Shown here: piece after piece, positions 1 to 64,000 of the stretch | Position numbering within the stretch: position 1 is the stretch's first letter | Layout: each line of letters begins with the position of its first letter | Assembly: GCA_910577795.1 (NCBI GenBank) | Contig: CAJTNW010000001.1 | Span: 20,752-84,751, forward strand | Origin: an uncultured Christensenella sp. | GTDB lineage: Bacteria; Bacillota; Clostridia; Christensenellales; UBA3700 | DNA: 64,000 bases | Direction: 5' to 3' | Translations under genes and position numbers: made by a program | The notes under the pieces: generated by a model | What the model saw: the letters and a program-made list of their open reading frames with translations, nothing else | What the model was told of the DNA's origin: nothing | Databases searched by the model: none

Positions 1-669
1 TGTTTCTAATATTTCTGTTTTTAAAAGATAGTTATAGCCTTTACTTTTTCCTAAAATTTTAATTGTTATTTCATTTTCATTAAACTCTGTTTTAATAGTA
101 ATATCACTATCCAAAGGGTTACGCAAAACCAAGTCTATATACTCACTAACAGTAGCATCTCTTGACAAATCTACATAAGATGCAGGCAATGTATGTGCTT
201 TTACTTGTATTACATCTAACCCAGCAAGTAACCAAGCATTATACAATGTGGAAGAAACTTGACAAACTCCTCCGCCTACACCTTCCTCATATCGACCTTT
301 AAAAATAACAAGTGCTTTTTTATATCCTCTTTCTTCTGTCCTTTTTCCTACAACTTTATTAAACGAAAACTCTTGCCCACTTTTTACAACTACATTATTT
401 AAACTTTTTAGAGCAAGTTTGATATTAAATTTTCTCTCTTCTGGACTTTTGCTGTAATCTGTAATAAAACTACTAATTACATTTTTTTCTTGATTATTAA
501 TTTGCATAATATCATTATATGCGGTAATGTCTTGTTTGTGCAGATTATCTGCACCTAATTTATTATAGGAAAAATTTACCATAATAATAGAAAAAACCGA
601 TATTATAGAGCACAAAAGCATAATAATACCGGTAAATTTAATATTAAATTTTATTGCAACATTTTTCAT
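1..669 (-). CDS. VanW family protein, N-terminal 223 codons (3' end runs off the left edge)
   Basis: Not in the ORF track because it is edge-truncated. The reverse strand reads ATG at 669..667, giving MKNVAIKFNIKFTGIIMLLCSII (signal/TM), and later ...GGGVCQVSSTLYNAWLLAGL, the VanW-domain hallmark. Confidence 0.7.
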   Translation of the reverse strand, partial: MKNVAIKFNIKFTGIIMLLCSIISVFSIIMVNFSYNKLGADNLHKQDITAYNDIMQINNQEKNVISSFITDYSKSPEERKFNIKLALKSLNNVVVKSGQEFSFNKVVGKRTEERGYKKALVIFKGRYEEGVGGGVCQVSSTLYNAWLLAGLDVIQVKAHTLPASYVDLSRDATVSEYIDLVLRNPLDSDITIKTEFNENEITIKILGKSKGYNYLLKTEILET

Positions 670-724
670 ATTGCTAGTATGTGTATAATAATATAAATTA
701 TTAATTTATTAATGTTTTAAATAA

Positions 725-1651
725 TTATTTTATATTATTTTTATCATTAACAATATCATAAGGCGTAACTTGATATACATAGTAATTCAACCAATTATAA
801 TATAATAAGTTTGCAGTACTTCGCCAATTTACATTTATATTATCCAAGTCACCATTTACAAAATAATTAATTGGCTGGTCAATTTGTTCACCTTTTGCTA
901 AATCTCTTAAATACTCTGCCTTTAGAGTATCTCTATCATACTCACTATGCCCCATAAAGAAAAACTTTCTATCATCTATACTTTTTACTATACTAATTCC
1001 ACCTTCTTCAGACTCTGCAAGCACTTGTAATTGTTTATTTTTACGAATAGCATCTTCGTCAATAGTAGAATGTCTACTCATAGGAATATAAAAAGTATCG
1101 TCCATACCCTTTAATAGTTTATCAAATTTTTCCACGGCTTTGTTTGGATATATTCCAAACATTTTTTTGCTAAGCAATGGTTTTTCTATACCATAATAAT
1201 AGTTAAGTCCTGCTTGTGCTCCCCAACAAATAAAAATAGTAGATGTAACATTTTTGTCAGCATAATCCATTATTTTAGTTAGTTCTTCCCAATACATAAC
1301 TTGTTTAAAAGGCAAAGTTTCAACTGGAGCACCTGTAATAATCATTCCATCAAACTTTTTGTTTTTAATTTCCTCAAAAGTTTGATAAAATTTGTCAAGA
1401 TGTTCCGCACTTGTGTTTTTGCTTTCGTAACTATCCATTTTAATCAAGGTTACATTTACCTGCAAAGAGGAGTTGCCCAAAAGACGCATAAGTTGTGTTT
1501 CTGTTTCAATTTTAGTGGGCATCAAGTTTACAATTGCAATTTCTATTGGTCTTATATCTTGAGTTTCCGCCCTAACCTTTGGCATAACAAAGACATTTTC
1601 ATTGTTTAAAATGTCAAATGCTGGTAATCCTTTTGGTATTATAATAGGCAT
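725..1651 (-). CDS. metA: homoserine O-acyltransferase (MetA family)
   Basis: MPIIIPKGLPAFDILNNENVFVM... is a typical MetA N-terminus. I chose the ATG at 1651, preceded by GGAGGAAG, over the track start at 1684. The gene is adjacent to metY. Confidence 0.9.
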   Translation of the reverse strand: MPIIIPKGLPAFDILNNENVFVMPKVRAETQDIRPIEIAIVNLMPTKIETETQLMRLLGNSSLQVNVTLIKMDSYESKNTSAEHLDKFYQTFEEIKNKKFDGMIITGAPVETLPFKQVMYWEELTKIMDYADKNVTSTIFICWGAQAGLNYYYGIEKPLLSKKMFGIYPNKAVEKFDKLLKGMDDTFYIPMSRHSTIDEDAIRKNKQLQVLAESEEGGISIVKSIDDRKFFFMGHSEYDRDTLKAEYLRDLAKGEQIDQPINYFVNGDLDNINVNWRSTANLLYYNWLNYYVYQVTPYDIVNDKNNIK

Positions 1652-1697
1652 ATCTTTCTTCCTCCTATGCAAAATATCTATCAAAAATCGGTATTAT

Positions 1698-2969
1698 TTA
1701 TCTTATTACCTCTAATGCTTGTTCTAAATCATTTATCAAATCGTAAGGGTTTTCAATTCCTACAGATAATCTTACTAAGTTTTCACTTATCCCGCAAGCA
1801 ACTAATTCCTCATTAGACAATTGTCTGTGTGTAGTAGTTGCCGGGTGCAAAACACAAGTTCTAGTATCTGCAATATGTGTGACAATTTTTATCAACTTTA
1901 ATGCTTTCATAAAATCACAAACTTGCTCTCTATCACCTTTAATTCCAAACACAACCATACCAGAATTCATACCACCAGTAAAATATTTCTGTGCATTATC
2001 ATAGTTTGAATCGCCTTCAAGTCCACTATATTTTACCCATTCAATTTTAGGATTTTTGCTTAAAGCCTTTGCACATAATAAAGCATTTTCGCTATGCTTT
2101 TGCATACGCAAATGTAATGTTTCAGCACCTAAATTTGTAAGGTATGCGTTAAATGGACTCATACAACTGCCCAAATCTCTCATCATTTGCACTCTTGCCT
2201 TAGTACTAAATGATGCAGGGGCTACACTTGTATAAACTAAACCATGATAACTTTCATCTGGCTCATTAAACTCTTTGTATCTTGGGTTACCTTTAAAATC
2301 AAAGTTGCCACCATCTACTATAATTCCACCAACACAACTAGCATGTCCATCTAAATATTTTGTTGTAGAATGAACAACAATATTTGCACCATGCTCAATT
2401 GGTCTACAAATAATTGGTGTAGCCAAAGTGTTGTCTACCATTAATAAAATACCAAAATCTTTTGCTATTTTGGATAAAAGTTCAAAATTTGCAATATTCA
2501 TATTAGGGTTTGCAAGTGTTTCGCAATAAATAATTTTTGTTTTATCGTCTATTACTTTTGCAATTTCGTCATAACTTGCGTTTGGCGAAACAAACCTTGT
2601 ATCTATACCATACTTTCTTAATGTAACATTAAACAAGTTAAATGTACCACCATAAATAGTTGCAAGGCTAATAATATTATCACCAGCATTGCAAACATTT
2701 AATATTGCAAGTGTTTCTGCAGCAAGCCCGCTAGAGCATGCAACAGCACCTACACCACCCTCCAAAGCATTAACTTTTGCCTCAAAAGCCGCAACTGTTG
2801 GGTTGCTTATTCTTGTATATATATGTCCATCTTCACTTAAATCAAATAATTTTGCAAGTTGTTCTGGAGTGTCATAAACATAAGTAGTTGATTGATACAA
2901 TGGCAATACTCTTGGTTCGCCATTTTTTGGCGCATAGCCTGCTTGCACACATTTTGTTTGAATATCCAT
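1698..2969 (-). CDS. metY: O-acetylhomoserine sulfhydrylase (PLP-dependent, Cys/Met metabolism family)
   Basis: 423 aa with the STTKYLDGH PLP-lysine region and family-typical N- and C-termini. It is in an operon with metA. Confidence 0.9.
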   Translation of the reverse strand: MDIQTKCVQAGYAPKNGEPRVLPLYQSTTYVYDTPEQLAKLFDLSEDGHIYTRISNPTVAAFEAKVNALEGGVGAVACSSGLAAETLAILNVCNAGDNIISLATIYGGTFNLFNVTLRKYGIDTRFVSPNASYDEIAKVIDDKTKIIYCETLANPNMNIANFELLSKIAKDFGILLMVDNTLATPIICRPIEHGANIVVHSTTKYLDGHASCVGGIIVDGGNFDFKGNPRYKEFNEPDESYHGLVYTSVAPASFSTKARVQMMRDLGSCMSPFNAYLTNLGAETLHLRMQKHSENALLCAKALSKNPKIEWVKYSGLEGDSNYDNAQKYFTGGMNSGMVVFGIKGDREQVCDFMKALKLIKIVTHIADTRTCVLHPATTTHRQLSNEELVACGISENLVRLSVGIENPYDLINDLEQALEVIR

Positions 2970-3032
2970 AATCTGCTCCTTTATTAATGTTGGTTTATTA
3001 GTTATAAATTATTTGCCTATAATTCTTTTACT

Positions 3033-3061
3033 ATTATATATTAAAAAACAATATTTTTCAA
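3033..3061 (-). promoter_or_regulatory. predicted sigma-A promoter of metY-metA (TTGAAA-17-TATAAT)
   Basis: The reverse strand reads TTGAAA (3061..3056), a 17-nt spacer, then TATAAT (3038..3033), about 65 nt upstream of the metY ATG. Confidence 0.4.
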
Positions 3062-3098
3062 TATTTTTTGCTTAAAAAGTAATATTTATTGCAAAAAA

Positions 3099-3557
3099 TC
3101 ATCTGTTATAATTCTTCAAATCTCTTTCAATTTGCCTTGTTTGTTGTTTTTCTTGTAAAGACTGCCTTTTATCATGCAATTCCTTACCTTTAGCAACTCC
3201 AATTTCCACTTTTACCAAACCGTGCTTAAAATATATTTTTGTAGGCACTAAAGTATATCCTTTTTGCTCTACTTTGCCTCTAAGTTTGTTTATTTCCGCC
3301 TTTTTTAATAGCAATTTTCTTGCACGTCTGCTATCTTCATTAAAGTAACTACCCTTTTCGTATGGTGATATATGCAGATTAATCAATTCCACAACATCAC
3401 CCCTAATTAAACAATAGGTGTCTTTCATATTAATAGCACCAAGTCTTATTGATTTTACTTCGCTACCAACAAGTACTATACCTGCCTCTATACTATCTTC
3501 AATAAAATAATCGTGATATGCTTTTTTATTTGTAGAAACAATTTTTATTTCACTCAT
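3099..3557 (-). CDS. smpB: SsrA-binding protein SmpB
   Basis: 152 aa with the motifs KAYHDYFIE..GIVLVGSEVKS..LHISPY..RRARKLLL. It overlaps the end of rnr, as is typical. Confidence 0.95.
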   Translation of the reverse strand: MSEIKIVSTNKKAYHDYFIEDSIEAGIVLVGSEVKSIRLGAINMKDTYCLIRGDVVELINLHISPYEKGSYFNEDSRRARKLLLKKAEINKLRGKVEQKGYTLVPTKIYFKHGLVKVEIGVAKGKELHDKRQSLQEKQQTRQIERDLKNYNR

Positions 3558-5634
3558 TTTCCACCTCTAAATCCTCGCCATCATCTAAAATTTTAAATGT
3601 AACTTTTCTATTATCAATATCAGAGCCTAAAACCTGTATTTTTACAACTTGACCTAAACAATATTGATGTTTGCTACCTTTTAGCAAATATCTTTTTTCC
3701 ACAAAATCATAGTTATCTTTTGGCAAATTATCTAACCTTGCAAGTCCCTCTGCAGTGTTTTCTAATTCTACAAACACACCAAAGGCTGTTACACCACTTA
3801 CCACACCATCAAATACTTCGCCAACATGTTTTAGCATATACTCTGCTTTATAATAATCGTCAATATCTCGCTCCGCCATTTCTGCTGCTCTTTCCCTTTC
3901 GCTAGAAACTTCAGCAACTTCTTCGCACCAATTTTCAAGTTGTGTTAAATTGCCTAACTTGCCATCAAGCATTGCTTTAATAACTCTATGAATTTGCAAA
4001 TCAGGGTATCTACGGATAGGTGAAGTAAAATGGCAATAATATTCTGCAGCCAAGCCAAAATGTCCTAAATTATCTATAGTATATTTTGCTTTTTTCATAC
4101 TTCGTAGCATTACTTTAGATATTATGCTTTCCATTGTAGAGCCTTCTACCTCTGAAAGTAATTTTTGCAATTTTGCAGGGTGCATTTTGCCTTTTTCCAT
4201 TCTAAAACCACAAGACTCTACAAACTTTTTAAACTCTAGCATTTTTTCGCCGTCTGGTTCTTCATGAGTTCTGTATACAAATGGCAATTCCAAATGATAA
4301 ATAAACTCTGCAACAGTTTCGTTAGCGGCAAGCATAAATTCCTCAATTATGCTATTGCTTACAAGATAAGGATATGGTTTTATTTCACTAACATTACCTT
4401 TTTCATCAAGAATAATTTTACATTCCTTTGTTTCAAAATTTATACAGCCTCTTTTTTGTCTTTTTTTATTCAATATCCTAGATAACGCATAAGCATCACA
4501 TATCATTGCATAAACTTCAGAATATTTTTTTATCAAATCTTTATCGCCGTCCAAAATCTTTTGCACATTATTATAAGTCATTGCATAATTGTTGTTTATT
4601 ATGCTTTTTACTATGCTTCTGTCAATTATGTTGCCATCCATATCAATAGTCATCTCGCAAGTTAGGGCAAGCCTGTCCTCCCCACCATTAAGAGAACATA
4701 AACCATTACTCAAAATAGGAGGCAACATTGGATAAACACTACCAGGAAAATATACACTTGTACATCTTTTAAAAGCCTCTTTGTCAAGAATACTGCCTTT
4801 TTCTACATAATGAGATACATCTGCAATATGAACATATAGTTTATAACAATTATCATACTTAAAAACAGATATTGCATCGTCCAAATCTTTGCTATCATCT
4901 CCGTCAATAGATATAGTAAGCATATCCACAAAAGAAGTTCTATTTGTTGTATATTTAGTTTGCATTTTTGCGGCTTCCAATTCTGTTTCCTTAGGAAAAA
5001 CATTAAAAAAACCATACGACTTTAATATAGACAAAACTTCACTTTCCTTTTCGCCCGCTTTGCCTATAATTTCTACAATTTTACCTTCTGGGCTACGTTC
5101 TGTATATCTTGTAATCTCACAAATTACTTTGGTATTGCTCTTTGCCTTTAAGTCTTTGCCATTAGGAATAAAAATATCTGAATAATAACTATTATCGTCT
5201 GCAATTACAAATCCAAAATTTTTACCTTTTTCGTAAGTACCTACAATTCTTTTAATACCTCTTTCCACAATGTCTACAACTTTTGCCTCATCACCTTTTG
5301 TAATTACGCAATAAACAGTATCCCCATGCTCAGCACCATAAAGATTTTTGTGAGGAACAAACAAATCTTCCCCGCCATCTTCTCTTGCCAAAAACGCAAA
5401 ACCGCGTTTGTTGCCACGTAAAACACCTTTTATTTTTTTTATTTCTCGCACTTTAAAATATTTATTATTTTTTGTTTTTAATTTTCCGGCTTTAGTCATA
5501 CTATCCAAAACCTTTTGTATTTCTATTATCTCAAATTTAGAATAAAAACCCAACTTGTTCGCTATTTCGCGACAAGACATTCCGTCAATTCTTAATTTTT
5601 CTACCTTTTCAATTATTTTAAATTCAAAACCCAT
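3550..5634 (-). CDS. rnr: ribonuclease R
   Basis: 694 aa. It has an RNB-domain motif (HFGL..YCHFTSPIRRYPDL) and a C-terminal S1 domain. The secG-rnr-smpB order is conserved in Firmicutes. Confidence 0.95.
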   Translation of the reverse strand: MGFEFKIIEKVEKLRIDGMSCREIANKLGFYSKFEIIEIQKVLDSMTKAGKLKTKNNKYFKVREIKKIKGVLRGNKRGFAFLAREDGGEDLFVPHKNLYGAEHGDTVYCVITKGDEAKVVDIVERGIKRIVGTYEKGKNFGFVIADDNSYYSDIFIPNGKDLKAKSNTKVICEITRYTERSPEGKIVEIIGKAGEKESEVLSILKSYGFFNVFPKETELEAAKMQTKYTTNRTSFVDMLTISIDGDDSKDLDDAISVFKYDNCYKLYVHIADVSHYVEKGSILDKEAFKRCTSVYFPGSVYPMLPPILSNGLCSLNGGEDRLALTCEMTIDMDGNIIDRSIVKSIINNNYAMTYNNVQKILDGDKDLIKKYSEVYAMICDAYALSRILNKKRQKRGCINFETKECKIILDEKGNVSEIKPYPYLVSNSIIEEFMLAANETVAEFIYHLELPFVYRTHEEPDGEKMLEFKKFVESCGFRMEKGKMHPAKLQKLLSEVEGSTMESIISKVMLRSMKKAKYTIDNLGHFGLAAEYYCHFTSPIRRYPDLQIHRVIKAMLDGKLGNLTQLENWCEEVAEVSSERERAAEMAERDIDDYYKAEYMLKHVGEVFDGVVSGVTAFGVFVELENTAEGLARLDNLPKDNYDFVEKRYLLKGSKHQYCLGQVVKIQVLGSDIDNRKVTFKILDDGEDLEVENE

Positions 5635-5711
5635 ATATCCTCTATTTTATCTAACTTTTCTTATACTTTTATTTTATCATATTAGCCTGCAATAAACAAT
5701 ATCTTTATAAT

Positions 5712-5745
5712 AAAAAAACGGCTGACACCACAACGGTACAGCCGC
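5712..5745 (-). terminator. rho-independent terminator after secG
   Basis: Stem CGGCTG (5719-5724) pairs with CAGCCG (5739-5744) and is followed on the minus strand by T7 (plus-strand A7 at 5712-5718). Confidence 0.6.
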
Positions 5746-5764
5746 TATATAAGTTTTTACAATA

Positions 5765-6070
5765 TCAAACAAGAAGTAAAACAAAGTAAATGATTGCCAA
5801 AACTACAATAATACCACCTATAATTGAAGTTGCCAATTTTAACTTTCTTTCTCTATTTTGACCTTTGTTTCTGCCCATATAAGTATCTGTCTCACCGCCA
5901 ATAACGCCAATATTATCATTAGTGCCTTTTTGCATAAGAATAATAACAACTTCAGCAATAGCAAGCAATACCATAATTATTACTAAAATATCTCTAAAGA
6001 TATTAATACCAGTATAGTCGCTTTTGTTGCTAGCGCTTATTATCATCATTAAAGAGTTTAACATATTCAT
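5765..6070 (-). CDS. secG: preprotein translocase subunit SecG
   Basis: 101 aa with two TM helices flanking a Gly-rich loop (LMQKGTNDNIGVIGGE). It sits immediately upstream of rnr-smpB. Confidence 0.75.
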   Translation of the reverse strand: MNMLNSLMMIISASNKSDYTGINIFRDILVIIMVLLAIAEVVIILMQKGTNDNIGVIGGETDTYMGRNKGQNRERKLKLATSIIGGIIVVLAIIYFVLLLV

Positions 6071-6102
6071 TAGAATAAACCTCCATTTTACTTAACTACA
6101 CT

Positions 6103-6131
6103 ATAATAGCACAAAATAAACATATTGACAA
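6103..6131 (-). promoter_or_regulatory. predicted sigma-A promoter of secG (TTGTCA-17-TATTAT)
   Basis: The reverse strand reads TTGTCA (6131..6126), 17 nt, then TATTAT (6108..6103). Confidence 0.4.
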
Positions 6132-6207
6132 GCATTTTTTTAATATTTATTTCAAATCGTCTATTTTAGTCAAAATTAAGCATTTTTTCCTATGTAATTA
6201 CAATATT

Positions 6208-6714
6208 TTAGTAATTTCTTTCTATAATTTTGCGTTTACATTCTTCTAAGGCTAAAATGTGCAACTCTTCGTCCATTATAATTCTTTCTATCAACTCACG
6301 TATTGAGTAGTTTTGAACGCAACGCATTGTCTTTTTATAGTTTTCTATGGCAATGTTTTCTGCTTTTATATCAATATTTATCATATTTATTATATCCTTG
6401 CAATAATTTACCATACTACCATTCCAAAACTTGTGCGTTCCGCCCATAACAGGTGTACCGCCTAGTTTTACAATTGCTTCTCCTAACAACTCATGATGGT
6501 GCATTTCTGTTATTGCTATTCCATGAAGAGTATCATGTAATTCCTTATATTCTTCCATTTCGCTAAGTATATATGTTTGATAAATATATGTCAATATGGC
6601 TGTAAGTTCACTTTCTGCTCCACCATAGTCTTCCATTAAACATCTGCAGTCACTCATACTTACTGAATCTATATCAATTTCCGGATACTCCAAGTCCACT
6701 TTTATTGGTTTCAT
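6208..6714 (-). CDS. ferritin-like / manganese-catalase-family protein (CotJC-like)
   Basis: DYGGAESELTAILTYIYQ and IAITEMHHHELLGEAI resemble the CotJC/Mn-catalase di-iron helices. The start was moved to MKPIKV (ATG at 6714), which follows AAGGGGGAAGG. Confidence 0.55.
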   Translation of the reverse strand: MKPIKVDLEYPEIDIDSVSMSDCRCLMEDYGGAESELTAILTYIYQTYILSEMEEYKELHDTLHGIAITEMHHHELLGEAIVKLGGTPVMGGTHKFWNGSMVNYCKDIINMINIDIKAENIAIENYKKTMRCVQNYSIRELIERIIMDEELHILALEECKRKIIERNY

Positions 6715-6868
6715 ACCTTCCCCCTTAAAATTAAATTTATACAATATATGCACTTATGGCAGTGAGTGTGTAGGGACAAGATTATTACTAATTTAAAAAT
6801 GTCAATAATAAATAATAAAATCCACTAACAAAAAGTGAATTTATACTATTGTTTTATATTGTCGTTGC

Positions 6869-6897
6869 TTGACATAATTGGTGTTTTGGTTTATACT
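6869..6897 (+). promoter_or_regulatory. predicted sigma-A promoter of the ClC gene (TTGACA-17-TATACT)
   Basis: TTGACA at 6869-6874, an exact 17-nt spacer, and TATACT at 6892-6897, about 30 nt before the ATG at 6926. Confidence 0.5.
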
Positions 6898-6925
6898 AAA
6901 AAAGTAAAAAATTTGGTAAATAATT

Positions 6926-8671
6926 ATGCAGGAAAAAGATTTAAAAGAAGCAAATTTGGTTGATTCAGATAAAAAAACCTCTGAAAATCGTACCTTAGAA
7001 GAAAAAAAACAAGATAATACTGTTTTTTACGATGAGGAATATGATAAAAATGATAATATCTCCAATGTAATGATTGAAGATATTGCTACTCATTCTACTA
7101 CAACAAAAACAACCAAAAATAAATATTCTATGCGTCCTACGTTAGGATATTTTAGAAATGTAATTATTCCTGTAATTTGTTATAGTGGTACTTGCGGAAT
7201 ATTAGTAGGTATTTTGGTAGGATTATATACAAAATTTGCAAACTTACTAATTGGCTGGTCAAAAGATATTTATTCTTTAGTTCGCAGTCACCCTGCTTGG
7301 ATACCATTATTTTTTGTTGGGTTAATAATAATTGCACTGCTTTGCTCTTTGCTGTTAAAAGTTACTCCTGAGTGTAAAGGCTCTGGTGTACCACGTACAG
7401 AAGGAGTACTTCGCGGGATATTAACTTTCCGCTGGCTAAGAGTTTTGCTTACAACAATTGCATCATCTTTGCTTACTTATTTTGGCGGATTATCATTAGG
7501 CTCAGAAGGACCATCTATACAAATAGGTGCAACAACAGCACAAGGTGCTTGCAGATTACTAAAATGTCGTATGGCTTGGACAAGATATATTATGTCCGCA
7601 GGCAGTGGTACAGGTCTTGCAGTTGCCTTTAATGCACCTTTGACTGGTATAATTTTTGTTATAGAAGAAGTGCAAAAAAAAGTTACACCTATGCTATTAT
7701 TAACAGCGGGTTGCTCAGTAACAACAGGTGTTCTTACTTCAAATGCAATTGCTCTACTTTGGGGTGGCAACGGATATTTGTTTGATTTTGGGTCTTTCCC
7801 TGACAAATTTGCACTAGGCAATATTTGGATGCTTGTAGTATTAGGTATAATTATTGGTCTTGCTAGTGTTGGCTTTAACTATTTAATACTAAATTCGGGC
7901 AAAATTATCCCTAAAAAAATACCGCAATGGTTTAAATTAGTGTTTGCCTTTTTATTGTGTGGCAGTGTTGGTCTTGCATGGGTAGATACTGTTGGTGGCG
8001 GACATTCTTTGATAATGGGCATTGGTAATGGAGAGTTCGTTTGGTGGTTATTAATCATTATGCTTGTAGTCAAACTGATACTTATACCAATATCGGTACA
8101 CAGCGGAGCAACAGGTGGTTTATTTATCCCTATGCTTACAATAGGTGCTTTAATTGGTGGCTTATTTGGCAACTTGTTTACTCTTGCAGGCTTAGATAAA
8201 TCATTATTCCAACTTTTAATTGTAATTTCAATGTCAGCCTTTTTTGGAGCATGTGTTAGGACACCTATAACCGCAATGGTGTTAGTAATGGAAGTTACAG
8301 GGTCTTTCCACTCTTTCCTATTTACAGGCATTACAATATTTATTGCAACTTTGGTTGCAGAATTCTTTAAAGTTCCTGCTTTATATGATGCACTATTAGA
8401 CAGAAATGTTGAACAAGAAAGAGAAGGCAAAAAACAAAAACAAATAAGTTTTAAAGTAAAAGTTGAACAAAATTCTTTTGCAGATGGCAAATTGATAAAA
8501 GATTTATTATGGCCACCAGAATGTGCAGTTAAAACAATTACTAAAGATGAAGAAAGTATATTAGCAAGTGCAGAAACAAAACTTGAAGGTGGGGATTTAT
8601 TACTTATAAAAGCAAAAACATATAATCCTGACGAAACAATGGAATATGTAGAAAGACTATTGAATGAATAA
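6926..8671 (+). CDS. ClC-family chloride channel/antiporter with C-terminal RCK_C (TrkA-C) domain
   Basis: Selectivity-filter motifs GSGVP, GSEGPSIQIG and GGLFIPMLTIGA are present, with about 10 TM helices. The C-terminal region (GKLIKDLLWP...GGDLLLIKA) is TrkA-C-like. The hydrophilic N-terminal extension is about 70 aa. Confidence 0.9.
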   Translation: MQEKDLKEANLVDSDKKTSENRTLEEKKQDNTVFYDEEYDKNDNISNVMIEDIATHSTTTKTTKNKYSMRPTLGYFRNVIIPVICYSGTCGILVGILVGLYTKFANLLIGWSKDIYSLVRSHPAWIPLFFVGLIIIALLCSLLLKVTPECKGSGVPRTEGVLRGILTFRWLRVLLTTIASSLLTYFGGLSLGSEGPSIQIGATTAQGACRLLKCRMAWTRYIMSAGSGTGLAVAFNAPLTGIIFVIEEVQKKVTPMLLLTAGCSVTTGVLTSNAIALLWGGNGYLFDFGSFPDKFALGNIWMLVVLGIIIGLASVGFNYLILNSGKIIPKKIPQWFKLVFAFLLCGSVGLAWVDTVGGGHSLIMGIGNGEFVWWLLIIMLVVKLILIPISVHSGATGGLFIPMLTIGALIGGLFGNLFTLAGLDKSLFQLLIVISMSAFFGACVRTPITAMVLVMEVTGSFHSFLFTGITIFIATLVAEFFKVPALYDALLDRNVEQEREGKKQKQISFKVKVEQNSFADGKLIKDLLWPPECAVKTITKDEESILASAETKLEGGDLLLIKAKTYNPDETMEYVERLLNE

Positions 8672-8742
8672 AATCAATGTTATTATAATTTTTAAATATT
8701 GTTACAAATAAATGATATAACATTACAATAAACATAAAACTA

Positions 8743-8775
8743 CCCTCTGTTAAACAGCAGAGGGATATTTTTTAT
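8743..8775 (+). terminator. rho-independent terminator after the ClC gene
   Basis: CCCTCTG (8743-8749) pairs with CAGAGGG (8758-8764) and is followed by ATATTTTTTATTTTT. Confidence 0.6.
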
Positions 8776-8902
8776 TTTTAAATAATTAATTATATCAAAA
8801 TAATTATGCTAAAATATTTACTTTAATGATAAATTTTGAAGTAAGGCAATATATACTCGTCAAGATATTTCAGTATTGAACCTTGTTATTTTTAGAATAT
8901 CT

Positions 8903-8949
8903 AAAAAATAATAGTCGCAAAAGATAAATTTTGCGACTATTTTATTTTT
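8903..8949. terminator. bidirectional terminator hairpin downstream of the LRR lipoprotein gene
   Basis: ATAGTCGCAAAA (8911-8922) pairs with TTTTGCGACTAT (8929-8940) around the loop GATAAA. An A-tract lies to the left and a T-tract to the right. Confidence 0.6.
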
Positions 8950-8973
8950 AAAGTGTATGTTTTTGTTTGTCAA

Positions 8974-10686
8974 TTACTCTTCAGGAGTTTCTGTTTCCTC
9001 ATTATTATCTGTTTCAGGAATTACAGGTTGTTGTTCGCCATTATTATCTGGAACTTCTGGCTTAGTTTGCTCACCATTATTATCTGGATTTTCTGTTTCT
9101 CCATCGCCATTGTCTGGTATTTCTGGTTGGTCAGGTTCTGTTTCCCCACCACCTGGAACTTCAATTTCTGTTAAAACTAAATCTACTTCAACTTCTTCTC
9201 CATTCTCATGACAAATAATTTTGATTTCAGATTTTTCATTTCCCCATTTATAAGGTCCACGTTTTACGACTTTATTCCATTGTTCTACGGTTCCAGTAAA
9301 ACTGAAATTAATAATAACATTTCCTGTTGGAATATCTTCGTCTGCCTCATTTTTAACTGTTTCAGGTTTTCCTGCTCTTCTAAAAGCACCTTCATCAATA
9401 GTGTCTAATGTTGCTGGCAATCCTACTTCAGTTAAATTTTTACATTCTTCAAAAGCAAATTTACCAATATATTTTACACCACCAAGAATACTAATTTGTT
9501 TTAACCCACTCAAAGCAAAAGCATAATCTTCTATTCTTGTTAAATTTTGATTTAAAGTAATGTCACTTAATTTTGAAGTTGAACTAAATGCTTTTTTACC
9601 TATTACTCTTAAACTACTTGGAATATTAATTTTATTTAAAGAAGTACATTTCTCAAAAGCACTTTCCTTAATTTCTGTAACAGGACCATTTAATTCAACA
9701 ACAGTTATACCAGTACAACCAAAGCATAATCCGTTGCTTACAGTTGTCAATTGTGATGACAAAATAATTTTTTTCATTTTAGTACAATTGTTAAACACAT
9801 AATCACCAAGAGAAGTAACTGTATCTGGAATTGTAATTATACTTTCAATTTTAGTTTGCTTATCTGTAGGCACATTAATTTTTTTATTAGATAAAACGAT
9901 TAGGTTTGTGCAACTATCAAAAGCCTCTTTACCAATTGAAATTGTATCCTCTGAAATTTGAAGATATTTTAAACCAGCACAACCTTGGAATGCTTGTTCG
10001 CTAATATCAGTAAGGCTATTTGGAAGAATTACATTTTCTAACTTAGTACATTTCCTAAATGCACCAATACCAATAGAAGTTAACTTGTCAGGAAACTTAA
10101 TATTTTCAAGTGCTGTAGTATCCGTAATAAAAGTAGAATTGCCCATTTTTTCTAATGCAGAACAATTCATAAAAGCAGAATCACCTATCCTTTCTAATGA
10201 AGAAGGGATTACAATAGTTGCTAAAGTATCACAACCTCTAAAAGCACCGTCACCAATAGTTGTTAAATTATTACCATTGATAATAACCTCTTGCAAAGCA
10301 TTAAATCTTGGATAATTAGTCTCTGACTGATGATATACAGAAAATACTCCACTAGCAATTTCCTTAACAGGCACACCATCAATATCATCATCAACTACTA
10401 CCTTATTATATTTTTCAGCAACTCTTGCATCTGTCAAAATATAATATGTACCATCACTGCTAAGTTCATAAACCAATCCAGAAGTAGGTTTTTCTTCTTT
10501 TTTTTCATCATTAACCTCTTCTTCAAATTCATTATCTAAATCAGGAATTGGTGTTTCAACTTGCACTGCGTTTTCATTTTCTTTTTCCGTATTACTTGCT
10601 GGGTCTTTGCACGCAACAAGGGTAAACACGGATAATGTCATAATAACTATTACAGCAATTAAAACAAACACTTTTTTCTTTGTCAT
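8974..10686 (-). CDS. BspA-type leucine-rich-repeat lipoprotein
   Basis: The start was moved to MTKKKVFVLIAVIVIMTLSVFTLVAC (lipobox LVAC, RBS GAGGGGAA). The body has many repeats of the I.IP.SVT.IG..AF..C..L type. The tail is acidic with PDNNGEQ repeats. Confidence 0.8.
   Translation of the reverse strand: MTKKKVFVLIAVIVIMTLSVFTLVACKDPASNTEKENENAVQVETPIPDLDNEFEEEVNDEKKEEKPTSGLVYELSSDGTYYILTDARVAEKYNKVVVDDDIDGVPVKEIASGVFSVYHQSETNYPRFNALQEVIINGNNLTTIGDGAFRGCDTLATIVIPSSLERIGDSAFMNCSALEKMGNSTFITDTTALENIKFPDKLTSIGIGAFRKCTKLENVILPNSLTDISEQAFQGCAGLKYLQISEDTISIGKEAFDSCTNLIVLSNKKINVPTDKQTKIESIITIPDTVTSLGDYVFNNCTKMKKIILSSQLTTVSNGLCFGCTGITVVELNGPVTEIKESAFEKCTSLNKINIPSSLRVIGKKAFSSTSKLSDITLNQNLTRIEDYAFALSGLKQISILGGVKYIGKFAFEECKNLTEVGLPATLDTIDEGAFRRAGKPETVKNEADEDIPTGNVIINFSFTGTVEQWNKVVKRGPYKWGNEKSEIKIICHENGEEVEVDLVLTEIEVPGGGETEPDQPEIPDNGDGETENPDNNGEQTKPEVPDNNGEQQPVIPETDNNEETETPEE
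8995..9135 (-). repeat. imperfect in-frame tandem repeats (about 33-42 nt) encoding the P-D-N-N-G-E-Q tail of the LRR protein
   Basis: CCATTATTATCTGG(A/T)... recurs at about 8999, 9039, 9074 and 9107. The repeats are coding, not a CRISPR array. Confidence 0.6.
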
Positions 10687-11092
10687 AACATTCCCCTCAA
10701 ATTTATAATAATTTGCTAAAACTTGCAAAATTTATCTTTTGCAAAGTAAAATCTAGTATCCTCTTAACCCATTTTTTTGATTTGGGGATACTTTGGTATT
10801 TACATTATATAATAAAAAAATTACAAAATCAATCTTTTTACATAAAATTTAACTTTACTCCCTATTTTAGTAAAAATCAGTCTAGCAACTTTCATTTTTT
10901 AGCCAGTTGTTGTCGCTTTATTTTATAAACCTTAAAAAAATATTTATTTGCTCAAATCTCTAAATATTTAATTGTATTCTTTTAACTTTTTCCAACAAAT
11001 TTACTCATATTTTTTAAATAATAGCGATTTTTGACACGTTTTTATAAAAAATAACAGTGCCTTAACACTGCTATTTTAAATTGTACTTTTTA

Positions 11093-12547
11093 TTAATATG
11101 CTCTTGCAAAATATATAACTTTTAAATCTTCCTCTTTGCACTGTTTACCACAGCAAATACATTTATCCCCAACTAGTGTTTGGTCAAAAGGCATAACCCT
11201 TGCAGTAGCCTGATACAATTCCTTAATTTTTGCTTCACATTCAGGGCAACCACACCACATAGTTTTAACAAAGCATTTGTTATCCAAAGCCTCTTTCATT
11301 TCGTCCAATGTGCTACAAGTAACAATATGACTATCCATAAAGGCTTTTGCCTTATTATACATATTAATATGTACTTCATCTAAAAGTTTCGTTACTACAG
11401 CAGCAATGTTATCCCTTGCCGCCTCTATTTTTTCAAATGTATCACGACGTACAATTTGTACAACACCATTTTCAATATCTCGTGGACCTTGCTCTACTCT
11501 TAAAGGAACTCCTTTCATTTCCCATTCATTAAACTTCCAACCAGGAGTATTATCTGTAAAGTCTTTTTCTGCACGAATGCCAGCAGCCATTAACTCTTTA
11601 TACAATTCTTCTGCCTTTTCAATAACCCCCTCTTTATGAGATGCTACCGGAATAACTATTACTTGAATAGGAGCAACTCTTGGAGGTAACGCAAGTCCTC
11701 TTTGGTCGCCATGAGCCATAATTAAAGCACCAATTAATCTTGTTGAAACACCCCAACTAGTTTGGTATGGGAATTTTAATTCGCCATCTTTATCAAGATA
11801 CTTAATTTCAAATCCTTTTGCAAAGTTACAACCTAAATCATGTGAAGTACCTGCTTGCAAAGACTTTCCGTCAAGCATCATTGCTTCCATACCATAAGTT
11901 GCGTTAGCACCTGCAAATTTTTCCTTTTCTGTCTTTTTACCTGTAAGCACAGGAGTTGCAAGTACATTTTCCATAAATTCTGCATAAACATTAAGCATTT
12001 TAAATGTTTCTTCCTCTGCCTCTTCGTGAGTGCGGTGCAAAGTATGACCTTCTTGCCACAAAAATTCACTTGTTCTTAAAAAAGGTCTAGTTGTTTTTTC
12101 GCAACGGAAAACATTTGCCCATTGATTAATAAGCACTGGCAAATCACGATAACTTTTTACCCATTTTTTATACATTTCGCAAATAATAGTTTCGCTTGTA
12201 GGTCTTACAACCAATTTTTCCGGCAACTCTTCCTCACCATAATGAGTAACCAAAGCAACTTCTGGTGCAAAGCCCTCAATATGCTCTTTTTCCCTTGTCA
12301 AAAAACTATAAGGAATCAACATAGGAAAATATGCGTTTTTATGACCTGTTTCTTTAAACCTTTTATCTAACTCTTTTTGAATATTTTCCCATATAGCATA
12401 ACCATAAGGACGTATAACCATACTTCCTTTTACTGGACCATAATCTACAAGTTCAGTTTTTAATACCACATCGGTATACCATTGAGGAAAATTTTCGTTA
12501 ATATCTGCTATTTCCTGTACAAATTGTGCATTGTTTTTCTTTGCCAT
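11093..12547 (-). CDS. proS: prolyl-tRNA synthetase, short archaeal/eukaryote-like type
   Basis: 484 aa. N-terminus is ...FPQWYTDVVLKTELVDYGPVKGSMVIRPYGYAIWE. Class II motifs are present, there is no INS editing insertion, and the Cys-rich C-terminal domain ends in ...FARAY. Confidence 0.95.
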   Translation of the reverse strand: MAKKNNAQFVQEIADINENFPQWYTDVVLKTELVDYGPVKGSMVIRPYGYAIWENIQKELDKRFKETGHKNAYFPMLIPYSFLTREKEHIEGFAPEVALVTHYGEEELPEKLVVRPTSETIICEMYKKWVKSYRDLPVLINQWANVFRCEKTTRPFLRTSEFLWQEGHTLHRTHEEAEEETFKMLNVYAEFMENVLATPVLTGKKTEKEKFAGANATYGMEAMMLDGKSLQAGTSHDLGCNFAKGFEIKYLDKDGELKFPYQTSWGVSTRLIGALIMAHGDQRGLALPPRVAPIQVIVIPVASHKEGVIEKAEELYKELMAAGIRAEKDFTDNTPGWKFNEWEMKGVPLRVEQGPRDIENGVVQIVRRDTFEKIEAARDNIAAVVTKLLDEVHINMYNKAKAFMDSHIVTCSTLDEMKEALDNKCFVKTMWCGCPECEAKIKELYQATARVMPFDQTLVGDKCICCGKQCKEEDLKVIYFARAY

Positions 12548-12682
12548 CTTTATATCTCCGTCAAATTCTTTTAACTTTGTTTATTTATTATATACATTTT
12601 AGTATAAAATTGCAAGTTATTTGTATCTTAATATTAATTTTAACTACAAATAAAGTCATTTATTTTATCACAAATACAATTT

Positions 12683-13501
12683 TTATCTTAATTGCTTTGG
12701 TAAATTGCAATATGTTTCCCCAATATTGTTTATTGTATTGTTTTTGTTTACACCATGAAAGTCACTTCCACCTGTTGCAAACAAACCAAATTGTTTTGCT
12801 ATTTTTTCAAACACTTCTATTTTATCTGGTGTATGAGTAGGATAATAAACTTCTAATCCATCTAACCCATACGGCTTTAAACCTTCTATTAAAGGAATTA
12901 ATTTTTTTGTATTATATAGTTGCAATGGGTGAGCAATAACTGCTTTTCCACCACTTGCCTTAATTTCCTGCACCGCTTTTAATGGGGAAATTCTGTTGCT
13001 AGGCACATAAGCCAAACTATTTTCGCCTAAATATCTATCAAAAGCCTCTTGAATAGAGGACACATATCCACCCGCCTTTAAGGCAACAGCAATATGACTT
13101 CTACCAATATTGACTTTAGGTAATTTTTCAATATCAATATTTATGTTAAACCTTTTTAGTTTATCCAAAATCTTGCCCGCTCTTATTATTCTTTGTTCTA
13201 AAAGGTCATTTAACAACTCAAGCAAAACTGGTGAATTATGGTCTATATCATATCCCAAAATATGTATTGACATTACACTATAGGCAGAGATTTCTATCCC
13301 CGGGACTACTTTTAGTCCAATTTGGTTACCATACAATATCGCATCATTTACACCACTAACAATATCATGGTCGGTTATTGCAACACAGTCTAAGCCCTTA
13401 AACTTAGCAAGGTCCATTACTTCGCCAACAGTCATAGCACCATCGCTATGCGTAGTGTGTATATGTAAATCGCTTTTAATAATAGGCATTTTACCTTGCA
13501 T
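12683..13501 (-). CDS. PHP-domain metal-dependent phosphoesterase (TrpH/YciV-like)
   Basis: Carries the PHP signatures DLHIHTTHSDG...CVAITDHD...GGSDFHG. An alternative start lies at 13489. Confidence 0.75.
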   Translation of the reverse strand: MQGKMPIIKSDLHIHTTHSDGAMTVGEVMDLAKFKGLDCVAITDHDIVSGVNDAILYGNQIGLKVVPGIEISAYSVMSIHILGYDIDHNSPVLLELLNDLLEQRIIRAGKILDKLKRFNINIDIEKLPKVNIGRSHIAVALKAGGYVSSIQEAFDRYLGENSLAYVPSNRISPLKAVQEIKASGGKAVIAHPLQLYNTKKLIPLIEGLKPYGLDGLEVYYPTHTPDKIEVFEKIAKQFGLFATGGSDFHGVNKNNTINNIGETYCNLPKQLR

Positions 13502-13615
13502 TATATCCTCCCACTTTTTACTTTGCGTAAAACAACTGCTTGTACTTATTTGTCTTTAAAATTTAAATTAACTATTCAAAAATCGCTATTAAATCATTTT
13601 TTATTTAATATTCAA

Positions 13616-14965
13616 TTAATTTTTAGTCAACCTATTAATTATTTCTTCCTTTGTAGGAACTCTTCCATTTTGCAAAATCCATAACATAATTTTGCCAAGC
13701 AACTCGCCTACTTCCTTGCCACAATATCCTAAACTTAGCAAATCATTACCATTAATAGGCAAATCTTTTATAGTAAAAGGCATATTGTCATTTATCATTT
13801 TATTCTTTAAATCTATTAATTTTTGTGTGGCACTATCATCATAATTATTAGGATTAGTTGCCATACCATCTGCTCGCCTTAGCATTATAAAATCGTCAAA
13901 GTAATCTATATTGTCTGCAATAAAAACTCTGCATTTGGACATTCTTGTTTTTCCATCAACATTAAACATATGTATTTTAACAAGTCTACTTATTATTTGG
14001 GTGTCATTTTGAGAAAACTTAAGTCTTGTCAAAATATCCTTTGCCATATCGCTACCAACAATTTCGTGAGTATACATATTGCCATATTTATTATAAAGTT
14101 CCGCCTTTGCAATATCATGAAGCAACCCTGCCATCATTAATCTTGGAGGCAAATAATCTATAATTTTTAATGTGTGATTATAAACATCATACAAATGGTA
14201 CTTTGGATTTTGTGGCATACCTATCATTAAATTAATTTCAGGTATTATATATTCCATTGCACCAATATCCACTAACATTCTAATACCATCGCTAGGATTT
14301 ACACCATTGTTTTTGCTGTTATACTTAAAAACACCTTCAAAAATCGCTATTAATTCGTCTTTTATCCGCTCTTTAGATATATCTTTTAGCATAAACGAAT
14401 ACTTTTTTGCGTCCTTTAAAGTTTCAGTTTCTATACCAAAACCTAACTGCACATAAAACCTTACTAGCCTCATAATACGCAAAGCATCTTCACTTAAAGT
14501 AACATCACGCACAGCACGTAAAACTTTGTTATTAATATCTTGCACACCACCTACTAAATCTATAATTTTATTTTCAATTATGTCATAGTACAAAGCATTG
14601 CAAGTAAAATCTCGTCTTAAAGCATCTTCTTTTATGTTATCAGTAAAAATACATTTTGCTGGTTTATGGTCACCTTTTTTTAGTGGGTAACTATCCTGTC
14701 TAAAAGTAGTATATTCAAACTTAATATTATCCACCTTAATAACCAAAGTACCTGTCCTTTTGTAGGACGCAACAATTTTATAGTTAGTTCCCAAAAGCAA
14801 CTCCTCTACCTTTTGAGGAAGTAATTTGCTTGTAATATCATAATCGCTTACCGGATAGCCTAAAAGACTATTACGTACAGCGCCACCAACTATATACAAA
14901 GGTGCAAAAGGTTTAAATATTTCTGCTAGCCTAAAAAGGCTTTCTGGAATAATACTTTTTAACAT
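13616..14965 (-). CDS. cca: CCA-adding tRNA nucleotidyltransferase with HD domain
   Basis: Has GGAVRNSLLGYPVSDYDI (the PolyA_pol head) and an HD region (LLHDIAK). The track start at 14983 is a TTG, so I chose the ATG at 14965, which follows GGAGAG. Confidence 0.85.
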   Translation of the reverse strand: MLKSIIPESLFRLAEIFKPFAPLYIVGGAVRNSLLGYPVSDYDITSKLLPQKVEELLLGTNYKIVASYKRTGTLVIKVDNIKFEYTTFRQDSYPLKKGDHKPAKCIFTDNIKEDALRRDFTCNALYYDIIENKIIDLVGGVQDINNKVLRAVRDVTLSEDALRIMRLVRFYVQLGFGIETETLKDAKKYSFMLKDISKERIKDELIAIFEGVFKYNSKNNGVNPSDGIRMLVDIGAMEYIIPEINLMIGMPQNPKYHLYDVYNHTLKIIDYLPPRLMMAGLLHDIAKAELYNKYGNMYTHEIVGSDMAKDILTRLKFSQNDTQIISRLVKIHMFNVDGKTRMSKCRVFIADNIDYFDDFIMLRRADGMATNPNNYDDSATQKLIDLKNKMINDNMPFTIKDLPINGNDLLSLGYCGKEVGELLGKIMLWILQNGRVPTKEEIINRLTKN

Positions 14966-14983
14966 TAACTCTCCACTATACAA

Positions 14984-15523
14984 TTATTTTATATAAACAG
15001 ATGGTGACAATACGCAAATATCCTTAAGATTACGATAATTTTGAGCATAGTCTAAACCATAGCCAATAACAAACTCGTCAGGTATAACCTTTCCGTTATA
15101 ATCTGTTACAATATCAACCTCACGCCTTTCTGGTTTGTCTAGCATTGTAACAACTTTTAAGCATTTAGGCTCACGCACCATTAACAATTCAGTCAAACTT
15201 TTAATAGTTCTTCCGCTATCAATAATATCCTCAACTATCAAAACATTTTTGCCCTTAATATTTTCGGATAAATCTTTAATGATTTTAACATCTTTGCTTG
15301 AAGTAGTACTATTGCCATAACTAGATAGCACCATAAAATCAAACTTAACATCAAGTTTAATCTCTCTTACTAAATCACTAAAGAAAATACAGGACCCTTT
15401 TAAAATACAAACCACTATAAGTTCTTCACCCAAAAAGTCTTTTGTAATTTGCTCTCCTAAATTTTTTACTATAGTTGCTATTTCTTCTTTTGGTATAAGC
15501 ACTTTTTCAATATCGTTGCACAT
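14984..15523 (-). CDS. hpt: hypoxanthine phosphoribosyltransferase
   Basis: 179 aa with the PRPP-binding motif VLIVEDIIDSGRT. It follows tilS as in Bacillus. Confidence 0.95.
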   Translation of the reverse strand: MCNDIEKVLIPKEEIATIVKNLGEQITKDFLGEELIVVCILKGSCIFFSDLVREIKLDVKFDFMVLSSYGNSTTSSKDVKIIKDLSENIKGKNVLIVEDIIDSGRTIKSLTELLMVREPKCLKVVTMLDKPERREVDIVTDYNGKVIPDEFVIGYGLDYAQNYRNLKDICVLSPSVYIK

Positions 15524-15556
15524 TTTCTTTTCTCCTACGTATTTATTTATCTTATC

Positions 15557-16876
15557 TTAATTGCTTATTAAATTAATTTTGTAAATCTTTTTACTTGTAT
15601 CAAGCAGTTTTGCTTTTTCTGCTATCTCTACCCCACACACGCAAAGTATGTCATTACCATTTGCAATAACGGGCAGCCTATCCCTAAACCTAAGTGGTAC
15701 TTTTTTATCAGTCAAAAAATCACCCAAACTTTTACTGCCACCACCAAACTTTGCTATCCTATCGCCATTTTGCCTTTGCCTAATAACAAGACTATCTAAA
15801 TCAAAATCATCTACTGCAATATACAAAGTTTTGTTTATTCCTGCACTATCATTTAAATTGTTTTTGCAAAAATCATTAACCTTTTGCACTACTAATTCAA
15901 ACCCACTTATTTCAAAAAATCCCTCTGAAAATCGGTATTTTACTATAGGATAATCATTTTTTTTGGTAATTACTACTCCATCTTTTTCTTTATACACAGT
16001 AGTGTTATACGGCATATCTAAACTGCCCATTTTGCCACATACAGCAAAGTCAATTATGCTTTTTATATGCCTTTCCTCAATATCCGCAACCACACCTAAA
16101 AGGCTAAAACCCCTTCGTATCATTTCCGCTTGTATGACAATATGTCTACCTTTTAAGTCGCAGTAAACACCATCATTTTCTAAACACAATGCAGGAGTAT
16201 TTTGGTCAATAAAATCCGCTATCTCTTTTGCTCTTTCGGCTAACTTGATTAAATTTTTATCAATTGCAGGATAAACTTTTTTTATACTAGGCAATATTTG
16301 ATTACGGATAAAATTGCGGCTATAATTATTGTCCTTATTTGTACTATCCTCGCAAAACTCTATTTTATTTTTATCAACATACTCCAAAATTTCTTGTTTA
16401 GTAGTAAAAAGCAAAGGTCTTAAAATATGCCCATCTTCAACAGACATACCTTGTAAGCCATCAATGCCCGTACCCCTTGCAATGTGCATAAACACACTTT
16501 CCGCTTGGTCTTGTGCATGGTGAGCCGTTGCCACTGCACTAGCATACTGTTGCACTGCAGCCTCAAAAATTTTATGCCTTAATATACGTGCAGCCTGCTC
16601 TATTGTATAGCCGTTTTCTTTTGCAAAGCCAATTGCATCTACATCATATTTTTTTAACTCTATACCATACTTATCCGCATAGCATTTTACAAAATCGCTA
16701 TCTCGTCTGCTTTCTTCCCCTCTAATATGATGGTCTATGTTAATAATCAAAAAACTATCTTTGGGGCGATTTTGCCTAAACCACTCCAGCATAGCCATAC
16801 TATCTACCCCACCACTTACCGCAAGTGCAATAACAGGATATGTATTTATAATAGAAACAATATGCGATTTTATCAT
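15557..16876 (-). CDS. tilS: tRNA(Ile)-lysidine synthetase
   Basis: PP-loop motif AVSGGVDSMAM at the N-terminus. 439 aa. Shows tilS-hpt synteny. Confidence 0.9.
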   Translation of the reverse strand: MIKSHIVSIINTYPVIALAVSGGVDSMAMLEWFRQNRPKDSFLIINIDHHIRGEESRRDSDFVKCYADKYGIELKKYDVDAIGFAKENGYTIEQAARILRHKIFEAAVQQYASAVATAHHAQDQAESVFMHIARGTGIDGLQGMSVEDGHILRPLLFTTKQEILEYVDKNKIEFCEDSTNKDNNYSRNFIRNQILPSIKKVYPAIDKNLIKLAERAKEIADFIDQNTPALCLENDGVYCDLKGRHIVIQAEMIRRGFSLLGVVADIEERHIKSIIDFAVCGKMGSLDMPYNTTVYKEKDGVVITKKNDYPIVKYRFSEGFFEISGFELVVQKVNDFCKNNLNDSAGINKTLYIAVDDFDLDSLVIRQRQNGDRIAKFGGGSKSLGDFLTDKKVPLRFRDRLPVIANGNDILCVCGVEIAEKAKLLDTSKKIYKINLISN

Positions 16877-16948
16877 ATTTCTATTATATAACTATTTAAT
16901 GATTTTTGCAAGGATTTATATTATTTAAAAATTTTAATTTATAATAAT

Positions 16949-16982
16949 ATAAAAAAGCATAACCCCAAACTGAGTTATGCTT
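16949..16982 (-). terminator. terminator hairpin after spoIIE
   Basis: AAGCATAAC (16955-16963) pairs with GTTATGCTT (16974-16982), with a minus-strand T-run from the plus-strand A-run at 16951-16956. Confidence 0.5.
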
Positions 16983-17014
16983 AATTTTAACTTGATTTTT
17001 TACAAAAACCAACT

Positions 17015-19396
17015 TTATTTTTTATTATAAATTTTAGCAACAATAACTGTGCTATCATCTTTTGCACCACCTGCTGTTGCTTGGTGCAATATGTCTTCTG
17101 CCAGTTGTTCAGGATTAGTGCTTGGGTTATTTATAATAATGTCACAAATACTATCTTGACCTAAATAGTCAGATATTCCGTCAGTAAACATTACCATAAT
17201 ATCCCCATCCATAACAATGTGCCTATCCGTATAAGGTTTTGCTTCCTCTACAATACCCAAAGGCAATGCCCCACCGCCTAACAAATAGCACTTGTTGTTT
17301 CTGATAAGCAAACTTTGCGTTCCACCCAACTTGATTATATCAATTATTCCAGCAGTCAAATCCACCATTGCCAAGTCTATGCAAGTAAAAGTTTCGCTAT
17401 TGTAAGTAGCAAGTATTTTGTTAATTAATGATAGTATAGCATTGTTATTAAAACCAGCCTTATAAAAGTTTTCTATCATACCTATTGTAGAGGTGGAATT
17501 AAAGTTTGCAACCTCACCACTACCCATACCATCACAAAGCACTAGCATAAACTTATCATACGCAACCTTTTGTATGCTAAAAGTATCCCCGCTAGCCCTG
17601 CTACCATCCATTGCACAGGTTGCTACACCATACGTTATTGCATATTGAGGTGCTTGCTTTAGTGTTACAATATCAAACCCGGATATTTTGGACGGACTGC
17701 AGTCTACCACCTCAAAAACACCTTTTAGCACTTTGGATACCACATTTGGCAGTGCAGATTTGGAACTATCTTTTCGCCTTACAGTAAGAGTTACACCATA
17801 CACACCATTTTCGCCACTAACAACTATATCACGGCAAACAATGTTAAAATAATAAAGTTCGGTAATTATACTTTGCTCACTTTCCGTATCAAAAAATACT
17901 GCACTTCGTATTTCTGTACCCAAGGACATAAGCATGGCACTTAAACTTTGCATTTGCTCACCCAAAATAATCCTACCAGCACCAATTTGATTTTTCCTAT
18001 ACAAAAACTTAACTAATTTTTGAGATTTATCCAAAACAAGATTAATAAGCGAATCTTGCTTAGTGCACCTACTTTGCAAAAATGGCGATAAATCGTCCTT
18101 TGTTACAATACCATTGTACATTGCCTTATCTACTATATCTTTTATTGCAAGTGTAGTATCACCACCCAGCATAGCCGAGCAAAACTTAAAATTAGGGCAT
18201 TTGGAGCAATGTTCCACAGCAATTTCACCAGCAAGTTCCAAACTATTATTTGCAGTAACAACCAGTTCCGTACCGCCTAAAACCCCACCTATTTCCGCAA
18301 AAACCTTTGCCATATCACTTAGTTTTTTGCTTGTTTCTTGCCTATTTCGTAGCACAACTGAATGTTCTGCATTTTGACTTGTTCCCCCGCCAAACAAATG
18401 AACAAAGTGTTCTTTTGCATTTTTTGGTATAAGCAAAAATACTATCATACCAACAGCAACCGCTATAATATGAAAATAATCGTATTTGCCAAACGCGTTA
18501 AAATACATACCAACAAAAACGTCGCCTATTATAAAAGCAATTGCAGAAATATAAATGTTGCTTTTTGCAAAAAGCAAGGCAAAAGCCACGCAAAGCACAA
18601 GTCCGCCCGCTATCATAATATTGCCACCCTCAAGTCCAGCGCCAATACCAAGCACAACCGCACCAACAAACCCAACCCCAATTTTGCCAGAAAATACAAG
18701 TATCATAAGTGCAAAGGTAGAAATAAGGTAAAATGGCTTAAACCCAAAAATATCTATAGCAAAAAGCCCTATAGATAGTGCAACAACCAAAGTGGCAAGT
18801 CCAAAAAGTTCGTCTTTTGCCAAGTGATATTTTGCACCCCTAACAATTACTGCATAAAGTGCAATAGTTGCAGTGTAAGTGAATATTTGAGATATAATTA
18901 CCGCACAAACAGCATGCACAAGTTGCCCTGTAGCGGTAAGATTAAACAAAATAACTGGCAACTGGCAAATTAAAGCATATAGGTTTGTTTGCAACATTTT
19001 CATAGGTCTTAACAAAAATTGATGCAACATTCTTGCCGCTATAAAAACAACAGCCGGCAAAACAGCAATAACAAACCTAGATACACTAAACCCAGTAACT
19101 ATGCTAGACAAAATATATCCGACTGACAATAAAAAAACGTTTTCTCTGCAATAAACCAAGCCTACAAATAAACCTAGAGTAAAAGGTGTAAGTCCTGCAC
19201 TTGATTTTGCAAAATTAAGCAAAATCATCATGGCAAAATAGCCTACATACTTAGCAATTTCCAACAGCAGAGTTTTTCGGTCTAAAGTATGCCTAGCCTC
19301 CCTGTACTTAAAGCCGTTTACTCTTTTTTTGCCATTATGTATAGGTAATTTTACCTCTTGCGTACCAATATCCTCAATTAATAAATCGTCTTTCAT
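17015..19396 (-). CDS. spoIIE: stage II sporulation protein E (membrane PP2C phosphatase)
   Basis: 793 aa with about 10 N-terminal TM helices. The C-terminal PP2C domain shows ...LVLCDGMGSG... and ...MVMFTDGISD.... It lies upstream of tilS-hpt, as in the B. subtilis spoIIE...tilS-hprT arrangement. Confidence 0.85.
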   Translation of the reverse strand: MKDDLLIEDIGTQEVKLPIHNGKKRVNGFKYREARHTLDRKTLLLEIAKYVGYFAMMILLNFAKSSAGLTPFTLGLFVGLVYCRENVFLLSVGYILSSIVTGFSVSRFVIAVLPAVVFIAARMLHQFLLRPMKMLQTNLYALICQLPVILFNLTATGQLVHAVCAVIISQIFTYTATIALYAVIVRGAKYHLAKDELFGLATLVVALSIGLFAIDIFGFKPFYLISTFALMILVFSGKIGVGFVGAVVLGIGAGLEGGNIMIAGGLVLCVAFALLFAKSNIYISAIAFIIGDVFVGMYFNAFGKYDYFHIIAVAVGMIVFLLIPKNAKEHFVHLFGGGTSQNAEHSVVLRNRQETSKKLSDMAKVFAEIGGVLGGTELVVTANNSLELAGEIAVEHCSKCPNFKFCSAMLGGDTTLAIKDIVDKAMYNGIVTKDDLSPFLQSRCTKQDSLINLVLDKSQKLVKFLYRKNQIGAGRIILGEQMQSLSAMLMSLGTEIRSAVFFDTESEQSIITELYYFNIVCRDIVVSGENGVYGVTLTVRRKDSSKSALPNVVSKVLKGVFEVVDCSPSKISGFDIVTLKQAPQYAITYGVATCAMDGSRASGDTFSIQKVAYDKFMLVLCDGMGSGEVANFNSTSTIGMIENFYKAGFNNNAILSLINKILATYNSETFTCIDLAMVDLTAGIIDIIKLGGTQSLLIRNNKCYLLGGGALPLGIVEEAKPYTDRHIVMDGDIMVMFTDGISDYLGQDSICDIIINNPSTNPEQLAEDILHQATAGGAKDDSTVIVAKIYNKK

Positions 19397-19620
19397 ATAC
19401 TTTACCTCAAATAGTGAATTCTTAAAAATAATACCAAAATTTAAGGCAAAATAAAATATTAATCTGTCAAAAGAACTATAGTATTTTTCTTTTTTTGTAA
19501 TAAATTATCAAAAACAAAATTGCAATTAATAGACTTTTTCAACTTATCCTTATATATTTTGTAATATATATTATTTTTTCTATTAATCATTATTGTTATT
19601 ATTAAATACATTTTGTAAAA

Positions 19621-19660
19621 CAAAAATCACTCTGCTTACCACAGAGTGATTTTTTATTTT
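19621..19660 (-). terminator. terminator hairpin after the GPH transporter gene
   Basis: AATCACTCTG (19625-19634) pairs with CAGAGTGATT (19642-19651), flanked by A- and T-runs. Confidence 0.6.
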
Positions 19661-19679
19661 ATATTAATATCAACACTAA

Positions 19680-21485
19680 TTATTCAGCAGTTTCTTCAGT
19701 TTTCTCTTCCACTACGTCAGTTTTGTCTTCGGTAACAACTTCTTCTGCAGTTTCCTCAGCCTTAACTTCTGCCTCTTCTTCAACAACTGGAGTTTCCTCT
19801 ACTACTTCCTCAGTTTTCGCCTCAAGAGCCTCTTGAGTATCTACTGGCATAACAACTGGCTCTACTTCTACTGCTTGAGTATCATTAGCAGCATTTTCAA
19901 CTACCTCAGTATTTTCTGCACCTTCAGCAGTAACTTCTGTCTCCAAAGTCATTGCGCTATCGTCCCCATTACCAAGACGTTTTGCGTTTAGTTCGTCAAG
20001 TATTCTTGTGTGCTCTTTGTCAGTAAGTTCATACTTAAGCATTGGGATAATTGACAATACCATACCAATTGCAGGAGGGATAGATACTAGGAAGAACATA
20101 ATCATAGCAAAAGTTCTATATTCTTCAGCAAAAGTAACAAGACCAGAGTTTAGTGCTGAGTTCATACTAGTAATAGCATCTGTCTCATAACCAACTATCA
20201 TATAGCAAAGACCTTGTATCATAACAGCAATACCTGCTGCAAGTTTTGTAAGGAATGACTGACCAGAGAAGAATACACCATCTGGACGAGTGCCGTTTTT
20301 GTGCTCTTCGTAGTCTACGCAGTCTGCTATCATCATTGACTGCAATACCATAATAAATCCTACACCAGCACTTGCAAGTAAGAAAGCAATTGCAAGTAAA
20401 ATAATAGGAACACCACCCAAAGTAGTTGGGAATATTAAATATAGTACAAATATTAATGCAAACGCAACACCAGAAACAATGTTCATCACATTAAATATAG
20501 TCTTTTTCTCAAACTTTTTGCAAAGGATAGGAGTTAAAGCCATAGCGCCAAATTGACCGCCAAATACACCAATAGCAATAGGACCATATTGTAACAAGAT
20601 ATTTTTAACAAAATCTGCAGTTGCACCATTGTTACCAAAATACATTGTCATAAGTGGCATTGCTAGGATAAGCAACAATTGGAATGGACTTCTAATAATA
20701 CCAGAAATTAAAATTCTGCGGAAAGGTTTGTTACCCCACATAATTTTAAAGTTATCAATGATACCTCTCTTCTTTTCCTCTTCGCAGTCCACTCTTTCTT
20801 TTGCAAGTGCTGCACATTGGAATAGAATTGTACCAATAATAGCAAGTACGATAGCAACTATAATAAATGCTAATTGCAAGTTTTTAGCAACTTTATCAGA
20901 ACCACCAGGTAGCATATTTGCCAAAGCCTGAGCAATTGGAACCATGATAAATCCTAAAGCACCACCAATACCCGCAACCATTCTTGCAAGTGATAAAAGA
21001 TTAGTACGTTTAGACTCATGTGCTGTCATACGAGATGCAATACCCCAAAGAGGAATATCCGCTGCAGTATACAACATACCCCAAAGGATATACGAAATAC
21101 CTGCCCAAGCAATTATCATAACATTAGCACCAACACTGTTTGATTTACTATAAATACCATTAGCAAAACATAGTATAGTACCTATCATAATAATGACTGG
21201 CATAAAAATCAAATACGGTCTGCACTTACCCCACTTGCTTTTTGTTTTATCTACGAAAGTACCCATCATTGGGTCATTAATTGCGTCCCATACACGTGCT
21301 ATTGCCATAATAACAGAAATAGCCATTGCAGGAAGAGCAATAACATTGCTGAAATAGAATGCTAAGCCAGAACTAATAATACCATAAATGATATTCTGAC
21401 CAGCCATACCAATTAAGTAGCCATTGCGCTCTTTCGCAGTATAAGAAAGAGGGTCATTTTCTACTTTTTTTCTTACTTTTGCCAT
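19680..21485 (-). CDS. glycoside-pentoside-hexuronide (GPH) family cation symporter with ~110-aa acidic C-terminal tail
   Basis: The GPH signature region is ARVWDAINDPMMGTFVDKTKSKWGKCRPYL, with about 12 TM helices. The tail is E/V/T-rich low complexity. Confidence 0.8.
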   Translation of the reverse strand: MAKVRKKVENDPLSYTAKERNGYLIGMAGQNIIYGIISSGLAFYFSNVIALPAMAISVIMAIARVWDAINDPMMGTFVDKTKSKWGKCRPYLIFMPVIIMIGTILCFANGIYSKSNSVGANVMIIAWAGISYILWGMLYTAADIPLWGIASRMTAHESKRTNLLSLARMVAGIGGALGFIMVPIAQALANMLPGGSDKVAKNLQLAFIIVAIVLAIIGTILFQCAALAKERVDCEEEKKRGIIDNFKIMWGNKPFRRILISGIIRSPFQLLLILAMPLMTMYFGNNGATADFVKNILLQYGPIAIGVFGGQFGAMALTPILCKKFEKKTIFNVMNIVSGVAFALIFVLYLIFPTTLGGVPIILLAIAFLLASAGVGFIMVLQSMMIADCVDYEEHKNGTRPDGVFFSGQSFLTKLAAGIAVMIQGLCYMIVGYETDAITSMNSALNSGLVTFAEEYRTFAMIMFFLVSIPPAIGMVLSIIPMLKYELTDKEHTRILDELNAKRLGNGDDSAMTLETEVTAEGAENTEVVENAANDTQAVEVEPVVMPVDTQEALEAKTEEVVEETPVVEEEAEVKAEETAEEVVTEDKTDVVEEKTEETAE

Positions 21486-21800
21486 AACTTCACCCTTTAA
21501 CCTTATTATAATTTAAAAAGTTGATATTAATCTAAATCTTTAAAAAATTACAAAGTAAGTATATCATATATTTTATTTATATTCAATATTTTTTTTAAAA
21601 TTAAACATACATTTTACACAATTTTTTTTATTACCATAAATTATAGCCAGTTTGTTTCTTTAATTTTTAAATATGTTACCTTTCTACCATTTTTTACCAT
21701 AGCCATACCTTGCTTATTGATAAACCAAAGTATTGACTTTTTTAATAAACTTTGTTATATTTATTATACTCAAAAACAATTAAATTAAAAAAGGATTATT

Positions 21801-22244
21801 ATGTTACCCCTAAACGAATTACACAAAATTTTAACAGACAATAATATAAATGTATCTGAATTTACACCACAAAATATTTGCAAAATTTATGGCAGCAACT
21901 TGAATAACGAAAAAGTATTATCCCTTTTGCAAGAAATGGTGCTTGCAGTAATAGACTTTGATACTCCGCTTTATGACATATTGGCATACGCAGACGATTT
22001 TGAAAAAGATTTGAATTTGGAAGAAGGCACAACTTTTGTTTGTGATATATTGTATATAGTAATATCTAATATGTTAGTATGTAAGGAAAATGCAGACCGC
22101 CTTATGGACTTGATAGAAGATGCCGACATTTTGGACGCATACAATGCACTAATGCAAGATTACAAACAATTTTTATCCGAAAAGCAAATAAACTTGCTAA
22201 AGGAACTTGCAAAAAACACTTTTGATAGTGCTGTTTTGGTGTGA
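21801..22244 (+). CDS. hypothetical acidic protein (147 aa)
   Basis: A clean ORF preceded by AAAGGA. I recognise no motif. It converges on the PP2C-like gene with only 2 nt between the stop codons. Confidence 0.5.
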   Translation: MLPLNELHKILTDNNINVSEFTPQNICKIYGSNLNNEKVLSLLQEMVLAVIDFDTPLYDILAYADDFEKDLNLEEGTTFVCDILYIVISNMLVCKENADRLMDLIEDADILDAYNALMQDYKQFLSEKQINLLKELAKNTFDSAVLV

Positions 22245-22246
22245 TA

Positions 22247-23050
22247 TTAGACTATAAATCGCAAATAAGTTCTGTCATCAAAAGATATATCACCTATCTT
22301 AACACCCTTAGTACTACATAATTCGCTTATACATAAAATATCTTTTTTTAATAACTTTTTTAATTTTTCTTCACTTTTTTCTAAAGTGTTTTCTATGACG
22401 GGATAACCATCACTACACATGATTATTTCGTCTTTTTTCTTTATCTTTTCTATTTTAATAAAACTTTCAATAATGTCCGTTCCATTAATACAAGGATAAC
22501 CATTTTGATTGTTAAAATTTGCAAAGTTGTTTGCTTGATTTATTAAATCATTTATTATTGCTTGCCTACCAATATCATTTTGTCTAATTTCACTTATAGA
22601 AACACCATTATTAAGAGCATTTTTAATAATTTCTGCCCTTTTTTGTGATAAAACTTTATCTGCATTTTTTATAATTTTATATGTTTTCCCATTAACTGAA
22701 TATGCACAGTCGCCATACAAAATAATTTCTTCTCTTTGCAAATTGCAAATCAATATTGAAGCCGCTGGAGTATCAAGATTTTTAATATCTAAACTTTTAA
22801 CACTTTCTTTGAGAAAGTTATTAATAAATGTTAAAATTTCTATTGGAGTGTCTTTGGGATTAACCTTTTTTAAGGCTTCTTTTATTTTTTGCATTGCAAA
22901 TCTTCCGCTAGAGATTCCTTGTATATTTCCACTTTTTTTTGATGTTGCCCCATCAATTACCGCTACAAAGGAATTATCAATATAATAGCCATCTTCATTT
23001 GCTTGTTCCATACCAGTTTTAGCAATTGTAAAACTTTCAATTAATTTCAT
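22247..23050 (-). CDS. PP2C-fold (PP2C_2-like) putative phosphatase
   Basis: Spacing of NEDGYYIDNSFVAVIDGATS, ..ILYGDCAYSV.. and ..EIIMCSDGY.. matches the metal-binding Asp motifs of the PP2C fold, although the usual DG-x-GG is DGATS here. Its ATG overlaps the upstream gene's stop as ATGA. Confidence 0.5.
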   Translation of the reverse strand: MKLIESFTIAKTGMEQANEDGYYIDNSFVAVIDGATSKKSGNIQGISSGRFAMQKIKEALKKVNPKDTPIEILTFINNFLKESVKSLDIKNLDTPAASILICNLQREEIILYGDCAYSVNGKTYKIIKNADKVLSQKRAEIIKNALNNGVSISEIRQNDIGRQAIINDLINQANNFANFNNQNGYPCINGTDIIESFIKIEKIKKKDEIIMCSDGYPVIENTLEKSEEKLKKLLKKDILCISELCSTKGVKIGDISFDDRTYLRFIV

Positions 23051-24399
23051 ACAATATCCCCATTATTTAAATAATTAATAAACAAAGCCAAAGTTCCAGT
23101 AGAGGTAGGAACAGACTTATAAAACTTGCCTTTTATAGTCATTCCATCAGGTGATATATATATTTCTTTTAACTCCTCTTTTTTTATAAAAAATATTTTA
23201 TATCCATCTACTTTATAACCTAAATCCGTTTTCTCAAACATTCTTTGCATTTTAGAAACACCTTTTAAATATGCTTGTTTCAATTCATTACTTGTCACAT
23301 TTATTTTTGTATAAAAGAATAACTGAGGCTTACCGCCTTCAACCAATTCTCTATAAAAGCCTAAAACACTATTAAAAGATAATTCTGAAAAAATTTCACT
23401 TTCCTTTTGATTATAATTTTCTAATTTTTCAAGTCTAAGTTCGTCTTTAATTTCATTTTTAATTGCATTAACAATTCCTTGTTTAGTCAATTCTAATTTT
23501 TCATTTAACGCGTATTTACTTTTAAGTGATGCCCCAACACTTGTTTGCATAGTGTTTTTTGCTATGGAAACTTTTTTATGCCTAAAAACAAAAACAATAT
23601 GCCCATCTATTGTTTCAATAAAACCATTAAATCCAATATGATTTGATAATTTAGACTCCTCTAAACTTTGCAAAAATGGACCATACGCAAATAACTCTCT
23701 AATAGTTAATCCATCAACTTTAAAATCAATTGCTCGATTAGTAAGCAAAGAATTATAATAATTAGTACGCGAAAAATTAAGTTGTACTTTATTATCTTCT
23801 TGACTAATACCACAACAACGAATATTCAATTGATTATAAGTATTTGAAAAATCATGTGCTTTATATATCTCGCTAATTTTCTTTTCTACTATTTCTGGCA
23901 GTTGATAAAATTTATCTTTGTTATCAACAATATTTACTTCTTTATTAACAAAAGATACTATTTCTGTAATAGGTATTTTATATTCATCTTCTTGATTATT
24001 ATATTGCTTATAATTACATTTTGTGTTTTTTCTACCAATTTTTGAATTTTTTGAATTTATATTCCTATATGTTACAGGAGTAATCGTTGAATAAATACTC
24101 AACAACTCATTATAATCCTCTTTCAATTTTTCTTTATCTTCTTTACGCAACTTTATTGCTCTTACAATTATATTGGTTATTACATTTAAAATAAACACAG
24201 CAATAACGGCAGAAAACACTTTTAAATCAAAATAAGAATTAAAGTCGTATTTTTTAGGTAAAACTAAAGTAAGTATAATACACAAAGCAAACGCAAATAC
24301 ATTTACTAACATATAAATAAAATCTTTACTTGTAAAAAGTTTCCCTAAAATTATCTTGTTTCTCTTTTTTTGTTTTATAATTTTATAATCTTTTTCCAT
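23047..24399 (-). CDS. two-TM membrane protein with C-terminal degenerate Nudix-like domain (function unknown)
   Basis: TM helices are FIYMLVNVFAFALCIILTLVL and VFSAVIAVFILNVITNIIV. The C-terminal ..IETIDGHIVFVFRHKKV...SVGASLKS...AIKNEIKDELRL resembles a Nudix strand-loop-helix with an incomplete Nudix box. The start is ambiguous: the ATG at 24399 follows GGAGA at long spacing, and the track start at 24441 has no RBS. Confidence 0.5.
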   Translation of the reverse strand: MEKDYKIIKQKKRNKIILGKLFTSKDFIYMLVNVFAFALCIILTLVLPKKYDFNSYFDLKVFSAVIAVFILNVITNIIVRAIKLRKEDKEKLKEDYNELLSIYSTITPVTYRNINSKNSKIGRKNTKCNYKQYNNQEDEYKIPITEIVSFVNKEVNIVDNKDKFYQLPEIVEKKISEIYKAHDFSNTYNQLNIRCCGISQEDNKVQLNFSRTNYYNSLLTNRAIDFKVDGLTIRELFAYGPFLQSLEESKLSNHIGFNGFIETIDGHIVFVFRHKKVSIAKNTMQTSVGASLKSKYALNEKLELTKQGIVNAIKNEIKDELRLEKLENYNQKESEIFSELSFNSVLGFYRELVEGGKPQLFFYTKINVTSNELKQAYLKGVSKMQRMFEKTDLGYKVDGYKIFFIKKEELKEIYISPDGMTIKGKFYKSVPTSTGTLALFINYLNNGDIV

Positions 24400-24485
24400 T
24401 TTTATTAAATATCTCCAACTGATATAAATAAATAATATCATTAAATCTTTTATAAGTCAATATTGATTTATTTTTAAAACAGACA

Positions 24486-24522
24486 AAACAAAAAATACTG
24501 AGGAGTTCCTCAGTATTTTTTG
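24486..24522 (-). terminator. terminator hairpin after the XRE pseudogene
   Basis: TACTGAGGA (24496-24504) pairs with TCCTCAGTA (24507-24515), flanked by an A-run and a T-run. Confidence 0.55.
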
Positions 24523-24525
24523 TTA

Positions 24526-24767
24526 TTAATTGTAATCAACATTATTTTTATCAAAAATCTTATCGTCTAAAAATTCTTGTATTGTCATATCAAAAGCATC
24601 AACAATTTTATAAAGTGTTGTTAAGGTAATGGTTTTATTTTTTCTGCAAATATTCTATCCATTGCTCCATGTGCTATACCTGACTTTTGTTCGAGTTTAT
24701 ATTGGGTAAAATCTTTTTCATTCATTAATTTAATTATTCTACGAGCAACTGCATTATTTATTGTCAT
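24526..24767 (-). pseudogene. XRE-family HTH regulator interrupted by a -1 frameshift in a homopolymer
   Basis: AAGGTGG precedes the ATG at 24767. The reading MTINNAVARRIIKLMNEKDFTQYKLEQKSGIAHGAMDRIFAEK stops at 24621-24623. Adding one A to the A6 run (plus-strand T6 at 24638-24643) restores ..NKTITLTTLYKIVDAFDMTIQEFLDDKIF..*. The total of 242 nt is not a multiple of 3. Confidence 0.6.
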
Positions 24768-24924
24768 TAACAACCACCTTTTCATGTTTTATATAAAACA
24801 AAAAATGTTAATTGACTAAATCATAAATTATGAAACATAAAAAAATTAAATCAAATTATATGCCTTATTCTATTTATCTTTAGTCTTATTACCATTATAG
24901 CAAAAATAATTTACCAATATATAC

Positions 24925-24962
24925 CTTTAAAAAGGTGTCTTTGTAAATACACCTTTTTAAAG
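24925..24962. promoter_or_regulatory. 14-bp perfect inverted repeat (candidate operator) in the XRE/SLOG divergent region
   Basis: CTTTAAAAAGGTGT (24925-24938) and ACACCTTTTTAAAG (24949-24962) are separated by a 10-nt spacer. The repeat lies just upstream of TGgTATAAT preceding the gene at 25026. Confidence 0.4.
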
Positions 24963-25025
24963 CCGTAGTTTTAATAATACTTTTGGTATAATGTTTTTAA
25001 CACTTACATTAGGAGAAATATTTTT

Positions 25026-25484
25026 ATGTACAAGCAAATAGCACTAATTGGAAGTCCATTTATATTCCAATACAACAACATTGATGAGCAACTAAAAAAT
25101 TATTTAGAAGAAGAAATAAAAAATGGGTGTTCTCACTTTTTAGTAGGAAACCTTTATGATTTTGATAATAAAGTTTTTGAGATTTTTAGAAAATTGAAAA
25201 AAGACTATCCTCAAATACAAATAACCCAAGTAGTTAACGAATATAATGCGTATAACTACAAAGTAAAAAATTATAGCAGAGTATACGAAACAAATTACTT
25301 GTTTTTAGAATTAGAAGAAATTGATATGACTGGTAACTTATTAGAATTACACAAGTTTATGGTAGATAACTCTGATAAAATAATAAGTTGTTACAACACT
25401 GCAAATGATATTCCTTTTATGGAAATATTTAATTACGCAATATCTAATCAAAAAGAGATTATAAACTTTTTTGAATTTATTTAA
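25026..25484 (+). CDS. SLOG-fold / DUF1273 (YpsA)-like protein
   Basis: RBS AGGAGA. The pattern KQIALIGSPF...GCSHFLVGNLYDFDNKVFEIFRKLKKDYPQIQITQVV...DKIISCYN resembles the YpsA-family layout. This assignment is from memory only. Confidence 0.4.
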   Translation: MYKQIALIGSPFIFQYNNIDEQLKNYLEEEIKNGCSHFLVGNLYDFDNKVFEIFRKLKKDYPQIQITQVVNEYNAYNYKVKNYSRVYETNYLFLELEEIDMTGNLLELHKFMVDNSDKIISCYNTANDIPFMEIFNYAISNQKEIINFFEFI

Positions 25485-25709
25485 AATTGCCATCTTTGCA
25501 ATTTACTATCCATTTTTGATAGTTTTTTGCATCTTTTTAAACTCTCTACACTATACTTAAACAAGCATAGTGTAGGTTTTTTCATCAAAAATTTTCCCCT
25601 TTAAATTATAAAACCCCAACAAAAAACTTTTAAATAAATTAAATACAACTACTATTTTAGGGAACTTTTTGACATATTTTAAGTTCCCTAAAATTTATTT
25701 ATGCAAAAA

Positions 25710-25738
25710 GGCTGAGTGGCAACTCAGCCTTTTTTGTT
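25710..25738. terminator. bidirectional terminator hairpin
   Basis: GGCTGAGT (25710-25717) pairs with ACTCAGCC (25722-25729), with an A-run to the left and TTTTTTGTTTT to the right. It serves the cupin regulator gene ending at 25757. Confidence 0.6.
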
Positions 25739-25756
25739 TTATATCAGTTTTGTTTT

Positions 25757-26323
25757 TTAGTTCATAACTACGGCAATTATTTTAACGTCCTTTCCGCCAA
25801 TTGCTATTAAGCCATGTGGTTTTTCGCTATTATAATAAATTGTATCACCCGCGTTTAACTCCACAATATGTCCATCAATGCTTGCACGCATAGTACCTTC
25901 TAGCACGTAGTCCATTTCCTGCCCATTGTGCATACTTGTTTCTATTGGTTTGTTTTCCAAATCTTTATTATAAGGGATAGTAACAACAAATGGCTCTGCT
26001 TTTCTGTCACGCATATTGTATGCTAGGTGCATATAATTAAAACCATTATCACGGATAATAGGCATACCCTCACCTTTTCTTGTAACTGCAAAATGGTTAA
26101 GTTTTGCGCTATCGCCAGTAATAAGTTCTGTAATATTACAGCCTAATACATTTGCACAGTTGTACAAAAAGTTAAAAGTAAAATCTTTTTCGCCTTGTTC
26201 ATAAATCTCGTACTCTGCTATTGTGCAGTCTGTTGCTTTTGCCATTTCCTCTTCGGAAACACCCATTAAATCTCTTAAACTTTTTAGTCTTAAAGCAACC
26301 TCTTTTAAATTATAAGATAACAT
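25757..26323 (-). CDS. XRE-family transcriptional regulator with C-terminal cupin domain
   Basis: An N-terminal HTH (LRLKSLRDLMGVSEEEMAKATDCTIAEYEIYEQG) and a C-terminal cupin (G.EMDYVLEG...GDTIYYNSEKPHG). Confidence 0.8.
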   Translation of the reverse strand: MLSYNLKEVALRLKSLRDLMGVSEEEMAKATDCTIAEYEIYEQGEKDFTFNFLYNCANVLGCNITELITGDSAKLNHFAVTRKGEGMPIIRDNGFNYMHLAYNMRDRKAEPFVVTIPYNKDLENKPIETSMHNGQEMDYVLEGTMRASIDGHIVELNAGDTIYYNSEKPHGLIAIGGKDVKIIAVVMN

Positions 26324-26404
26324 ATTATACTCCTAAACAAAGGGATATTTTTTAAATTTTTATTATTTTAATACCGATTTTCAAACTATTTTTTTAATCA
26401 AAAA

Positions 26405-27946
26405 TCACTTTTTAAGCAAACTATGACCGCTCATTTCCTTTGGAATTGCAATACCCATCATCTCTAGCATAGTTGGAGCAATATCACAAAGTTTACCGCC
26501 GTCCATCAATTTGATATTTGTATTGTCATCTATTTTTATTAATGGAACAGGGTTTGTAGTATGTGCAGTAAATGGCTCTTTTGTTTGTGGGTCAAACATA
26601 TAGTCTGCATTGCCGTGGTCTGCTGTAATTAGTGCTTGACCGCCTACTTGTTTAATAGCATTTAGCACTTTTTCAACACATTCGTCAACTGCTTTTACTG
26701 CTTTTTTAGCAGCATCTAAAATACCTGTATGACCTACCATATCGCAGTTTGCAAAGTTTAAAATCATAACATCATATTTTTTTGACAATATAACTTCAAC
26801 TGCTTTGTCTGCAACCTCATAAGCACTCATTTCTGGTTTCATATCAAAAGTAGCAATTTTTGGGCTATCTATTAATATTCTATCTTCATTTGGGTTAGGT
26901 GCTTCAACACCGCCGTTAAAGAAGAAAGTAACGTGTGCGTATTTTTGAGTTTCTGCAATTCTAAATTGTTTTAAACCTTGTTTTGACAAATACTCACCCA
27001 AAGTATTATCGTAAGACTGTGGTTTGTAAGCAACGTTTAGTGCGTCATTAAAAGTAACGTCATACTGAGTCATAGATACAAAAGTTGGGGCTAAAAAGCC
27101 TTGCTTTCTTTCAAAACCAGCAAAGTCGTTATAAATAAATGAACGAGTAATCATTCTTGCTCTATCCGGACGGAAGTTAGCAAAAATTATGCTATCACCT
27201 TTGCCAACAGTTGCAACCGGTTTGCCATTGTTTTGTATAACTGTAGGAATAACAAACTCATCAGTTACACCATTATCATAACTTGCAGTAATTGCCTCCA
27301 ATGCACTATTTGCAGTATTGCCAACACCATCTACTATTGCAGAATATGCTTTGTCAACACGTTCCCAAATATTGTCTCTATCCATAGCATAAAATCTACC
27401 GCTTATTGTAGCAATTTGACCAAAATTAATTTTTTGCATATACTCTACAGTTTCTGCAATAAATTGTTTGCCACTTGTTGGTGATACATCTCTTCCGTCA
27501 AGGAAAGCATGCAAATAAACATTATCCAAACCTTGTTTTTTTGCCATTTCTATAAGTGCAAAAATGTGTGTTAAGTGGCTATGAACTCCACCATCTGACA
27601 AAAGACCAAAAATGTGCAGTTTTTTGCCATTTTTCTTTGCGTTTTGGCATGCTTTAACAAAGGCTGGATTTTCAAAAAAATCACCATCATTAATAGATTT
27701 TGTAATACGAGTAAGTTCTTGATAAACTATTCTACCCGCACCAATATTTAAGTGTCCAACTTCACTATTACCCATTTGTCCATCAGGCAAACCAACAGAC
27801 ATACCACTTGCATCTAGACTTGTAGTTGGGTATTTTTTCATTAGGTCAAGTACGTAAGGGGAAGTTTTTGTAGAAATTGCATTGTTTTCCCCTTCCTTAT
27901 TTAGTCCATAACCATCTAAAATAATTAGACCAGTAAATTTATTCAT
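26405..27946 (-). CDS. gpmI: 2,3-bisphosphoglycerate-independent phosphoglycerate mutase
   Basis: 513 aa with LIILDGYG...GNSEVGHLNIGAGR...ADHGNA. Confidence 0.95.
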   Translation of the reverse strand: MNKFTGLIILDGYGLNKEGENNAISTKTSPYVLDLMKKYPTTSLDASGMSVGLPDGQMGNSEVGHLNIGAGRIVYQELTRITKSINDGDFFENPAFVKACQNAKKNGKKLHIFGLLSDGGVHSHLTHIFALIEMAKKQGLDNVYLHAFLDGRDVSPTSGKQFIAETVEYMQKINFGQIATISGRFYAMDRDNIWERVDKAYSAIVDGVGNTANSALEAITASYDNGVTDEFVIPTVIQNNGKPVATVGKGDSIIFANFRPDRARMITRSFIYNDFAGFERKQGFLAPTFVSMTQYDVTFNDALNVAYKPQSYDNTLGEYLSKQGLKQFRIAETQKYAHVTFFFNGGVEAPNPNEDRILIDSPKIATFDMKPEMSAYEVADKAVEVILSKKYDVMILNFANCDMVGHTGILDAAKKAVKAVDECVEKVLNAIKQVGGQALITADHGNADYMFDPQTKEPFTAHTTNPVPLIKIDDNTNIKLMDGGKLCDIAPTMLEMMGIAIPKEMSGHSLLKK

Positions 27947-27947
27947 A

Positions 27948-28697
27948 TTAGTATTTAACCACCTTAGAAAAATCTTCTGCTTTTAAACTTGCGCCACCAA
28001 TTAAGCCACCATCAATTTCTGGCATAGCCATAAGTTCGCTTGCATTTTTTGGATTCATAGAACCACCATATTGGATACGCAATTTGTTTTCTGCACAATT
28101 TTTGCAATACAACTCTGCAACTTTATTTCTGATAATTGCTATTGTATCATTTGCCTCTTGTGCTGTAGCAGTTTTGCCAGTACCAATTGCCCAAATTGGC
28201 TCATAAGCAATTACAACTTTATCCAATTCGTCTTTGCTTACACCTGCCAATGCCTTTTCAGTTTGAGCCTCTAGCAATGTTTTGTAAACGCCAGACTCTC
28301 TCTCTTCCAAAGATTCACCTACACAAATGATAGGTTTTAAACCTTTTGCCAAAGCCTGTAAAACTCTTTTATTAACTGTTTCGTCAGTTTCACCAAAGTA
28401 TTGACGGCGTTCGCTATGTCCAATAATGACATACTCAACACCCAACTCCAATAGCATATCTGCACTGATTTCGCCAGTAAAAGCACCTTTGTCTGCCCAG
28501 TGAACATTTTCTGCACCTAACTTAATGTTTGTGCCTTTAATCATTTCGCCTGCAGTTTGAATGTTTGTATATGGTACGCAAACTACGCACTCTGCTTTGC
28601 TATCTGCTACCAAAGGAATAAGGTCTGTTAAAAGTGCCTTAGTATCCTTAATTGTATTGTTCATTTTCCAGTTTCCTGCAATAATAGGTTGTCTCAT
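27948..28697 (-). CDS. tpiA: triosephosphate isomerase
   Basis: 249 aa with IAGNWKMN...IIGHSERR...AYEPIWAIGTG. Confidence 0.95.
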   Translation of the reverse strand: MRQPIIAGNWKMNNTIKDTKALLTDLIPLVADSKAECVVCVPYTNIQTAGEMIKGTNIKLGAENVHWADKGAFTGEISADMLLELGVEYVIIGHSERRQYFGETDETVNKRVLQALAKGLKPIICVGESLEERESGVYKTLLEAQTEKALAGVSKDELDKVVIAYEPIWAIGTGKTATAQEANDTIAIIRNKVAELYCKNCAENKLRIQYGGSMNPKNASELMAMPEIDGGLIGGASLKAEDFSKVVKY

Positions 28698-28871
28698 TGT
28701 AAATTTCTCCTTAAAATGTGAATTTTTTATATATTAAATTTCTTACAAATATTATATATCTTTATTAAATTTGATAAAAAACAAATTTTGCTTTAAATCA
28801 ATTTATATCCAAAGCACTTTTAAGATAAATTTTTCTTAAAAAACACTTTGGATATTTTTGTTTAGTTTATA

Positions 28872-30191
28872 TTAGTTTTTGTCATTCAAGCAAGCAATAC
28901 CTGGCAAAATTTTGCCCTCAAACAACTCAAGTGATGCACCACCACCAGTTGAAATATGGCTCATTTTATCAGCAAAGCCTAGTTGTGCAACTGCTGCTGC
29001 AGAATCGCCACCACCAATTATAGTAGTGCAGTCTTTTGCCTCTGCCATTGCCTCTGCTACTGCTACTGTACCTTTTGCCAAAATTGGGTTTTCAAATACA
29101 CCCATAGGTCCATTCCATACAACAGTTTTTGCAGATTTAATAGCATCTGCAAACAATTTTGCAGATTTAGCACCAATATCCAAGCCCATCATATCGCTAG
29201 GAATATTCATTGCTTCTACTGTTGTAACTTCAATTTCGCTATCAATTGGGTTAGGGAAAGATTTTGCTGCTACAGTATCTACTGGCAAATAAATCTTTTT
29301 GCCAAGTTTGTCTGCTTTTGCAAGCATTTCTTTACAGTAATCTAGTTTTTCGTCATCAACCAAAGAATTACCAACATTGCCGCCTTGTGCTTTAATAAAT
29401 GTATATGCCATACCGCCACCAATAATCAAAGTATCGCACTTTTCTAGCAAGTTATCAATAACTTTTAATTTGTCAGCAACTTTTGCACCGCCCAATACTG
29501 CAACAAATGGACGAACTGGTGCTTCCAAAGATTTTGCCATTACATTAAGTTCTTTTTCGATTAAGAAACCGCAAACGCACTCTTTTACAAAACCATACTC
29601 AGCAATACCTGCTGTAGATGCGTGTGACCTGTGTGCAGTACCAAAAGCATCGTTAACATAAATATCACAATACTCAGCAAGTTGTTTGCAGAAGTTTTCG
29701 TCTCTGCCTTCTTCCTCTGCGTGGAATCTTAAGTTTTCTAGCAATACGCACTCGCCTGCTTTTAATGCAGCAACTTTTGCTTTAGCATCAGGACCTACAA
29801 CGTCTGTAGCAAAAGCAACTTTGCCATCTAGCAACTCATTTAATCTATCAGCAACTGGTTTTAAAGTCAATTTAACAGGGTCGCTCTTAAGTGCTTTGTC
29901 GATATATGCTTTAGTAGCAGACTCTCTTTCTGCCTCAGGTAGAGCCTCAACTGCCTTCTTTTCCTTTTTAGTTAATTTGATTTTTTCACTAAAAATGCTA
30001 TGAGGTTTGCCCATGTGTGAGCATAGTATAACTTTTGCACCATTATCCATCAAATATTTGATAGTTGGTAATGCACCATTAATACGGTTTTCGTCAGTAA
30101 TAACACCATCTTTCATAGGTACATTGAAGTCTACTCTTACAAGACATTTTTTGCCAGCAACATTTACATCTTTAATTGATTTTTTATTCAT
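28872..30191 (-). CDS. pgk: phosphoglycerate kinase (with ~40-aa K/E-rich insertion)
   Basis: 439 aa with [15 protein letters not shown] and STGGGASLE. There is extra sequence after CSHMGKP (see findings). Confidence 0.95.
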
Positions 30192-30364
30192 TATTAGGAT
30201 TCTCCTTCCTTAATTAGATTTGTATGTTTAATGATTATAAACTTAAAATTATAATCAATAGTAGTATTATATCACCATTTGGTAATTTTTGCAAGATATT
30301 TTTTTAATTATACAACATATTTTTAGCAATTTTTTTGTAGAAAATATGTTGTTTTTTAACTTAA

Positions 30365-30856
30365 CTAAAACTTTGTTAAATGTCCAGTTTGATTTAACTG
30401 CTCAAAATTGTGCTGTCTGTGGTATTCATAACAAATAATTGCAACAGAATTTGCAAGATTTAACGAACGTATATCACCTTTCATAGGTATGCGAATACAC
30501 TTATCATAATTATCGTGCAATATTTCCTCTGGTATGCCTTTTGACTCTTTGCCAAACATAACATAAACATCTTCATTATAACTTACTTCTGTATGATTAT
30601 GCTGAGATTTTGTTGAGGCATAAAATATTTGTTTAATATTATCTTTATTTCTGCTTAAAAACTCCTCATAATTTTTGTAAGTGCAAATATCGGCTAAATC
30701 CCAGTAATCAAGACCTGCTCTTTTTAAATACTTATCCTCAAAGGTAAAACCAAACGGCTCAATAAGGTGAAGTTTTGCTCCAGTAGCCGCACAAGTCCTT
30801 ACTATGTTACCTGTGTTTTGAGGTATCTCCGGTTCTAATAAAACTATATGTATCAT
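30365..30856 (-). CDS. trmL: tRNA (cytidine/uridine-2'-O)-methyltransferase TrmL (SpoU/TrmH family)
   Basis: 163 aa. N-terminus is MIHIVLLEPEIPQNTGNIVRTCAATG, followed by ..SLNLANSVAI. Confidence 0.8.
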   Translation of the reverse strand: MIHIVLLEPEIPQNTGNIVRTCAATGAKLHLIEPFGFTFEDKYLKRAGLDYWDLADICTYKNYEEFLSRNKDNIKQIFYASTKSQHNHTEVSYNEDVYVMFGKESKGIPEEILHDNYDKCIRIPMKGDIRSLNLANSVAIICYEYHRQHNFEQLNQTGHLTKF

Positions 30857-30886
30857 AAAAAACTCCTTTTATCCTGCGGTTATCAA

Positions 30887-31840
30887 TTAATCAAAATTTA
30901 TTGTGTTTACAATATTTATAAGTTGTTGTACACTCTCTACATGACAAACAGCCTCTTTTATTGGCTTAGAGCCTGCCATTCCTTTTAAGTAATAGCAAAT
31001 TTGTTTTTTCATGTTAGAGTAAATGTATCTGTCTGAATAATACTCTTTTAAAATTTCTATTTGACTTAAAATATCTCTTTTTTTATCCACATTTTTAAAA
31101 ATAGTAGCGATTTTTAGAGTGTTTTCTGCTATTTCTTTAAAAATTTGAGGATTACCTAATGCACCACGTGCTATCATTACTCCTGCGGCTTTGGTAACTT
31201 CCTTAATTTTCAAGTAACTATTTAAATCTACCACATCACCATTTGCAATAACTGGTATTTGCACTGCCTCCACAACTTTTGCAATAGTCTCCCAGTCAGA
31301 TAAGCCGTTGTAATAATCTTCCCTTGTTCTTCCATGCACTGTTATACCATCAGCACCTGCATCTTGCATATATTTTGCAAAATCTACAGCAACATTTTCG
31401 CCACGTTTAAAACCTTTGCGGAACTTTACTGTTACAACCTTACCAGTTTCCTGTTTTAAAGTTTTTACTATGTGCATTGCAAGTTTTGGGTTATTCAACA
31501 ACGCACTACCTTCACCATTATTTACTATTTTTGGCACAGGACAACCCATATTTATATCAATTATATCAAACTTAGCCATCTCTGACATTTTGCAGGCTTT
31601 TGCCATTATATCAGCATCAGCACCAAAAATTTGCACGGCTTTTATCTTTTCGTTATCAGTAGTAGCAAGCAATTCCTTTGTTTTTTCACTGCCATACACC
31701 ATGCCTTTGCAACTAATCATTTCTGTATAAGTAAGGGCTGCACCATAACGCACTGCAATATCCCTAAACCCAACATCTGTAAAACCTGCAATTGGTGCTA
31801 AAACGGCATCGCCATTTAATTGTATATTACCAATTTTCAT
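30887..31840 (-). CDS. dusB: tRNA-dihydrouridine synthase
   Basis: Has LAPIAGFTDVGFR...DINMGCP...VKFRKG...HGRTR. The start was moved to MKIGNIQ (ATG at 31840), which overlaps the end of mazG. Confidence 0.9.
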   Translation of the reverse strand: MKIGNIQLNGDAVLAPIAGFTDVGFRDIAVRYGAALTYTEMISCKGMVYGSEKTKELLATTDNEKIKAVQIFGADADIMAKACKMSEMAKFDIIDINMGCPVPKIVNNGEGSALLNNPKLAMHIVKTLKQETGKVVTVKFRKGFKRGENVAVDFAKYMQDAGADGITVHGRTREDYYNGLSDWETIAKVVEAVQIPVIANGDVVDLNSYLKIKEVTKAAGVMIARGALGNPQIFKEIAENTLKIATIFKNVDKKRDILSQIEILKEYYSDRYIYSNMKKQICYYLKGMAGSKPIKEAVCHVESVQQLINIVNTINFD

Positions 31841-33233
31841 TCTTCTTTGCCTCTTGCCACAAAAGTTCTTGCTCACTAGGTTTTAAGTCTTTTAATTCCA
31901 CTCCCTTCTCAGCACACTTTTCATCCATATAAATAACTCGCTTTTCAAATTTAGCGCAAGCCTTATTTAAAGCCACCTCGCCATCTACACCCATAAACCT
32001 CAACAAGTTTACAACTGCAAACAATAAGTCACCACATTCAATTTCCAACTCTTGTGGTTTTGCTGCTAAAACCTCATTTAATTCTTCAACAATTTTTTCC
32101 TTTATTTGTGCCAAATTTTCAAAATCCATACCGATTTTCGCAAGATATTTTTGATATTTTGCAGATTTTTGCAAACTAGGCAAGGTTTTTGCCACACCTT
32201 GAATTTTACTTGTAATGCTGTTTTGACTCTTTTCTTTTGCTTTTGCAGCCTCCCATGCTTTTAGTGCCTCTTCTGCGTTGTTTGCTACAACATCACCAAA
32301 TATATGAGTGTGTCTTGTAACTAATTTATTGCACAAGTGAGTTAGCACCTCGTTGCTATTAAACTCACCCTCGTCCTCACCAATTACTGCGTGGAATACA
32401 CCTTGCAAAATCACATCACCAGACTCTTCAATAATGTTGTCTATATCCTCATTATCAATTGCTTCTACCAATTCGTATGCTTCTTCTATAAGATTTTTGC
32501 GTATGCTCTCGTGTGTTTGCGCCTTATCCCACTCGCAACCATTTTTGCCACGTAATTTATAAAGTATCCTTAACAAATCAGTAAAATTATATTCCTGTTT
32601 ATCTGTCATTTTAAATGGAGGTATATACACTCCACTTTCATAATCAAAATTGTTTTGTCTGTCTAGTTCATAGGCAAAAATGTTATATTCTTCCTCACCT
32701 TTAAAGTAAACAATACTACACTCTTCACCGGCAATACGGGACAAAATTTCTTTTACTTCGCTTGCAATATAGTCATTATCTATATCACAAATAACCAAAG
32801 GCAATGTTTTGTCATAAGAAAAAGCCTTGTCTCCTGCTATGTCATAGGCAGAAACTTTTACTACACTTGTATGAGGATATTTTTTTAAAATAGTAAGTTC
32901 TCTTGATACACCGGCAATTATTTCAACCTCGCATAACTCTTGCAATTTTATAACTGACCTGTCATCTGCACCATTACCATTTACACAATATACAAGATTT
33001 TTATCCTTTAACGCAAAAAGATATTGGGCGATATTACCGTCCAAATCGTCAAAATTTTCGGAATTTTCATAAAACCTATCCAATGTTTCATGATTAATTC
33101 CTTCTTCCGCAAACAATTTATATGTATCGGTAAGAGCGGTTTTGACAATTACTAATTCCGCATTGTCGATTGCCGCTGCACCTCTTAGTGATAAATCACC
33201 ATCTTTTAAGCCAAGTCCTACAACTTTTATCAT
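31827..33233 (-). CDS. mazG: YabN-type fusion: tetrapyrrole-methylase-like domain + MazG NTP pyrophosphohydrolase
   Basis: 468 aa. The C-terminal half carries MazG repeats (LIEEAYELVEAI...; EELNEV...GDLLFAVVNL). It follows the yabM-like gene, as in B. subtilis spoVT-yabM-yabN. Confidence 0.85.
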   Translation of the reverse strand: MIKVVGLGLKDGDLSLRGAAAIDNAELVIVKTALTDTYKLFAEEGINHETLDRFYENSENFDDLDGNIAQYLFALKDKNLVYCVNGNGADDRSVIKLQELCEVEIIAGVSRELTILKKYPHTSVVKVSAYDIAGDKAFSYDKTLPLVICDIDNDYIASEVKEILSRIAGEECSIVYFKGEEEYNIFAYELDRQNNFDYESGVYIPPFKMTDKQEYNFTDLLRILYKLRGKNGCEWDKAQTHESIRKNLIEEAYELVEAIDNEDIDNIIEESGDVILQGVFHAVIGEDEGEFNSNEVLTHLCNKLVTRHTHIFGDVVANNAEEALKAWEAAKAKEKSQNSITSKIQGVAKTLPSLQKSAKYQKYLAKIGMDFENLAQIKEKIVEELNEVLAAKPQELEIECGDLLFAVVNLLRFMGVDGEVALNKACAKFEKRVIYMDEKCAEKGVELKDLKPSEQELLWQEAKKNENW

Positions 33234-33239
33234 AAATCC

Positions 33240-34844
33240 TCACTTTTTGCGGTTAAACTTTTCGCTTAGTTTTGCTATTTGTTTGCCAAATGGGAAAGAA
33301 TACAACTCCTCTTTTTCAAACACTTTGGCAGCCAAAACCAATATAAAATATATTATTGGTGTAATGGCAACACTTGCAATAACTAGCCACCATTTACTTA
33401 GTGCAAAAGTTAAACCAAATATTATTAATCCTATTATAACACTAATTATAAGAATTTTACTAATATTTTTAACTAGATTTTCATCTTTACCCAAAAGTTT
33501 TGACATTGTACTCCATCCTATCAATACACACAAGAAATATGAAATTACACTAGATAGTGATGCACCTATTATGCCCAAATGCATAATCAAAATTATATCT
33601 AAAGTGATTTTTGTTATTGCAGTAACCAAAAGTATAAGTGTTGGCTTTACTGTTTTGCCAAGCGCTTGCATCAATGATGTAAAAACCTGTGATAATGACA
33701 ACAAAATAACTGATACTGATGATACCATAAGCAATGAAGATGCCAAATCAATACTACTTGCAGATAGTGATGGATACAAAATCATCATAAGCGGTTTTGC
33801 AAGTACAAATATAGCCACAAAACAAGGAGCGCCTATCAAAAAAGACAGTTTTACCGCAAGTGCAGACTTATTTTTTATACTTACCGCATCTCGTAGTGCT
33901 CTTTTGGAACTAATAATTGGTACAATAGCCACCGCAAACGCAAGAGTAATAACAATAGGCATATTAATTAGCGAATTTACTGGTGCGGACAATATACCAT
34001 ACTGACTAATTGCCAAATCTCTTGCAAGTCCTCTTCCAACTAATAAATTTACTATTAATAAACTATCCACAAACTGAACTATAGGAAAAATTAATCCACT
34101 TGCCATAATAGGCAAACTTACTCGTACAATATTTTTTGTGCAGTCAAAATCCAGTTTTGATTTTGCAATAGGTCTACCTTTGCCTGCTATATATATAATT
34201 GCCATAACAAGCATAGATAAAAATTCAGATAATGTTATACCTATTAAAGCACCAACTACTGCATAAATAATTCCTTGAGGTAATAACAAATACGCAAAAA
34301 GTAAACCAAATATCATTTTAAAGGCTTGCTCTGCTATTTGTGCAACAGCAGTGGGAACCATATTCATATTGCCTTGAAACCAACCTTTAAAATACGCAGA
34401 TATTGCCACTATTAAAATTGCAGGTGCTACCACATAATAACCAAAACGAATAGCAAAATTACCTTGCAATTCTGCAAGTGGTGCAGATATCATAAACATT
34501 ATTAGCATAGCACCTGCACCTAGTCCAAACAAAAGTACAAAAGAGGATTTCATAACTTTGCTAACCAAGTTTTCTTCCCCTAATGTGCTGTTTTCGCTAA
34601 CAAGTCTACTAATGGCAGTTGGTATTCCTCCTGAAGATAAAGTTAACATTAAACTATAAATAGGAAATACCAATTGATATATACCAATACCCTCTGCACC
34701 TAGCAAATTGGTTAGTGGTATACGATATATTGCACCTAGTATTTTTGCTATCATTCCTGCAAAAGCAAGCAATAATGCCCCTGCGGTATAACTATTTAAC
34801 CTCGATTTTTGATGGGTTTTTGCAGTTTTTGTTAAAGTATTCAC
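33240..34844 (-). CDS. MOP-superfamily polysaccharide/lipid II flippase-like protein (YabM/SpoVB-like)
   Basis: 534 aa with about 14 TM helices. The start is a GTG directly after the spoVT stop. Synteny matches B. subtilis yabM. Confidence 0.75.
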   Translation of the reverse strand: MNTLTKTAKTHQKSRLNSYTAGALLLAFAGMIAKILGAIYRIPLTNLLGAEGIGIYQLVFPIYSLMLTLSSGGIPTAISRLVSENSTLGEENLVSKVMKSSFVLLFGLGAGAMLIMFMISAPLAELQGNFAIRFGYYVVAPAILIVAISAYFKGWFQGNMNMVPTAVAQIAEQAFKMIFGLLFAYLLLPQGIIYAVVGALIGITLSEFLSMLVMAIIYIAGKGRPIAKSKLDFDCTKNIVRVSLPIMASGLIFPIVQFVDSLLIVNLLVGRGLARDLAISQYGILSAPVNSLINMPIVITLAFAVAIVPIISSKRALRDAVSIKNKSALAVKLSFLIGAPCFVAIFVLAKPLMMILYPSLSASSIDLASSLLMVSSVSVILLSLSQVFTSLMQALGKTVKPTLILLVTAITKITLDIILIMHLGIIGASLSSVISYFLCVLIGWSTMSKLLGKDENLVKNISKILIISVIIGLIIFGLTFALSKWWLVIASVAITPIIYFILVLAAKVFEKEELYSFPFGKQIAKLSEKFNRKK

Positions 34845-35354
34845 TTATTCTAACTGACTTGCAAGACAAGAGCCTGCAACTTTGATATTAGATTTAATAT
34901 CATTTGTAATAGAGCCAACTGCAACTATACCGCCATACAAATCACCACCAGCAAGAATAGGGTAAACATACACATCATCAGAATAAACACTATCGTTTTT
35001 TGTAATACGTATGTTATCATCTGCCATTGTTTGTTTTCTTTCTTGCAAAACACTAAACAAAGTATTAGATATTAATTCACCTTCTTTATTTTCCTTTCCA
35101 CCCTCATGTGTTAAAACTTTGCTTTTATCAACTATCATAATTTGCACACCACACAAATCAAAAAGTACTTTAGAGTACCCCTCTGCCAATGCTTGTAGTG
35201 CTTGCATTTGACTAAATTTTTTAATTATAATTTCATTGTCTGAAACTTGGTTCATTTCTAACTCTTCCCCATCACGAATACGCATAGTACGTCTTAATTC
35301 CTTTGGGATAACTATTCTGCCAAGTTCATCTATTCTTCTAACAATTCCAGCCAT
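34845..35354 (-). CDS. spoVT: stage V sporulation protein T (AbrB-family regulator)
   Basis: The true start MAGIVRRIDELGRIVIPKELRRTMRIRDGEELE (the SpoVT/AbrB swapped hairpin) follows AAGGAGGA. The 39 upstream codons in the track look like read-through of the leader. Confidence 0.85.
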   Translation of the reverse strand: MAGIVRRIDELGRIVIPKELRRTMRIRDGEELEMNQVSDNEIIIKKFSQMQALQALAEGYSKVLFDLCGVQIMIVDKSKVLTHEGGKENKEGELISNTLFSVLQERKQTMADDNIRITKNDSVYSDDVYVYPILAGGDLYGGIVAVGSITNDIKSNIKVAGSCLASQLE

Positions 35355-35490
35355 AAATTTCCTCCTTAAAAATAGTCTTTGCAAACAAAATAAAAATATT
35401 CTTTTAAATTTACAAAAAATTACAATTATTATATTTAAACTTTTATAACAAAAACAGCATACTTTTTGCAAAATATGAATATTATTTAAT

Positions 35491-36402
35491 ATGTATAAAT
35501 TATTTTATGATAATAGCCAATTTGTAATTTTAGTAGATGGGGAACAAAATTCTAGCGGTATGATAGAATTAGACTCTGAAAAAGTGTACATTTTAACTCT
35601 TCTTCCTATTTATGATAAAACGTTGTTTTTACCTATAAGTTCTGTGTGCAAAATAAAAAATAATCGTTTGGTTTGCAATATTTCACATATCAAAATAGAT
35701 ATTAATCAATATTATTTAATACCAAAGTTTGCACCATATATGCCGCCTAGTAACCCGGAAGTGGATATGCAACGAGAGTTTGGCGAACATACAATTACAG
35801 TTTACACCGATAATGTGCCAAAACTACTGATAGAAAATAAAAGCAACTTTATTTCTGTAGTTATTCCTGAATATCCAGAAAAAATGCAAGAGGCAGTGCT
35901 GGATAATGGTGTGCTCTTTTATATTTTATGCCCACATTATATATGCGTAATTTTTTATGACTATACAGATTATTCGGTATTAATAGATAAAGAATGTGAA
36001 AGTTATACTTTTGATAACAATGGAATTTCATTTAAAATTAATCTTAATGATAATCAAGGTAGAATATATAATTGTGCTTTATCTTTTGACGGAAAAGAAT
36101 ATGTTTTGAATAACGAAAACTTTGAATATACTAACTTTCACACCTCACATGAAAAATTGTTGGGGTATGATTTTATGCAAGGGCTACTTGCGGAAGACTA
36201 TGAATATTGTCAAAACTTACTTTCGCCTGACTGCCCTCAAACTATGGAAGACATAACAAAACTTTTTGAAAATTTTGAGGATATAATACTTCCAACCTGC
36301 CCTTTTAAAAATTCAGTTGTATACGCAATTTGTGGCAATAGACCGCTAAAATGTACTTTTTTGACAGAAAATGGCAAAATAACAAAAATTAACTCTTTTT
36401 AG
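35491..36402 (+). CDS. hypothetical protein (303 aa)
   Basis: A long clean ORF divergent from spoVT. I recognise no motif. Confidence 0.5.
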   Translation: MYKLFYDNSQFVILVDGEQNSSGMIELDSEKVYILTLLPIYDKTLFLPISSVCKIKNNRLVCNISHIKIDINQYYLIPKFAPYMPPSNPEVDMQREFGEHTITVYTDNVPKLLIENKSNFISVVIPEYPEKMQEAVLDNGVLFYILCPHYICVIFYDYTDYSVLIDKECESYTFDNNGISFKINLNDNQGRIYNCALSFDGKEYVLNNENFEYTNFHTSHEKLLGYDFMQGLLAEDYEYCQNLLSPDCPQTMEDITKLFENFEDIILPTCPFKNSVVYAICGNRPLKCTFLTENGKITKINSF

Positions 36403-36530
36403 GATATAAAACGCAATTTTACTATTTATTTACACATAAACTATGGACATTTTTTTTATTTTGTGTATAATGAATATAAGGTTGATGCTAAATTAATCAA
36501 TCAATACAATTAAATAAGGTAATAGTAAAT

Positions 36531-37289
36531 ATGAATATTTTATTATGTTCAGCAACGGGATATGATTTATTTTTAAATATTTTATTTATTCTTGCAATAT
36601 TTTTACTTCCCGCTTTGCTATGGTCAATTTTTGTTTCAATAAAAGTGAAACTTACTTTTAATAAGTTTAACAAAATCAATAGCAAAAAAGGTTTGCCTGC
36701 TTACATGGTAGCAAGACAAATCCTTGACAGCGAAGGTCTTAATGACATTCAAATAGGTAGATGCTCTGGCTCTTTATCAGACCACTATAATCCGCGTACT
36801 AAAACCGTATTTTTATCTGATACAGTTTATGACTCTACAGCCATTGCCGCTATAGGTGTTGCCGCTCACGAAGTTGGACATGCTATACAACACGCACATA
36901 ACTATGCACCAGTAAAAATTCGTGGTATTTTAGTTCCTATTTTAAATATTAGTTCTAAATTGCTTCTTCCAGCAATTATCATTAATATACTATTGACAAT
37001 TTTCTTACCTGTAAATAGTAATATTCCTATGATTATTTATTATGTTTTATTAGGTGTTTATGCCCTAAATGTAGTGTTTACATTTGTAACATTGCCTTGT
37101 GAGTTTAACGCAAGTGGAAGAGCCAAAGACATTTTGGAAGATATGGGATTTTTAGAAGAAGATGAAGTACAAAGTGTTTCCAAAGTATTAAGAAGCGCTG
37201 CTATGACTTATGTTGCTGCATTTGTAATATCTTTACTTCAAATGGCTAGAATATTGTTGATAATTCTATCAAGCCGTAAAAGAAAATAA
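36531..37289 (+). CDS. YugP-type membrane zinc metallopeptidase (Zn_peptidase_2)
   Basis: HEVGHAIQH zinc motif with N- and C-terminal TM helices. DHYNPRTKTVFLS is typical of the family. Confidence 0.75.
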   Translation: MNILLCSATGYDLFLNILFILAIFLLPALLWSIFVSIKVKLTFNKFNKINSKKGLPAYMVARQILDSEGLNDIQIGRCSGSLSDHYNPRTKTVFLSDTVYDSTAIAAIGVAAHEVGHAIQHAHNYAPVKIRGILVPILNISSKLLLPAIIINILLTIFLPVNSNIPMIIYYVLLGVYALNVVFTFVTLPCEFNASGRAKDILEDMGFLEEDEVQSVSKVLRSAAMTYVAAFVISLLQMARILLIILSSRKRK

Positions 37290-37305
37290 TAATTTTGATT
37301 AAGGT

Positions 37306-37343
37306 TAAAAAAACTTGTTGCAATTTGCAACAAGTTTTTTTTA
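37306..37343. terminator. bidirectional terminator between convergent genes
   Basis: ACTTGTTGCA (37313-37322) pairs with TGCAACAAGT (37326-37335), with A7 to the left and T8 to the right. Confidence 0.7.
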
Positions 37344-37346
37344 TAC

Positions 37347-39308
37347 TTATACATTACCATTAGTGCACTGAATTACACAATTTCTAATACTAGTATCCCA
37401 ACCATACTCCTTATAAATATTAGACCATTGATAAGTCGTTCCATTAAAACGTATTACATCCAAATTAGAACAATTATAAAAAGCATAACTATAAATATTT
37501 GCCATACTTGAAGGTAATTCTATTTCTGTCAAATTATTACAATATGCAAAAGCATAAGATTTTATAAAATACGCACCTTCTGACACAATAACTTTGTTTA
37601 AACTTAATGGTATCATATAACTATTCATTGAGTAATCATAAGCCCCAAATATATAACCAAATTCGCCTTCCTGATAAGGACTTCGTCCTATGAATGGCAC
37701 TGTAATTTCTTGCAAATTATCACAACCATTAAACGCACCAAGCCCTATAGTGTTAACTGAAGTAGGAACTAAAACATTAGTCAAATTTTTGCAGTTTGAA
37801 AAAGCATAGCCTTGTATTACATAAATACTTTTTGGTATTACAATTGTTGAAACCGCACAGTCTTGAAAAGCATAATCACCAATTATTCTTACTGGCACTC
37901 CACTTATACTTTCTTCTATCCTTACATAATTAGAATATTTGTCAACATACGAAACCACATAACTTCCACCTTCTTTTCTGTACGTTATGTTATTAATAGT
38001 AACTATTTGTTTAGGTGCAAGTGCTTCTACTAATGCTATAGGAATAACTATACATGCAATAAGTACAAAAAGTACTATACTTGCCATAACTGCGGTACGT
38101 GTTTTTTCTTGCTTTAATTGTACATTGCAACCATCAACTATTGTTTGAGCACTTTCTCTTTTACTAAAATAATTAATATTATTCTTTAATAATCTTATTC
38201 TATTACCAAACAAAGTACCAAAAGATATTTTGTTTACTTTCATAACTTCTAGTTGCAAAACTTTTATTCTATCATCAATAATAGTTTTTATAATACTTAC
38301 TAGATTACTATACTCCTCATCCTCCTGCTCTACAGCGGATTCAAACAAATTATTATAATCATTAATCAAATCTTTTATTTGTTTAATTTCTTGTTTTGTA
38401 AAAGTATTAGTATTAGCATATTCTAACTTTTCTGTTTGAGTGGCTAATAAATTTTGCATGTTTTCAATATACTCACATAGTGCAATATCTTTATAGTTAT
38501 ATTTAAAAGTTATGTATTTTTCCAAATTACTTTCCAATACACTAAATTGATTTTTAAAATCTTCAAAAGTCAATTGTGTTTCAGCCTCTTCACTTACTGC
38601 TATATCATCTTTTGCTGTGTAATTATTATCATCTAAATTGTTTTCATCATTAAAATCTTGATTATTTTGATTTTTATTATAAATTTTTAACAAACTATTG
38701 TATACTCCGGCTTGCGTTAAATCTTGATAAGGTTTAACATAAAAAATATACGCAAAGCCTAATGTTACTATACTTAGCAAATTCCACCAGAAAAATGACA
38801 ATTTAACAATAGCCATTTTTATTACATAATGCTGAGTAAGGTCTGGTATAAGTTCCAAATATTCTTTTGCTTTTTTATTTTCAAAATCGCATATAATATG
38901 AAATTTAATGCTATATAGCATAACTATATATCCAGGAATAAAAATAAACAATAATGAAAGTGCAATTGTCAAAATATCAAGCACAAACATTTTCCATATT
39001 TTTGGAAAAACTTGTGAAAAATCAAAAAAAGTTTTTAACCCTCTAGTTTTTTGACCTCGTACAACTTTTAAATAATATTGTGCTGTTTTTATATGCAAGT
39101 ATTCAATAACAATAATATAAAATATTATTAATGGCAACAAAAACAACATAAATATCCTTGAAACAAATGATGTAAGCAATATGTAACACACTGTTGAAAC
39201 TGCTAAAATAATAGCCCACAACACAAAACCAGCAATAGGCACAAGCATTTTTCCGGGATTATTATTGATATATTGCCTTGCATCACTTTTTAATTTTTCC
39301 CTATTCAT
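37347..39308 (-). CDS. membrane protein: DUF975-like N-terminal TM domain + coiled middle + C-terminal BspA-type LRR domain
   Basis: The N-terminus MNREKLKSDARQYINNNPGKM with multiple TM helices resembles DUF975. The C-terminus has IG.YAF..C..L repeats. RBS GGAGGA. Confidence 0.65.
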   Translation of the reverse strand: MNREKLKSDARQYINNNPGKMLVPIAGFVLWAIILAVSTVCYILLTSFVSRIFMLFLLPLIIFYIIVIEYLHIKTAQYYLKVVRGQKTRGLKTFFDFSQVFPKIWKMFVLDILTIALSLLFIFIPGYIVMLYSIKFHIICDFENKKAKEYLELIPDLTQHYVIKMAIVKLSFFWWNLLSIVTLGFAYIFYVKPYQDLTQAGVYNSLLKIYNKNQNNQDFNDENNLDDNNYTAKDDIAVSEEAETQLTFEDFKNQFSVLESNLEKYITFKYNYKDIALCEYIENMQNLLATQTEKLEYANTNTFTKQEIKQIKDLINDYNNLFESAVEQEDEEYSNLVSIIKTIIDDRIKVLQLEVMKVNKISFGTLFGNRIRLLKNNINYFSKRESAQTIVDGCNVQLKQEKTRTAVMASIVLFVLIACIVIPIALVEALAPKQIVTINNITYRKEGGSYVVSYVDKYSNYVRIEESISGVPVRIIGDYAFQDCAVSTIVIPKSIYVIQGYAFSNCKNLTNVLVPTSVNTIGLGAFNGCDNLQEITVPFIGRSPYQEGEFGYIFGAYDYSMNSYMIPLSLNKVIVSEGAYFIKSYAFAYCNNLTEIELPSSMANIYSYAFYNCSNLDVIRFNGTTYQWSNIYKEYGWDTSIRNCVIQCTNGNV

Positions 39309-39327
39309 ATATCCTCCGTATTTTATC

Positions 39328-39355
39328 TGTCAGTAAAGGTATACTTTTTCTGACA
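39328..39355. promoter_or_regulatory. operator-like 28-bp near-palindrome (Pal1)
   Basis: TGTCAGTAAAGGTATACTTTTTCTGACA has 12 of 14 symmetric pairs. It lies 8 nt upstream of a plus-strand TTGACA and sits in the 5' leader of the gene at 39308. Confidence 0.5.
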
Positions 39356-39363
39356 AATATATA

Positions 39364-39392
39364 TTGACAATTTTTGTAGGATATGCTATACT
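39364..39392 (+). promoter_or_regulatory. predicted sigma-A promoter with no downstream CDS (TTGACA-17-TATACT)
   Basis: TTGACA at 39364-39369, an exact 17-nt spacer, and TATACT at 39387-39392. Confidence 0.45.
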
Positions 39393-39423
39393 TTTTTCAT
39401 AAAAACACTTGATTTTTATTGTT

Positions 39424-39451
39424 TTTATAACTATAGTTTATAAAGTGTCAA
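39424..39451 (-). promoter_or_regulatory. predicted sigma-A promoter of the DUF975-LRR gene (TTGACA-16-TATAAA)
   Basis: The reverse strand reads TTGACA (39451..39446), 16 nt, then TATAAA (39429..39424). It faces the plus-strand promoter. Confidence 0.4.
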
Positions 39452-39458
39452 AAGATAA

Positions 39459-39494
39459 AAAGTGTCAGAAAAAGTATACTTTTTCTGACACTTT
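39459..39494. promoter_or_regulatory. perfect 36-bp palindrome (Pal2), operator-like
   Basis: AAAGTGTCAGAAAAAGTATACTTTTTCTGACACTTT equals its own reverse complement. It shares GTATACTTTTTCTGACA with Pal1. Confidence 0.55.
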
Positions 39495-39515
39495 AAATAC
39501 ATATTGTAAACTGCA

Positions 39516-39558
39516 CAAAAAAACAGGTTTGATTAACTCAAACCTGTTTTTGTTTTTT
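39516..39558. terminator. bidirectional terminator after purC
   Basis: ACAGGTTTGA (39523-39532) pairs with TCAAACCTGT (39538-39547), with A7 to the left and TTTTTGTTTTTT to the right. Confidence 0.7.
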
Positions 39559-39563
39559 ATAAA

Positions 39564-40241
39564 TTAACCTAAAATTAATGGAGCATACTCTAGTGGCTCT
39601 AAGAATTTACCATCTTTCATTGCTCTCATGTTACCACCACTAATTTCGTCAATTAAAATAACTTTGCCATCAACAATACCAAACTCAAACTTGATATCAT
39701 ACAAAGTAGCACCTTTCTTTGCCAAAACATCTTGAACAATTTTTGTTATTTTAATAGTATCTGCTTTTAAAACTTCATATTGCTCTTTTGACAAAATGCC
39801 AAGCATATCCAAAGCATCTTTTGTTATAGGTGGGTCACATCTATCATCATCTTTCAAAGTAACTTCTACAAAATAGTCAAGAGGTTGACCATTTTCACAA
39901 TAATCACCATATCTTCTAAAGAAAGAACCAACTGCTTTTAAACGGCAAATAACTTCTAGACCTTTACCGAATTTTGTTGCAGGCTTAACTTCCATAGTGC
40001 CTTCTTCCAAATTAGATTTAACAAAGTGATTTTCTACACCCATATCATTAAGCATAGTGTAAAAATAAGTTGTCAATTTAAGAGCGTCCATACCAAGACC
40101 TTCAATAGTTACACCAACTGTATTTGCACCTGGGTCAAAAACACCATTTTCACCAGTTGCATCGTCTTTGAATTTCAAAAGGTAATTGCCATTATCTAAT
40201 GAATAAACATCTTTTGTTTTGCCTTTATATACCATTTTCAT
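39564..40241 (-). CDS. purC: phosphoribosylaminoimidazole-succinocarboxamide (SAICAR) synthase
   Basis: 225 aa with YKGKTKDVY...LKFKDDATG..., characteristic of the short PurC form. Confidence 0.9.
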   Translation of the reverse strand: MKMVYKGKTKDVYSLDNGNYLLKFKDDATGENGVFDPGANTVGVTIEGLGMDALKLTTYFYTMLNDMGVENHFVKSNLEEGTMEVKPATKFGKGLEVICRLKAVGSFFRRYGDYCENGQPLDYFVEVTLKDDDRCDPPITKDALDMLGILSKEQYEVLKADTIKITKIVQDVLAKKGATLYDIKFEFGIVDGKVILIDEISGGNMRAMKDGKFLEPLEYAPLILG

Positions 40242-40498
40242 AGGATATATACCTCCATTGATTATCTAATAGTATTTTACTATAAACTACCCTTTTAATG
40301 CAAGTATTTTTTACAAATTTAGCCCTAAGATATTTTTTTATATTTATTAACTATTACTTATAACACTATTAATATTGATAACTGCCTTTTTAAATATTTA
40401 ATTTTTAAAAGTTAGTTGACAAAAGATATAAATAATGTTTTAATATTTTTATTGATATTAAAAAGCAAAATAATATAATTATCAATAAGAGGATATTA

Positions 40499-40951
40499 AT
40501 GATTATAGAAAATAAAAATAAATGTATTTTTACAGAAAACTTTACAGATTTATTTTTAAGTACTGGTCTTGGAAAAACTAAGTTTGCTAATAGTGTTGGT
40601 CTTAAACACTCTCAAATTGAAAAGTATTTGCAGGGCACTATTCCTGTGACGAATAGTGTAGTAAAAATTTGTGATTATTTTAATTGTTCTATTGATTATA
40701 TAACTGGTTTATCAAATACTTTTTCTTATCCAAATTTAAATAAAGGCTTTTGCCCTAACAAATTTTATCCTGAATACGAAAGATTACTAAAATTAAACAA
40801 TACTAATCACTATAGACTTGCCAAAAATAATATTGTTACCGAAACAAGTTTAAGTTTATGGAAAAAGGGTTGTCTTCCAAAGTTTGACGTTTTAATTTCT
40901 ATTGCTTATGAATTAGATGGTTCTATTGATAAAATGTTAGGAAGAATATAA
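40499..40951 (+). CDS. XRE-family protein with two tandem HTH domains
   Basis: TKFANSVGLKHSQIEKYLQGTIPVTNSVVKICDYFNCSIDYITG is followed by a second HTH-like half ending ..LISIAYELDGSIDKMLG. Confidence 0.65.
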   Translation: MIIENKNKCIFTENFTDLFLSTGLGKTKFANSVGLKHSQIEKYLQGTIPVTNSVVKICDYFNCSIDYITGLSNTFSYPNLNKGFCPNKFYPEYERLLKLNNTNHYRLAKNNIVTETSLSLWKKGCLPKFDVLISIAYELDGSIDKMLGRI

Positions 40952-40982
40952 AACACTTCAAAAATCGGTATTAATTAACAAA

Positions 40983-41012
40983 ACGACACTTTTTAGTGTC
41001 GTTTTTTATTTT
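40983..41012 (+). terminator. rho-independent terminator after the tandem-HTH gene
   Basis: ACGACACT (40983-40990) pairs with AGTGTCGT (40995-41002), followed by TTTTTTATTTTTTT. Confidence 0.65.
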
Positions 41013-41026
41013 TTTAAATGTTTAGT

Positions 41027-43216
41027 TTAATGTTTAACTTCATCAGAATTGTTTGAGTTATCTGTATTTTGTTTTTCCTCTTCACTATTTCCATTAGTAG
41101 TTGCCATTTGATTTACCTGTGGAACTACTACTTGAGGTTGGTCTATTTTTTTATACTCTTCTTTTTTGGCATTTCGCTCGTCAATTCTTTTTATAATTTC
41201 TTCTGCGCTTTTGCCGTCAAACAACATATCTACTTCTTCAGTATAAATAGTGTTTTTCTCGTATAAAACTTTAACCATATTATCAAGAATACTCTTGTTG
41301 CTCTTTAGAATTTCTAATGCTCTTTGATAATTTTGGTCAATAATTTGTTTAACTTCCTCGTCTATTTGACCTGCAATTGCCTCACTATATGCTGTATGTT
41401 GAGAATAATCACGTCCTAAGAATACCTCACCTGAACCACCAAGGAAGATATTGCCTAGTTTTTCACTCATACCCCATTCAGTAACCATTTTTCTTGCAAT
41501 ACCGCTTGCTCTTTCAATATCATTAGATGCACCAGTAGAAATATCGTGTATTACAATTTGCTCTGCCGCTCTACCACCAAGCATCATACTAATCATATCG
41601 TTCAATTTGTTTTTAGTAACATGGCTATCGTCATTAACTGGTCTTGTTAAAGTATAACCTGCAGCCATACCACGTGGTACAATACTAACTTCTTGAACTT
41701 CGTCACAACCTGGCAAAACTCTTGCAATAATTGCGTGTCCAGCCTCATGGTATGCAGTTATTCTCTTATCTGTTTCTGTTATTGTTCTTGATTTTTTCTG
41801 AGGTCCTGCAATTACTTTGTTGATACCTTCCAAAATATCTTCCATAATAATCACTCTTCTGTTTGCTCTTGCAGCCAAAATAGCAGCCTCATTCAAAAGA
41901 TTTTCAATATCTGCGCCACTAAAACCACTTGTCATTCTTGCAAGTACTTTAAAACTTACATCAGGACCTAAAGGTTTATTACGGCTATGAACTTTAAATA
42001 TTTCTTCTCTTCCTTTAACATCAGGAATATTTACATAAATTTGTCTATCAAATCTGCCTGGTCTTAAAAGTGCTGGGTCTAATACATCTGCACGGTTTGT
42101 TGCAGCCATAATTATAATACCCTCATTCTTTTCAAAACCATCCATTTGTACAAGCAATTGGTTTAGTGTTTGCTCTCTTTCGTCATTGCCACCGCCTAAG
42201 CCAGCACCTCTTTGTCTACCTACAGCATCTATTTCGTCAATAAATACTATACATGGCATATTTTTTTCTGCCTCTGCAAACAAATCACGTACTCTTGCAG
42301 CACCAGTACCAACAAACATTTCCACAAAGTCAGAACCGGACATACTAAAGAAAGGAACTCCCGCCTCGCCTGCAACTGCTTTTGCAAACAAAGTTTTACC
42401 TGTTCCCGGAGGGCCTACAAGTAGCACTCCCTTTGGTATTCTTGCACCAAGTTCACTAAACTTTTTAGGATTTTTAAGGAATTCTACTATCTCTTGCAAT
42501 TCTTCCTTTTCTTCCTCTGCACCAGCAACGTCAGTAAATCTTACCTTGACATTTGACATAAGTTTAGCCTTATTTTTGCCAAAATTCATTGCTTTGCCAT
42601 TTGAGCCTGCCATTTGACGGAACATAATAAACAATAACACACCCATTACAATAGTTGCAACTATAGGGAAAATCAATGATACCCAACTTGTGTTATCACC
42701 ATTTAAATCGTCATTCCTAAAAGTAACCTTTGCTGCCATAAATTTGTCAACATCAAAGTTTTTGCCACCATTAGGAATAAACTCTACTATCTCTGGATAC
42801 TTAAAATTGCCATTAGCATCTTTAGCAAATAATTCTTCTTTTATTGCCACAGCAGTCATATCACTATTACCTTTAATTGCAGCAATAGTATTTTGTAAAC
42901 CTTGCACTTGCTTTACAAGTGCAGTTAAATCTGCCCTGCCCACACCATAGGACACTGCATCATATTGTTTAGGGAAGTTTTTTAATTCTATTTTAGAATT
43001 GCTATATAAAATCCTAATATTGTTGCTACCTATATATGCAAGTTCAGAAATTTCTCCACTTAAAATCTTTGTACTTAAATCACTATACTTAATTTCCTCA
43101 GGCTTATTTTGATTTGACAAAAGTGATGCAGTTAATACAATTAACGCAACAATTAATGCTATTATCAAAGCCGCCTTTATTATTTTTCCAGTTTTTTTAT
43201 TCAATTCAACCTCCAC
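41027..43216 (-). CDS. ftsH: ATP-dependent zinc metalloprotease FtsH
   Basis: 729 aa with Walker A GPPGTGKT, the SRH region, the zinc motif HEAGHAI, and two N-terminal TM helices. Confidence 0.97.
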
Positions 43217-43512
43217 AAAAGACTTTTGTCTTTTTACAAGATTTATAATTAATAACGAAAATAAAATTACCCCTTATTTTCATTTCAAACTATATTTTAC
43301 CATATATTGGAATTTTTTACTACACTTTTAGCAAAATATTTATATATTTTTATAAAAAATCGCCTTTTCTATTTATTATACACATTTTTATATTAGTTTA
43401 GGACGAAAAGTTAAATATTTTTTACCAATTCTTTGTCGATTTTAATAATTTTGTATATATAATAATGTTATTATTTATATAAATATAATCATTTATATAT
43501 TAATTATATATA

Positions 43513-43680
43513 TTAAACTATCTTTTCGTAACTAAAATTATAAAATCTAACCCTATCCCCTTCGTCAATATCTTCTGGCAATAATGCAAGTGCTATATTG
43601 GTATAACTTCCATTATCACTCCTACAATAAGCATAGTCTCCATTAATGCTCAATATTGTATAAATAATTTCCAACAACAT
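43513..43680 (-). CDS. small DUF3006-like protein (55 aa), below the ORF-track size cutoff
   Basis: AAGGAG lies 7 nt before the ATG at 43680. MLLEIIYTILSINGDYAYCRSDNGSYTNIALALLPEDIDEGDRVRFYNFSYEKIV fits the DUF3006 pattern (I..I.GDYA.C...g....i....LP....EGD.v). Confidence 0.5.
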   Translation of the reverse strand: MLLEIIYTILSINGDYAYCRSDNGSYTNIALALLPEDIDEGDRVRFYNFSYEKIV

Positions 43681-43698
43681 AATTACTCCTTAAAATAT

Positions 43699-43733
43699 AA
43701 TGTTAGCACACTAACAGTTAGCATACTAACATT
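43699..43733. promoter_or_regulatory. tandem palindromic operator-like repeats (GTTAGCAcACTAAC / GTTAGCAtACTAAC)
   Basis: Two 14-nt units sit at 43702-43715 and 43717-43730, each a GTTAG-N4-CTAAC inverted repeat. The whole 35-nt block is framed by AATGTTAG...CTAACATT. Confidence 0.5.
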
Positions 43734-43751
43734 ATTTTGCTTTTTTGTCAA
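43723..43751 (-). promoter_or_regulatory. predicted sigma-A promoter of the DUF3006-like gene (TTGACA-17-TAGTAT)
   Basis: The reverse strand reads TTGACA (43751..43746), 17 nt, then TAGTAT (43728..43723). The -10 element lies inside the operator-like repeat. Confidence 0.4.
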
Positions 43752-43863
43752 GTATTTTAATATAATTTAACTTTGTTGCTTTTACTTATGCTTTTACAAT
43801 AATCTATTTTTTGGTTATTTTATTAGTTTAGTATATAAAAAAAATAAATAACACTATGATTAT

Positions 43864-44793
43864 TTATTCTTCGTTTTGTATTGTCCCAAAAAACTCAGGT
43901 ATAAAACATTCGTCAGCACTGCTATCCTCTTGAATATAACTATTTTCAAAACCACATTTTATAGCATAATTTACTACTATTTTATATTCAATGGGTTTTA
44001 CCTTTCTTCCAATAACACTATCCCCAACTGCTTTGCCAAAAGGTGTGTATTGATTCATAATTGAAAGCACTGTATTGCTGCCCAAGTTATCCTTAACCCA
44101 ACTAATTATATTTTTTGAATTGTCTATTAAATTAGGTAGCACTAAATGTCTTACAATAACACCTTTTACCATAATACCTTTATCATTATAAATATCTTGT
44201 GGTATTAACTCTCTCATTTTAATAATAGCACTTTTTGCAATTTGAGGATAATCTTGTGCTTTGGATAATTTTAATGCTAAATCATTATCAAAATATTTAA
44301 AATCAACCAAAAAAATATCTATGTAATTTGAAAGCCTTTGCAAACTTGCTATACTTTCATATCCACTGGTATTATAGCACACAGGAATTTTTGGTTTATA
44401 AATATCCAGTGCTTTTATTATGTAATCAATATAATGCGTAGGTGTAACAAGATTTATATTATTTGCACCTAAACTTTCCAGTTCCTTAAAAATATTAATT
44501 AAATCATTTACCGAAATATTATATCCTTTTGAAAGTTGAGATACTTCATAGTTTTGACAATAACTGCATCGCAGTGCACAACCGCTAAAAAATATTGTCC
44601 CCGAGCCTTCTTTACCGCTAATACATGGCTCTTCCCAATAATGCAAACCATATCTTGCTATTCTTAATCCTTTGCTTTTACAATAGCCAATACTATCATA
44701 ACGGCTTATATTACACCCTCTTGGGCACACATTGCAACTATCTTTTACTATTGCATTTTTGTCATTTATATCAAAATTATTATCATTAATCAT
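43864..44793 (-). CDS. radical SAM protein (PflX/COG1313-like activase family)
   Basis: The CALRCSYCQN (CxxxCxxC) cluster motif is preceded by an N-terminal Cys-rich CNVCPRGCN...YCK segment. The track start at 44829 is a TTG overlapping the upstream gene, so I used the ATG at 44793. The start remains ambiguous. Confidence 0.7.
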   Translation of the reverse strand: MINDNNFDINDKNAIVKDSCNVCPRGCNISRYDSIGYCKSKGLRIARYGLHYWEEPCISGKEGSGTIFFSGCALRCSYCQNYEVSQLSKGYNISVNDLINIFKELESLGANNINLVTPTHYIDYIIKALDIYKPKIPVCYNTSGYESIASLQRLSNYIDIFLVDFKYFDNDLALKLSKAQDYPQIAKSAIIKMRELIPQDIYNDKGIMVKGVIVRHLVLPNLIDNSKNIISWVKDNLGSNTVLSIMNQYTPFGKAVGDSVIGRKVKPIEYKIVVNYAIKCGFENSYIQEDSSADECFIPEFFGTIQNEE

Positions 44794-44818
44794 AAAATAG
44801 TACCGATTTTCGTATTGT

Positions 44819-45316
44819 TTATCTATCAATTACACGATAAACGTCTCTAACTTCGCTTTTTAATCTAGTTTTTAAGTCTTGTGCTTTAGTAATATTAGGC
44901 AAAGTTACACATCCTTCATTTTTAAGCATAATTATAATGTACTTATTGTATTCTAGCACTCTGTAAATATCTTTGTATGCTATCATAAAATCATTTTTTT
45001 GCTGAGTTTTAGTAAGTTCATTTATTACTATTCCATTTTTTGTGCAAACTATGCTTAACTCCAAAACTTGTTGATAATAACCTAACATTAACTTTTCTTT
45101 AGTAAAAGATAAGATAAGATAATACAGCGCGCAACCAAACGAAACTATTGCTTCTATCCAAAGCCCTATCATTATTGAAAAAAAATACATTACTACTGCC
45201 GCCACAATAGTAATAAGCACAAAACCCACACATACAAAAAAATTAATATCATTGTATATATGATTAAATCTGTTTATTTGCGAATATATTAAACTTTTTC
45301 TATTAAATGTTACCAT
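44819..45316 (-). CDS. hypothetical two-TM protein with YcxB-like C-terminal domain
   Basis: Two adjacent TM helices are followed by ..FMIAYKDIYRVLEYNKYIIIMLKNEGCVTLP. The assignment is weak. Confidence 0.4.
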   Translation of the reverse strand: MVTFNRKSLIYSQINRFNHIYNDINFFVCVGFVLITIVAAVVMYFFSIMIGLWIEAIVSFGCALYYLILSFTKEKLMLGYYQQVLELSIVCTKNGIVINELTKTQQKNDFMIAYKDIYRVLEYNKYIIIMLKNEGCVTLPNITKAQDLKTRLKSEVRDVYRVIDR

Positions 45317-45541
45317 AATTTAATTATACAACATTTTGCCAAAAATACAACTCTTTTTTTGGATTTTATTGTAAACTATTATTATAAGCAACAAAAAATT
45401 AAACTTTTTTATAAAATAAAGATAACTTTTAATAACCTCACCATTAGTAATTTTTGATAAACACTTGATTATTTTTAATTTAAATGTTAAAATAAAAAAG
45501 TAAATATTAATGATTAATATAATACATTAAAAAAGTGATTT

Positions 45542-47203
45542 ATGAAAAAAAATATTTTAACTCCCGTACAATTATGGAAAAAATTTCAACCCATAACATC
45601 TAATTTTAAAACTAATATTATCAGTTTTAAATCATTAGGGTATATGAGTGTTTGCGAATTGTATTTCACCGCCTTGACTAAACAGGACGGTGATGTAAGA
45701 GTTTTTACTCAAATTTATTTTCCTAAACAGGCTTCCTCTTCGGCAGCACTTATTATGGTACCAGAGTTTAATAAAATGGTGGATTTAAATTATATATCAT
45801 ACTATGTTCAAGCAGGTTTTAATGTTATAACTTTTGACATTGCTGGAAAAAGTACTAATAAACACTTTACTCATTATCCTAATAGTTTGGATTTTTGTAA
45901 TTATGTTAATAGTGGTGACCATCTTACTTCTTGTAAATATGGTGCTGAAAATACTTGTCTTTTTAATTGGTGTAAAATTACAAGACAAGTAATAAGTTTT
46001 GTAAAAAACTTTACCCCTTCTCTTTCGCCAACAAAAGTACTTATGACTGCTCAAAATAGCGGGGCTAATATAGTGTGGCAGGTTGCAGGTGTTGACAACC
46101 GACTTGATGGAATTATTCCTATAAACAATACTGGTTATGATAAATTTAACAGCAATATTGGTAATGAGGAAATTCCATTATCCGAATTAGCAGAAAGAAA
46201 TGTATGGTCGCTTTGTTGTGCCGCCCCATCTTATGCTAAATTTATAAACTGCCCGGTATTGTTTTTAGGGTCTTCAAACAACAGAAATTATAGTTATTCA
46301 TCTTTGTCTGATACTTTAAAATTAATACCAGAAGAAATTACACATTATGAATGTGTATCTGTAGGTTGCTCTAAAAATTTGTATAAACAAGCACTATACA
46401 CTGCTTTTAACTGGATAGATGACATTGCTAATAACAGAAAAACTGTTGTTCCGCCAAAAGGCAGATTTGTTGTTTTAGAAAATAGAATTTGGGTATATGC
46501 TGACTTTGACTTAGATTATGATGCTATAGTAGAAGCAAAAATACATGTTGCTTATGGCAAAGAGGTTGAAGGTGTGCGTAACTGGATAGGATATGATGTT
46601 CATAGCGACCTTATTGGCACAGCCAGTCAAAAAATTAAAGTTTATGATTTAGAGGAAGAAATTAGTCTTGTTTGCACAGTATTTTATCGTAATGGGTCAA
46701 TGTACACTTCACCTATGCTTACAATTACACCTAATAAATTGGATAAAAATATAAAAACAAATGCAAGAAACACACGAATGATATTTGATAAGGAATTTGG
46801 CACAAATGCTTTTTATCCTCGTGAAACAGCCTTTTTTGCAGACAAAGCCAACATTCATTTTGAACAAGGTGCTTTAGGACTAGAAGGTATTACTACTGAC
46901 AGAGGCGATTTAGTTTGTTATAACTTAGATGGTAAATATATTACCAATAACGAAGTTATGCTTCAGTTTGACTACTACACTACTAAACCTAGAAAAATAG
47001 TAGTAGAAATAGAAGATGTCCATTTAAAATCTTATTATGCTCAAATTGATTTGCCTCCATCAGAAGAATGGCAAAGTATTAAAATTCCGCGTACACTATT
47101 TGTAAGCAACAAACTTTACCCTATTAAAACATGGACAACTGTTAAATCACTTATTTTTTGCACTGCAGAAAAAGTTTTGATAAATAATATAATATGGATT
47201 TAA
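45542..47203 (+). CDS. hypothetical protein (553 aa), possibly alpha/beta-hydrolase-like at the N-terminus
   Basis: A long clean ORF. ..AALIMVPEFNKMVD...GFNVITFDIAGKS.. is reminiscent of esterase/AXE-type folds. I saw no clear catalytic motif. Confidence 0.4.
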   Translation: MKKNILTPVQLWKKFQPITSNFKTNIISFKSLGYMSVCELYFTALTKQDGDVRVFTQIYFPKQASSSAALIMVPEFNKMVDLNYISYYVQAGFNVITFDIAGKSTNKHFTHYPNSLDFCNYVNSGDHLTSCKYGAENTCLFNWCKITRQVISFVKNFTPSLSPTKVLMTAQNSGANIVWQVAGVDNRLDGIIPINNTGYDKFNSNIGNEEIPLSELAERNVWSLCCAAPSYAKFINCPVLFLGSSNNRNYSYSSLSDTLKLIPEEITHYECVSVGCSKNLYKQALYTAFNWIDDIANNRKTVVPPKGRFVVLENRIWVYADFDLDYDAIVEAKIHVAYGKEVEGVRNWIGYDVHSDLIGTASQKIKVYDLEEEISLVCTVFYRNGSMYTSPMLTITPNKLDKNIKTNARNTRMIFDKEFGTNAFYPRETAFFADKANIHFEQGALGLEGITTDRGDLVCYNLDGKYITNNEVMLQFDYYTTKPRKIVVEIEDVHLKSYYAQIDLPPSEEWQSIKIPRTLFVSNKLYPIKTWTTVKSLIFCTAEKVLINNIIWI

Positions 47204-47204
47204 T

Positions 47205-47390
47205 ATGGAATACAATATTGGCGACAAAATAATTACAAAAAAAATACACCCTTGTGGCAATAATTGCTGGACTATTGTCCGAACAGGTGCGGACATAAAA
47301 ATAAAATGCGATAAATGCGGACATATTGTGCTTATAGATTTAAATAAATTTTCGTCTATAGTCAAAAAACACATGCCTTGTGACAACTAA
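47205..47390 (+). CDS. DUF951 family small protein
   Basis: 61 aa. HPCGNNCWTIVRTGADIKIKCDKCGHIVLI matches the DUF951 zinc-ribbon-like pattern. Confidence 0.7.
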   Translation: MEYNIGDKIITKKIHPCGNNCWTIVRTGADIKIKCDKCGHIVLIDLNKFSSIVKKHMPCDN

Positions 47391-47392
47391 TT

Positions 47393-47938
47393 ATGGAAGA
47401 TATAAAAATTATTACAGACGAGCCTGAAAAAAAGGCTGACAAAAAACAAAATATAATATTTGCAATTTTAATGACAATTCTTATTGCCCTTGTTATTGTT
47501 TTGGTAACTTTTACTTTCATTTGTGCACCAGTTGTAATAAAAGGCGATTCTATGAACCCAAGTTTATTTGATGGTGATATTATTATGATTTCTAAAATAC
47601 ACAAAACCCCTGTTTTAGGAGATATAATAGTTTACAAAAAACCACAAGAAAAAAAAATTACAGTTATAAAACGCGTTGTTGGGGTTGCTGGAGATATTTT
47701 TTGTATGGAAAAAAATGAATATAATGACGACATTTTGATTAAACAAAATGACCCAGATAAGACTGAATATATCTTATCCCCAAGCCAACATTTATACCTT
47801 AAAAGATATTATGGCGAAACTATAGAAATAAAAGAAGGCGAAGTTTTTACCATAGGAGATAATACTACTAACAGCATTGATGGCAGAAATTATGGAACTA
47901 TACAAATATCTGAAATTATTGGAATAAAAATCAATTAA
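47393..47938 (+). CDS. lepB: signal peptidase I (S26)
   Basis: An N-terminal TM helix, the catalytic Ser box GDSMNPSL, VIKRVVGVAGD, and GDNTTNSIDGRNYG. Confidence 0.85.
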   Translation: MEDIKIITDEPEKKADKKQNIIFAILMTILIALVIVLVTFTFICAPVVIKGDSMNPSLFDGDIIMISKIHKTPVLGDIIVYKKPQEKKITVIKRVVGVAGDIFCMEKNEYNDDILIKQNDPDKTEYILSPSQHLYLKRYYGETIEIKEGEVFTIGDNTTNSIDGRNYGTIQISEIIGIKIN

Positions 47939-48047
47939 ACAATAATTGCAAAATTAATACACTTTAAAAAATATAAATTTTGCTTTAAATATTATGTTTT
48001 TTATTGTGCAATTTAATGAAAACAATTCAATGATTATAAAAAAACCT

Positions 48048-48076
48048 ACGAAAATCGCTATTATTGCGATTTTTTT
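48048..48076 (+). terminator. weak terminator after lepB, built from an inverted pair of the AAAATCGC word
   Basis: AAAATCGC, then TATTATT, then GCGATTTT, followed by TTTTG. Confidence 0.4.
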
Positions 48077-48436
48077 GTTTTTATTTGCATACTTTTGCTT
48101 GATTTATTGATTATGTAACATTGTTTTCCTCAATTGTTTTTGTAATACTAAGTTTTATAAAACCATTGTATAATGACAAATACTGCTCTTTATCATACCA
48201 AACCATCGCTCTATTTGAATTTTTGTAGTTTAACAAAAGTAAAAATATTAAATTTTTGCAATATTCCATATATTACCATTTAGCCAAAATTATACTTAAA
48301 TTGTGTTTTTTATCATACTAATGACGATTTTTGAAATGAAATTTAAAATTTTTTTGTTGAATTTATTGTATAGTTGACAAATAAACAGATTTTTCCAAAT
48401 GAATTTAAAAAATTTTGTTTTATCATTATTCAGTCA

Positions 48437-48466
48437 TTGACAATAGCATAATTAATGTGTTATACT
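48437..48466 (+). promoter_or_regulatory. predicted promoter of plsY (TTGACA-18-TATACT)
   Basis: TTGACA at 48437-48442 and TATACT at 48461-48466. Confidence 0.35.
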
Positions 48467-48508
48467 TTACGTAGATTATTATATAAATAATAAAATAATG
48501 AGAAATTT

Positions 48509-49162
48509 ATGAAAGATTTGTATTGGTATTTAATTTTTATTCCGCTTGGATATATAATTGGTAGCATAAATTTCGCAACTATTATTGCCTCAATTAAAAA
48601 CAAAGATATAAAAAAATTAGGTTCTGGCAACCCTGGCACTATGAATATGCTTAGGTCTGTTGGCAAATTTTGGGGGTGTCTAACATTTGTACTTGACTGT
48701 GCAAAAGGTATAGGTTTTGCCCTTATTGGTATGTTTGTTTTTAAAAACAACAACTTAGCAATGTATGTACTTGGTCTTTCTACAGTATTAGGACATATAT
48801 TTTCATGTTTTTCTAAGTTTAAAGGGGGCAAAGGAGTTGCCACAAGTTTAGGCGCTTTTGCAGTAATATCACCAATAACATTTGCTATTGCATTTGTTTT
48901 GATGTTAATATACTTAGCATTTTTTAAAAAAGGTTTTATTGGGTCTTTGGGTGCTATCAGTGTACTTGTAATAACTAATATTATTCGTAATAGCATACTA
49001 AGGTATGAATTATTTTATGTCAATATAATTTTACTGGTATTTTGGTTAGCATTAATTTTTTGGACACATAGAAGCAATTTTAAAAGAATCAAAAACAATA
49101 CAGAAAATTCACTATCTTTATTTGGTAAAGAAGATTACACCGATAACGAAAAGGAGTGTTAA
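48509..49162 (+). CDS. plsY: glycerol-3-phosphate acyltransferase PlsY
   Basis: 217 aa with GSGNPGTMNMLR, HIFSCF..FKGGKGVAT, and about 5 TM helices. Confidence 0.9.
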   Translation: MKDLYWYLIFIPLGYIIGSINFATIIASIKNKDIKKLGSGNPGTMNMLRSVGKFWGCLTFVLDCAKGIGFALIGMFVFKNNNLAMYVLGLSTVLGHIFSCFSKFKGGKGVATSLGAFAVISPITFAIAFVLMLIYLAFFKKGFIGSLGAISVLVITNIIRNSILRYELFYVNIILLVFWLALIFWTHRSNFKRIKNNTENSLSLFGKEDYTDNEKEC

Positions 49163-49165
49163 AAT

Positions 49166-52100
49166 ATGAGTGGACAATTTAGTAAAAATAACTTTGAACA
49201 AAATCCTTCAAATTTGAAAAAAAAGCGCAATAATAAGAGTTGGGCAACTAATGACGACTCTTCTCTTTGCGATGACGAGATTTTGAACGAAAAAGAAATA
49301 AAAGCAATTAAAGAGGATAAGTGGGTAGAAAAACACGTTCCAAAGCCTACAAAAAAGGAGTTAAAATACAAACGCCGCATAAACGAACTTGAGGCTAGCA
49401 GTTTAAAAGCACCTTTATCTAAAAAGGAAAGCAAGGAACTTAAAAAACTTAACAAAAAATACAAAAAACTATACAACTATCGTCATAGAGACCTTTCAAG
49501 CAACCACACCACTCTAAAATGTTGCTTGAGCGCTATTGTAGTTGTAGTTGTTCTTGTTTGCACTGTAGTATTTGGTGGATATCACTTTGTTGTTCAACCT
49601 TATACTGGTGTTACTTTGTTTGAATTAACAGATATTTTGGGCGGACTATACAAAGCAGATGAAGAAAAACTTATTACTCAAAAGTTTGACCCTGTTAAAG
49701 ATGCAGATGCTTTCTTTATCAGTTTGCAAAACGCACTATATCTTGATAGAAAATTTACTTTAGACGATTTATTACACCTAATTCCATCAAGTGCTGGTGG
49801 TACTGGTGATGAGTCTGCGTCTGTTGCAGATTTGCTTGATTTGGCTGGCGAACCAGTAGCAGATGGCAATGGTAGTATTACAGGTAGTCCTTATTTTGAC
49901 GAATTACTTTCTGAAACAAAATTTGACTTCTCTACTTTAAAAGATTATGATGGCAGCAAAAAAGTTTGGGAAATAAGTGACAAAATGGTTGCTGCTATTA
50001 TGCAACAAGTTGTTTTGAGTGCAGATTCTATTCCTCAAATAAAAGATTTGCTTGGTGAGTATAATATTTCAATTAAGGACAGCCTTGTTGTTAGACAATG
50101 CTTAATTAAAAAGAATAATTCTGACGAAACAACTATGCAATTGACTATTCAAGTAAAAATTCGCACTTTAGTTGATGGTATTTTGAGTGGTATGGACCTT
50201 GGTTCTCTTGCATTTATTAAATCAATAGTTCCAGTACTTTTACCTGAACATATTTATTTAAGTGCAGTTACTACTCCACTTGTTGACAAAGCACCAACTC
50301 TTGGAATTAACTCTATAAATGATAAAAGTTTGCAAACTTTAATTAGTACTTTGGATAAAAAACTTTTGGAAGGTAAAATTGAAAGTACTTTCAACTCTAT
50401 TGGTAAATCTATCTTCAGTACATTCAAAAGCATTACAGAAATGGTTGGTGGTGATGGATTAACAATTGCACCATCTGAATTTGATGATGTTAATGGAGTT
50501 GGTACTATTAAGTTGGATATACTACAAACTGCTATGAAAACTATGAAAGTCGAAAATGTTTCTTCTAGCGATTTCTTGCTAATGGTTAAACATTTACATA
50601 GTGTTGATAACAATTATAAAGATGCAGATGCTTATATTGATAGCAATGTTACTAAACCAACTAGTCCAGAAGATTTTATCACTTCAAAAGATGCTTTATT
50701 TGAATCTTATGGTATACCAAAAGACCAAGTTTCTGATATTACTGCAGAAAACTTCCTTGATAAAATTGACACTATTCCTCAGTTAATCAATATTAAGGAT
50801 TCAAAAATAGGTGAAGTTGAATTATATAAAATTAGCAATGATGAGTTAAAGAAAAAATCCGTTCTTTCTGATAAAGCACTTGCTCAGATTATGAATAATA
50901 TGATAACTGGCAAGTTAGGCGATGATATCAAAATGAATATTCTTGAACTAGATATGGGCACAACAGAAATGAGAATAATTGCTCAACTTGATGTTTCTGC
51001 TATGATAGACAAGCAATTAGGCGGACAATTTGGTGCTCTAAAACCATTGATATCTTCTATCTTCCCTAACAATATGTTTATTAAAATCATAATTCCTAAT
51101 GAGAAAAAAGCCGATGGTTCTTCTTGCAACGTTATATTTAACTATACAAAAGACGGCTCTTCTCAAGAAGAAAGTGACAAAATGTTTGAAACAATTGCTG
51201 CTTTAATGGGAAGTATTAACGGCGAAGGTGGCAATAATGCTTTTAATAAAGAAACACTTATTAAAAAACTTGACGATGCTATCTACCCTATTTTAGATAA
51301 CTTTAAGGGCGATAACGCAGATATGCCAATAAGTTTTGCAGATGGCTGCCTACAACTTCCAACAATTTATGAAGTACTTGCAACAACAATAAACGAAGGT
51401 TCTTCTGAAACTGATAAATTGTCTCCAGATACTATTCAGGAAACAATGGAAAGTTATTACACTTATGATGAAACAACAACTAAGTTTGACCCTGTTTTTG
51501 GTACAATTATTAACAATGTAGAAAAAACTAAGTTAGATGACTTTATTAGTCGTGAGTTGCAAAATAAATTCTTTATTGCAGGCGAAATTGACGAAAACGA
51601 TGTTTATACAACAATGACTACTATAGGCACTAAACTTGACCCAGCAAATATTGATGGTGCTATTAACCTAAAAGGCTTAAAATCAAACACTATTGATGCT
51701 GACAAAATGAATTTGTCTATAACCTCTTTGGAACTTGCAAAACTTATTATTCAAAGTGGTCAAATAGATAGCATTGGTGATATAGGTTTTTACAAAAACT
51801 TCACATTTGTTGATATGAGTGTAAATAAAGATACTAATACTTTATCATTAGTAATTGCTGGTAACCTTGACTCTAGTTCTTCTACTATTACAAATGGTAT
51901 AAAAATAGAAAACTTTGCTGCTGACTACCTAGTAGTACAAGCCGATGTAAACTTAAGCGACTACACTACTAAAGTAAAAATCAACAATGCAAATGATGAT
52001 AATATTAATACTTTATTAAAGATTATTAATAAACTTACAGGCTCAACTTCAGGCAACTTTGATGCGGATAGTGTTGGAGAAAATATTGGTAATGCAATAG

Positions 52101-53080
52101 AAGAAGCATTTACAACCTTTGCTAATCAAGGAATGCCTTTGACTGCTAGCAATAAAGTTGTTGATACTCCAATTAATGGTAAACAAGACGGCTTTACAAG
52201 TAATAATATTTATAGATTAATTACAGAAAAATCTACCGGTAAAGACAACTACATAAGTGGTGATGACCAATTATTAAATAGTATTATTTACAAACTAAAT
52301 AATCTTCCTGGTCAAACACATAGTTCTGATGGTACTCACACAACTTCATTTACTGAGAGAGTTGCGGACCCACTTGTATTTAAAGACGATGGCACTGGCA
52401 AATTCCTTGCAGATGGTAAGTTCACTAAACCGGGCTCTGACAAAGAATATAGTTTGATTAATTTGGACACAGATACTAATCAATTATATGTGTTTGACTA
52501 CTACATCGGACAACAAGTTAAGGCTCATGCAGATACTGATACAATGGAACTTATTAAATTTGTAATTATGCCTAATACTCGTAACGAAGTTTATGCTCAA
52601 TTTGTTAAAGACTTAGACTTATCAAGAGATGTTGCTCCTGATGACTTAGTAGCAAATGCTGGAGATAATGGTATTGTATTCCTACAATTCAAAATAAATA
52701 GTTCTGAAATTGGTGGTAATGAACTTACTAATAAAATACTACCAGAGAGTATTTATGGCGGTGCATTTATTGACTTTAATACTCCTCTTGCAACTGACGT
52801 TAGACCATTTATTAATAACTTAACTCAAGAAGAAGTTAATTATATTAATAGATTAATTCAAGGCAATGATACTGCTCCATCAACAAATATTACTGATAAG
52901 TTTAATAATTTGATTGACACTGTTAAAGGTGCTACATTTACAATTGGCGATGATACAACAACTTTAACTTTCTCTGATTTATTCGCTAAATTTACATTGG
53001 ATAGTGCTGGTGGTAATATTGATTTAGCAAATATTTGTATTGGTAGATTTGTTAAAAATATGACTGCTCCAACAGTATAA
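49166..53080 (+). CDS. large orphan type-II membrane protein (1304 aa)
   Basis: AAGGAG lies inside the plsY 3' end, with only 3 nt between the genes. A K-rich ~115-aa cytoplasmic head is followed by a single TM helix (CCLSAIVVVVVLVCTVVFGG) and a ~1150-aa D/N/T/S-rich ectodomain. I recognise no domain or sorting signal. Confidence 0.6.
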   Translation: MSGQFSKNNFEQNPSNLKKKRNNKSWATNDDSSLCDDEILNEKEIKAIKEDKWVEKHVPKPTKKELKYKRRINELEASSLKAPLSKKESKELKKLNKKYKKLYNYRHRDLSSNHTTLKCCLSAIVVVVVLVCTVVFGGYHFVVQPYTGVTLFELTDILGGLYKADEEKLITQKFDPVKDADAFFISLQNALYLDRKFTLDDLLHLIPSSAGGTGDESASVADLLDLAGEPVADGNGSITGSPYFDELLSETKFDFSTLKDYDGSKKVWEISDKMVAAIMQQVVLSADSIPQIKDLLGEYNISIKDSLVVRQCLIKKNNSDETTMQLTIQVKIRTLVDGILSGMDLGSLAFIKSIVPVLLPEHIYLSAVTTPLVDKAPTLGINSINDKSLQTLISTLDKKLLEGKIESTFNSIGKSIFSTFKSITEMVGGDGLTIAPSEFDDVNGVGTIKLDILQTAMKTMKVENVSSSDFLLMVKHLHSVDNNYKDADAYIDSNVTKPTSPEDFITSKDALFESYGIPKDQVSDITAENFLDKIDTIPQLINIKDSKIGEVELYKISNDELKKKSVLSDKALAQIMNNMITGKLGDDIKMNILELDMGTTEMRIIAQLDVSAMIDKQLGGQFGALKPLISSIFPNNMFIKIIIPNEKKADGSSCNVIFNYTKDGSSQEESDKMFETIAALMGSINGEGGNNAFNKETLIKKLDDAIYPILDNFKGDNADMPISFADGCLQLPTIYEVLATTINEGSSETDKLSPDTIQETMESYYTYDETTTKFDPVFGTIINNVEKTKLDDFISRELQNKFFIAGEIDENDVYTTMTTIGTKLDPANIDGAINLKGLKSNTIDADKMNLSITSLELAKLIIQSGQIDSIGDIGFYKNFTFVDMSVNKDTNTLSLVIAGNLDSSSSTITNGIKIENFAADYLVVQADVNLSDYTTKVKINNANDDNINTLLKIINKLTGSTSGNFDADSVGENIGNAIEEAFTTFANQGMPLTASNKVVDTPINGKQDGFTSNNIYRLITEKSTGKDNYISGDDQLLNSIIYKLNNLPGQTHSSDGTHTTSFTERVADPLVFKDDGTGKFLADGKFTKPGSDKEYSLINLDTDTNQLYVFDYYIGQQVKAHADTDTMELIKFVIMPNTRNEVYAQFVKDLDLSRDVAPDDLVANAGDNGIVFLQFKINSSEIGGNELTNKILPESIYGGAFIDFNTPLATDVRPFINNLTQEEVNYINRLIQGNDTAPSTNITDKFNNLIDTVKGATFTIGDDTTTLTFSDLFAKFTLDSAGGNIDLANICIGRFVKNMTAPTV

Positions 53081-53099
53081 TTAAACAAAACACAAAATA

Positions 53100-53135
53100 A
53101 AAAGTGTTCAGCAATGAACACTTTTTATTTTTTAT
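53100..53135 (+). terminator. rho-independent terminator after the 1304-aa gene
   Basis: AAGTGTTCA (53102-53110) pairs with TGAACACTT (53115-53123), followed by TTTATTTTTT. Confidence 0.65.
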
Positions 53136-53212
53136 AAATATTAATACTAAATTATTAAATAACATTTCTTTATTAATTTTATTATATAATTTTTCTTACA
53201 TTTAATACTTTA

Positions 53213-54016
53213 TTAATACACACCTCTTACCTTTAATTGCAAACATTTTACTGATATTTTGATAAGTAGTTCGTTTATTTTTTCGTCATTTATATTCCCT
53301 TCAAAATCAATGTAAAATCTTATTTTAAAGCAAGTGTTAGGGATATTCCTTGACTGAATACGTGTTAGATTTATATGGTATTCTGTAAAAATATTTAACA
53401 ACTCTCCTAGTGCATTTGGCTTGTCTTTTAACTCTAGTGCAAGGCTTATTATTTTATTATCTTTTACTTTGTCCAAACTATTTGTTAAAAGCACAAATTT
53501 TGTATAATTATTTTCTACATTCTGAATGTTTTCCTTAAGCACTTCTAAGCCATAAATTTCGCCCGCTAAACGTGATGCAATTACCGCATGAGACTTATCC
53601 TCTTCCTCTGCCAATTTTTTGCTTGCTATGGCAGTATTGAACTCGTTGTATATCTGATAACCTTTCTCTTGCAAAAAGATATCGCATTGCATTAAGGCTT
53701 GAGGGTGTGAAGATACTTTTTTAATATCACTTATCTTACTACCTTTTGCACCAAGCAAGCAATGGTTTATTTTTATATCACCTATTGCAACATAATACAC
53801 TTTGCTTTTATCTAGCAAATCATACGTTTCCCTTACTTCGCCTGCAGTAGTATTTTCTATAGGTAATATGCCATATTCATACTCGCCTTTTTCAATTTTT
53901 TGTATTACTTCGCTAAATGTACTTACAAAGTCTATTTGTGTATATCCTAGACTTTTTGCAAATATATGCGAATATGAACCCGCCACACCTTGTAATAATA
54001 CTTTTTCCTTTTCCAT
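53213..54016 (-). CDS. pheA: prephenate dehydratase with ACT domain
   Basis: 267 aa. It has the N-terminal PDT domain (..GVAGSYSH..), NYTKFVLL, and a C-terminal ACT domain (..KDKPNALGELLNIF..). Confidence 0.85.
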   Translation of the reverse strand: MEKEKVLLQGVAGSYSHIFAKSLGYTQIDFVSTFSEVIQKIEKGEYEYGILPIENTTAGEVRETYDLLDKSKVYYVAIGDIKINHCLLGAKGSKISDIKKVSSHPQALMQCDIFLQEKGYQIYNEFNTAIASKKLAEEEDKSHAVIASRLAGEIYGLEVLKENIQNVENNYTKFVLLTNSLDKVKDNKIISLALELKDKPNALGELLNIFTEYHINLTRIQSRNIPNTCFKIRFYIDFEGNINDEKINELLIKISVKCLQLKVRGVY

Positions 54017-54169
54017 ATTTCACCTTGTTTGTAGTGTTATATTATTTATTTCATTTTACCACAATATTTTAAAATTGTTATCAATTTTTTTTATTTTTAT
54101 TAAATTAAATTTTTAGTTTATAATAAATATTGCTAAAAAATCAAAATAATATCGATTTTTGTTAGGAAT

Positions 54170-54206
54170 ATTAAAAAATGGTTGCTATTTTGCAACCATT
54201 TTTTAG
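54170..54206 (-). terminator. terminator hairpin after gyrA
   Basis: AATGGTTGC (54177-54185) pairs with GCAACCATT (54192-54200), with a minus-strand T-run from the plus-strand A-run at 54173-54178. Confidence 0.6.
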
Positions 54207-54215
54207 ATATTTTTA

Positions 54216-56798
54216 TTATTCCTCTGTCACATTATTGTTTTCTTGCACTGCTGTATTTTCATTTTCTGCTACTTCCACAACACTATCTTCGCTTGCCTCG
54301 CCATCTAGTACTTGTTCTGCTGGCTCTTCCTCACTACGCGGTACAATAGTAAATGAAACAACTTTGCTACCCTCGTCTTTAAGTCTCATTAGTTTAACAC
54401 CTTGAGTATTTCTTCCTATTTTGCTAATAGAATCTGCGTTAAGTCTAATTACTACTCCGTTATCCGCTAATATCATAACGTCTTCATCACTAGATACTAG
54501 TTTTAGGTTAACAACATTACCAGTTTTTTCGTTTAGCACACCAACTTTTATGCCTTTACCACCACGTGCTTGGAACCTATACTCGTCAATATCTGTCCTC
54601 TTTCCGTAGCCGTTTTCTGTAATTGTCAAAACGTCTGTATTTTCGCGAACTATAGTAGCATCAACCACAAACTCGCCTTTATCCAAACTTATTGATTTTA
54701 CACCCATAGAAGACCTTCCAGTGTCACGTATATCTTGTTCATGGAATCTTATGCACTTACCACCAGTAGATGCAATGATAATCTCATTATCGCCGTCAGT
54801 GTGCATTGCACAAATAAGTTCGTCACCCTCCTGCAATTTAATAGCAATTTTACCATTGCTTTGGATACGTTCAAATTCTGACAAATCTGTCTTTTTGATT
54901 AAGCCTTTTTTAGTTGCAAGCACTAAATAGCCCATACTTCCTGTTGCAAGTGGCAAAATAGCATTTATTCTTTCGCCATCTGCTAAGTTTAATAAGTTAA
55001 CCATAGCACGTCCTTTTGCTGTTTTAGAGCCTTCAGGAATCATATATGCTTTTAGTCTGTAAACCTTACCAAAGTTAGAGAAGAATAAAATTGGTTCATG
55101 TGTGTTAGAATTAAATACATTTTCCACAAAATCTTCATCTTTTGCTTTATGTGCAGTAACACCAACACCGCCACGACGTTGTGCTTTATACTCGTCTGTA
55201 GCCATTCTCTTTATATAGCCTTGGTGAGTAAGACTAATAACTATATCTTCTTGCTCAATTAAATCTTCAATATCAATATCGTTATAGTCATAACTTAACT
55301 CACTTCTTCTTGGAGTATTGTATTTTTCTTTAATCTCAAGCATTTCTGTCTTGATAATTTCTTCTACTCTATGAGGGTTTGCTAAAATATCTTGATATTC
55401 TGTAATGTCTCTTTCTAGTTGTGCCAAGTTTTGTTCTAACTTATCTATTTCCAAATGAGTAAGTCTTTGTAACCTCATTTCCAAAATAGCATTGGCTTGT
55501 TTATCTGATAAAGCAAAAGCCTCCATCAATTTATTAGATGCGTCAACCTTGTCTTCAGATTTTTTGATAATTGCAACAACTTCGTCAATATTATTTAGTG
55601 CAATTACTAAACCTTTTAAAATATGCTCTCTTTCTAATGCTTTTTCCAAATCATATTGAGTTCTTCTTATTATAACTTGTTTTTGATGCTCAATATATGC
55701 AGACAAAATCTCCTTTAAATTCATAACTTTTGGAGTACCATCTATAAGTGCAAGCAAAATAATGCTGTTGCTTATTTGCAAACTTGTATGCTTGTACAAC
55801 ATATTTAATACAACTTGAGCCTGTGCATCTTTTTTAACATCAATAACAATTCTCATACCATCACGGTCAGACTGTTCTTGAATATCGCTTATGCCGTCAA
55901 TTTTCTTTTGTTTTACATAGTCAGCAATAGTCTCTATCAACTTTGCTTTGTTTACTTGATAAGGCAATTCTGTAATAACTATTCTTTGTCTTGAGCCATT
56001 ATTAAAATCTTCTATTTCTGCTCTAGCACGAAGTATAGCATTACCTTTACCTGTTCTGTAAGCCTTTTTAATACCACTTCTGCCCATTATCAAAGCACCT
56101 GTTGGATAATCTGGTGCAGGAATTAAATCAATAAGTTCCTCAATATCCATTTCTGGATTTTCCATAAGTGCAATTGTACCATCAATAACCTCACCTAGAT
56201 TATGTGGTGGAATAGATGTTGCCATACCAACCGCAATACCATCGCTACCATTAACCAAAAGGTTAGGATATCTTGCCGGCAATACTACTGGTTGCATTAA
56301 TGTATCATCAAAGTTAGGATAGTAATCAACAGTCTTTTTGTCAATATCCCTAATCATTTCTGCAGCAATTTTACTCATTCTTGCCTCAGTGTAACGTTGT
56401 GCTGCTGGAGGGTCTCCATCCACACTACCAAAGTTACCATGACCATCAACTAATGGACAACGAATAGAAAAGTCTTGTGCAAGTCTTACTAATGCCTCAT
56501 AAACTGCTGTATCGCCATGAGGGTGATATTTACCCAAAACGTCACCTACGATACGTGCACATTTACGATATGGCTTGTCTGAAGTTAATCCTAATTCGCT
56601 CATAGCATACAAAATACGTCTATGTACTGGTTTTAGACCATCACGAACATCTGGAATAGCACGTGATACATTTACTGCCATTGCATAAGCAATAAATGAT
56701 TTTTTCATTTCATGTTCAATATTTATCTTTTTTATATTAGATTTATCAAGCATTTCAGATAAATCTTGTGCTTGTTTTTCCTTTTCTTTTTCTGACAT
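54216..56798 (-). CDS. gyrA: DNA gyrase subunit A
   Basis: 860 aa with [23 protein letters not shown] and the active-site region ..RYTEARM... The C-terminal beta-pinwheel is followed by an acidic tail. Confidence 0.98.
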
Positions 56799-56807
56799 AA
56801 CTCCTCC

Positions 56808-58709
56808 TTACACGTCAAGTTCGCCTGCTAAAGTAGCATTTTGCTCAATAAATTGTCTTCTAAGTTCTGGCTCGTCACCCATAAGCATTGTAAATACTTG
56901 GTCTGCATCTTTTGCCTCTTCCATACTTACTTGCAATAGAGTTCTTGTTTCTGGGTTCATTGTTGTTTCCCACAATTGCTCCGCATTCATTTCGCCCAAA
57001 CCTTTATATCTTTGCAATTCGCCCTTACGGTCTATACTTTGCATATACTCTTCCAATGACTCGTCATCGTAAAAATATTTTTCGTTTTTACCACCTCTTG
57101 AAACTTTATATAGTGGTGGTTGTGCTGCGTATACGTGACCTTGTTCAAGCACTGGACGCATATATCTATAAAAGAAAGTTAACAATAAAATTCTTATATG
57201 GCTACCATCTACATCAGCATCTGTCATACAAATAATTCTGTCATATCTAAGTTTAGAAACATCGCAGTCCTCTAATATTCCGCAACCAAAGGCTGTTATC
57301 ATATTTTTAATTTCTTCACTTTCCAAAACTTTATTAAGTCTAACTTTTTCAACATTAAGGATTTTACCTCTAAGTGGCATAATCGCTTGAAATCTTCTAT
57401 CTCTACCTTGTTTTGCAGTACCGCCCGCTGAGTCACCCTCAACAAGATATACTTCGCAAAGTTTACTATTTTTTTCTGTACAATCAGCCAATTTACCAGG
57501 AAGAGTTGTAGATTCCAAGAAAGACTTTCTTTTTGTCAAATCTCTTGCGTTTCTTGCCGCCTCTCTTGCCTTTTTAGCAGTAATAGAGCGAAGTACTAAG
57601 TCTTTAGTTATCTTAGGATTTTCTTCCAAGAAAGAACCAAAAGATTCAGACACAGCATCTGCAACAACCTTACGCATAAAACTATTGCCTAGTTTTGTTT
57701 TTGTTTGACCTTCAAATTGTGGGTCTGTTAGTTTTACACTTACAACTGCAACCAAACCTTCACGGCAGTCATCACCACTTAATTTTTCGTCATTTTTCAA
57801 AATATTAAGAGTTTTGCCATAGTCGTTAAACAATTTTGTTATAGTGTTTTTAAAACCATCAACATGAGTACCACCCTCTTCAGTATGAATGTTGTTAGCA
57901 TAAGAATATATATTTTCGCTATAAGAATCATTATATTGCAAAGCAATTTCTACTTGATAATCGTCTGCCATAATGCTCATATAATAAGGCTCTGCAAGCA
58001 ATGCATCTTTTTTATTTAACTCATTAACATATTCTTTAATTCCACCTTCATAATGAATAAAGTCTTCTTGCTCTTTGCCCTCACGGCTATCTTTTAAAGT
58101 AATTTTTAAACCTTTATTTAAAAAAGCAAGTTCTTTTAATCTATGCAATAATCTAGGGTACTGAAACTCCACTGTTTCAAAAATTGTATCGTCTGGCATA
58201 AATACAATTTTAGTACCAGTTTTATCAGTTTCGCCAACAACTTTTAACGCAGTTTGAGCAACACCTCTATTATATGTTTGGTGGAATTTTTTACCATTTT
58301 GGCAAACTTCAACATCTAACCACTCAGACAAAGCATTAACCGCAGATATACCTACACCATGCAAACCACCAGAAAACTTGTAGCCACCGCCACCAAATTT
58401 ACCACCAGCATGCAATTTAGTCAAAACTACCTCAACAGCAGATTTACCTTCCTTTTCAATGATACCGGTAGGGATACCTCTACCATTATCTTCAACAGAA
58501 ATTGCACCATCTTTAGTGATTTCTACATTAATCAAATTACAGTATCCAGCCATTGCCTCGTCAATACTATTGTCAACAACCTCAATAACCAAATGATGCA
58601 ACCCGCGCTCGTCTGTAGAGCCAATATACATACCTGGTCTTTTACGAACTGGTTCTAATCCTTCAAGCACTTGTATAGCAGATTGGTCATAATTTTTTTG
58701 CTCGCTCAT
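56808..58709 (-). CDS. gyrB: DNA gyrase subunit B
   Basis: 633 aa with the GHKL ATPase ([30 protein letters not shown]), the Toprim motif [12 protein letters not shown], and PLRGKILN. Confidence 0.98.
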
Positions 58710-58768
58710 AAATATCTCCTTTGCAAAAATTGTACATTTATTTAATAATACTTTTAATCAAAATCCCT

Positions 58769-58792
58769 CGCGTGCGTGTACGCACGTGCGTA
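58769..58792. repeat. 24-nt perfect alternating pyrimidine-purine GC-rich tract with nested palindromes
   Basis: CGCGTGCGTGTACGCACGTGCGTA contains the perfect palindrome TACGCACGTGCGTA (58779-58792). It lies 60-85 nt upstream of the gyrB ATG. Confidence 0.8.
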
Positions 58793-59192
58793 TTAGTTAT
58801 ATTATACCACGCATTAAGTAAAATTACAATAGAAAACCTGTAAAAACTTGTCTTTTATTAAAGTTTTTTCGCAAAACTTACGTTTATTATGCTTTATTTC
58901 GCCTTTAAATGGCTTTATATTGAATTTTTAGGTGTTTTTAATATATTTCTTAGGATTAAAACATCTTTCTTTATACTGCATATCTACGGCTTTTATAATA
59001 ATCAATAAATTTTAAAAAATAATAATTTATCCAAAATTTTTCAAATTTAAATTTTACACATATTTAACAAAATCAATGCTTTTTGCAGGAACTTGTGTAA
59101 AAATACGAATGTTTTTTATTGGAATAGCAATATTTTTTTGTGATTTTTAAATTTTTTAACCTTAATAAACTCTAAATAAAAACAAATTAATC

Positions 59193-59221
59193 TTGACCTT
59201 TATTTTATAATATTGTATAAT
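59193..59221 (+). promoter_or_regulatory. predicted sigma-A promoter of the alpha-galactosidase gene (TTGACC-17-TATAAT)
   Basis: TTGACC at 59193-59198, a 17-nt spacer, and TATAAT at 59216-59221. This argues against the track start at 59213. Confidence 0.5.
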
Positions 59222-59251
59222 AAAAATATTAGTATTTATAGAGGTAAAATT

Positions 59252-60904
59252 ATGAATAATAAGTATTCTTTTGATATTGTCTACAAAGTTGGCAATAAAA
59301 AATATTCTTGCACAAGTACAGAGTGTGACCATTTTTCTTTGGTTTTATCTGAAAAAGACAATGTGTTATCACTTTCTATACTACCAAAAGGTGCAGTTTC
59401 TTTTGAAAAGTTTAATATTATCACTCCTTACGCATTTAATAATAACAATAAGATTTTTGTTAATGGATATCAAAGTTGGACAGATAGTATGGAATATGAG
59501 CCATCTTGGAAAATGACTGAACTTTCTCGTTCAATGGAATTTTATATAAAACATTCGTTTGGTAAAAGCATGGGACTTGCAAAATCTGGCGATAGTACTT
59601 TTTGGAGTTTTCCTAGAAAATCTGGTGTATTTTATGGCTGGTCTTATGGTTATGTGCGTACTGAAAACAATATAGATATTTTTGGTAGCCTTACCGAAAA
59701 ATATGGTTATACAGTAGTAACTTTTGACTGCAACACAAATAATATCATAATTTCAAAAGAGTTAGAAGGTGTTACTTATACAAAAGAAAGCAAACTTTTA
59801 GAATTTGCTTTTGTTAGCGGAGAATATGACACTGCTTTTGACGAATACTTTAAGTTAATTGGTATCCCTTGCAGAGAAACTAAAAGACGTTGTGGCTACA
59901 CTACATGGTACAACTACTATGGCAATATTACAGAAGCAATAGTAAACAACGATTTGGGTAGTATTGTAAATCAAGATACTAAATTTGACTGTTTTCAAAT
60001 TGATGATGGTTACCAACAAGCAATTGGTGACTGGCTAATTACTGACAAAAAGAAATTCCCTAACGGAATGAAAGTTATTGCAGATAATATACATAAAAGC
60101 GGTATGATAGCAGGACTTTGGCTTGCACCTTTTGCTGGTGTACCACACTCTGAATTATTTAAAAATCATCCAGACTGGTTTATAAAAGACAAAAAAGGTA
60201 GACCTTATAAAACTGGGCATAACTGGGGAGGTTTTTATTCTCTTGATATTTACAATGAAGGCGCTAGAGAATATATAAAACACTGCTTTGATGTTGTACT
60301 AAACGAATGGGGATATGATTTAGTTAAACTAGACTTTTTGTATGGTGCATGCGTTTTACCTATGCACAACAAAAGCCGTGGCGAGATTATGACAGATGCA
60401 ATGGATTTTATCCGTGAATGTGTAGGCGATAAAATGATATTAGGTTGCGGTGTCCCTATGTTCCCTGCTTTTGGCAAAGTTGACTATTGCAGAATTGGTG
60501 CAGATATTACTGAGAATTGGGTAAATAAAAATACTATACGCGAAGACTGCTCTAACCCTCACGCAACTTCAAACTCAATTTTTAGACGTCACTTAGATGG
60601 CAGAGCATGGATGAATGACCCTGACGTATTTTTCTTACGTGAAGAAAATATGAAAATGACATTTGACCAAAGATTATTGATAGCAAAAATAAACTCTATT
60701 TTTGGTAGTCTACTATTTATATCTGACGATATTAAAAATTATAATAACAAACAAAAGCAAGCACTTATTGATACTTTTGCAAACAAAGATATAAATGTTA
60801 AAAAAGCAGAGTTTAGTAAAAAAGATATTATAAAAGTAGATTATATTGAAGATGGACAAGAAAAATCTTTTTCATTTAATATAAGAAACGGCGAACAATA
60901 CTAA
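59252..60904 (+). CDS. alpha-galactosidase, short GH36-like (Thermotoga GalA-type)
   Basis: CFQIDDGYQQAIGDW, the putative nucleophile region VKLDFLY, and WMNDPD. The start was moved to the ATG at 59252 after GAGGT. Confidence 0.75.
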   Translation: MNNKYSFDIVYKVGNKKYSCTSTECDHFSLVLSEKDNVLSLSILPKGAVSFEKFNIITPYAFNNNNKIFVNGYQSWTDSMEYEPSWKMTELSRSMEFYIKHSFGKSMGLAKSGDSTFWSFPRKSGVFYGWSYGYVRTENNIDIFGSLTEKYGYTVVTFDCNTNNIIISKELEGVTYTKESKLLEFAFVSGEYDTAFDEYFKLIGIPCRETKRRCGYTTWYNYYGNITEAIVNNDLGSIVNQDTKFDCFQIDDGYQQAIGDWLITDKKKFPNGMKVIADNIHKSGMIAGLWLAPFAGVPHSELFKNHPDWFIKDKKGRPYKTGHNWGGFYSLDIYNEGAREYIKHCFDVVLNEWGYDLVKLDFLYGACVLPMHNKSRGEIMTDAMDFIRECVGDKMILGCGVPMFPAFGKVDYCRIGADITENWVNKNTIREDCSNPHATSNSIFRRHLDGRAWMNDPDVFFLREENMKMTFDQRLLIAKINSIFGSLLFISDDIKNYNNKQKQALIDTFANKDINVKKAEFSKKDIIKVDYIEDGQEKSFSFNIRNGEQY

Positions 60905-61113
60905 CAATTAAAAATCTAACTTTCAGATGCAATTTTGTATTTGAAGGTATTTTTATGCAATTTTATTAATTAATGAAAAAATAATTATATATTTTTAATA
61001 TTATCATAATAAAAATTGCTTAAAAATTAAAGAACCGCTCAAAAATCGCGGGTAATTAATATTTTGTACAAAAATTATACTAAAATAAATTTTCTTTTTT
61101 CTTGGGAGGAATT

Positions 61114-63615
61114 ATGAAAGAAAAAATTCAAAAAGGGTTTTTAACTCTACGAAAATACTGGTCAAGACCTCAAAAAGGACAATTTGTCGCATACAAGGAA
61201 ATTGCCGGTTTTAGTGTTGGTGGAATGGGTGTAAAATCTTTTGCCTCATTGGTATCATTTATGAACTTGGCTGCAACCTGTTTATTTACAGCAGTCGTTT
61301 ATGGATTATCGCCTAATGAGATTATGATACTATTCCTTATCACCAATGTAGGTGTCGGTGTGCTTAAAACTCCTATTATCAGTTGGCTACAGGATAGAAC
61401 AAACACCCCTATCGGAAAGTTTAGGCCATACTTGATTTGGGCAGGCATACCTTGCGTGCTTGCAGTTATTGGACTAACTTGGCTTGTTCCTATTCCGGGT
61501 TGGATATTGCCTGCAGGTCAACCTAACAAAGCATTAACCATGACTATGCTTTGTATATTCTTAAACATTCTTATTATTGCGCAACAATTATTAAATAATG
61601 CTTATATGGGTATTTCGCAAACAATAAGTCCACTATCATCTGAGCGAACAAAAATAATGGGCTTTTCTGAATTTCTTGGTAATCTTGGACCAAGTATAAT
61701 TCAAGCCGCACTGCCAATTTGTGGTTTGTGCTTTGCCACTAAAGAAAATGCAATGACTAACGTATGGACTTATCGTGTATTTATGCCTATATTTGCAATA
61801 ATCGGTTTTGGTTTAGGCTTGATAGTTTTATATACATCAAAAGAGCGTACAACTAATACCGACTCTATGGAAAATATTAAGACTAAAGAGACCAAAGAAA
61901 ACAAACTTAGTTTCTTTACAAGTTTAAAACTTCTTAGTAAAAATAAAGAGTTCTGGCTTGTAACAATAAGCAAATTTTTTGATGGATTTAAAGGATGGCT
62001 TACATTGCTATTACCTTGGATTTGTGCCTTTCAATTGCGAGACACTGCTATTCAAGGTGTTGTTCAAACAATTGTAAGTTTTGGGTTTACTCCAGGAATT
62101 ATTCTTGCTCCACTTTTAATAAAATGGCTAGGCAGTCGTGGTTCAGGTGTAATATTCCACGCACTAAATGCTGCCGCTGCTCTTTTAATGCTATTTACAT
62201 ATAAAAGCGGTGTTGTTGTGATGCTTATATGTTTGTTCCTATACAACTTTGCATTAGGTCCACAATACATTATTCAAAACACTATTATGTCCGATGGTTT
62301 TGACTTTCAACAAGATAGGGACAACGTCCGCCTAGAAGGATTTGCTCAAAACTTCCAATTAATGATTTCTACTTTAGGTACTGTTGCCTCTACTCTAGCA
62401 TTTACTATAATATGTAATAAATATAATGTAGGCACAGTCACTAATGCTAACGCAGATTACAGTATGCTTATTGACCCAGCAATTAGAAATCCTTTTTATG
62501 GTGATTTAATATTACTTGTTGTAATTGCAAGTTTACTTGCTGCAATTCCTTTTATATTTGTTACATTAAACAGAAACAAAATGACCATTATAAGAGAAAA
62601 TTTGGATAGAAAAAAAGTTATTGCTGACAATCATCTAGAAAATGCTACTCCTGAACAAATTGAAGAAGCATACAACAACTTCCTTGCTGCAAAAGAGGCT
62701 GAAAGACAAGCAGAAATTGCTTTGGCAGAAAAAGAAAAAGCCAAAATTGCAGAAAATCAAAACGAAGAAACTCTTGCAAGCATAGTTGCAGAACAAAAGG
62801 CTTTGAGTGCAAGAAAAAAAGTTTTTGTTGCAGAATGGAAAGTAAAAGCAACTGCAGAACATGAAGAAATTGTTGCTGCAGCAAAAAAAGAAATTGAAAA
62901 TGCAAAATCTACTTACACTCAAAAAATTAATGATTATAAAAAATTATTATCTGACAAAGAACTTGTTGATAAATATAAAACTGATGCTATTCAAATAAAA
63001 ATTGACTGCGACGAAAAAATTAAAAATTACAGGTCCGAAAAAGAAAATAAACTTATTGCAGAAACTGCTCGTTTTGAAGAAGATAAAGTAAAAATTGCTA
63101 GTTTAAAAGCAGAACTTGTGACTATTAAGACTGAACATAAAGTTAAACTTAATGATTATAAAGATAATTATAACAAAACAACTAAACCAGAACTAGATAG
63201 TTTAAATAACAAACTTAAAGTCACAACTGACAAGACTGCAAAAGAAGAATTAATTAAAGAGATAAAAAATACTAAAAAAGCAGCAAAAGTTGAAAAACGT
63301 GATATTATTAAAGAATATAAAACTAAAAAATATGAAATTATTAACAATATCGACCGTCTGTCTTTTGCTCATTCTTCTGCAATTAGTCAAATATCAGTTG
63401 AGTTTAATAAGCAAATGGATGCTATAGAAAAAGAAAAACGCAATGCTAATAAACTAAAAGCAATGAAAAAAGAGATAATCCAAAACAAAAAAACTGTTAT
63501 TGCTGAGGCTAAACACAAATCACAAAGTATTAAACTATGGCTAAATGTTTTGGCTAATGAGGCTTTTGCAAAACTTATTACAGAAGAAACTTTAAATTCT
63601 GTTACTACCGAATAA
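61114..63615 (+). CDS. GPH-like sugar transporter fused to a ~340-aa K/E-rich coiled-coil C-terminal region
   Basis: The ATG at 61114 follows GGGAGGA. The GPH-like loop is QDRTNTPIGKFRPYL, with about 12 TM helices. From about residue 500 the sequence is hydrophilic with heptad-like repeats to the end. Confidence 0.7.
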   Translation: MKEKIQKGFLTLRKYWSRPQKGQFVAYKEIAGFSVGGMGVKSFASLVSFMNLAATCLFTAVVYGLSPNEIMILFLITNVGVGVLKTPIISWLQDRTNTPIGKFRPYLIWAGIPCVLAVIGLTWLVPIPGWILPAGQPNKALTMTMLCIFLNILIIAQQLLNNAYMGISQTISPLSSERTKIMGFSEFLGNLGPSIIQAALPICGLCFATKENAMTNVWTYRVFMPIFAIIGFGLGLIVLYTSKERTTNTDSMENIKTKETKENKLSFFTSLKLLSKNKEFWLVTISKFFDGFKGWLTLLLPWICAFQLRDTAIQGVVQTIVSFGFTPGIILAPLLIKWLGSRGSGVIFHALNAAAALLMLFTYKSGVVVMLICLFLYNFALGPQYIIQNTIMSDGFDFQQDRDNVRLEGFAQNFQLMISTLGTVASTLAFTIICNKYNVGTVTNANADYSMLIDPAIRNPFYGDLILLVVIASLLAAIPFIFVTLNRNKMTIIRENLDRKKVIADNHLENATPEQIEEAYNNFLAAKEAERQAEIALAEKEKAKIAENQNEETLASIVAEQKALSARKKVFVAEWKVKATAEHEEIVAAAKKEIENAKSTYTQKINDYKKLLSDKELVDKYKTDAIQIKIDCDEKIKNYRSEKENKLIAETARFEEDKVKIASLKAELVTIKTEHKVKLNDYKDNYNKTTKPELDSLNNKLKVTTDKTAKEELIKEIKNTKKAAKVEKRDIIKEYKTKKYEIINNIDRLSFAHSSAISQISVEFNKQMDAIEKEKRNANKLKAMKKEIIQNKKTVIAEAKHKSQSIKLWLNVLANEAFAKLITEETLNSVTTE

Positions 63616-63730
63616 TTATAATTAGAGTTGCATATTGTGAATTGGCTATATCTCTAGTACTTCACTACTGCAACTCTTTTAATTTGGTATAAAAATATGA
63701 AAAATCCGCACGAAAATCGACCTAAAAAAT

Positions 63731-63763
63731 AAAAAATACCTGTTTTTTAACAGGTATTTTTTT
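63731..63763. terminator. bidirectional terminator between the transporter gene and upp
   Basis: TACCTGTT (63737-63744) pairs with AACAGGTA (63749-63756), with an A-run to the left and T7 to the right. Confidence 0.65.
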
Positions 63764-64000
63764 AATTTGTTCCAAATATTCTATCCCCAGCATCTCCTAA
63801 ACCTGGCAATATATAACCTTTGCTATTTAACTCTCTATCTACTTTTGCAATATATACCTCTACGTCAGGATGTTCCTTTGCTATTTTTTCTACACCCTCT
63901 GGCACTGCTAAAATATTAAGCATTTTTATGTTTTTTACTCCTCTATTTTTTAGTGCAGTAATTGCTGCACAAGCAGAGCCACCTGTTGCAAGCATAGGGT
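63762..64000 (-). CDS. upp: uracil phosphoribosyltransferase, C-terminal part (5' end beyond the right edge)
   Basis: ..[14 protein letters not shown]...I....ILA.PEG...[16 protein letters not shown] is the canonical Upp C-terminus. Confidence 0.9.

Follow-up and report, generated by a model that had tools for sequence, protein, structure and literature searches.

What is the short word that recurs on both strands of this stretch of DNA from an uncultured mouse-gut Christensenella sp., and what keeps it there? The window that we analysed, the whole stretch of 64,000 nucleotides, had been given a sequence-only reading in which the word was proposed to be a site for a global regulator or nucleoid protein, an uptake-signal-like sequence, or another genome-maintenance signal. 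Comparison with related genomes indicates that it is very likely a genuine recognition word, specific to one clade and maintained there, and neither a regulatory nor a mobile element. That it works by an uptake-signal (USS/DUS) mechanism is a more tentative proposal.

Over-representation of the word and detection of its copies

An unbiased scan of all k-mers in the window placed TCAAAAATCG first among the 10-mers (Bonferroni P ~2e-6). Its 8 copies lie exactly where the sequence-only reading had placed them and compare with 0.13 expected in the third-order Markov check that the reading had called for, run here on the window, and with 0.14 in dinucleotide shuffles, a fold excess of ~60x. The variant said to occur six times, AAAATCGGTAT, was counted five times, the six belonging to the 10-mer AAAATCGGTA. 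AAAATCGSTA has 12 perfect copies; perfect and one-mismatch copies together total 29 against 14.9 expected, the excess being almost wholly confined to the perfect class.

A position weight matrix trained on related genomes only, with a threshold of at least 15 bits, identified 16 discrete sites in the window compared to 0.06 expected from Markov-3 simulations, a spacing of ~1 per 4 kb. No score in the window fell between 8.2 and 15 bits, leaving an empty gap under the site class. The motif holds ~25.6 bits of information, while 13 bits are required to specify the sites. The sites, with strand and score, are:

1681..1696, plus, 31.4 bits: perfect copy TCAAAAATCGGTATTA at the operon junction between the stop of a Cys/Met-metabolism gene (1698) and the start of the HTS gene; the spacer that holds it is missing in the syntenic relatives L177/L178
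11019..11034, minus, 30.7 bits: perfect copy TCAAAAATCGCTATTA, 12 nt past the proS terminator hairpin, which spans -40 to -16 relative to the copy
13576..13591, plus, 29.3 bits: perfect copy in the cca-PHP spacer
14337..14352, plus, 27.1 bits: perfect copy inside cca, antisense, encoding ELIAIFEG; conserved in L181/L182, absent from L177/L178
15925..15940, plus, 18.5 bits: variant copy CTGAAAATCGGTATTT inside tilS, antisense, encoding YRFSEGFF; conserved in L181/L182
25504..25519, minus, 16.5 bits: weak copy TCAAAAATGGATAGTA, past a ypsA-like gene, in a spacer between convergent genes
26369..26384, minus, 23.4 bits: copy TTGAAAATCGGTATTA in the spacer from the iPGM gene stop to the start of the cupin gene
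31102..31117, minus, 22.4 bits: copy CTAAAAATCGCTACTA inside dus, sense; orthologous copies in L183/L184
32126..32141, minus, 19.6 bits: variant GCGAAAATCGGTATGG inside mazG, sense; orthologous copies in L183/L184
34797..34812, minus, 24.4 bits: copy TCAAAAATCGAGGTTA at the spoVT/flippase junction; orthologous copies in L183/L184
40958..40973, plus, 33.6 bits: best copy, a perfect one, located between the stops of the HTH gene and ftsH where these two genes converge, and followed by a bidirectional terminator (40980-41005)
44798..44813, minus, 24.2 bits: copy ACGAAAATCGGTACTA, filling the 25-nt junction that separates a small gene from a radical-SAM gene; orthologues in L183, L184 and L185 score 31-35 bits
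48048..48063, plus, 22.3 bits: copy ACGAAAATCGCTATTA, part of the lepB terminator hairpin
48319..48334, minus, 16.4 bits: weak copy TCAAAAATCGTCATTA, ~100 nt upstream of, and separate from, the plsY sigma-A promoter; orthologue found in L184 only
54147..54162, minus, 24.2 bits: copy ACAAAAATCGATATTA, directly past the gyrA terminator (54171-54206)
61039..61054, plus, 15.6 bits: weak copy TCAAAAATCGCGGGTA between a melibiase-like gene and an MFS transporter gene; L054 has a copy at the equivalent spot 3' of the orthologous gene

The copies at 25504 and 31102 had been overlooked. Among those previously described as looser, 48048 and 54147 are sites, whereas 63710 reaches a marginal 7.5 bits and 16691, 43355 and 6151 have negative scores. 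The core at 34803-34812, reported to be inside the flippase gene, is part of a copy upstream of the called start and is intergenic in this species; in L183 the copy falls within the called flippase gene.

Motif anatomy and origin by substitution

The word forms the core of a ~28-bp asymmetric motif, aaAaAACCntTCAAAAATCG[G/C]TATTAaaT, in which an invariant AAAATCG is surrounded by A/T tracts, two to three in number, spaced at about a helical turn. The flanks had been taken as not conserved, which holds beyond ~28 bp, where they are unrelated, but not up to that point, since a 5' A-tract with CC and a 3' AAT are conserved and lengthen the word. We found no hairpin within the motif, no covariation of its ACC segment with the GGT/GCT segment and no match to it in Rfam. 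Two variants occur within the clade, TCAAAAATCG..TATTA and nCGAAAATCG..TACTA.

Copies inside genes show how the word arises. Those in cca and tilS align to their orthologues with zero gaps, and the changes, such as P->R and E->F in tilS relative to L177/L178, are at variable residues. Coding copies thus arose by substitution without indels, as is fitting for the short interspersed word, rather than MITE, that the sequence-only reading had seen. A gap analysis of the same kind has been applied to USS (PMC1626085, PMC2817400). The coding copies use rare CpG codons (CGA in tilS, 5.5% of Arg codons; GCG in cca, 7.3% of Ala codons), and outside genes the sites hold 18 of the window's 68 intergenic CpGs, in line with the claim that they account for many of these rare dinucleotides.

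Placement relative to genes, terminators and replication

Although the window is 87% coding, 12 of the 16 sites are intergenic, and they divide into 7 plus and 9 minus, which agrees with the description of the word as mostly intergenic and in both orientations. With respect to genes the copies are randomly oriented: 15 are co-directional, 14 anti-directional, 8 convergent and 3 divergent. They prefer convergent spacers and the 3' ends of genes, with stop codons nearer to them than start codons; operon junctions are also used. GC skew is negative over the entire window, which therefore represents a single replichore, and on it the copies display no strand skew.

A few copies build terminators by pairing with an inverted partial copy. 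The lepB terminator (48050-48074) consists of ACGAAAATCGCTATTA and a partial inverted copy, GCGATTTTT (48065-48074), as had been noticed earlier; its hairpin is conserved in four species and the terminator copy is kept in L183, L184 and L185. USS and DUS likewise pair as inverted copies in terminators (PMC1852404). The plsY sigma-A promoter in the same spacer (48437-48466) has a canonical TTGACA-18-TATACT arrangement and is a separate conserved block ~100 nt from copy 48319.

Conservation across species and clade specificity

Neither the positional conservation of the word across species nor its clade specificity was visible to the earlier reader. Position and orientation are kept at 6 or 7 of 7 window sites in L183 and L184, at 2 of the 4 sites that could be mapped in L185, and at 2 or 3 of 4 sites in L181 and L182, though nucleotide identity of genes in copy-bearing relatives is only 64-79%. 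Copies have persisted even where their surroundings changed. The copy at 13576 is orthologous to one inside the rmuC 5' end of L181 and was retained although rmuC is deleted in this genome, and that at 40958 is kept 3' of ftsH in L183 and also in L184, despite the absence of the HTH gene there. In the lepB-plsY spacer of L183/L184 the terminator copy is 82-85% identical compared to 43-53% for the remaining spacer. The weaker copy 48319 in this spacer reaches just 65-71% identity, with a degenerate form in L183, and in L185 there is no contrast (motif 68%, rest 68%). Departures from the consensus are also conserved between species at given sites (for example GGTACTA at 44798 and GGTATGG in mazG).

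Density is alike in independent species (17 sites in 67 kb), and the species that match this genome in density as well as in placement and orientation of the copies have genes of just 72-78% nucleotide identity. In the relatives, genes beside motif-bearing loci are varied (dnaK/dnaJ, ffh, rny, rho, carB, polA, dnaE, uvrB, uvrC, recJ, fusA and others) and of 41 such loci just 2 have any homologue in common with the window, so the word is probably genome-wide and not local. By contrast, 43 kb of the syntenic L177 and L178 contain zero sites. Second copies were essentially absent both from unrelated genomes, 711 kb in all, where L114 gave one weak second match at most, and from 257 kb of viral contigs, one of which has a weak second match. 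The clade that bears the word is labelled Christensenellales in database records.

Alternative explanations

Evidence speaks strongly against four kinds of element, namely promoters or operators, MITE relics, polar words and RNA elements. In sigma-I promoters an A-tract goes together with a -10 element of the form CGWA (PMC10575876), and the motif, with its A-tract, CC and CGGTA, could be taken for such a promoter, its A-tract belonging to the -35 region and its CG to the -10, or for the operator of a global regulator; several copies are followed by a start codon after 5-130 nt (26369, 34797, 44798 and 61039), and a direct repeat of AAAAAyC with ~12 bp spacing seems to resemble response-regulator sites. 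We nevertheless consider an operator, or a promoter of an alternative sigma factor, improbable: about half of the copies run against their flanking genes, with 8 in convergent spacers and others in genes or 25-nt operon junctions, the neighbouring genes have no function in common, plsY is served by a distinct promoter, CGSTA is unlike CGWA, the 12 nt from A-tract to CG are short, and scores are bimodal and not graded. The global regulator of the sequence-only reading is accordingly disfavoured by orientation, by the nearness of copies to stops and by their use of operon junctions. Miniature mobile element relics or ends, or attachment sites for gene cassettes, would account for copies at the borders of interspecies indels (11019 next to an inserted LRR gene, 13576 where rmuC is deleted, and the copy 3' of ftsH with Fic, ABC and GH2 insertions around it), and in a Eubacterium MAG and an unrelated Desulfobacteraceae MAG the identical 16-mer belongs to true repeats whose flanks are conserved. 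Within the clade, however, sequences past ~28 bp are unrelated, coding copies contain no indel, inserted genes are not bracketed by paired copies, and there are neither target-site duplications nor an associated transposase; moreover, copies that are conserved while their spacer decayed are not neutral relics, and this origin is very improbable. In favour of a polar chromosome-maintenance word, such as Chi for AddAB or KOPS/SRS for FtsK/SpoIIIE, the motif is an oligomer in excess that occurs in coding as well as non-coding DNA, and some copies adjoin terminators, as a 3'-UTR or terminator module at the RNA level would. The 7:9 strand split on one replichore excludes a polar genome-maintenance signal and the 16-28 bp of the motif far exceed the 5-8 nt of polar words, while orientation that is random with respect to transcription means that no single RNA strand bears the motif, and the lack of a hairpin, covariation or Rfam match also argues against an RNA element; either is extremely improbable.

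The main rival is a site for an abundant architectural or nucleoid-associated protein (IHF-like, ParB/Noc-like or a sporulation chromosome-organising factor) that would bend the chromosome, or anchor it, at fixed points some 4 kb apart and have nothing to do with uptake. This fits the retention of individual sites in position and orientation, including intergenic sites and departures from consensus, the long asymmetric motif with phased A-tracts that is typical of bent-DNA sites, the irrelevance of gene orientation, and a spore-forming host (SpoIIE, SpoVT). However, the sites known for nucleoid proteins are either degenerate or palindromes, and this motif has approximately twice the information that a binding site at such frequency needs. 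The word is also wholly missing from L177/L178 despite the same gene order; loss of an essential architectural system would be unexpected, and no candidate protein was identified. Both the nucleoid-protein site and the uptake-signal-like word named in the sequence-only reading stay viable, with the architectural site being, in our estimation, rather unlikely.

Comparison with known interspersed words

Uptake sequences are known only from two Gram-negative families, Pasteurellaceae and Neisseriaceae (PMC1626085). The Pasteurellaceae USS exist as a Hin-type, AAGTGCGGT, and an Apl-type, ACAAGCGGT, both flanked by two AT-rich segments, and the phased A/T tracts and core AAAATCGGT of our motif recall the family-wide consensus ANNNGCGGT with its two segments, though as a resemblance only; the match between the two cores at 8/9 positions is probably coincidence. 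Further likenesses are the fold excess (~60x for the 10-mer here, 23-175x for USS 9-mers), the lack of orientation bias, an origin by substitution and not insertion with poorly conserved residues occupied, stability at orthologous positions with subclade-specific variants, the combination of a short core with A/T tracts spaced by about one turn of the helix, and some inverted pairs in terminators. Unlike in USS, the A/T tracts here are mostly 5' and not 3' of the core, conservation extends over a longer core (16 bp), and the host is a Gram-positive spore-former of another phylum without an outer membrane. The Neisseriaceae DUS, AT-GCCGTCTGAA and its dialects, read by the ComP receptor, is similarly found mostly in intergenic copies near gene 3' ends and terminators, with dialects between related lineages, no strand bias and retention across species. 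DUS has no flanking motifs, is GC-rich and forms terminator stems, hence about half of its copies are in terminators, whereas the word here is AT-rich. Three quantities weigh against uptake when compared with both systems: the density here is 3-4 times lower than the classic ~1 per kb, seen for example with DUS; only 25% of copies are coding (75% intergenic) compared to 34-65% in classic genomes; and terminator hairpins contain only ~4 of 70 copies (~6%) compared to roughly half of DUS/USS.

Other systems are more distant. Enterobacterial REP/BIME elements and their IHF-binding RIP variants are also short, interspersed, extragenic and clade-specific, occupy convergent spacers and the 3' ends of genes, and are bound by architectural proteins (gyrase, IHF), binding that here would be hypothetical. 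REPs are imperfect hairpin-forming palindromes mobilised by RAYT transposases, while our motif is non-palindromic, lies also inside genes without indels and is positionally conserved across species. Chi (AddAB/RecBCD), KOPS (FtsK) and SRS (SpoIIIE) are genome-wide over-represented oligomers that are read by DNA-processing motors, but they are mostly coding and strongly co-oriented with replication, unlike this mostly intergenic motif without skew. The sigma-I promoters of Clostridia and Bacilli share the order of an A-tract followed by a CG-containing element, yet their spacing and -10 sequence do not match, and the orientation and location of the motif are incompatible with promoters.

Proposed function

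The best reading of these sequences is a clade-specific protein-recognition word under selection or drive, most like the Pasteurellaceae USS or Neisseria DUS. We infer that a putative sequence-specific protein reads the motif as double-stranded DNA, the word being kept in one clade of uncultured gut Clostridia by selection or a copy-independent drive. Copies would not be regulatory for the adjoining genes. They would build up by point substitution at the least harmful places (just past stop codons, in convergent spacers and operon junctions, and at variable protein residues) and then persist for long periods. Under the uptake mechanism, a DNA-uptake or recombination component would prefer word-carrying DNA, and conspecific fragments bearing the word would replace word-free alleles, so that copies would be created and preserved genome-wide. 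Two points count against uptake: no competence genes were seen in the parts of genomes available, and the conserved site-specific departures fit site-by-site selection at least as well as drive toward the consensus. To our knowledge, sequence-specific DNA uptake has not been described in any Firmicute. If the word is indeed USS/DUS-like, it would be unprecedented in Firmicutes.

Over-representation and anatomy of the word

Unbiased scanning of every 8- to 12-mer in the window, which has a G+C content of 31%, returned as the most over-represented words the 10-mer TCAAAAATCG and overlapping relatives, including AAAATCGGTA and AAAATCGCTA. The 10-mer occurs eight times on the two strands, compared to 0.14 expected from dinucleotide shuffles and 0.13 from a third-order Markov model (Bonferroni P ~2e-6 in the all-k-mer scan). 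The over-representation of the core proposed in the sequence-only reading is thus borne out, and the variant AAAATCGGTAT, put there at six occurrences, was counted five times. The form AAAATCGSTA has 12 perfect copies in the window while single-mismatch copies lie near background, and nearly all of the excess is in the perfect class. Other words in the window fail multiple-test correction, namely TATCCCCA (nine sites, for example 5319, 11164 and 47775, versus 1.1 expected), CTTTGGATA (10 sites versus 1.3) and the Fur/PerR-box-like TTAATGATTATA (five sites, at 30228, 38354, 40496, 62927 and 63149, versus 0.09). DnaA boxes with at most one mismatch are not significantly enriched in the window (32 versus 23.6 expected).

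The full motif, aaAaAACCntTCAAAAATCG[G/C]TATTAaaT, spans ~28 bp. It is asymmetric, contains no internal dyad and harbors A/T tracts spaced about one helical turn apart. In related genomes carrying the word the flanks are unrelated beyond 28 bp; the earlier description of the flanks as not conserved holds outside this span and missed short extensions, a 5' A-tract plus CC and a 3' AAT. A weight matrix trained solely on related loci and applied with a threshold of at least 15 bits identified 16 sites in the window, where Markov-3 simulations give 0.06. As the best match below the threshold scores 8.2 bits, the motif sites form a discrete class. The matrix recovered all 12 copies previously ranked as best or variant, kept two of the six looser ones (48048 and 54147), discarded the others (16691, 43355, 6151 and 63710) and added sites at 25504 and 31102. 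The information content of the motif is ~25.6 bits, and 13 bits suffice to specify 16 sites in 128 kb. Site density is 16 per 64 kb in the window and 17 per 67 kb in the related loci L183-L185, or ~1 per 4 kb.

Placement and orientation of the copies

The window is 87% coding, yet 12 of its 16 sites are intergenic (binomial P ~2e-8 by our own arithmetic), and 18 of its 68 intergenic CpGs fall within sites, in agreement with what had been read from the sequence on both points. GC skew is negative along the entire window, which places it on one replichore, and the sites are divided between seven on the plus and nine on the minus strand. The use of both orientations, also noted before, is therefore without skew on a single replichore, and this split and the lack of co-orientation exclude polar words of the Chi, KOPS or SRS type. 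About 70 copies, taken from the window and from its relatives, were classified by their arrangement with respect to the flanking ORFs.

Orientation of copies relative to flanking genes
Co-directional with flanking genes: 15 copies
Anti-directional to flanking genes: 14 copies
In a convergent spacer: 8 copies
In a divergent spacer: 3 copies

In tandem spacers, the copies lie at a median of ~27 nt from the upstream stop codon and ~153 nt from the next start codon by our reading of the distances, and the copies at 1681 and 44798 fill operon junctions. Some copies precede or follow terminators at variable distance. A hairpin is found within 90 nt in only 19 of 70 copies and its position varies, which argues against a terminator module. 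The word itself forms one arm of a terminator hairpin at the lepB terminator (48050-48074) and ~3 other loci among the 70, including the L131/L134/L147 locus and locus L006 from other genomes. An ACC..GGT hairpin inside the motif was likewise rejected, since the G/C variant is not accompanied by covariation. The plsY promoter is a separate conserved block in the lepB-plsY spacer, TTGACA-18-TATACT with an upstream TG. An Rfam 15 scan of the whole window gave no matches at the gathering score.

A near-perfect palindrome of 28-38 nt, TGTCAGnAAAnGTATACTTTTTCTGACA, is present as two copies 135 bp apart (window 39318-39500), directly upstream of an LRR_5 surface-protein gene that starts at 39308 on the minus strand. 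The pair looks like two operators bound by a dimeric regulator, or like an invertible segment's arms.

Origin of the coding copies

The perfect copy in cca (14337) and the variant in tilS (15925), the two coding sites that could be examined in this way, align with their orthologues without gaps. The motif codons of cca read ELIAIFEG in the window and ELVKIIKA or ELLAILFA in the motif-free relatives L177 and L178, while those of tilS read YRFSEGFF in the window and YPFSEGEF or IPFGEGMY in the same relatives; the substitutions at the tilS copy include P to R and E to F. The coding copies also use rare codons, GCG accounting for 7.3% of Ala and CGA for 5.5% of Arg codons in the window. The absence of gaps, the rare codons and the variability of the residues together indicate that the copies were written into the genes by substitution, against codon preference. 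Gap-free alignment has been used before to show that uptake signal sequences (USS) do not stem from insertion (PMC1626085; PMC2817400). The earlier judgment that the word is not a MITE is upheld by the coding copies without indels, the flanks unrelated beyond 28 bp and the lack of an internal dyad, and the same observations (no palindromic unit) speak against a REP-type repeat.

Conservation in related genomes

To compare the sites between species, the corresponding regions of relatives were fetched from other metagenome assemblies via ProRS and FtsH homologues, a route independent of the motif. Gene order in L177 and L178 is the same as in the window.

Copies of window sites in related loci
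L183, L184 and L185, motif-bearing relatives: FtsH 88%, 84% and 82%; gene nucleotide identity 68-79% for most genes
L183 and L184: orthologous copies of 31102, 32126, 34797, 40958, 44798 and 48048
Further orthologues: 48319 in L184 only; 44798 and 48048 in L185
L181 and L182, motif-bearing relatives: ProRS 94% and 91%; gene nucleotide identity 64-82%; orthologous copies of 14337 and 15925 in each, of 13576 in L181
L177 and L178, syntenic relatives without the motif: ProRS 89% and 85%; gene nucleotide identity 63-76%; none of five testable sites and no copy in 43 kb

Thus, 6-7 of seven sites are common to the window and L183 and L184, two of four mappable sites are found in L185 and 2-3 of four in L181 and L182. 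Position and orientation of the copies are unchanged in L183 and L184, site-specific departures from the consensus are also conserved across species, and a lineage variant of the motif, nCGAAAATCG..TACTA, is observed. In L183 and L184 the copy in the lepB terminator is 82-85% identical to that of the window, compared to 43-53% for the remaining lepB-plsY spacer and 86-87% for the promoter. The weaker copy at 48319 is 65-71% identical and degenerate in L183, and in L185 the spacer provides no contrast (motif 68%, rest 68%). The spacer at 61039 has diverged from that of locus L054 too far for an alignment to establish orthology. The orthologue of 13576 in L181 is located in the 5' end of rmuC, and the copy survives in the window, which has no rmuC. 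If density were 1 per 4 kb, finding no copy in the 43 kb of L177 and L178 would have P ~2e-5. A non-syntenic locus, L179 (ProRS 81%), contains two perfect copies in 21 kb. The copies are thus very probably subject to selection or drive in one group of lineages and are missing from its close neighbors.

The comparison also revealed other features of the region. In L177 (7697-9115), L178 (7626-9083) and L181 (7566-9086), rmuC separates cca from the PHP gene, and it is deleted in the window and L182; the short window spacer at the deletion (13502-13615) still carries a motif copy. L182 has a G+C content of 46% versus 31% in the window despite a 91% identical ProRS, a marked difference in composition for what seem to be close relatives, and it retains the coding copies and has no intergenic copies in 14 kb. 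LRR_5 (BspA-like) surface-protein genes (window 8974-10728 and 37347-39308; L181 11770-13287; L182 9057-10511; L185 18626-20014) have been gained or lost at places that differ from one species to the next, such as after proS or purC, and mark variable spots in an otherwise syntenic region. Conserved proteins of 1304, 553, 303, 464 and 267 residues have no Pfam domain (window 49166-53080, 45542-47203, 35491-36402 and 22247-24441); the 1304-residue gene adjoins plsY and the 553-residue gene adjoins DUF951/lepB, and both genes hold syntenic positions in L183 and L184.

Distribution outside the window

The host is a mouse-gut Firmicute: 21 kb of the window is 99.96% identical to part of a mouse-gut metagenome contig, the window contains Firmicute genes including those for SpoIIE, TilS and Hpt, and SpoIIE and SpoVT in the window and GerA in the relatives indicate a spore former. 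Among the species-representative matches listed, only mouse-gut MAGs labelled Christensenella, Christensenellaceae or Clostridia had several matches with unrelated flanks, and their genes are 66-71% identical to the window where alignable. Beyond the copy by which each locus was selected, 15 further sites are present in 104 kb of mouse-gut MAG loci and 18 in 204 kb of metagenome loci. Essentially no second copies were found in 96 unrelated genome loci (711 kb), with at most one weak case (L114). Viral loci (257 kb) gave 28 single chance-like matches and a weak second match on one contig, which leaves phage carriage unsupported.

Of 41 loci that bear the motif in other genomes, only two have any homologue in common with the window. 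The largest genes at these loci include dnaK/dnaJ, ffh, rny, rho, carB, glmM, polA, dnaE, uvrB, uvrC, recJ, recD2, fusA and thiC. As the other 39 loci are not homologous to the window and their genes are varied, the word appears to be spread around the chromosome and is probably a genome-wide rather than a local feature. DNA repair and replication genes make up six of the 30 largest motif neighbors in other species (uvrC, polA, uvrB, dnaE, recJ and recD2, at L124, L133, L143, L146, L147 and L086), which recalls a reported genome-maintenance bias of USS and of the DNA uptake sequences (DUS), in a sample that is small and biased by the choice of the largest ORFs.

The gyrB, gyrA, spoIIE-tilS-hpt and ftsH gene sets present in the window are origin-proximal in Bacillus. 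The minus strand carries the gyrB-gyrA pair (54216-58709), spoVT-flippase-mazG, spoIIE-tilS-hpt and ftsH. GC skew, at ~-0.2, declines to -0.05 past 48 kb. The replication origin is probably no more than some tens of kb from the window and would lie to its right. An origin-proximal centromere as the sole explanation of the word was rejected on the basis of the 39 non-homologous loci.

The 16-mer TCAAAAATCG[G/C]TATTA is also found inside multi-copy repeats whose flanks are conserved over 40 nt or more on either side, in two unrelated genomes, the Desulfobacteraceae MAG S08.Bin136 (L005, L029, L038, L042, L061 and L071) and a Eubacterium MAG (L063 and L066). These are genuine repeat elements in which the presence of the word is coincidental, and the conserved flanks of the Desulfobacteraceae copies contrast with the unrelated ones described here.

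Discussion

Several familiar explanations can be set aside. Neutral relics of mobile elements are argued against by the gap-free alignment of the coding copies and by copies that stayed conserved while their flanks decayed, integron-like cassettes by the lack of paired copies around inserted genes, and an inverton formed by the inverted pair 48048/48319 by the degeneration of the second copy in L183 and L185 and the position of the promoter outside the pair. Random orientation, location, the separate plsY promoter and the lack of an Rfam match speak against a promoter, operator or RNA element, and a transcription-factor regulon or promoter class would be hard to reconcile with copies that have no fixed orientation or distance to start codons, lie in convergent spacers and mark no coherent gene set. 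By eye, we found no fit to cre, CodY, Spo0A, CtsR, IHF or hix boxes, to SigB/D/E/F/G/H/K/W or to sigma-54. The PurR box was also rejected by eye; the G variant alone matches its consensus at 11 of 13 positions. The earlier statement that the word resembles no cre, CodY, PurR or Spo0A box therefore stands by eye, apart from this partial PurR match. With relics, promoters, operators, RNA elements and polar words ruled out, what remains is a DNA word recognized as such and maintained genome-wide. We consider it highly probable, from comparative sequence evidence, that the word is real, selectively maintained and a clade-specific recognition word that is neither a regulatory nor a mobile element.

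The only well-understood class that combines the properties of the word is the USS of Pasteurellaceae and the DUS of Neisseriaceae. Shared with these are a strong excess over composition that is concentrated in perfect copies, orientation that is unbiased relative to both replication and transcription, origin by point mutation rather than insertion at weakly constrained positions (at two coding sites), long-term stability at homologous positions in relatives, lineage-specific variants, harmless placement near gene ends and a short core accompanied by A/T tracts in helical phase; inverted pairs in terminators also occur here on occasion. At eight of nine positions, moreover, the core AAAATCGGT agrees with the Pasteurellacean family consensus ANNNGCGGT, an agreement that we treat as coincidence. 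On the other side, density here (~1 per 4 kb) is 3-4 times below the ~1 per kb of USS and DUS, with a comparably low density only in the decayed case of H. ducreyi (199 per 1.76 Mb; PMC1626085). The intergenic bias of the word is strong, only ~4 of 70 copies lie inside terminator hairpins compared to ~50% reported for DUES, and conserved site-specific departures from the consensus set its copies apart. Moreover, the host is a spore-forming Firmicute and the word-carrying records, among the matches listed, are labelled Christensenella or Clostridia MAGs, whereas uptake sequences are described as known in two proteobacterial families only (PMC1626085). No competence genes are found within the 64-kb window. 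The initial suggestion of an uptake-signal-like word therefore survives in its shared properties and is weakened by density, phylum, intergenic bias and the rarity of hairpin copies. That an uptake-signal mechanism underlies the maintenance of the word is a tentative reading, the likeliest of those considered, that we hold with considerable doubt. The broader proposal, that an uncultured clade of spore-forming gut Clostridia has a true uptake signal, the first sequence-specific mark of self in natural transformation beyond the Proteobacteria, and that the wordless genera lost or never gained the specificity, would be somewhat unlikely. The main rival, an architectural DNA-binding protein with fixed sites, would explain the site-by-site conservation equally well, but accounts less well for the excess information content and for the complete lack of the word in syntenic relatives; we regard it as unlikely. 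The remaining probability falls to regulators, mobile or recombination sites and explanations we have not thought of.

A search of the available literature for the word returned no paper containing it. Given this, and as uptake sequences are described from only two proteobacterial families, the word would represent either an uptake signal in a new phylum or a new genome-wide protein-binding word, and it is undescribed either way. Textbooks describe sequence-biased DNA uptake for just two Gram-negative families; whether uptake words exist elsewhere, and whether drive or selection maintains them, has long been asked. The data provide a defined 28-bp candidate word in abundant, uncultured gut Firmicutes and a natural contrast between closely syntenic genera with ~1 copy per 4 kb and with none, which makes the question directly testable by comparative genomics and by binding or uptake assays. 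The word can also serve as a practical taxonomic and binning marker for MAGs of the clade. If it is a true uptake signal, an AT-rich signal of 16-28 bp would imply that a Gram-positive envelope contains a receptor of a new kind; if it is an architectural site, conserved coding and non-coding positions that override codon preference would represent an unrecognized layer of chromosome function in this clade.

Follow-up and report, generated by a model that had tools for sequence, protein, structure and literature searches.

Why should two palindromes stand at either end of a pair of promoters that point at each other? The question is raised by a region between two minus-strand genes of the window, a 64-kb stretch of DNA from an uncultured Christensenella sp. 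In the original prediction, the palindromes were taken for operators through which one regulator controls two fixed, convergent promoters. We consider it likely, however, that positions 39328–39490, together with a conserved flank extending to ~39513, constitute a compact invertible promoter element upstream of a gene for a DUF975-like/LRR protein, the palindromes most likely being crossover sites of a small recombinase rather than binding sites of a repressor. The mirror symmetry of the region would then be explained by the palindromes being the inverted-repeat boundaries of an invertible element. Flipping of the window's own copy, its transcription start sites and the outcome for expression are predicted here from sequence comparison.

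Anatomy of the element

Reading of positions 39000–39900 confirmed both palindromes and both promoters of the original prediction. P1, the gene-proximal one, is a 28-bp near-palindrome at 39328–39355 (TGTCAGTAAAGGTATACTTTTTCTGACA, with the halves TGTCAGTAAAGGTA and TACTTTTTCTGACA), and P2, the distal one, is a perfect 36-bp palindrome at 39459–39494 (AAAGTGTCAGAAAAAGTATACTTTTTCTGACACTTT), in which a 28-bp core (39463–39490) is lengthened to 36 bp by AAAG/CTTT; both are candidate crossover sites. The arms of P2 comprise 18 nt and are 100% complementary with a gap of 0. In P1 the outer half is imperfect, and its dyad extends, according to an inverted-repeat scan, to 18-nt arms that are 83% complementary. 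The predicted 17-mer common to both palindromes is present. Furthermore, both are covered by an inverted repeat of 38 nt, with arms at 39318–39355 and 39463–39500 and 107 nt between them. This repeat had been overlooked in the original prediction, as had the ~190-bp repeat unit ending in the palindromes and the bidirectional terminator, both described below.

If up to three mismatches are tolerated, the pattern TGTCAG-N5-GTATAC-N5-CTGACA has two matches in the 64 kb against 0.02 expected, namely the two palindromes, and no additional site of this kind is found elsewhere in the window. Both sites agree with the family consensus (see below) at 19 out of 19 specified positions. A third half-site, AAAGTGTCA, is present at 39442–39450 as predicted, but half-sites of this kind do not exceed chance (AAGTGTCA occurs three times in the window, with 2.2 occurrences expected) and an alignment of related modules shows that the third one is not conserved in relatives.

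Between the palindromes lies the predicted invertible segment (39356–39462, 107 bp), homologous to segments found both ways around at three pairs of loci (L064/L065, L066/L069 and L031/L035). It contains the main promoter, TTGACA-17-TGcTATACT, at 39364–39392 on the plus strand, which matches the consensus at 11 of 12 positions, carries a TG extension and has a predicted start at ~39399. The main promoter was called by consensus match only, and the start sites given here are predictions. In its present state it is directed away from the LRR gene. The second promoter, TTGACA-16-TATAAA, occupies 39424–39451 on the minus strand (−35 at 39451–39446, −10 at 39429–39424), is directed toward the LRR gene and has a predicted start at ~39417; its −10 element overlaps the family-conserved sequence TTTATAAC (39424–39431).

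The two palindromes differ as potential RNA structures. The P2 hairpin (~−21 kcal/mol, 16 pairs) is followed on the minus strand by TTTTTATCTTTTG and is terminator-like according to a terminator scan, whereas P1 as a leader hairpin is weak (−7 to −12 kcal/mol) and lacks a U-run. Outside P2, positions 39491–39513 (CTTTAAATACATATTGTAAAC) form a conserved flank with the family consensus CTTTTT-(A/T)ACA-N3-5-TG-TAA, which may represent an accessory site or the tail of a terminator; BLAST similarity between the window and other modules reaches as far as 39494–39510 on this side. The terminator scan also revealed a bidirectional intrinsic terminator after purC within 39519–39558 (39519–39551 according to the scan), where a rightward RNA from the main promoter would stop at a length of ~160 nt.

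The predicted switched gene (37347–39308, minus strand) encodes a membrane/surface protein of 653 aa, DUF975-like at the N-terminus and with LRR_5 repeats of the BspA type. The LRR_5 match is strong (1e-28), and the DUF975 match, at 22.8 bits, falls under the cut-off of 34.8. No ortholog of this gene was found in other species outside its own 90% cluster. Its ribosome-binding site, GGAGG at 39317–39313, lies 10 nt from P1 and the gene starts 19 nt beyond P1; therefore, every transcript of the LRR gene must traverse P1. On the other side, the upstream neighbour purC (SAICAR synthetase; 39564–40241, minus strand) has its 3′ end toward the element and is outside its control.

A dispersed family of modules in gut Clostridia

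We searched for the exact palindrome pattern across 185,579 species genomes, each species being represented by one genome. The search yielded 45 loci in ~10 MAGs, some of which have ~10 loci each. All MAGs with the pattern are Christensenellaceae-like or unnamed Clostridia, two of the bins being filed under other family labels, and they derive from the gut of mouse, rabbit and human. A phage origin was rejected, as the pattern is absent from IMG/VR viral contigs. When up to three mismatches are allowed, nearly every site has a partner. The spacing of the paired sites is 134–137 bp in an AT-rich clade (135 bp in the window) and 83–126 bp in a GC-richer clade, with classes of ~84, 94, 105, 113, 125 and 136 bp falling near multiples of ~10.5 bp (Rayleigh R = 0.8–0.9 for ~10.5-bp phasing, computed over loci that are not independent). 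Such helically phased spacing points to a protein bridging two sites on double-stranded DNA. Moreover, the sequence of the palindrome is conserved across the AT-rich and the GC-richer genomes.

The DNA that the window has in common with family loci is confined to 39321–39510 (73–78% identity by BLAST), and this ~190-bp unit is one copy of a family dispersed in Christensenellaceae-like gut Clostridia. All 20 aligned modules of the AT-rich clade have the same layout, namely, P1, 7–11 bp, TTGACA-16/18-TATAAT, TTTATAAC and AAAG-P2-CTTTTT. A promoter scoring 10–12 of 12 is found 7–11 bp from P1 in 20/20 modules, TTTATAAC is kept in 19/20, and the short flank outside P2 is conserved in the alignment as well. 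P1 is imperfect in 18 of the 20 modules, and none of them has a T-run after P1 in the direction of the gene. A perfect P2 is found in 13 modules, and the outward CTTTTT usually follows P2. By contrast, the leftward promoter is specific to the window, where it scores 11/12; other modules score 7–10, at varying positions. The genes adjoining P1 across the family mostly encode surface or membrane proteins (LRR_5, DUF975, collagen-repeat, TM2 and zinc-ribbon proteins). In 14 of 15 modules of the AT-rich clade the promoter is directed away from the adjacent gene, which fits a population that is mostly OFF but would also fit a fixed design. The modules of the GC-richer clade have their promoter outside the segment that the sites enclose. 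We considered an invertible terminator for that clade and rejected it, since the T-runs are still present when the segment is flipped in silico.

Inversion and deletion at homologous loci

Contigs fetched via identical neighbour proteins (P0213 and P0216) made it possible to compare alleles of the same module. Among contigs encoding the 782-aa LRR protein P0213, the segment has one orientation in L062–L064 and is exactly inverted in L065: the 107 bp are 100% identical when reverse-complemented and 65% identical otherwise, whereas the flanks are 98–99% identical. Likewise, among contigs encoding P0216, the segment of L069 is inverted relative to that of L066 and L067, with 100% identity once it is reverse-complemented. 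The same relation is found between species, where the flanks of L031 and L035 are reverse-complementary (91–97%) and the internal 108 bp are on the same strand (90%). In the inverted alleles, flipping affects all DNA inward of the asymmetric outer half-sites, which themselves stay with the flanks. Precise, conservative inversion with break points within the palindromes has occurred recently in two strain backgrounds.

Deletions with the same boundaries are also found. Compared with the orthologous loci L029 and L021, respectively, both of which have a whole module, L018 and L042 retain exactly one palindrome, a product expected from sites without intrinsic direction. Indeed, given the palindromic AT core and the near-perfect symmetry of the sites, they have no intrinsic direction and excision is conceivable besides flipping. 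This leads to a reading in which promoter cassettes are shuffled (an 'integron for promoters'), the 135-bp module being excised as a circle and re-inserted at solitary palindromes. Hints in its favour are the solitary-site alleles L018 and L042, the presence of non-orthologous modules at orthologous loci (in L034 and L041 the flanks are 91% identical and the interior 72%) and paralogous modules within one genome that are up to 93% identical. We regard such shuffling as rather unlikely. Contig breaks at the palindromes hint at mixed orientation and were given little weight; the Logan contigs break inside P2, which we attribute to an assembly k-mer (k = 31) too short to cross a perfect palindrome of 36 nt.

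A candidate serine recombinase

A gene encoding a protein of 203 aa lies 387 bp from the L031/L035 inverton. The protein matches Pfam Resolvase (PF00239; 1.7e-28), displays the motifs YARVSTSDQ and FGRPRR (GRPRR) and has a weak C-terminal HTH. A homolog, 56% identical, is encoded 133 bp from a palindrome in a MAG of another lineage from rabbit gut, so that genes of this kind stand beside two copies of the module. The closest solved relatives of the recombinase are Sin/Bin3 (2e-25) and the gamma-delta/Tn3 resolvases (5e-22), with invertases of the Gin type at 1e-12. It is not a member of the NCBIfam Mpi family (NF009949), against which it scores 51.7 bits with a cut-off of 272.

A motif search combined with tblastn detected no recombinase gene within the 64-kb window, and a motif scan for tyrosine recombinases gave no hit in any of the loci searched. 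However, an ortholog of the inverton-adjacent recombinase, P0144 (85% identical), is found in GCA_948561445.1 (CAOXXW010000006.1) and in assembly ERZ14651025, both of which also hold the purC–LRR locus of the window (L047 and L048). P0144 is intact, with R8 and S10 present and the motif YARVSSNDQ; in the window species its gene has no adjacent inverton.

In their format, the sites themselves correspond to crossover sites of resolvases. A symmetrised version of Tn3 res site I used experimentally, TGTCTGATAATTTATAAATTATCAGACA, comprises 28 bp with a central AT (PMC4499144), and the window site, TGTCAGAAAAAGTATACTTTTTCTGACA, is likewise 28 bp long, organized as 13-2-13 around a central AT. Both have TGTC.GA ends and a TA|TA centre, and by our own count the half-sites agree at 10 of 14 positions. 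Adjacency and site format together suggest that the recombinase acts on sites of the P1/P2 type.

These data bear on the operator reading. The idea of a switch in front of the LRR gene survives, in that two near-consensus, facing promoters do lie between the palindromes and the arrangement is best viewed as protein-operated. The role assigned to the palindromes is not supported: a regulator co-occurring with them was not found, the leftward promoter is specific to the window, homologous segments are inverted or deleted, a recombinase gene of the resolvase family stands beside two copies and the sites resemble res site I. A nearby HTH gene (40499–40951) was considered as the regulator and rejected, as it has no homolog in the other module-bearing loci searched. 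Interference between the two promoters may still contribute in the window copy.

Proposed switching mechanism

We propose that a small serine recombinase of the resolvase/Sin/invertase superfamily, whose gene lies elsewhere in the genome, uses P1 and P2 as its crossover sites. Each site would be occupied by a dimer of the enzyme, synapsis would take place across 13 helical turns, and cleavage at the central AT would be followed by rotation and rejoining of the 107-bp segment. When the segment is flipped in silico, P1 and P2 emerge unchanged, since the three half-sites that need to match one another are identical. The predicted inverted junctions are GTATTTTATC-P1-CTTTTTATCTTTTGAC and CAATATATATT-P2-CTTTAAATAC, and a deletion allele would consist of GTATTTTATC, one site and CTTTAAATAC.

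In the present state, the main promoter would fire away from the LRR gene, its RNA meeting the P2 hairpin and then the purC terminator. P2 and the T-run inside the segment (TTTTTATCTTTTG) would also block read-through from purC. In the flipped state, the promoter would lie beside P2, at 39454–39426 on the minus strand, and initiate leftward at ~39419; the transcript would pass the imperfect P1, with its weak hairpin and no U-run, into the ribosome-binding site 10 nt on. The asymmetry between a weak P1 hairpin and a strong P2 hairpin, which is a family trait, fits the logic of such a switch. Given the leftward promoter inside the segment, the LRR gene may be expressed in both states of the window copy. 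There, the two states may differ in promoter strength, one being high and the other low, rather than being strictly on and off. Collision between the promoters could deepen the low state.

With the proposed mechanism, what appeared to be a puzzle about operators becomes a phase-variation system of uncultured Christensenellaceae-like gut Clostridia that is open to testing. Its components are a site defined to 28 bp, a serine recombinase as the candidate enzyme acting in trans, and ~20 or more putatively switched genes. Most of these genes encode LRR/BspA-type, collagen-like or small membrane proteins, which probably help to determine interactions with the host or with phages. Furthermore, the site pattern can be used for direct detection of switches in MAG annotation, and the compactness of the element (107 bp, 13 helical turns) recommends it as a minimal switch based on a serine recombinase, both for mechanistic studies and for synthetic biology.

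A single orientation at the window locus

The window locus has the same orientation in 13 of 13 independent assemblies (the window, L046–L051, L057, L058 and L071–L074), each of which represents a majority state; the 12 assemblies other than the window were retrieved by an exact-protein look-up and all are native in orientation. In the JGI metagenomes, a collection with only one contig of the locus, the predicted inverted junction is absent and a flank-anchored pattern retrieved that one contig in native orientation. A majority-OFF population is normal in multi-locus phase variation, and an almost universal preference for one orientation has been described for some published invertons (PMC11892184).

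A uniform orientation would also be expected of a relic, that is, a switch descended from the invertible family that no longer flips and leaves P2 as a fixed insulator, the leftward promoter as a basal one and the rightward promoter as an orphan. The gain of a consensus leftward promoter by the window is consistent with this, as is a recombinase gene without an adjacent inverton in the species. Moreover, one family member, L024, appears degenerate, with both P1 ends mutated and the segment shortened to 98 bp. Against this reading, both sites of the window copy match the consensus at the 19 specified positions, its half-sites are identical so that a flip leaves the sites unchanged, the spacing of 135 bp is canonical, and the recombinase ortholog retains R8 and S10. 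Strain variants of the locus (L047, L048 and L074) carry substitutions within the segment and none in the sites. We consider a locked switch improbable.

A fixed module, which amounts to a refined form of the original prediction, would likewise show one orientation, and here it is not only the 13 assemblies of the locus but also 14 of the 15 related modules that are constant. In such a module, a dimer or tetramer would loop the 135 bp between P1 and P2, in the manner of a GalR-type repressosome, with no rearrangement at the window copy; the strong rightward promoter would give rise to a short RNA, terminated at P2 or at the purC terminator, and would interfere with the weaker leftward promoter of the LRR gene. 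Both window promoters are near consensus, the spacing is helically phased as in repression loops, and a rightward RNA would stop at the P2 hairpin. On the other hand, conservation in the family does not extend to the leftward promoter, and the strong promoter would be left without a gene to transcribe. No candidate regulator co-occurs with the modules, their recurrent neighbour being a gene of the resolvase family, the sites have the format of resolvase crossover sites, and homologous modules invert or delete exactly at the palindromes. We consider a fixed looping module quite improbable.

Finally, a small-RNA gene (promoter, ~85 nt and P2 as the terminator) or a REP/MITE-like element, mobilised by a transposase and with the palindromes as terminal inverted repeats, is very improbable: the dispersed, multi-copy unit with its strong promoter, its terminal hairpin and an interior that varies between orthologous loci would suit either, but the transcribed part is poorly conserved beyond the promoter elements and has no match to an Rfam family, there are no target-site duplications, the loci searched contain no tyrosine recombinase according to the motif scan (which did not cover other types of transposase), and conservation of the palindrome across AT-rich and GC-richer genomes, together with the phased spacing, implies recognition of double-stranded DNA. 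Empty alleles retain one palindrome rather than none, which marks the palindrome as a recombination site and not a transposon end; a MITE was rejected on this ground and for the missing duplication. Rfam 15 gives no match in the window at the gathering score, with only sub-threshold hairpin matches in 39250–39620, and a riboswitch, a leader or a known small RNA was rejected accordingly. A CRISPR repeat was dismissed because there are only two copies with the wrong spacing, and a sigma-54 promoter in the GGCAAA...GCC motif because the spacing is 10 and not 12.

Relation to known recombination systems

The invertible promoter element proposed here is a known kind of switch, and the version found in these uncultured gut bacteria is previously undescribed: our literature search retrieved no paper that contains the sequence or that deals with invertons in Christensenellaceae. 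The closest likeness in terms of site and enzyme is to Tn3, gamma-delta and Sin, which share with the present system a dyad with TGTC...GACA ends and include the closest solved homologs of the recombinase. The deletion products of the present family, in which one site is left, are a further point of likeness. Resolvases depend on accessory sites, and their substrates in the resolution of cointegrates are res sites in direct repeat. By contrast, the sites described here are isolated, flank a promoter and give inversion; sites II and III, as found in Tn3/gamma-delta res, are not recognisable here, and only a short conserved flank is present outside P2.

In its genomic organization, the family is similar to the Mpi system of Bacteroides fragilis, in which Mpi is reported (Coyne et al. 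2003) to be a master serine invertase for many dispersed promoter invertons. In both cases a small serine recombinase acting in trans (in the present system, a candidate) is paired with many short promoter segments scattered in front of genes for surface structures, most copies being OFF in the consensus sequence. The two differ in phylum and in the repeat, which here is a 28-bp dyad, and the promoter described here is sigma-70-like (TTGACA/TATAAT).

In the Hin/hix, Gin/gix and Cin/cix systems as well, the enzyme is a small serine recombinase that has a C-terminal HTH and, for the minor groove, a GRPR motif. Their crossover sites are imperfect palindromes having an A/T tract beside a 2-bp core, and there, too, promoter inversion switches a surface-protein gene. 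The hix sites are 26 bp long, and a segment of the Hin type spans ~1 kb or more and contains the invertase gene and a Fis-dependent enhancer. The sites of the present family comprise 28 bp, the segment is 107 bp long and geneless, and the enzyme resembles Sin and the resolvases more than it does the Gin type.

Within Clostridia, a comparable arrangement is known from the RecV switches of Clostridioides difficile (cwpV, flgB and cmrRST), where invertible elements of ~150–200 bp occupy the leader or promoter of surface and motility genes. RecV is a tyrosine recombinase acting on repeats of ~21 bp, and several RecV switches operate after initiation, via a terminator or Rho. The candidate enzyme of the present family is instead a serine recombinase, and its putative sites are self-palindromic.

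Possible gain, loss and exchange of modules

In two pairs of orthologous loci, one palindrome and the internal segment make up the exact difference between the members: L018 (4532–4559) versus L029 (700–863), and L042 (4948–4975) versus L021 (219–381). One member of each pair is a solitary-site allele, an arrangement compatible with the module having been excised or inserted. Furthermore, orthologous loci of different species can carry clearly non-orthologous internal modules (L034/L041, L023/L026 and L039/L005); in one example, the interior is 72% identical, whereas the flank is 91% identical. Paralogous modules of one genome display up to 93% identity.

Conserved motifs within and beside the module

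Within the invertible segment predicted between the gene-proximal site P1 and the distal palindrome P2, TTTATAAC (window positions 39424–39431) occupies a fixed position in 19 of the 20 aligned modules of the AT-rich clade, and among these 20 a matching –35 element is found only in the window's copy. It may serve as a promoter consisting of a –10 element alone, as part of the leader (a leader element) or as a bend site. Some modules (L003, L005, L012, L015, L019, L025, L026, L029 and L039) have in common a conserved TTGGCAAATTTTGCCAAT-like dyad, located roughly between +12 and +28 relative to the internal promoter; the window's module lacks it.

The outer flank of P2 (39491–39513) is kept in about 14 of the 20 modules, with the consensus CTTTTT-(A/T)ACA-N3–5-TG-TAA, which contains a small dyad, TTTACA/TGTAAA; counterparts lie at the equivalent position in L005, L012, L015, L031 and other loci. 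This flank could be an accessory site for the recombinase or a site for an architectural protein. Between the element and purC lies a bidirectional intrinsic terminator (39519–39558) with a perfect 14-bp stem and T-runs on each strand.

The GC-richer clade (L036, L028, L040, L011, L045, L022 and L033) has a layout of its own. Here, a consensus promoter is located outside the site pair, 8–14 nt upstream of P1, which bears a covarying stem extension and a T-run; the segment is only 55–97 bp long, and P2 is followed directly by a ribosome-binding site and a gene for a collagen-repeat or LRR protein.

The promoter region of the serine recombinase gene is tandemly duplicated in L031 (about 6990–7260), where L035 has a masked N-run. 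Each of the two units spans about 100 bp and contains TTGACT and a TATAAT-like hexamer.

As for other genes of the window, the plus-strand gene at 40499–40951 encodes a 150-aa protein with an Xre-type HTH domain (HTH_26) and a second HTH-like half, and no homolog of it was found near any other module. A 303-aa ORF (35491–36402, plus strand), positioned between a spoVT-like gene and a Zn-peptidase gene, matched no Pfam family.

Assembly breaks at palindromes and repeats

For many contigs (L001, L004, L014, L016, L020, L067, L068, L070 and L071–L074), the end coincides with a palindrome or lies slightly within one. The Logan contigs among them all begin within P2, which we attribute to the inability of a short assembly k-mer (k = 31) to cross the 36-nt palindrome; breaks from other assemblers may reflect mixed orientation. 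At its start (1–240), contig L038 folds back perfectly on the sequence lying rightward of its second palindrome, which is an assembly artefact at the palindrome. Finally, P0227, a 188-aa fragment of the LRR protein (37347–39308), is recorded in identical form on 112 contigs, indicating a recurrent assembly break within the repeat-rich LRR gene.
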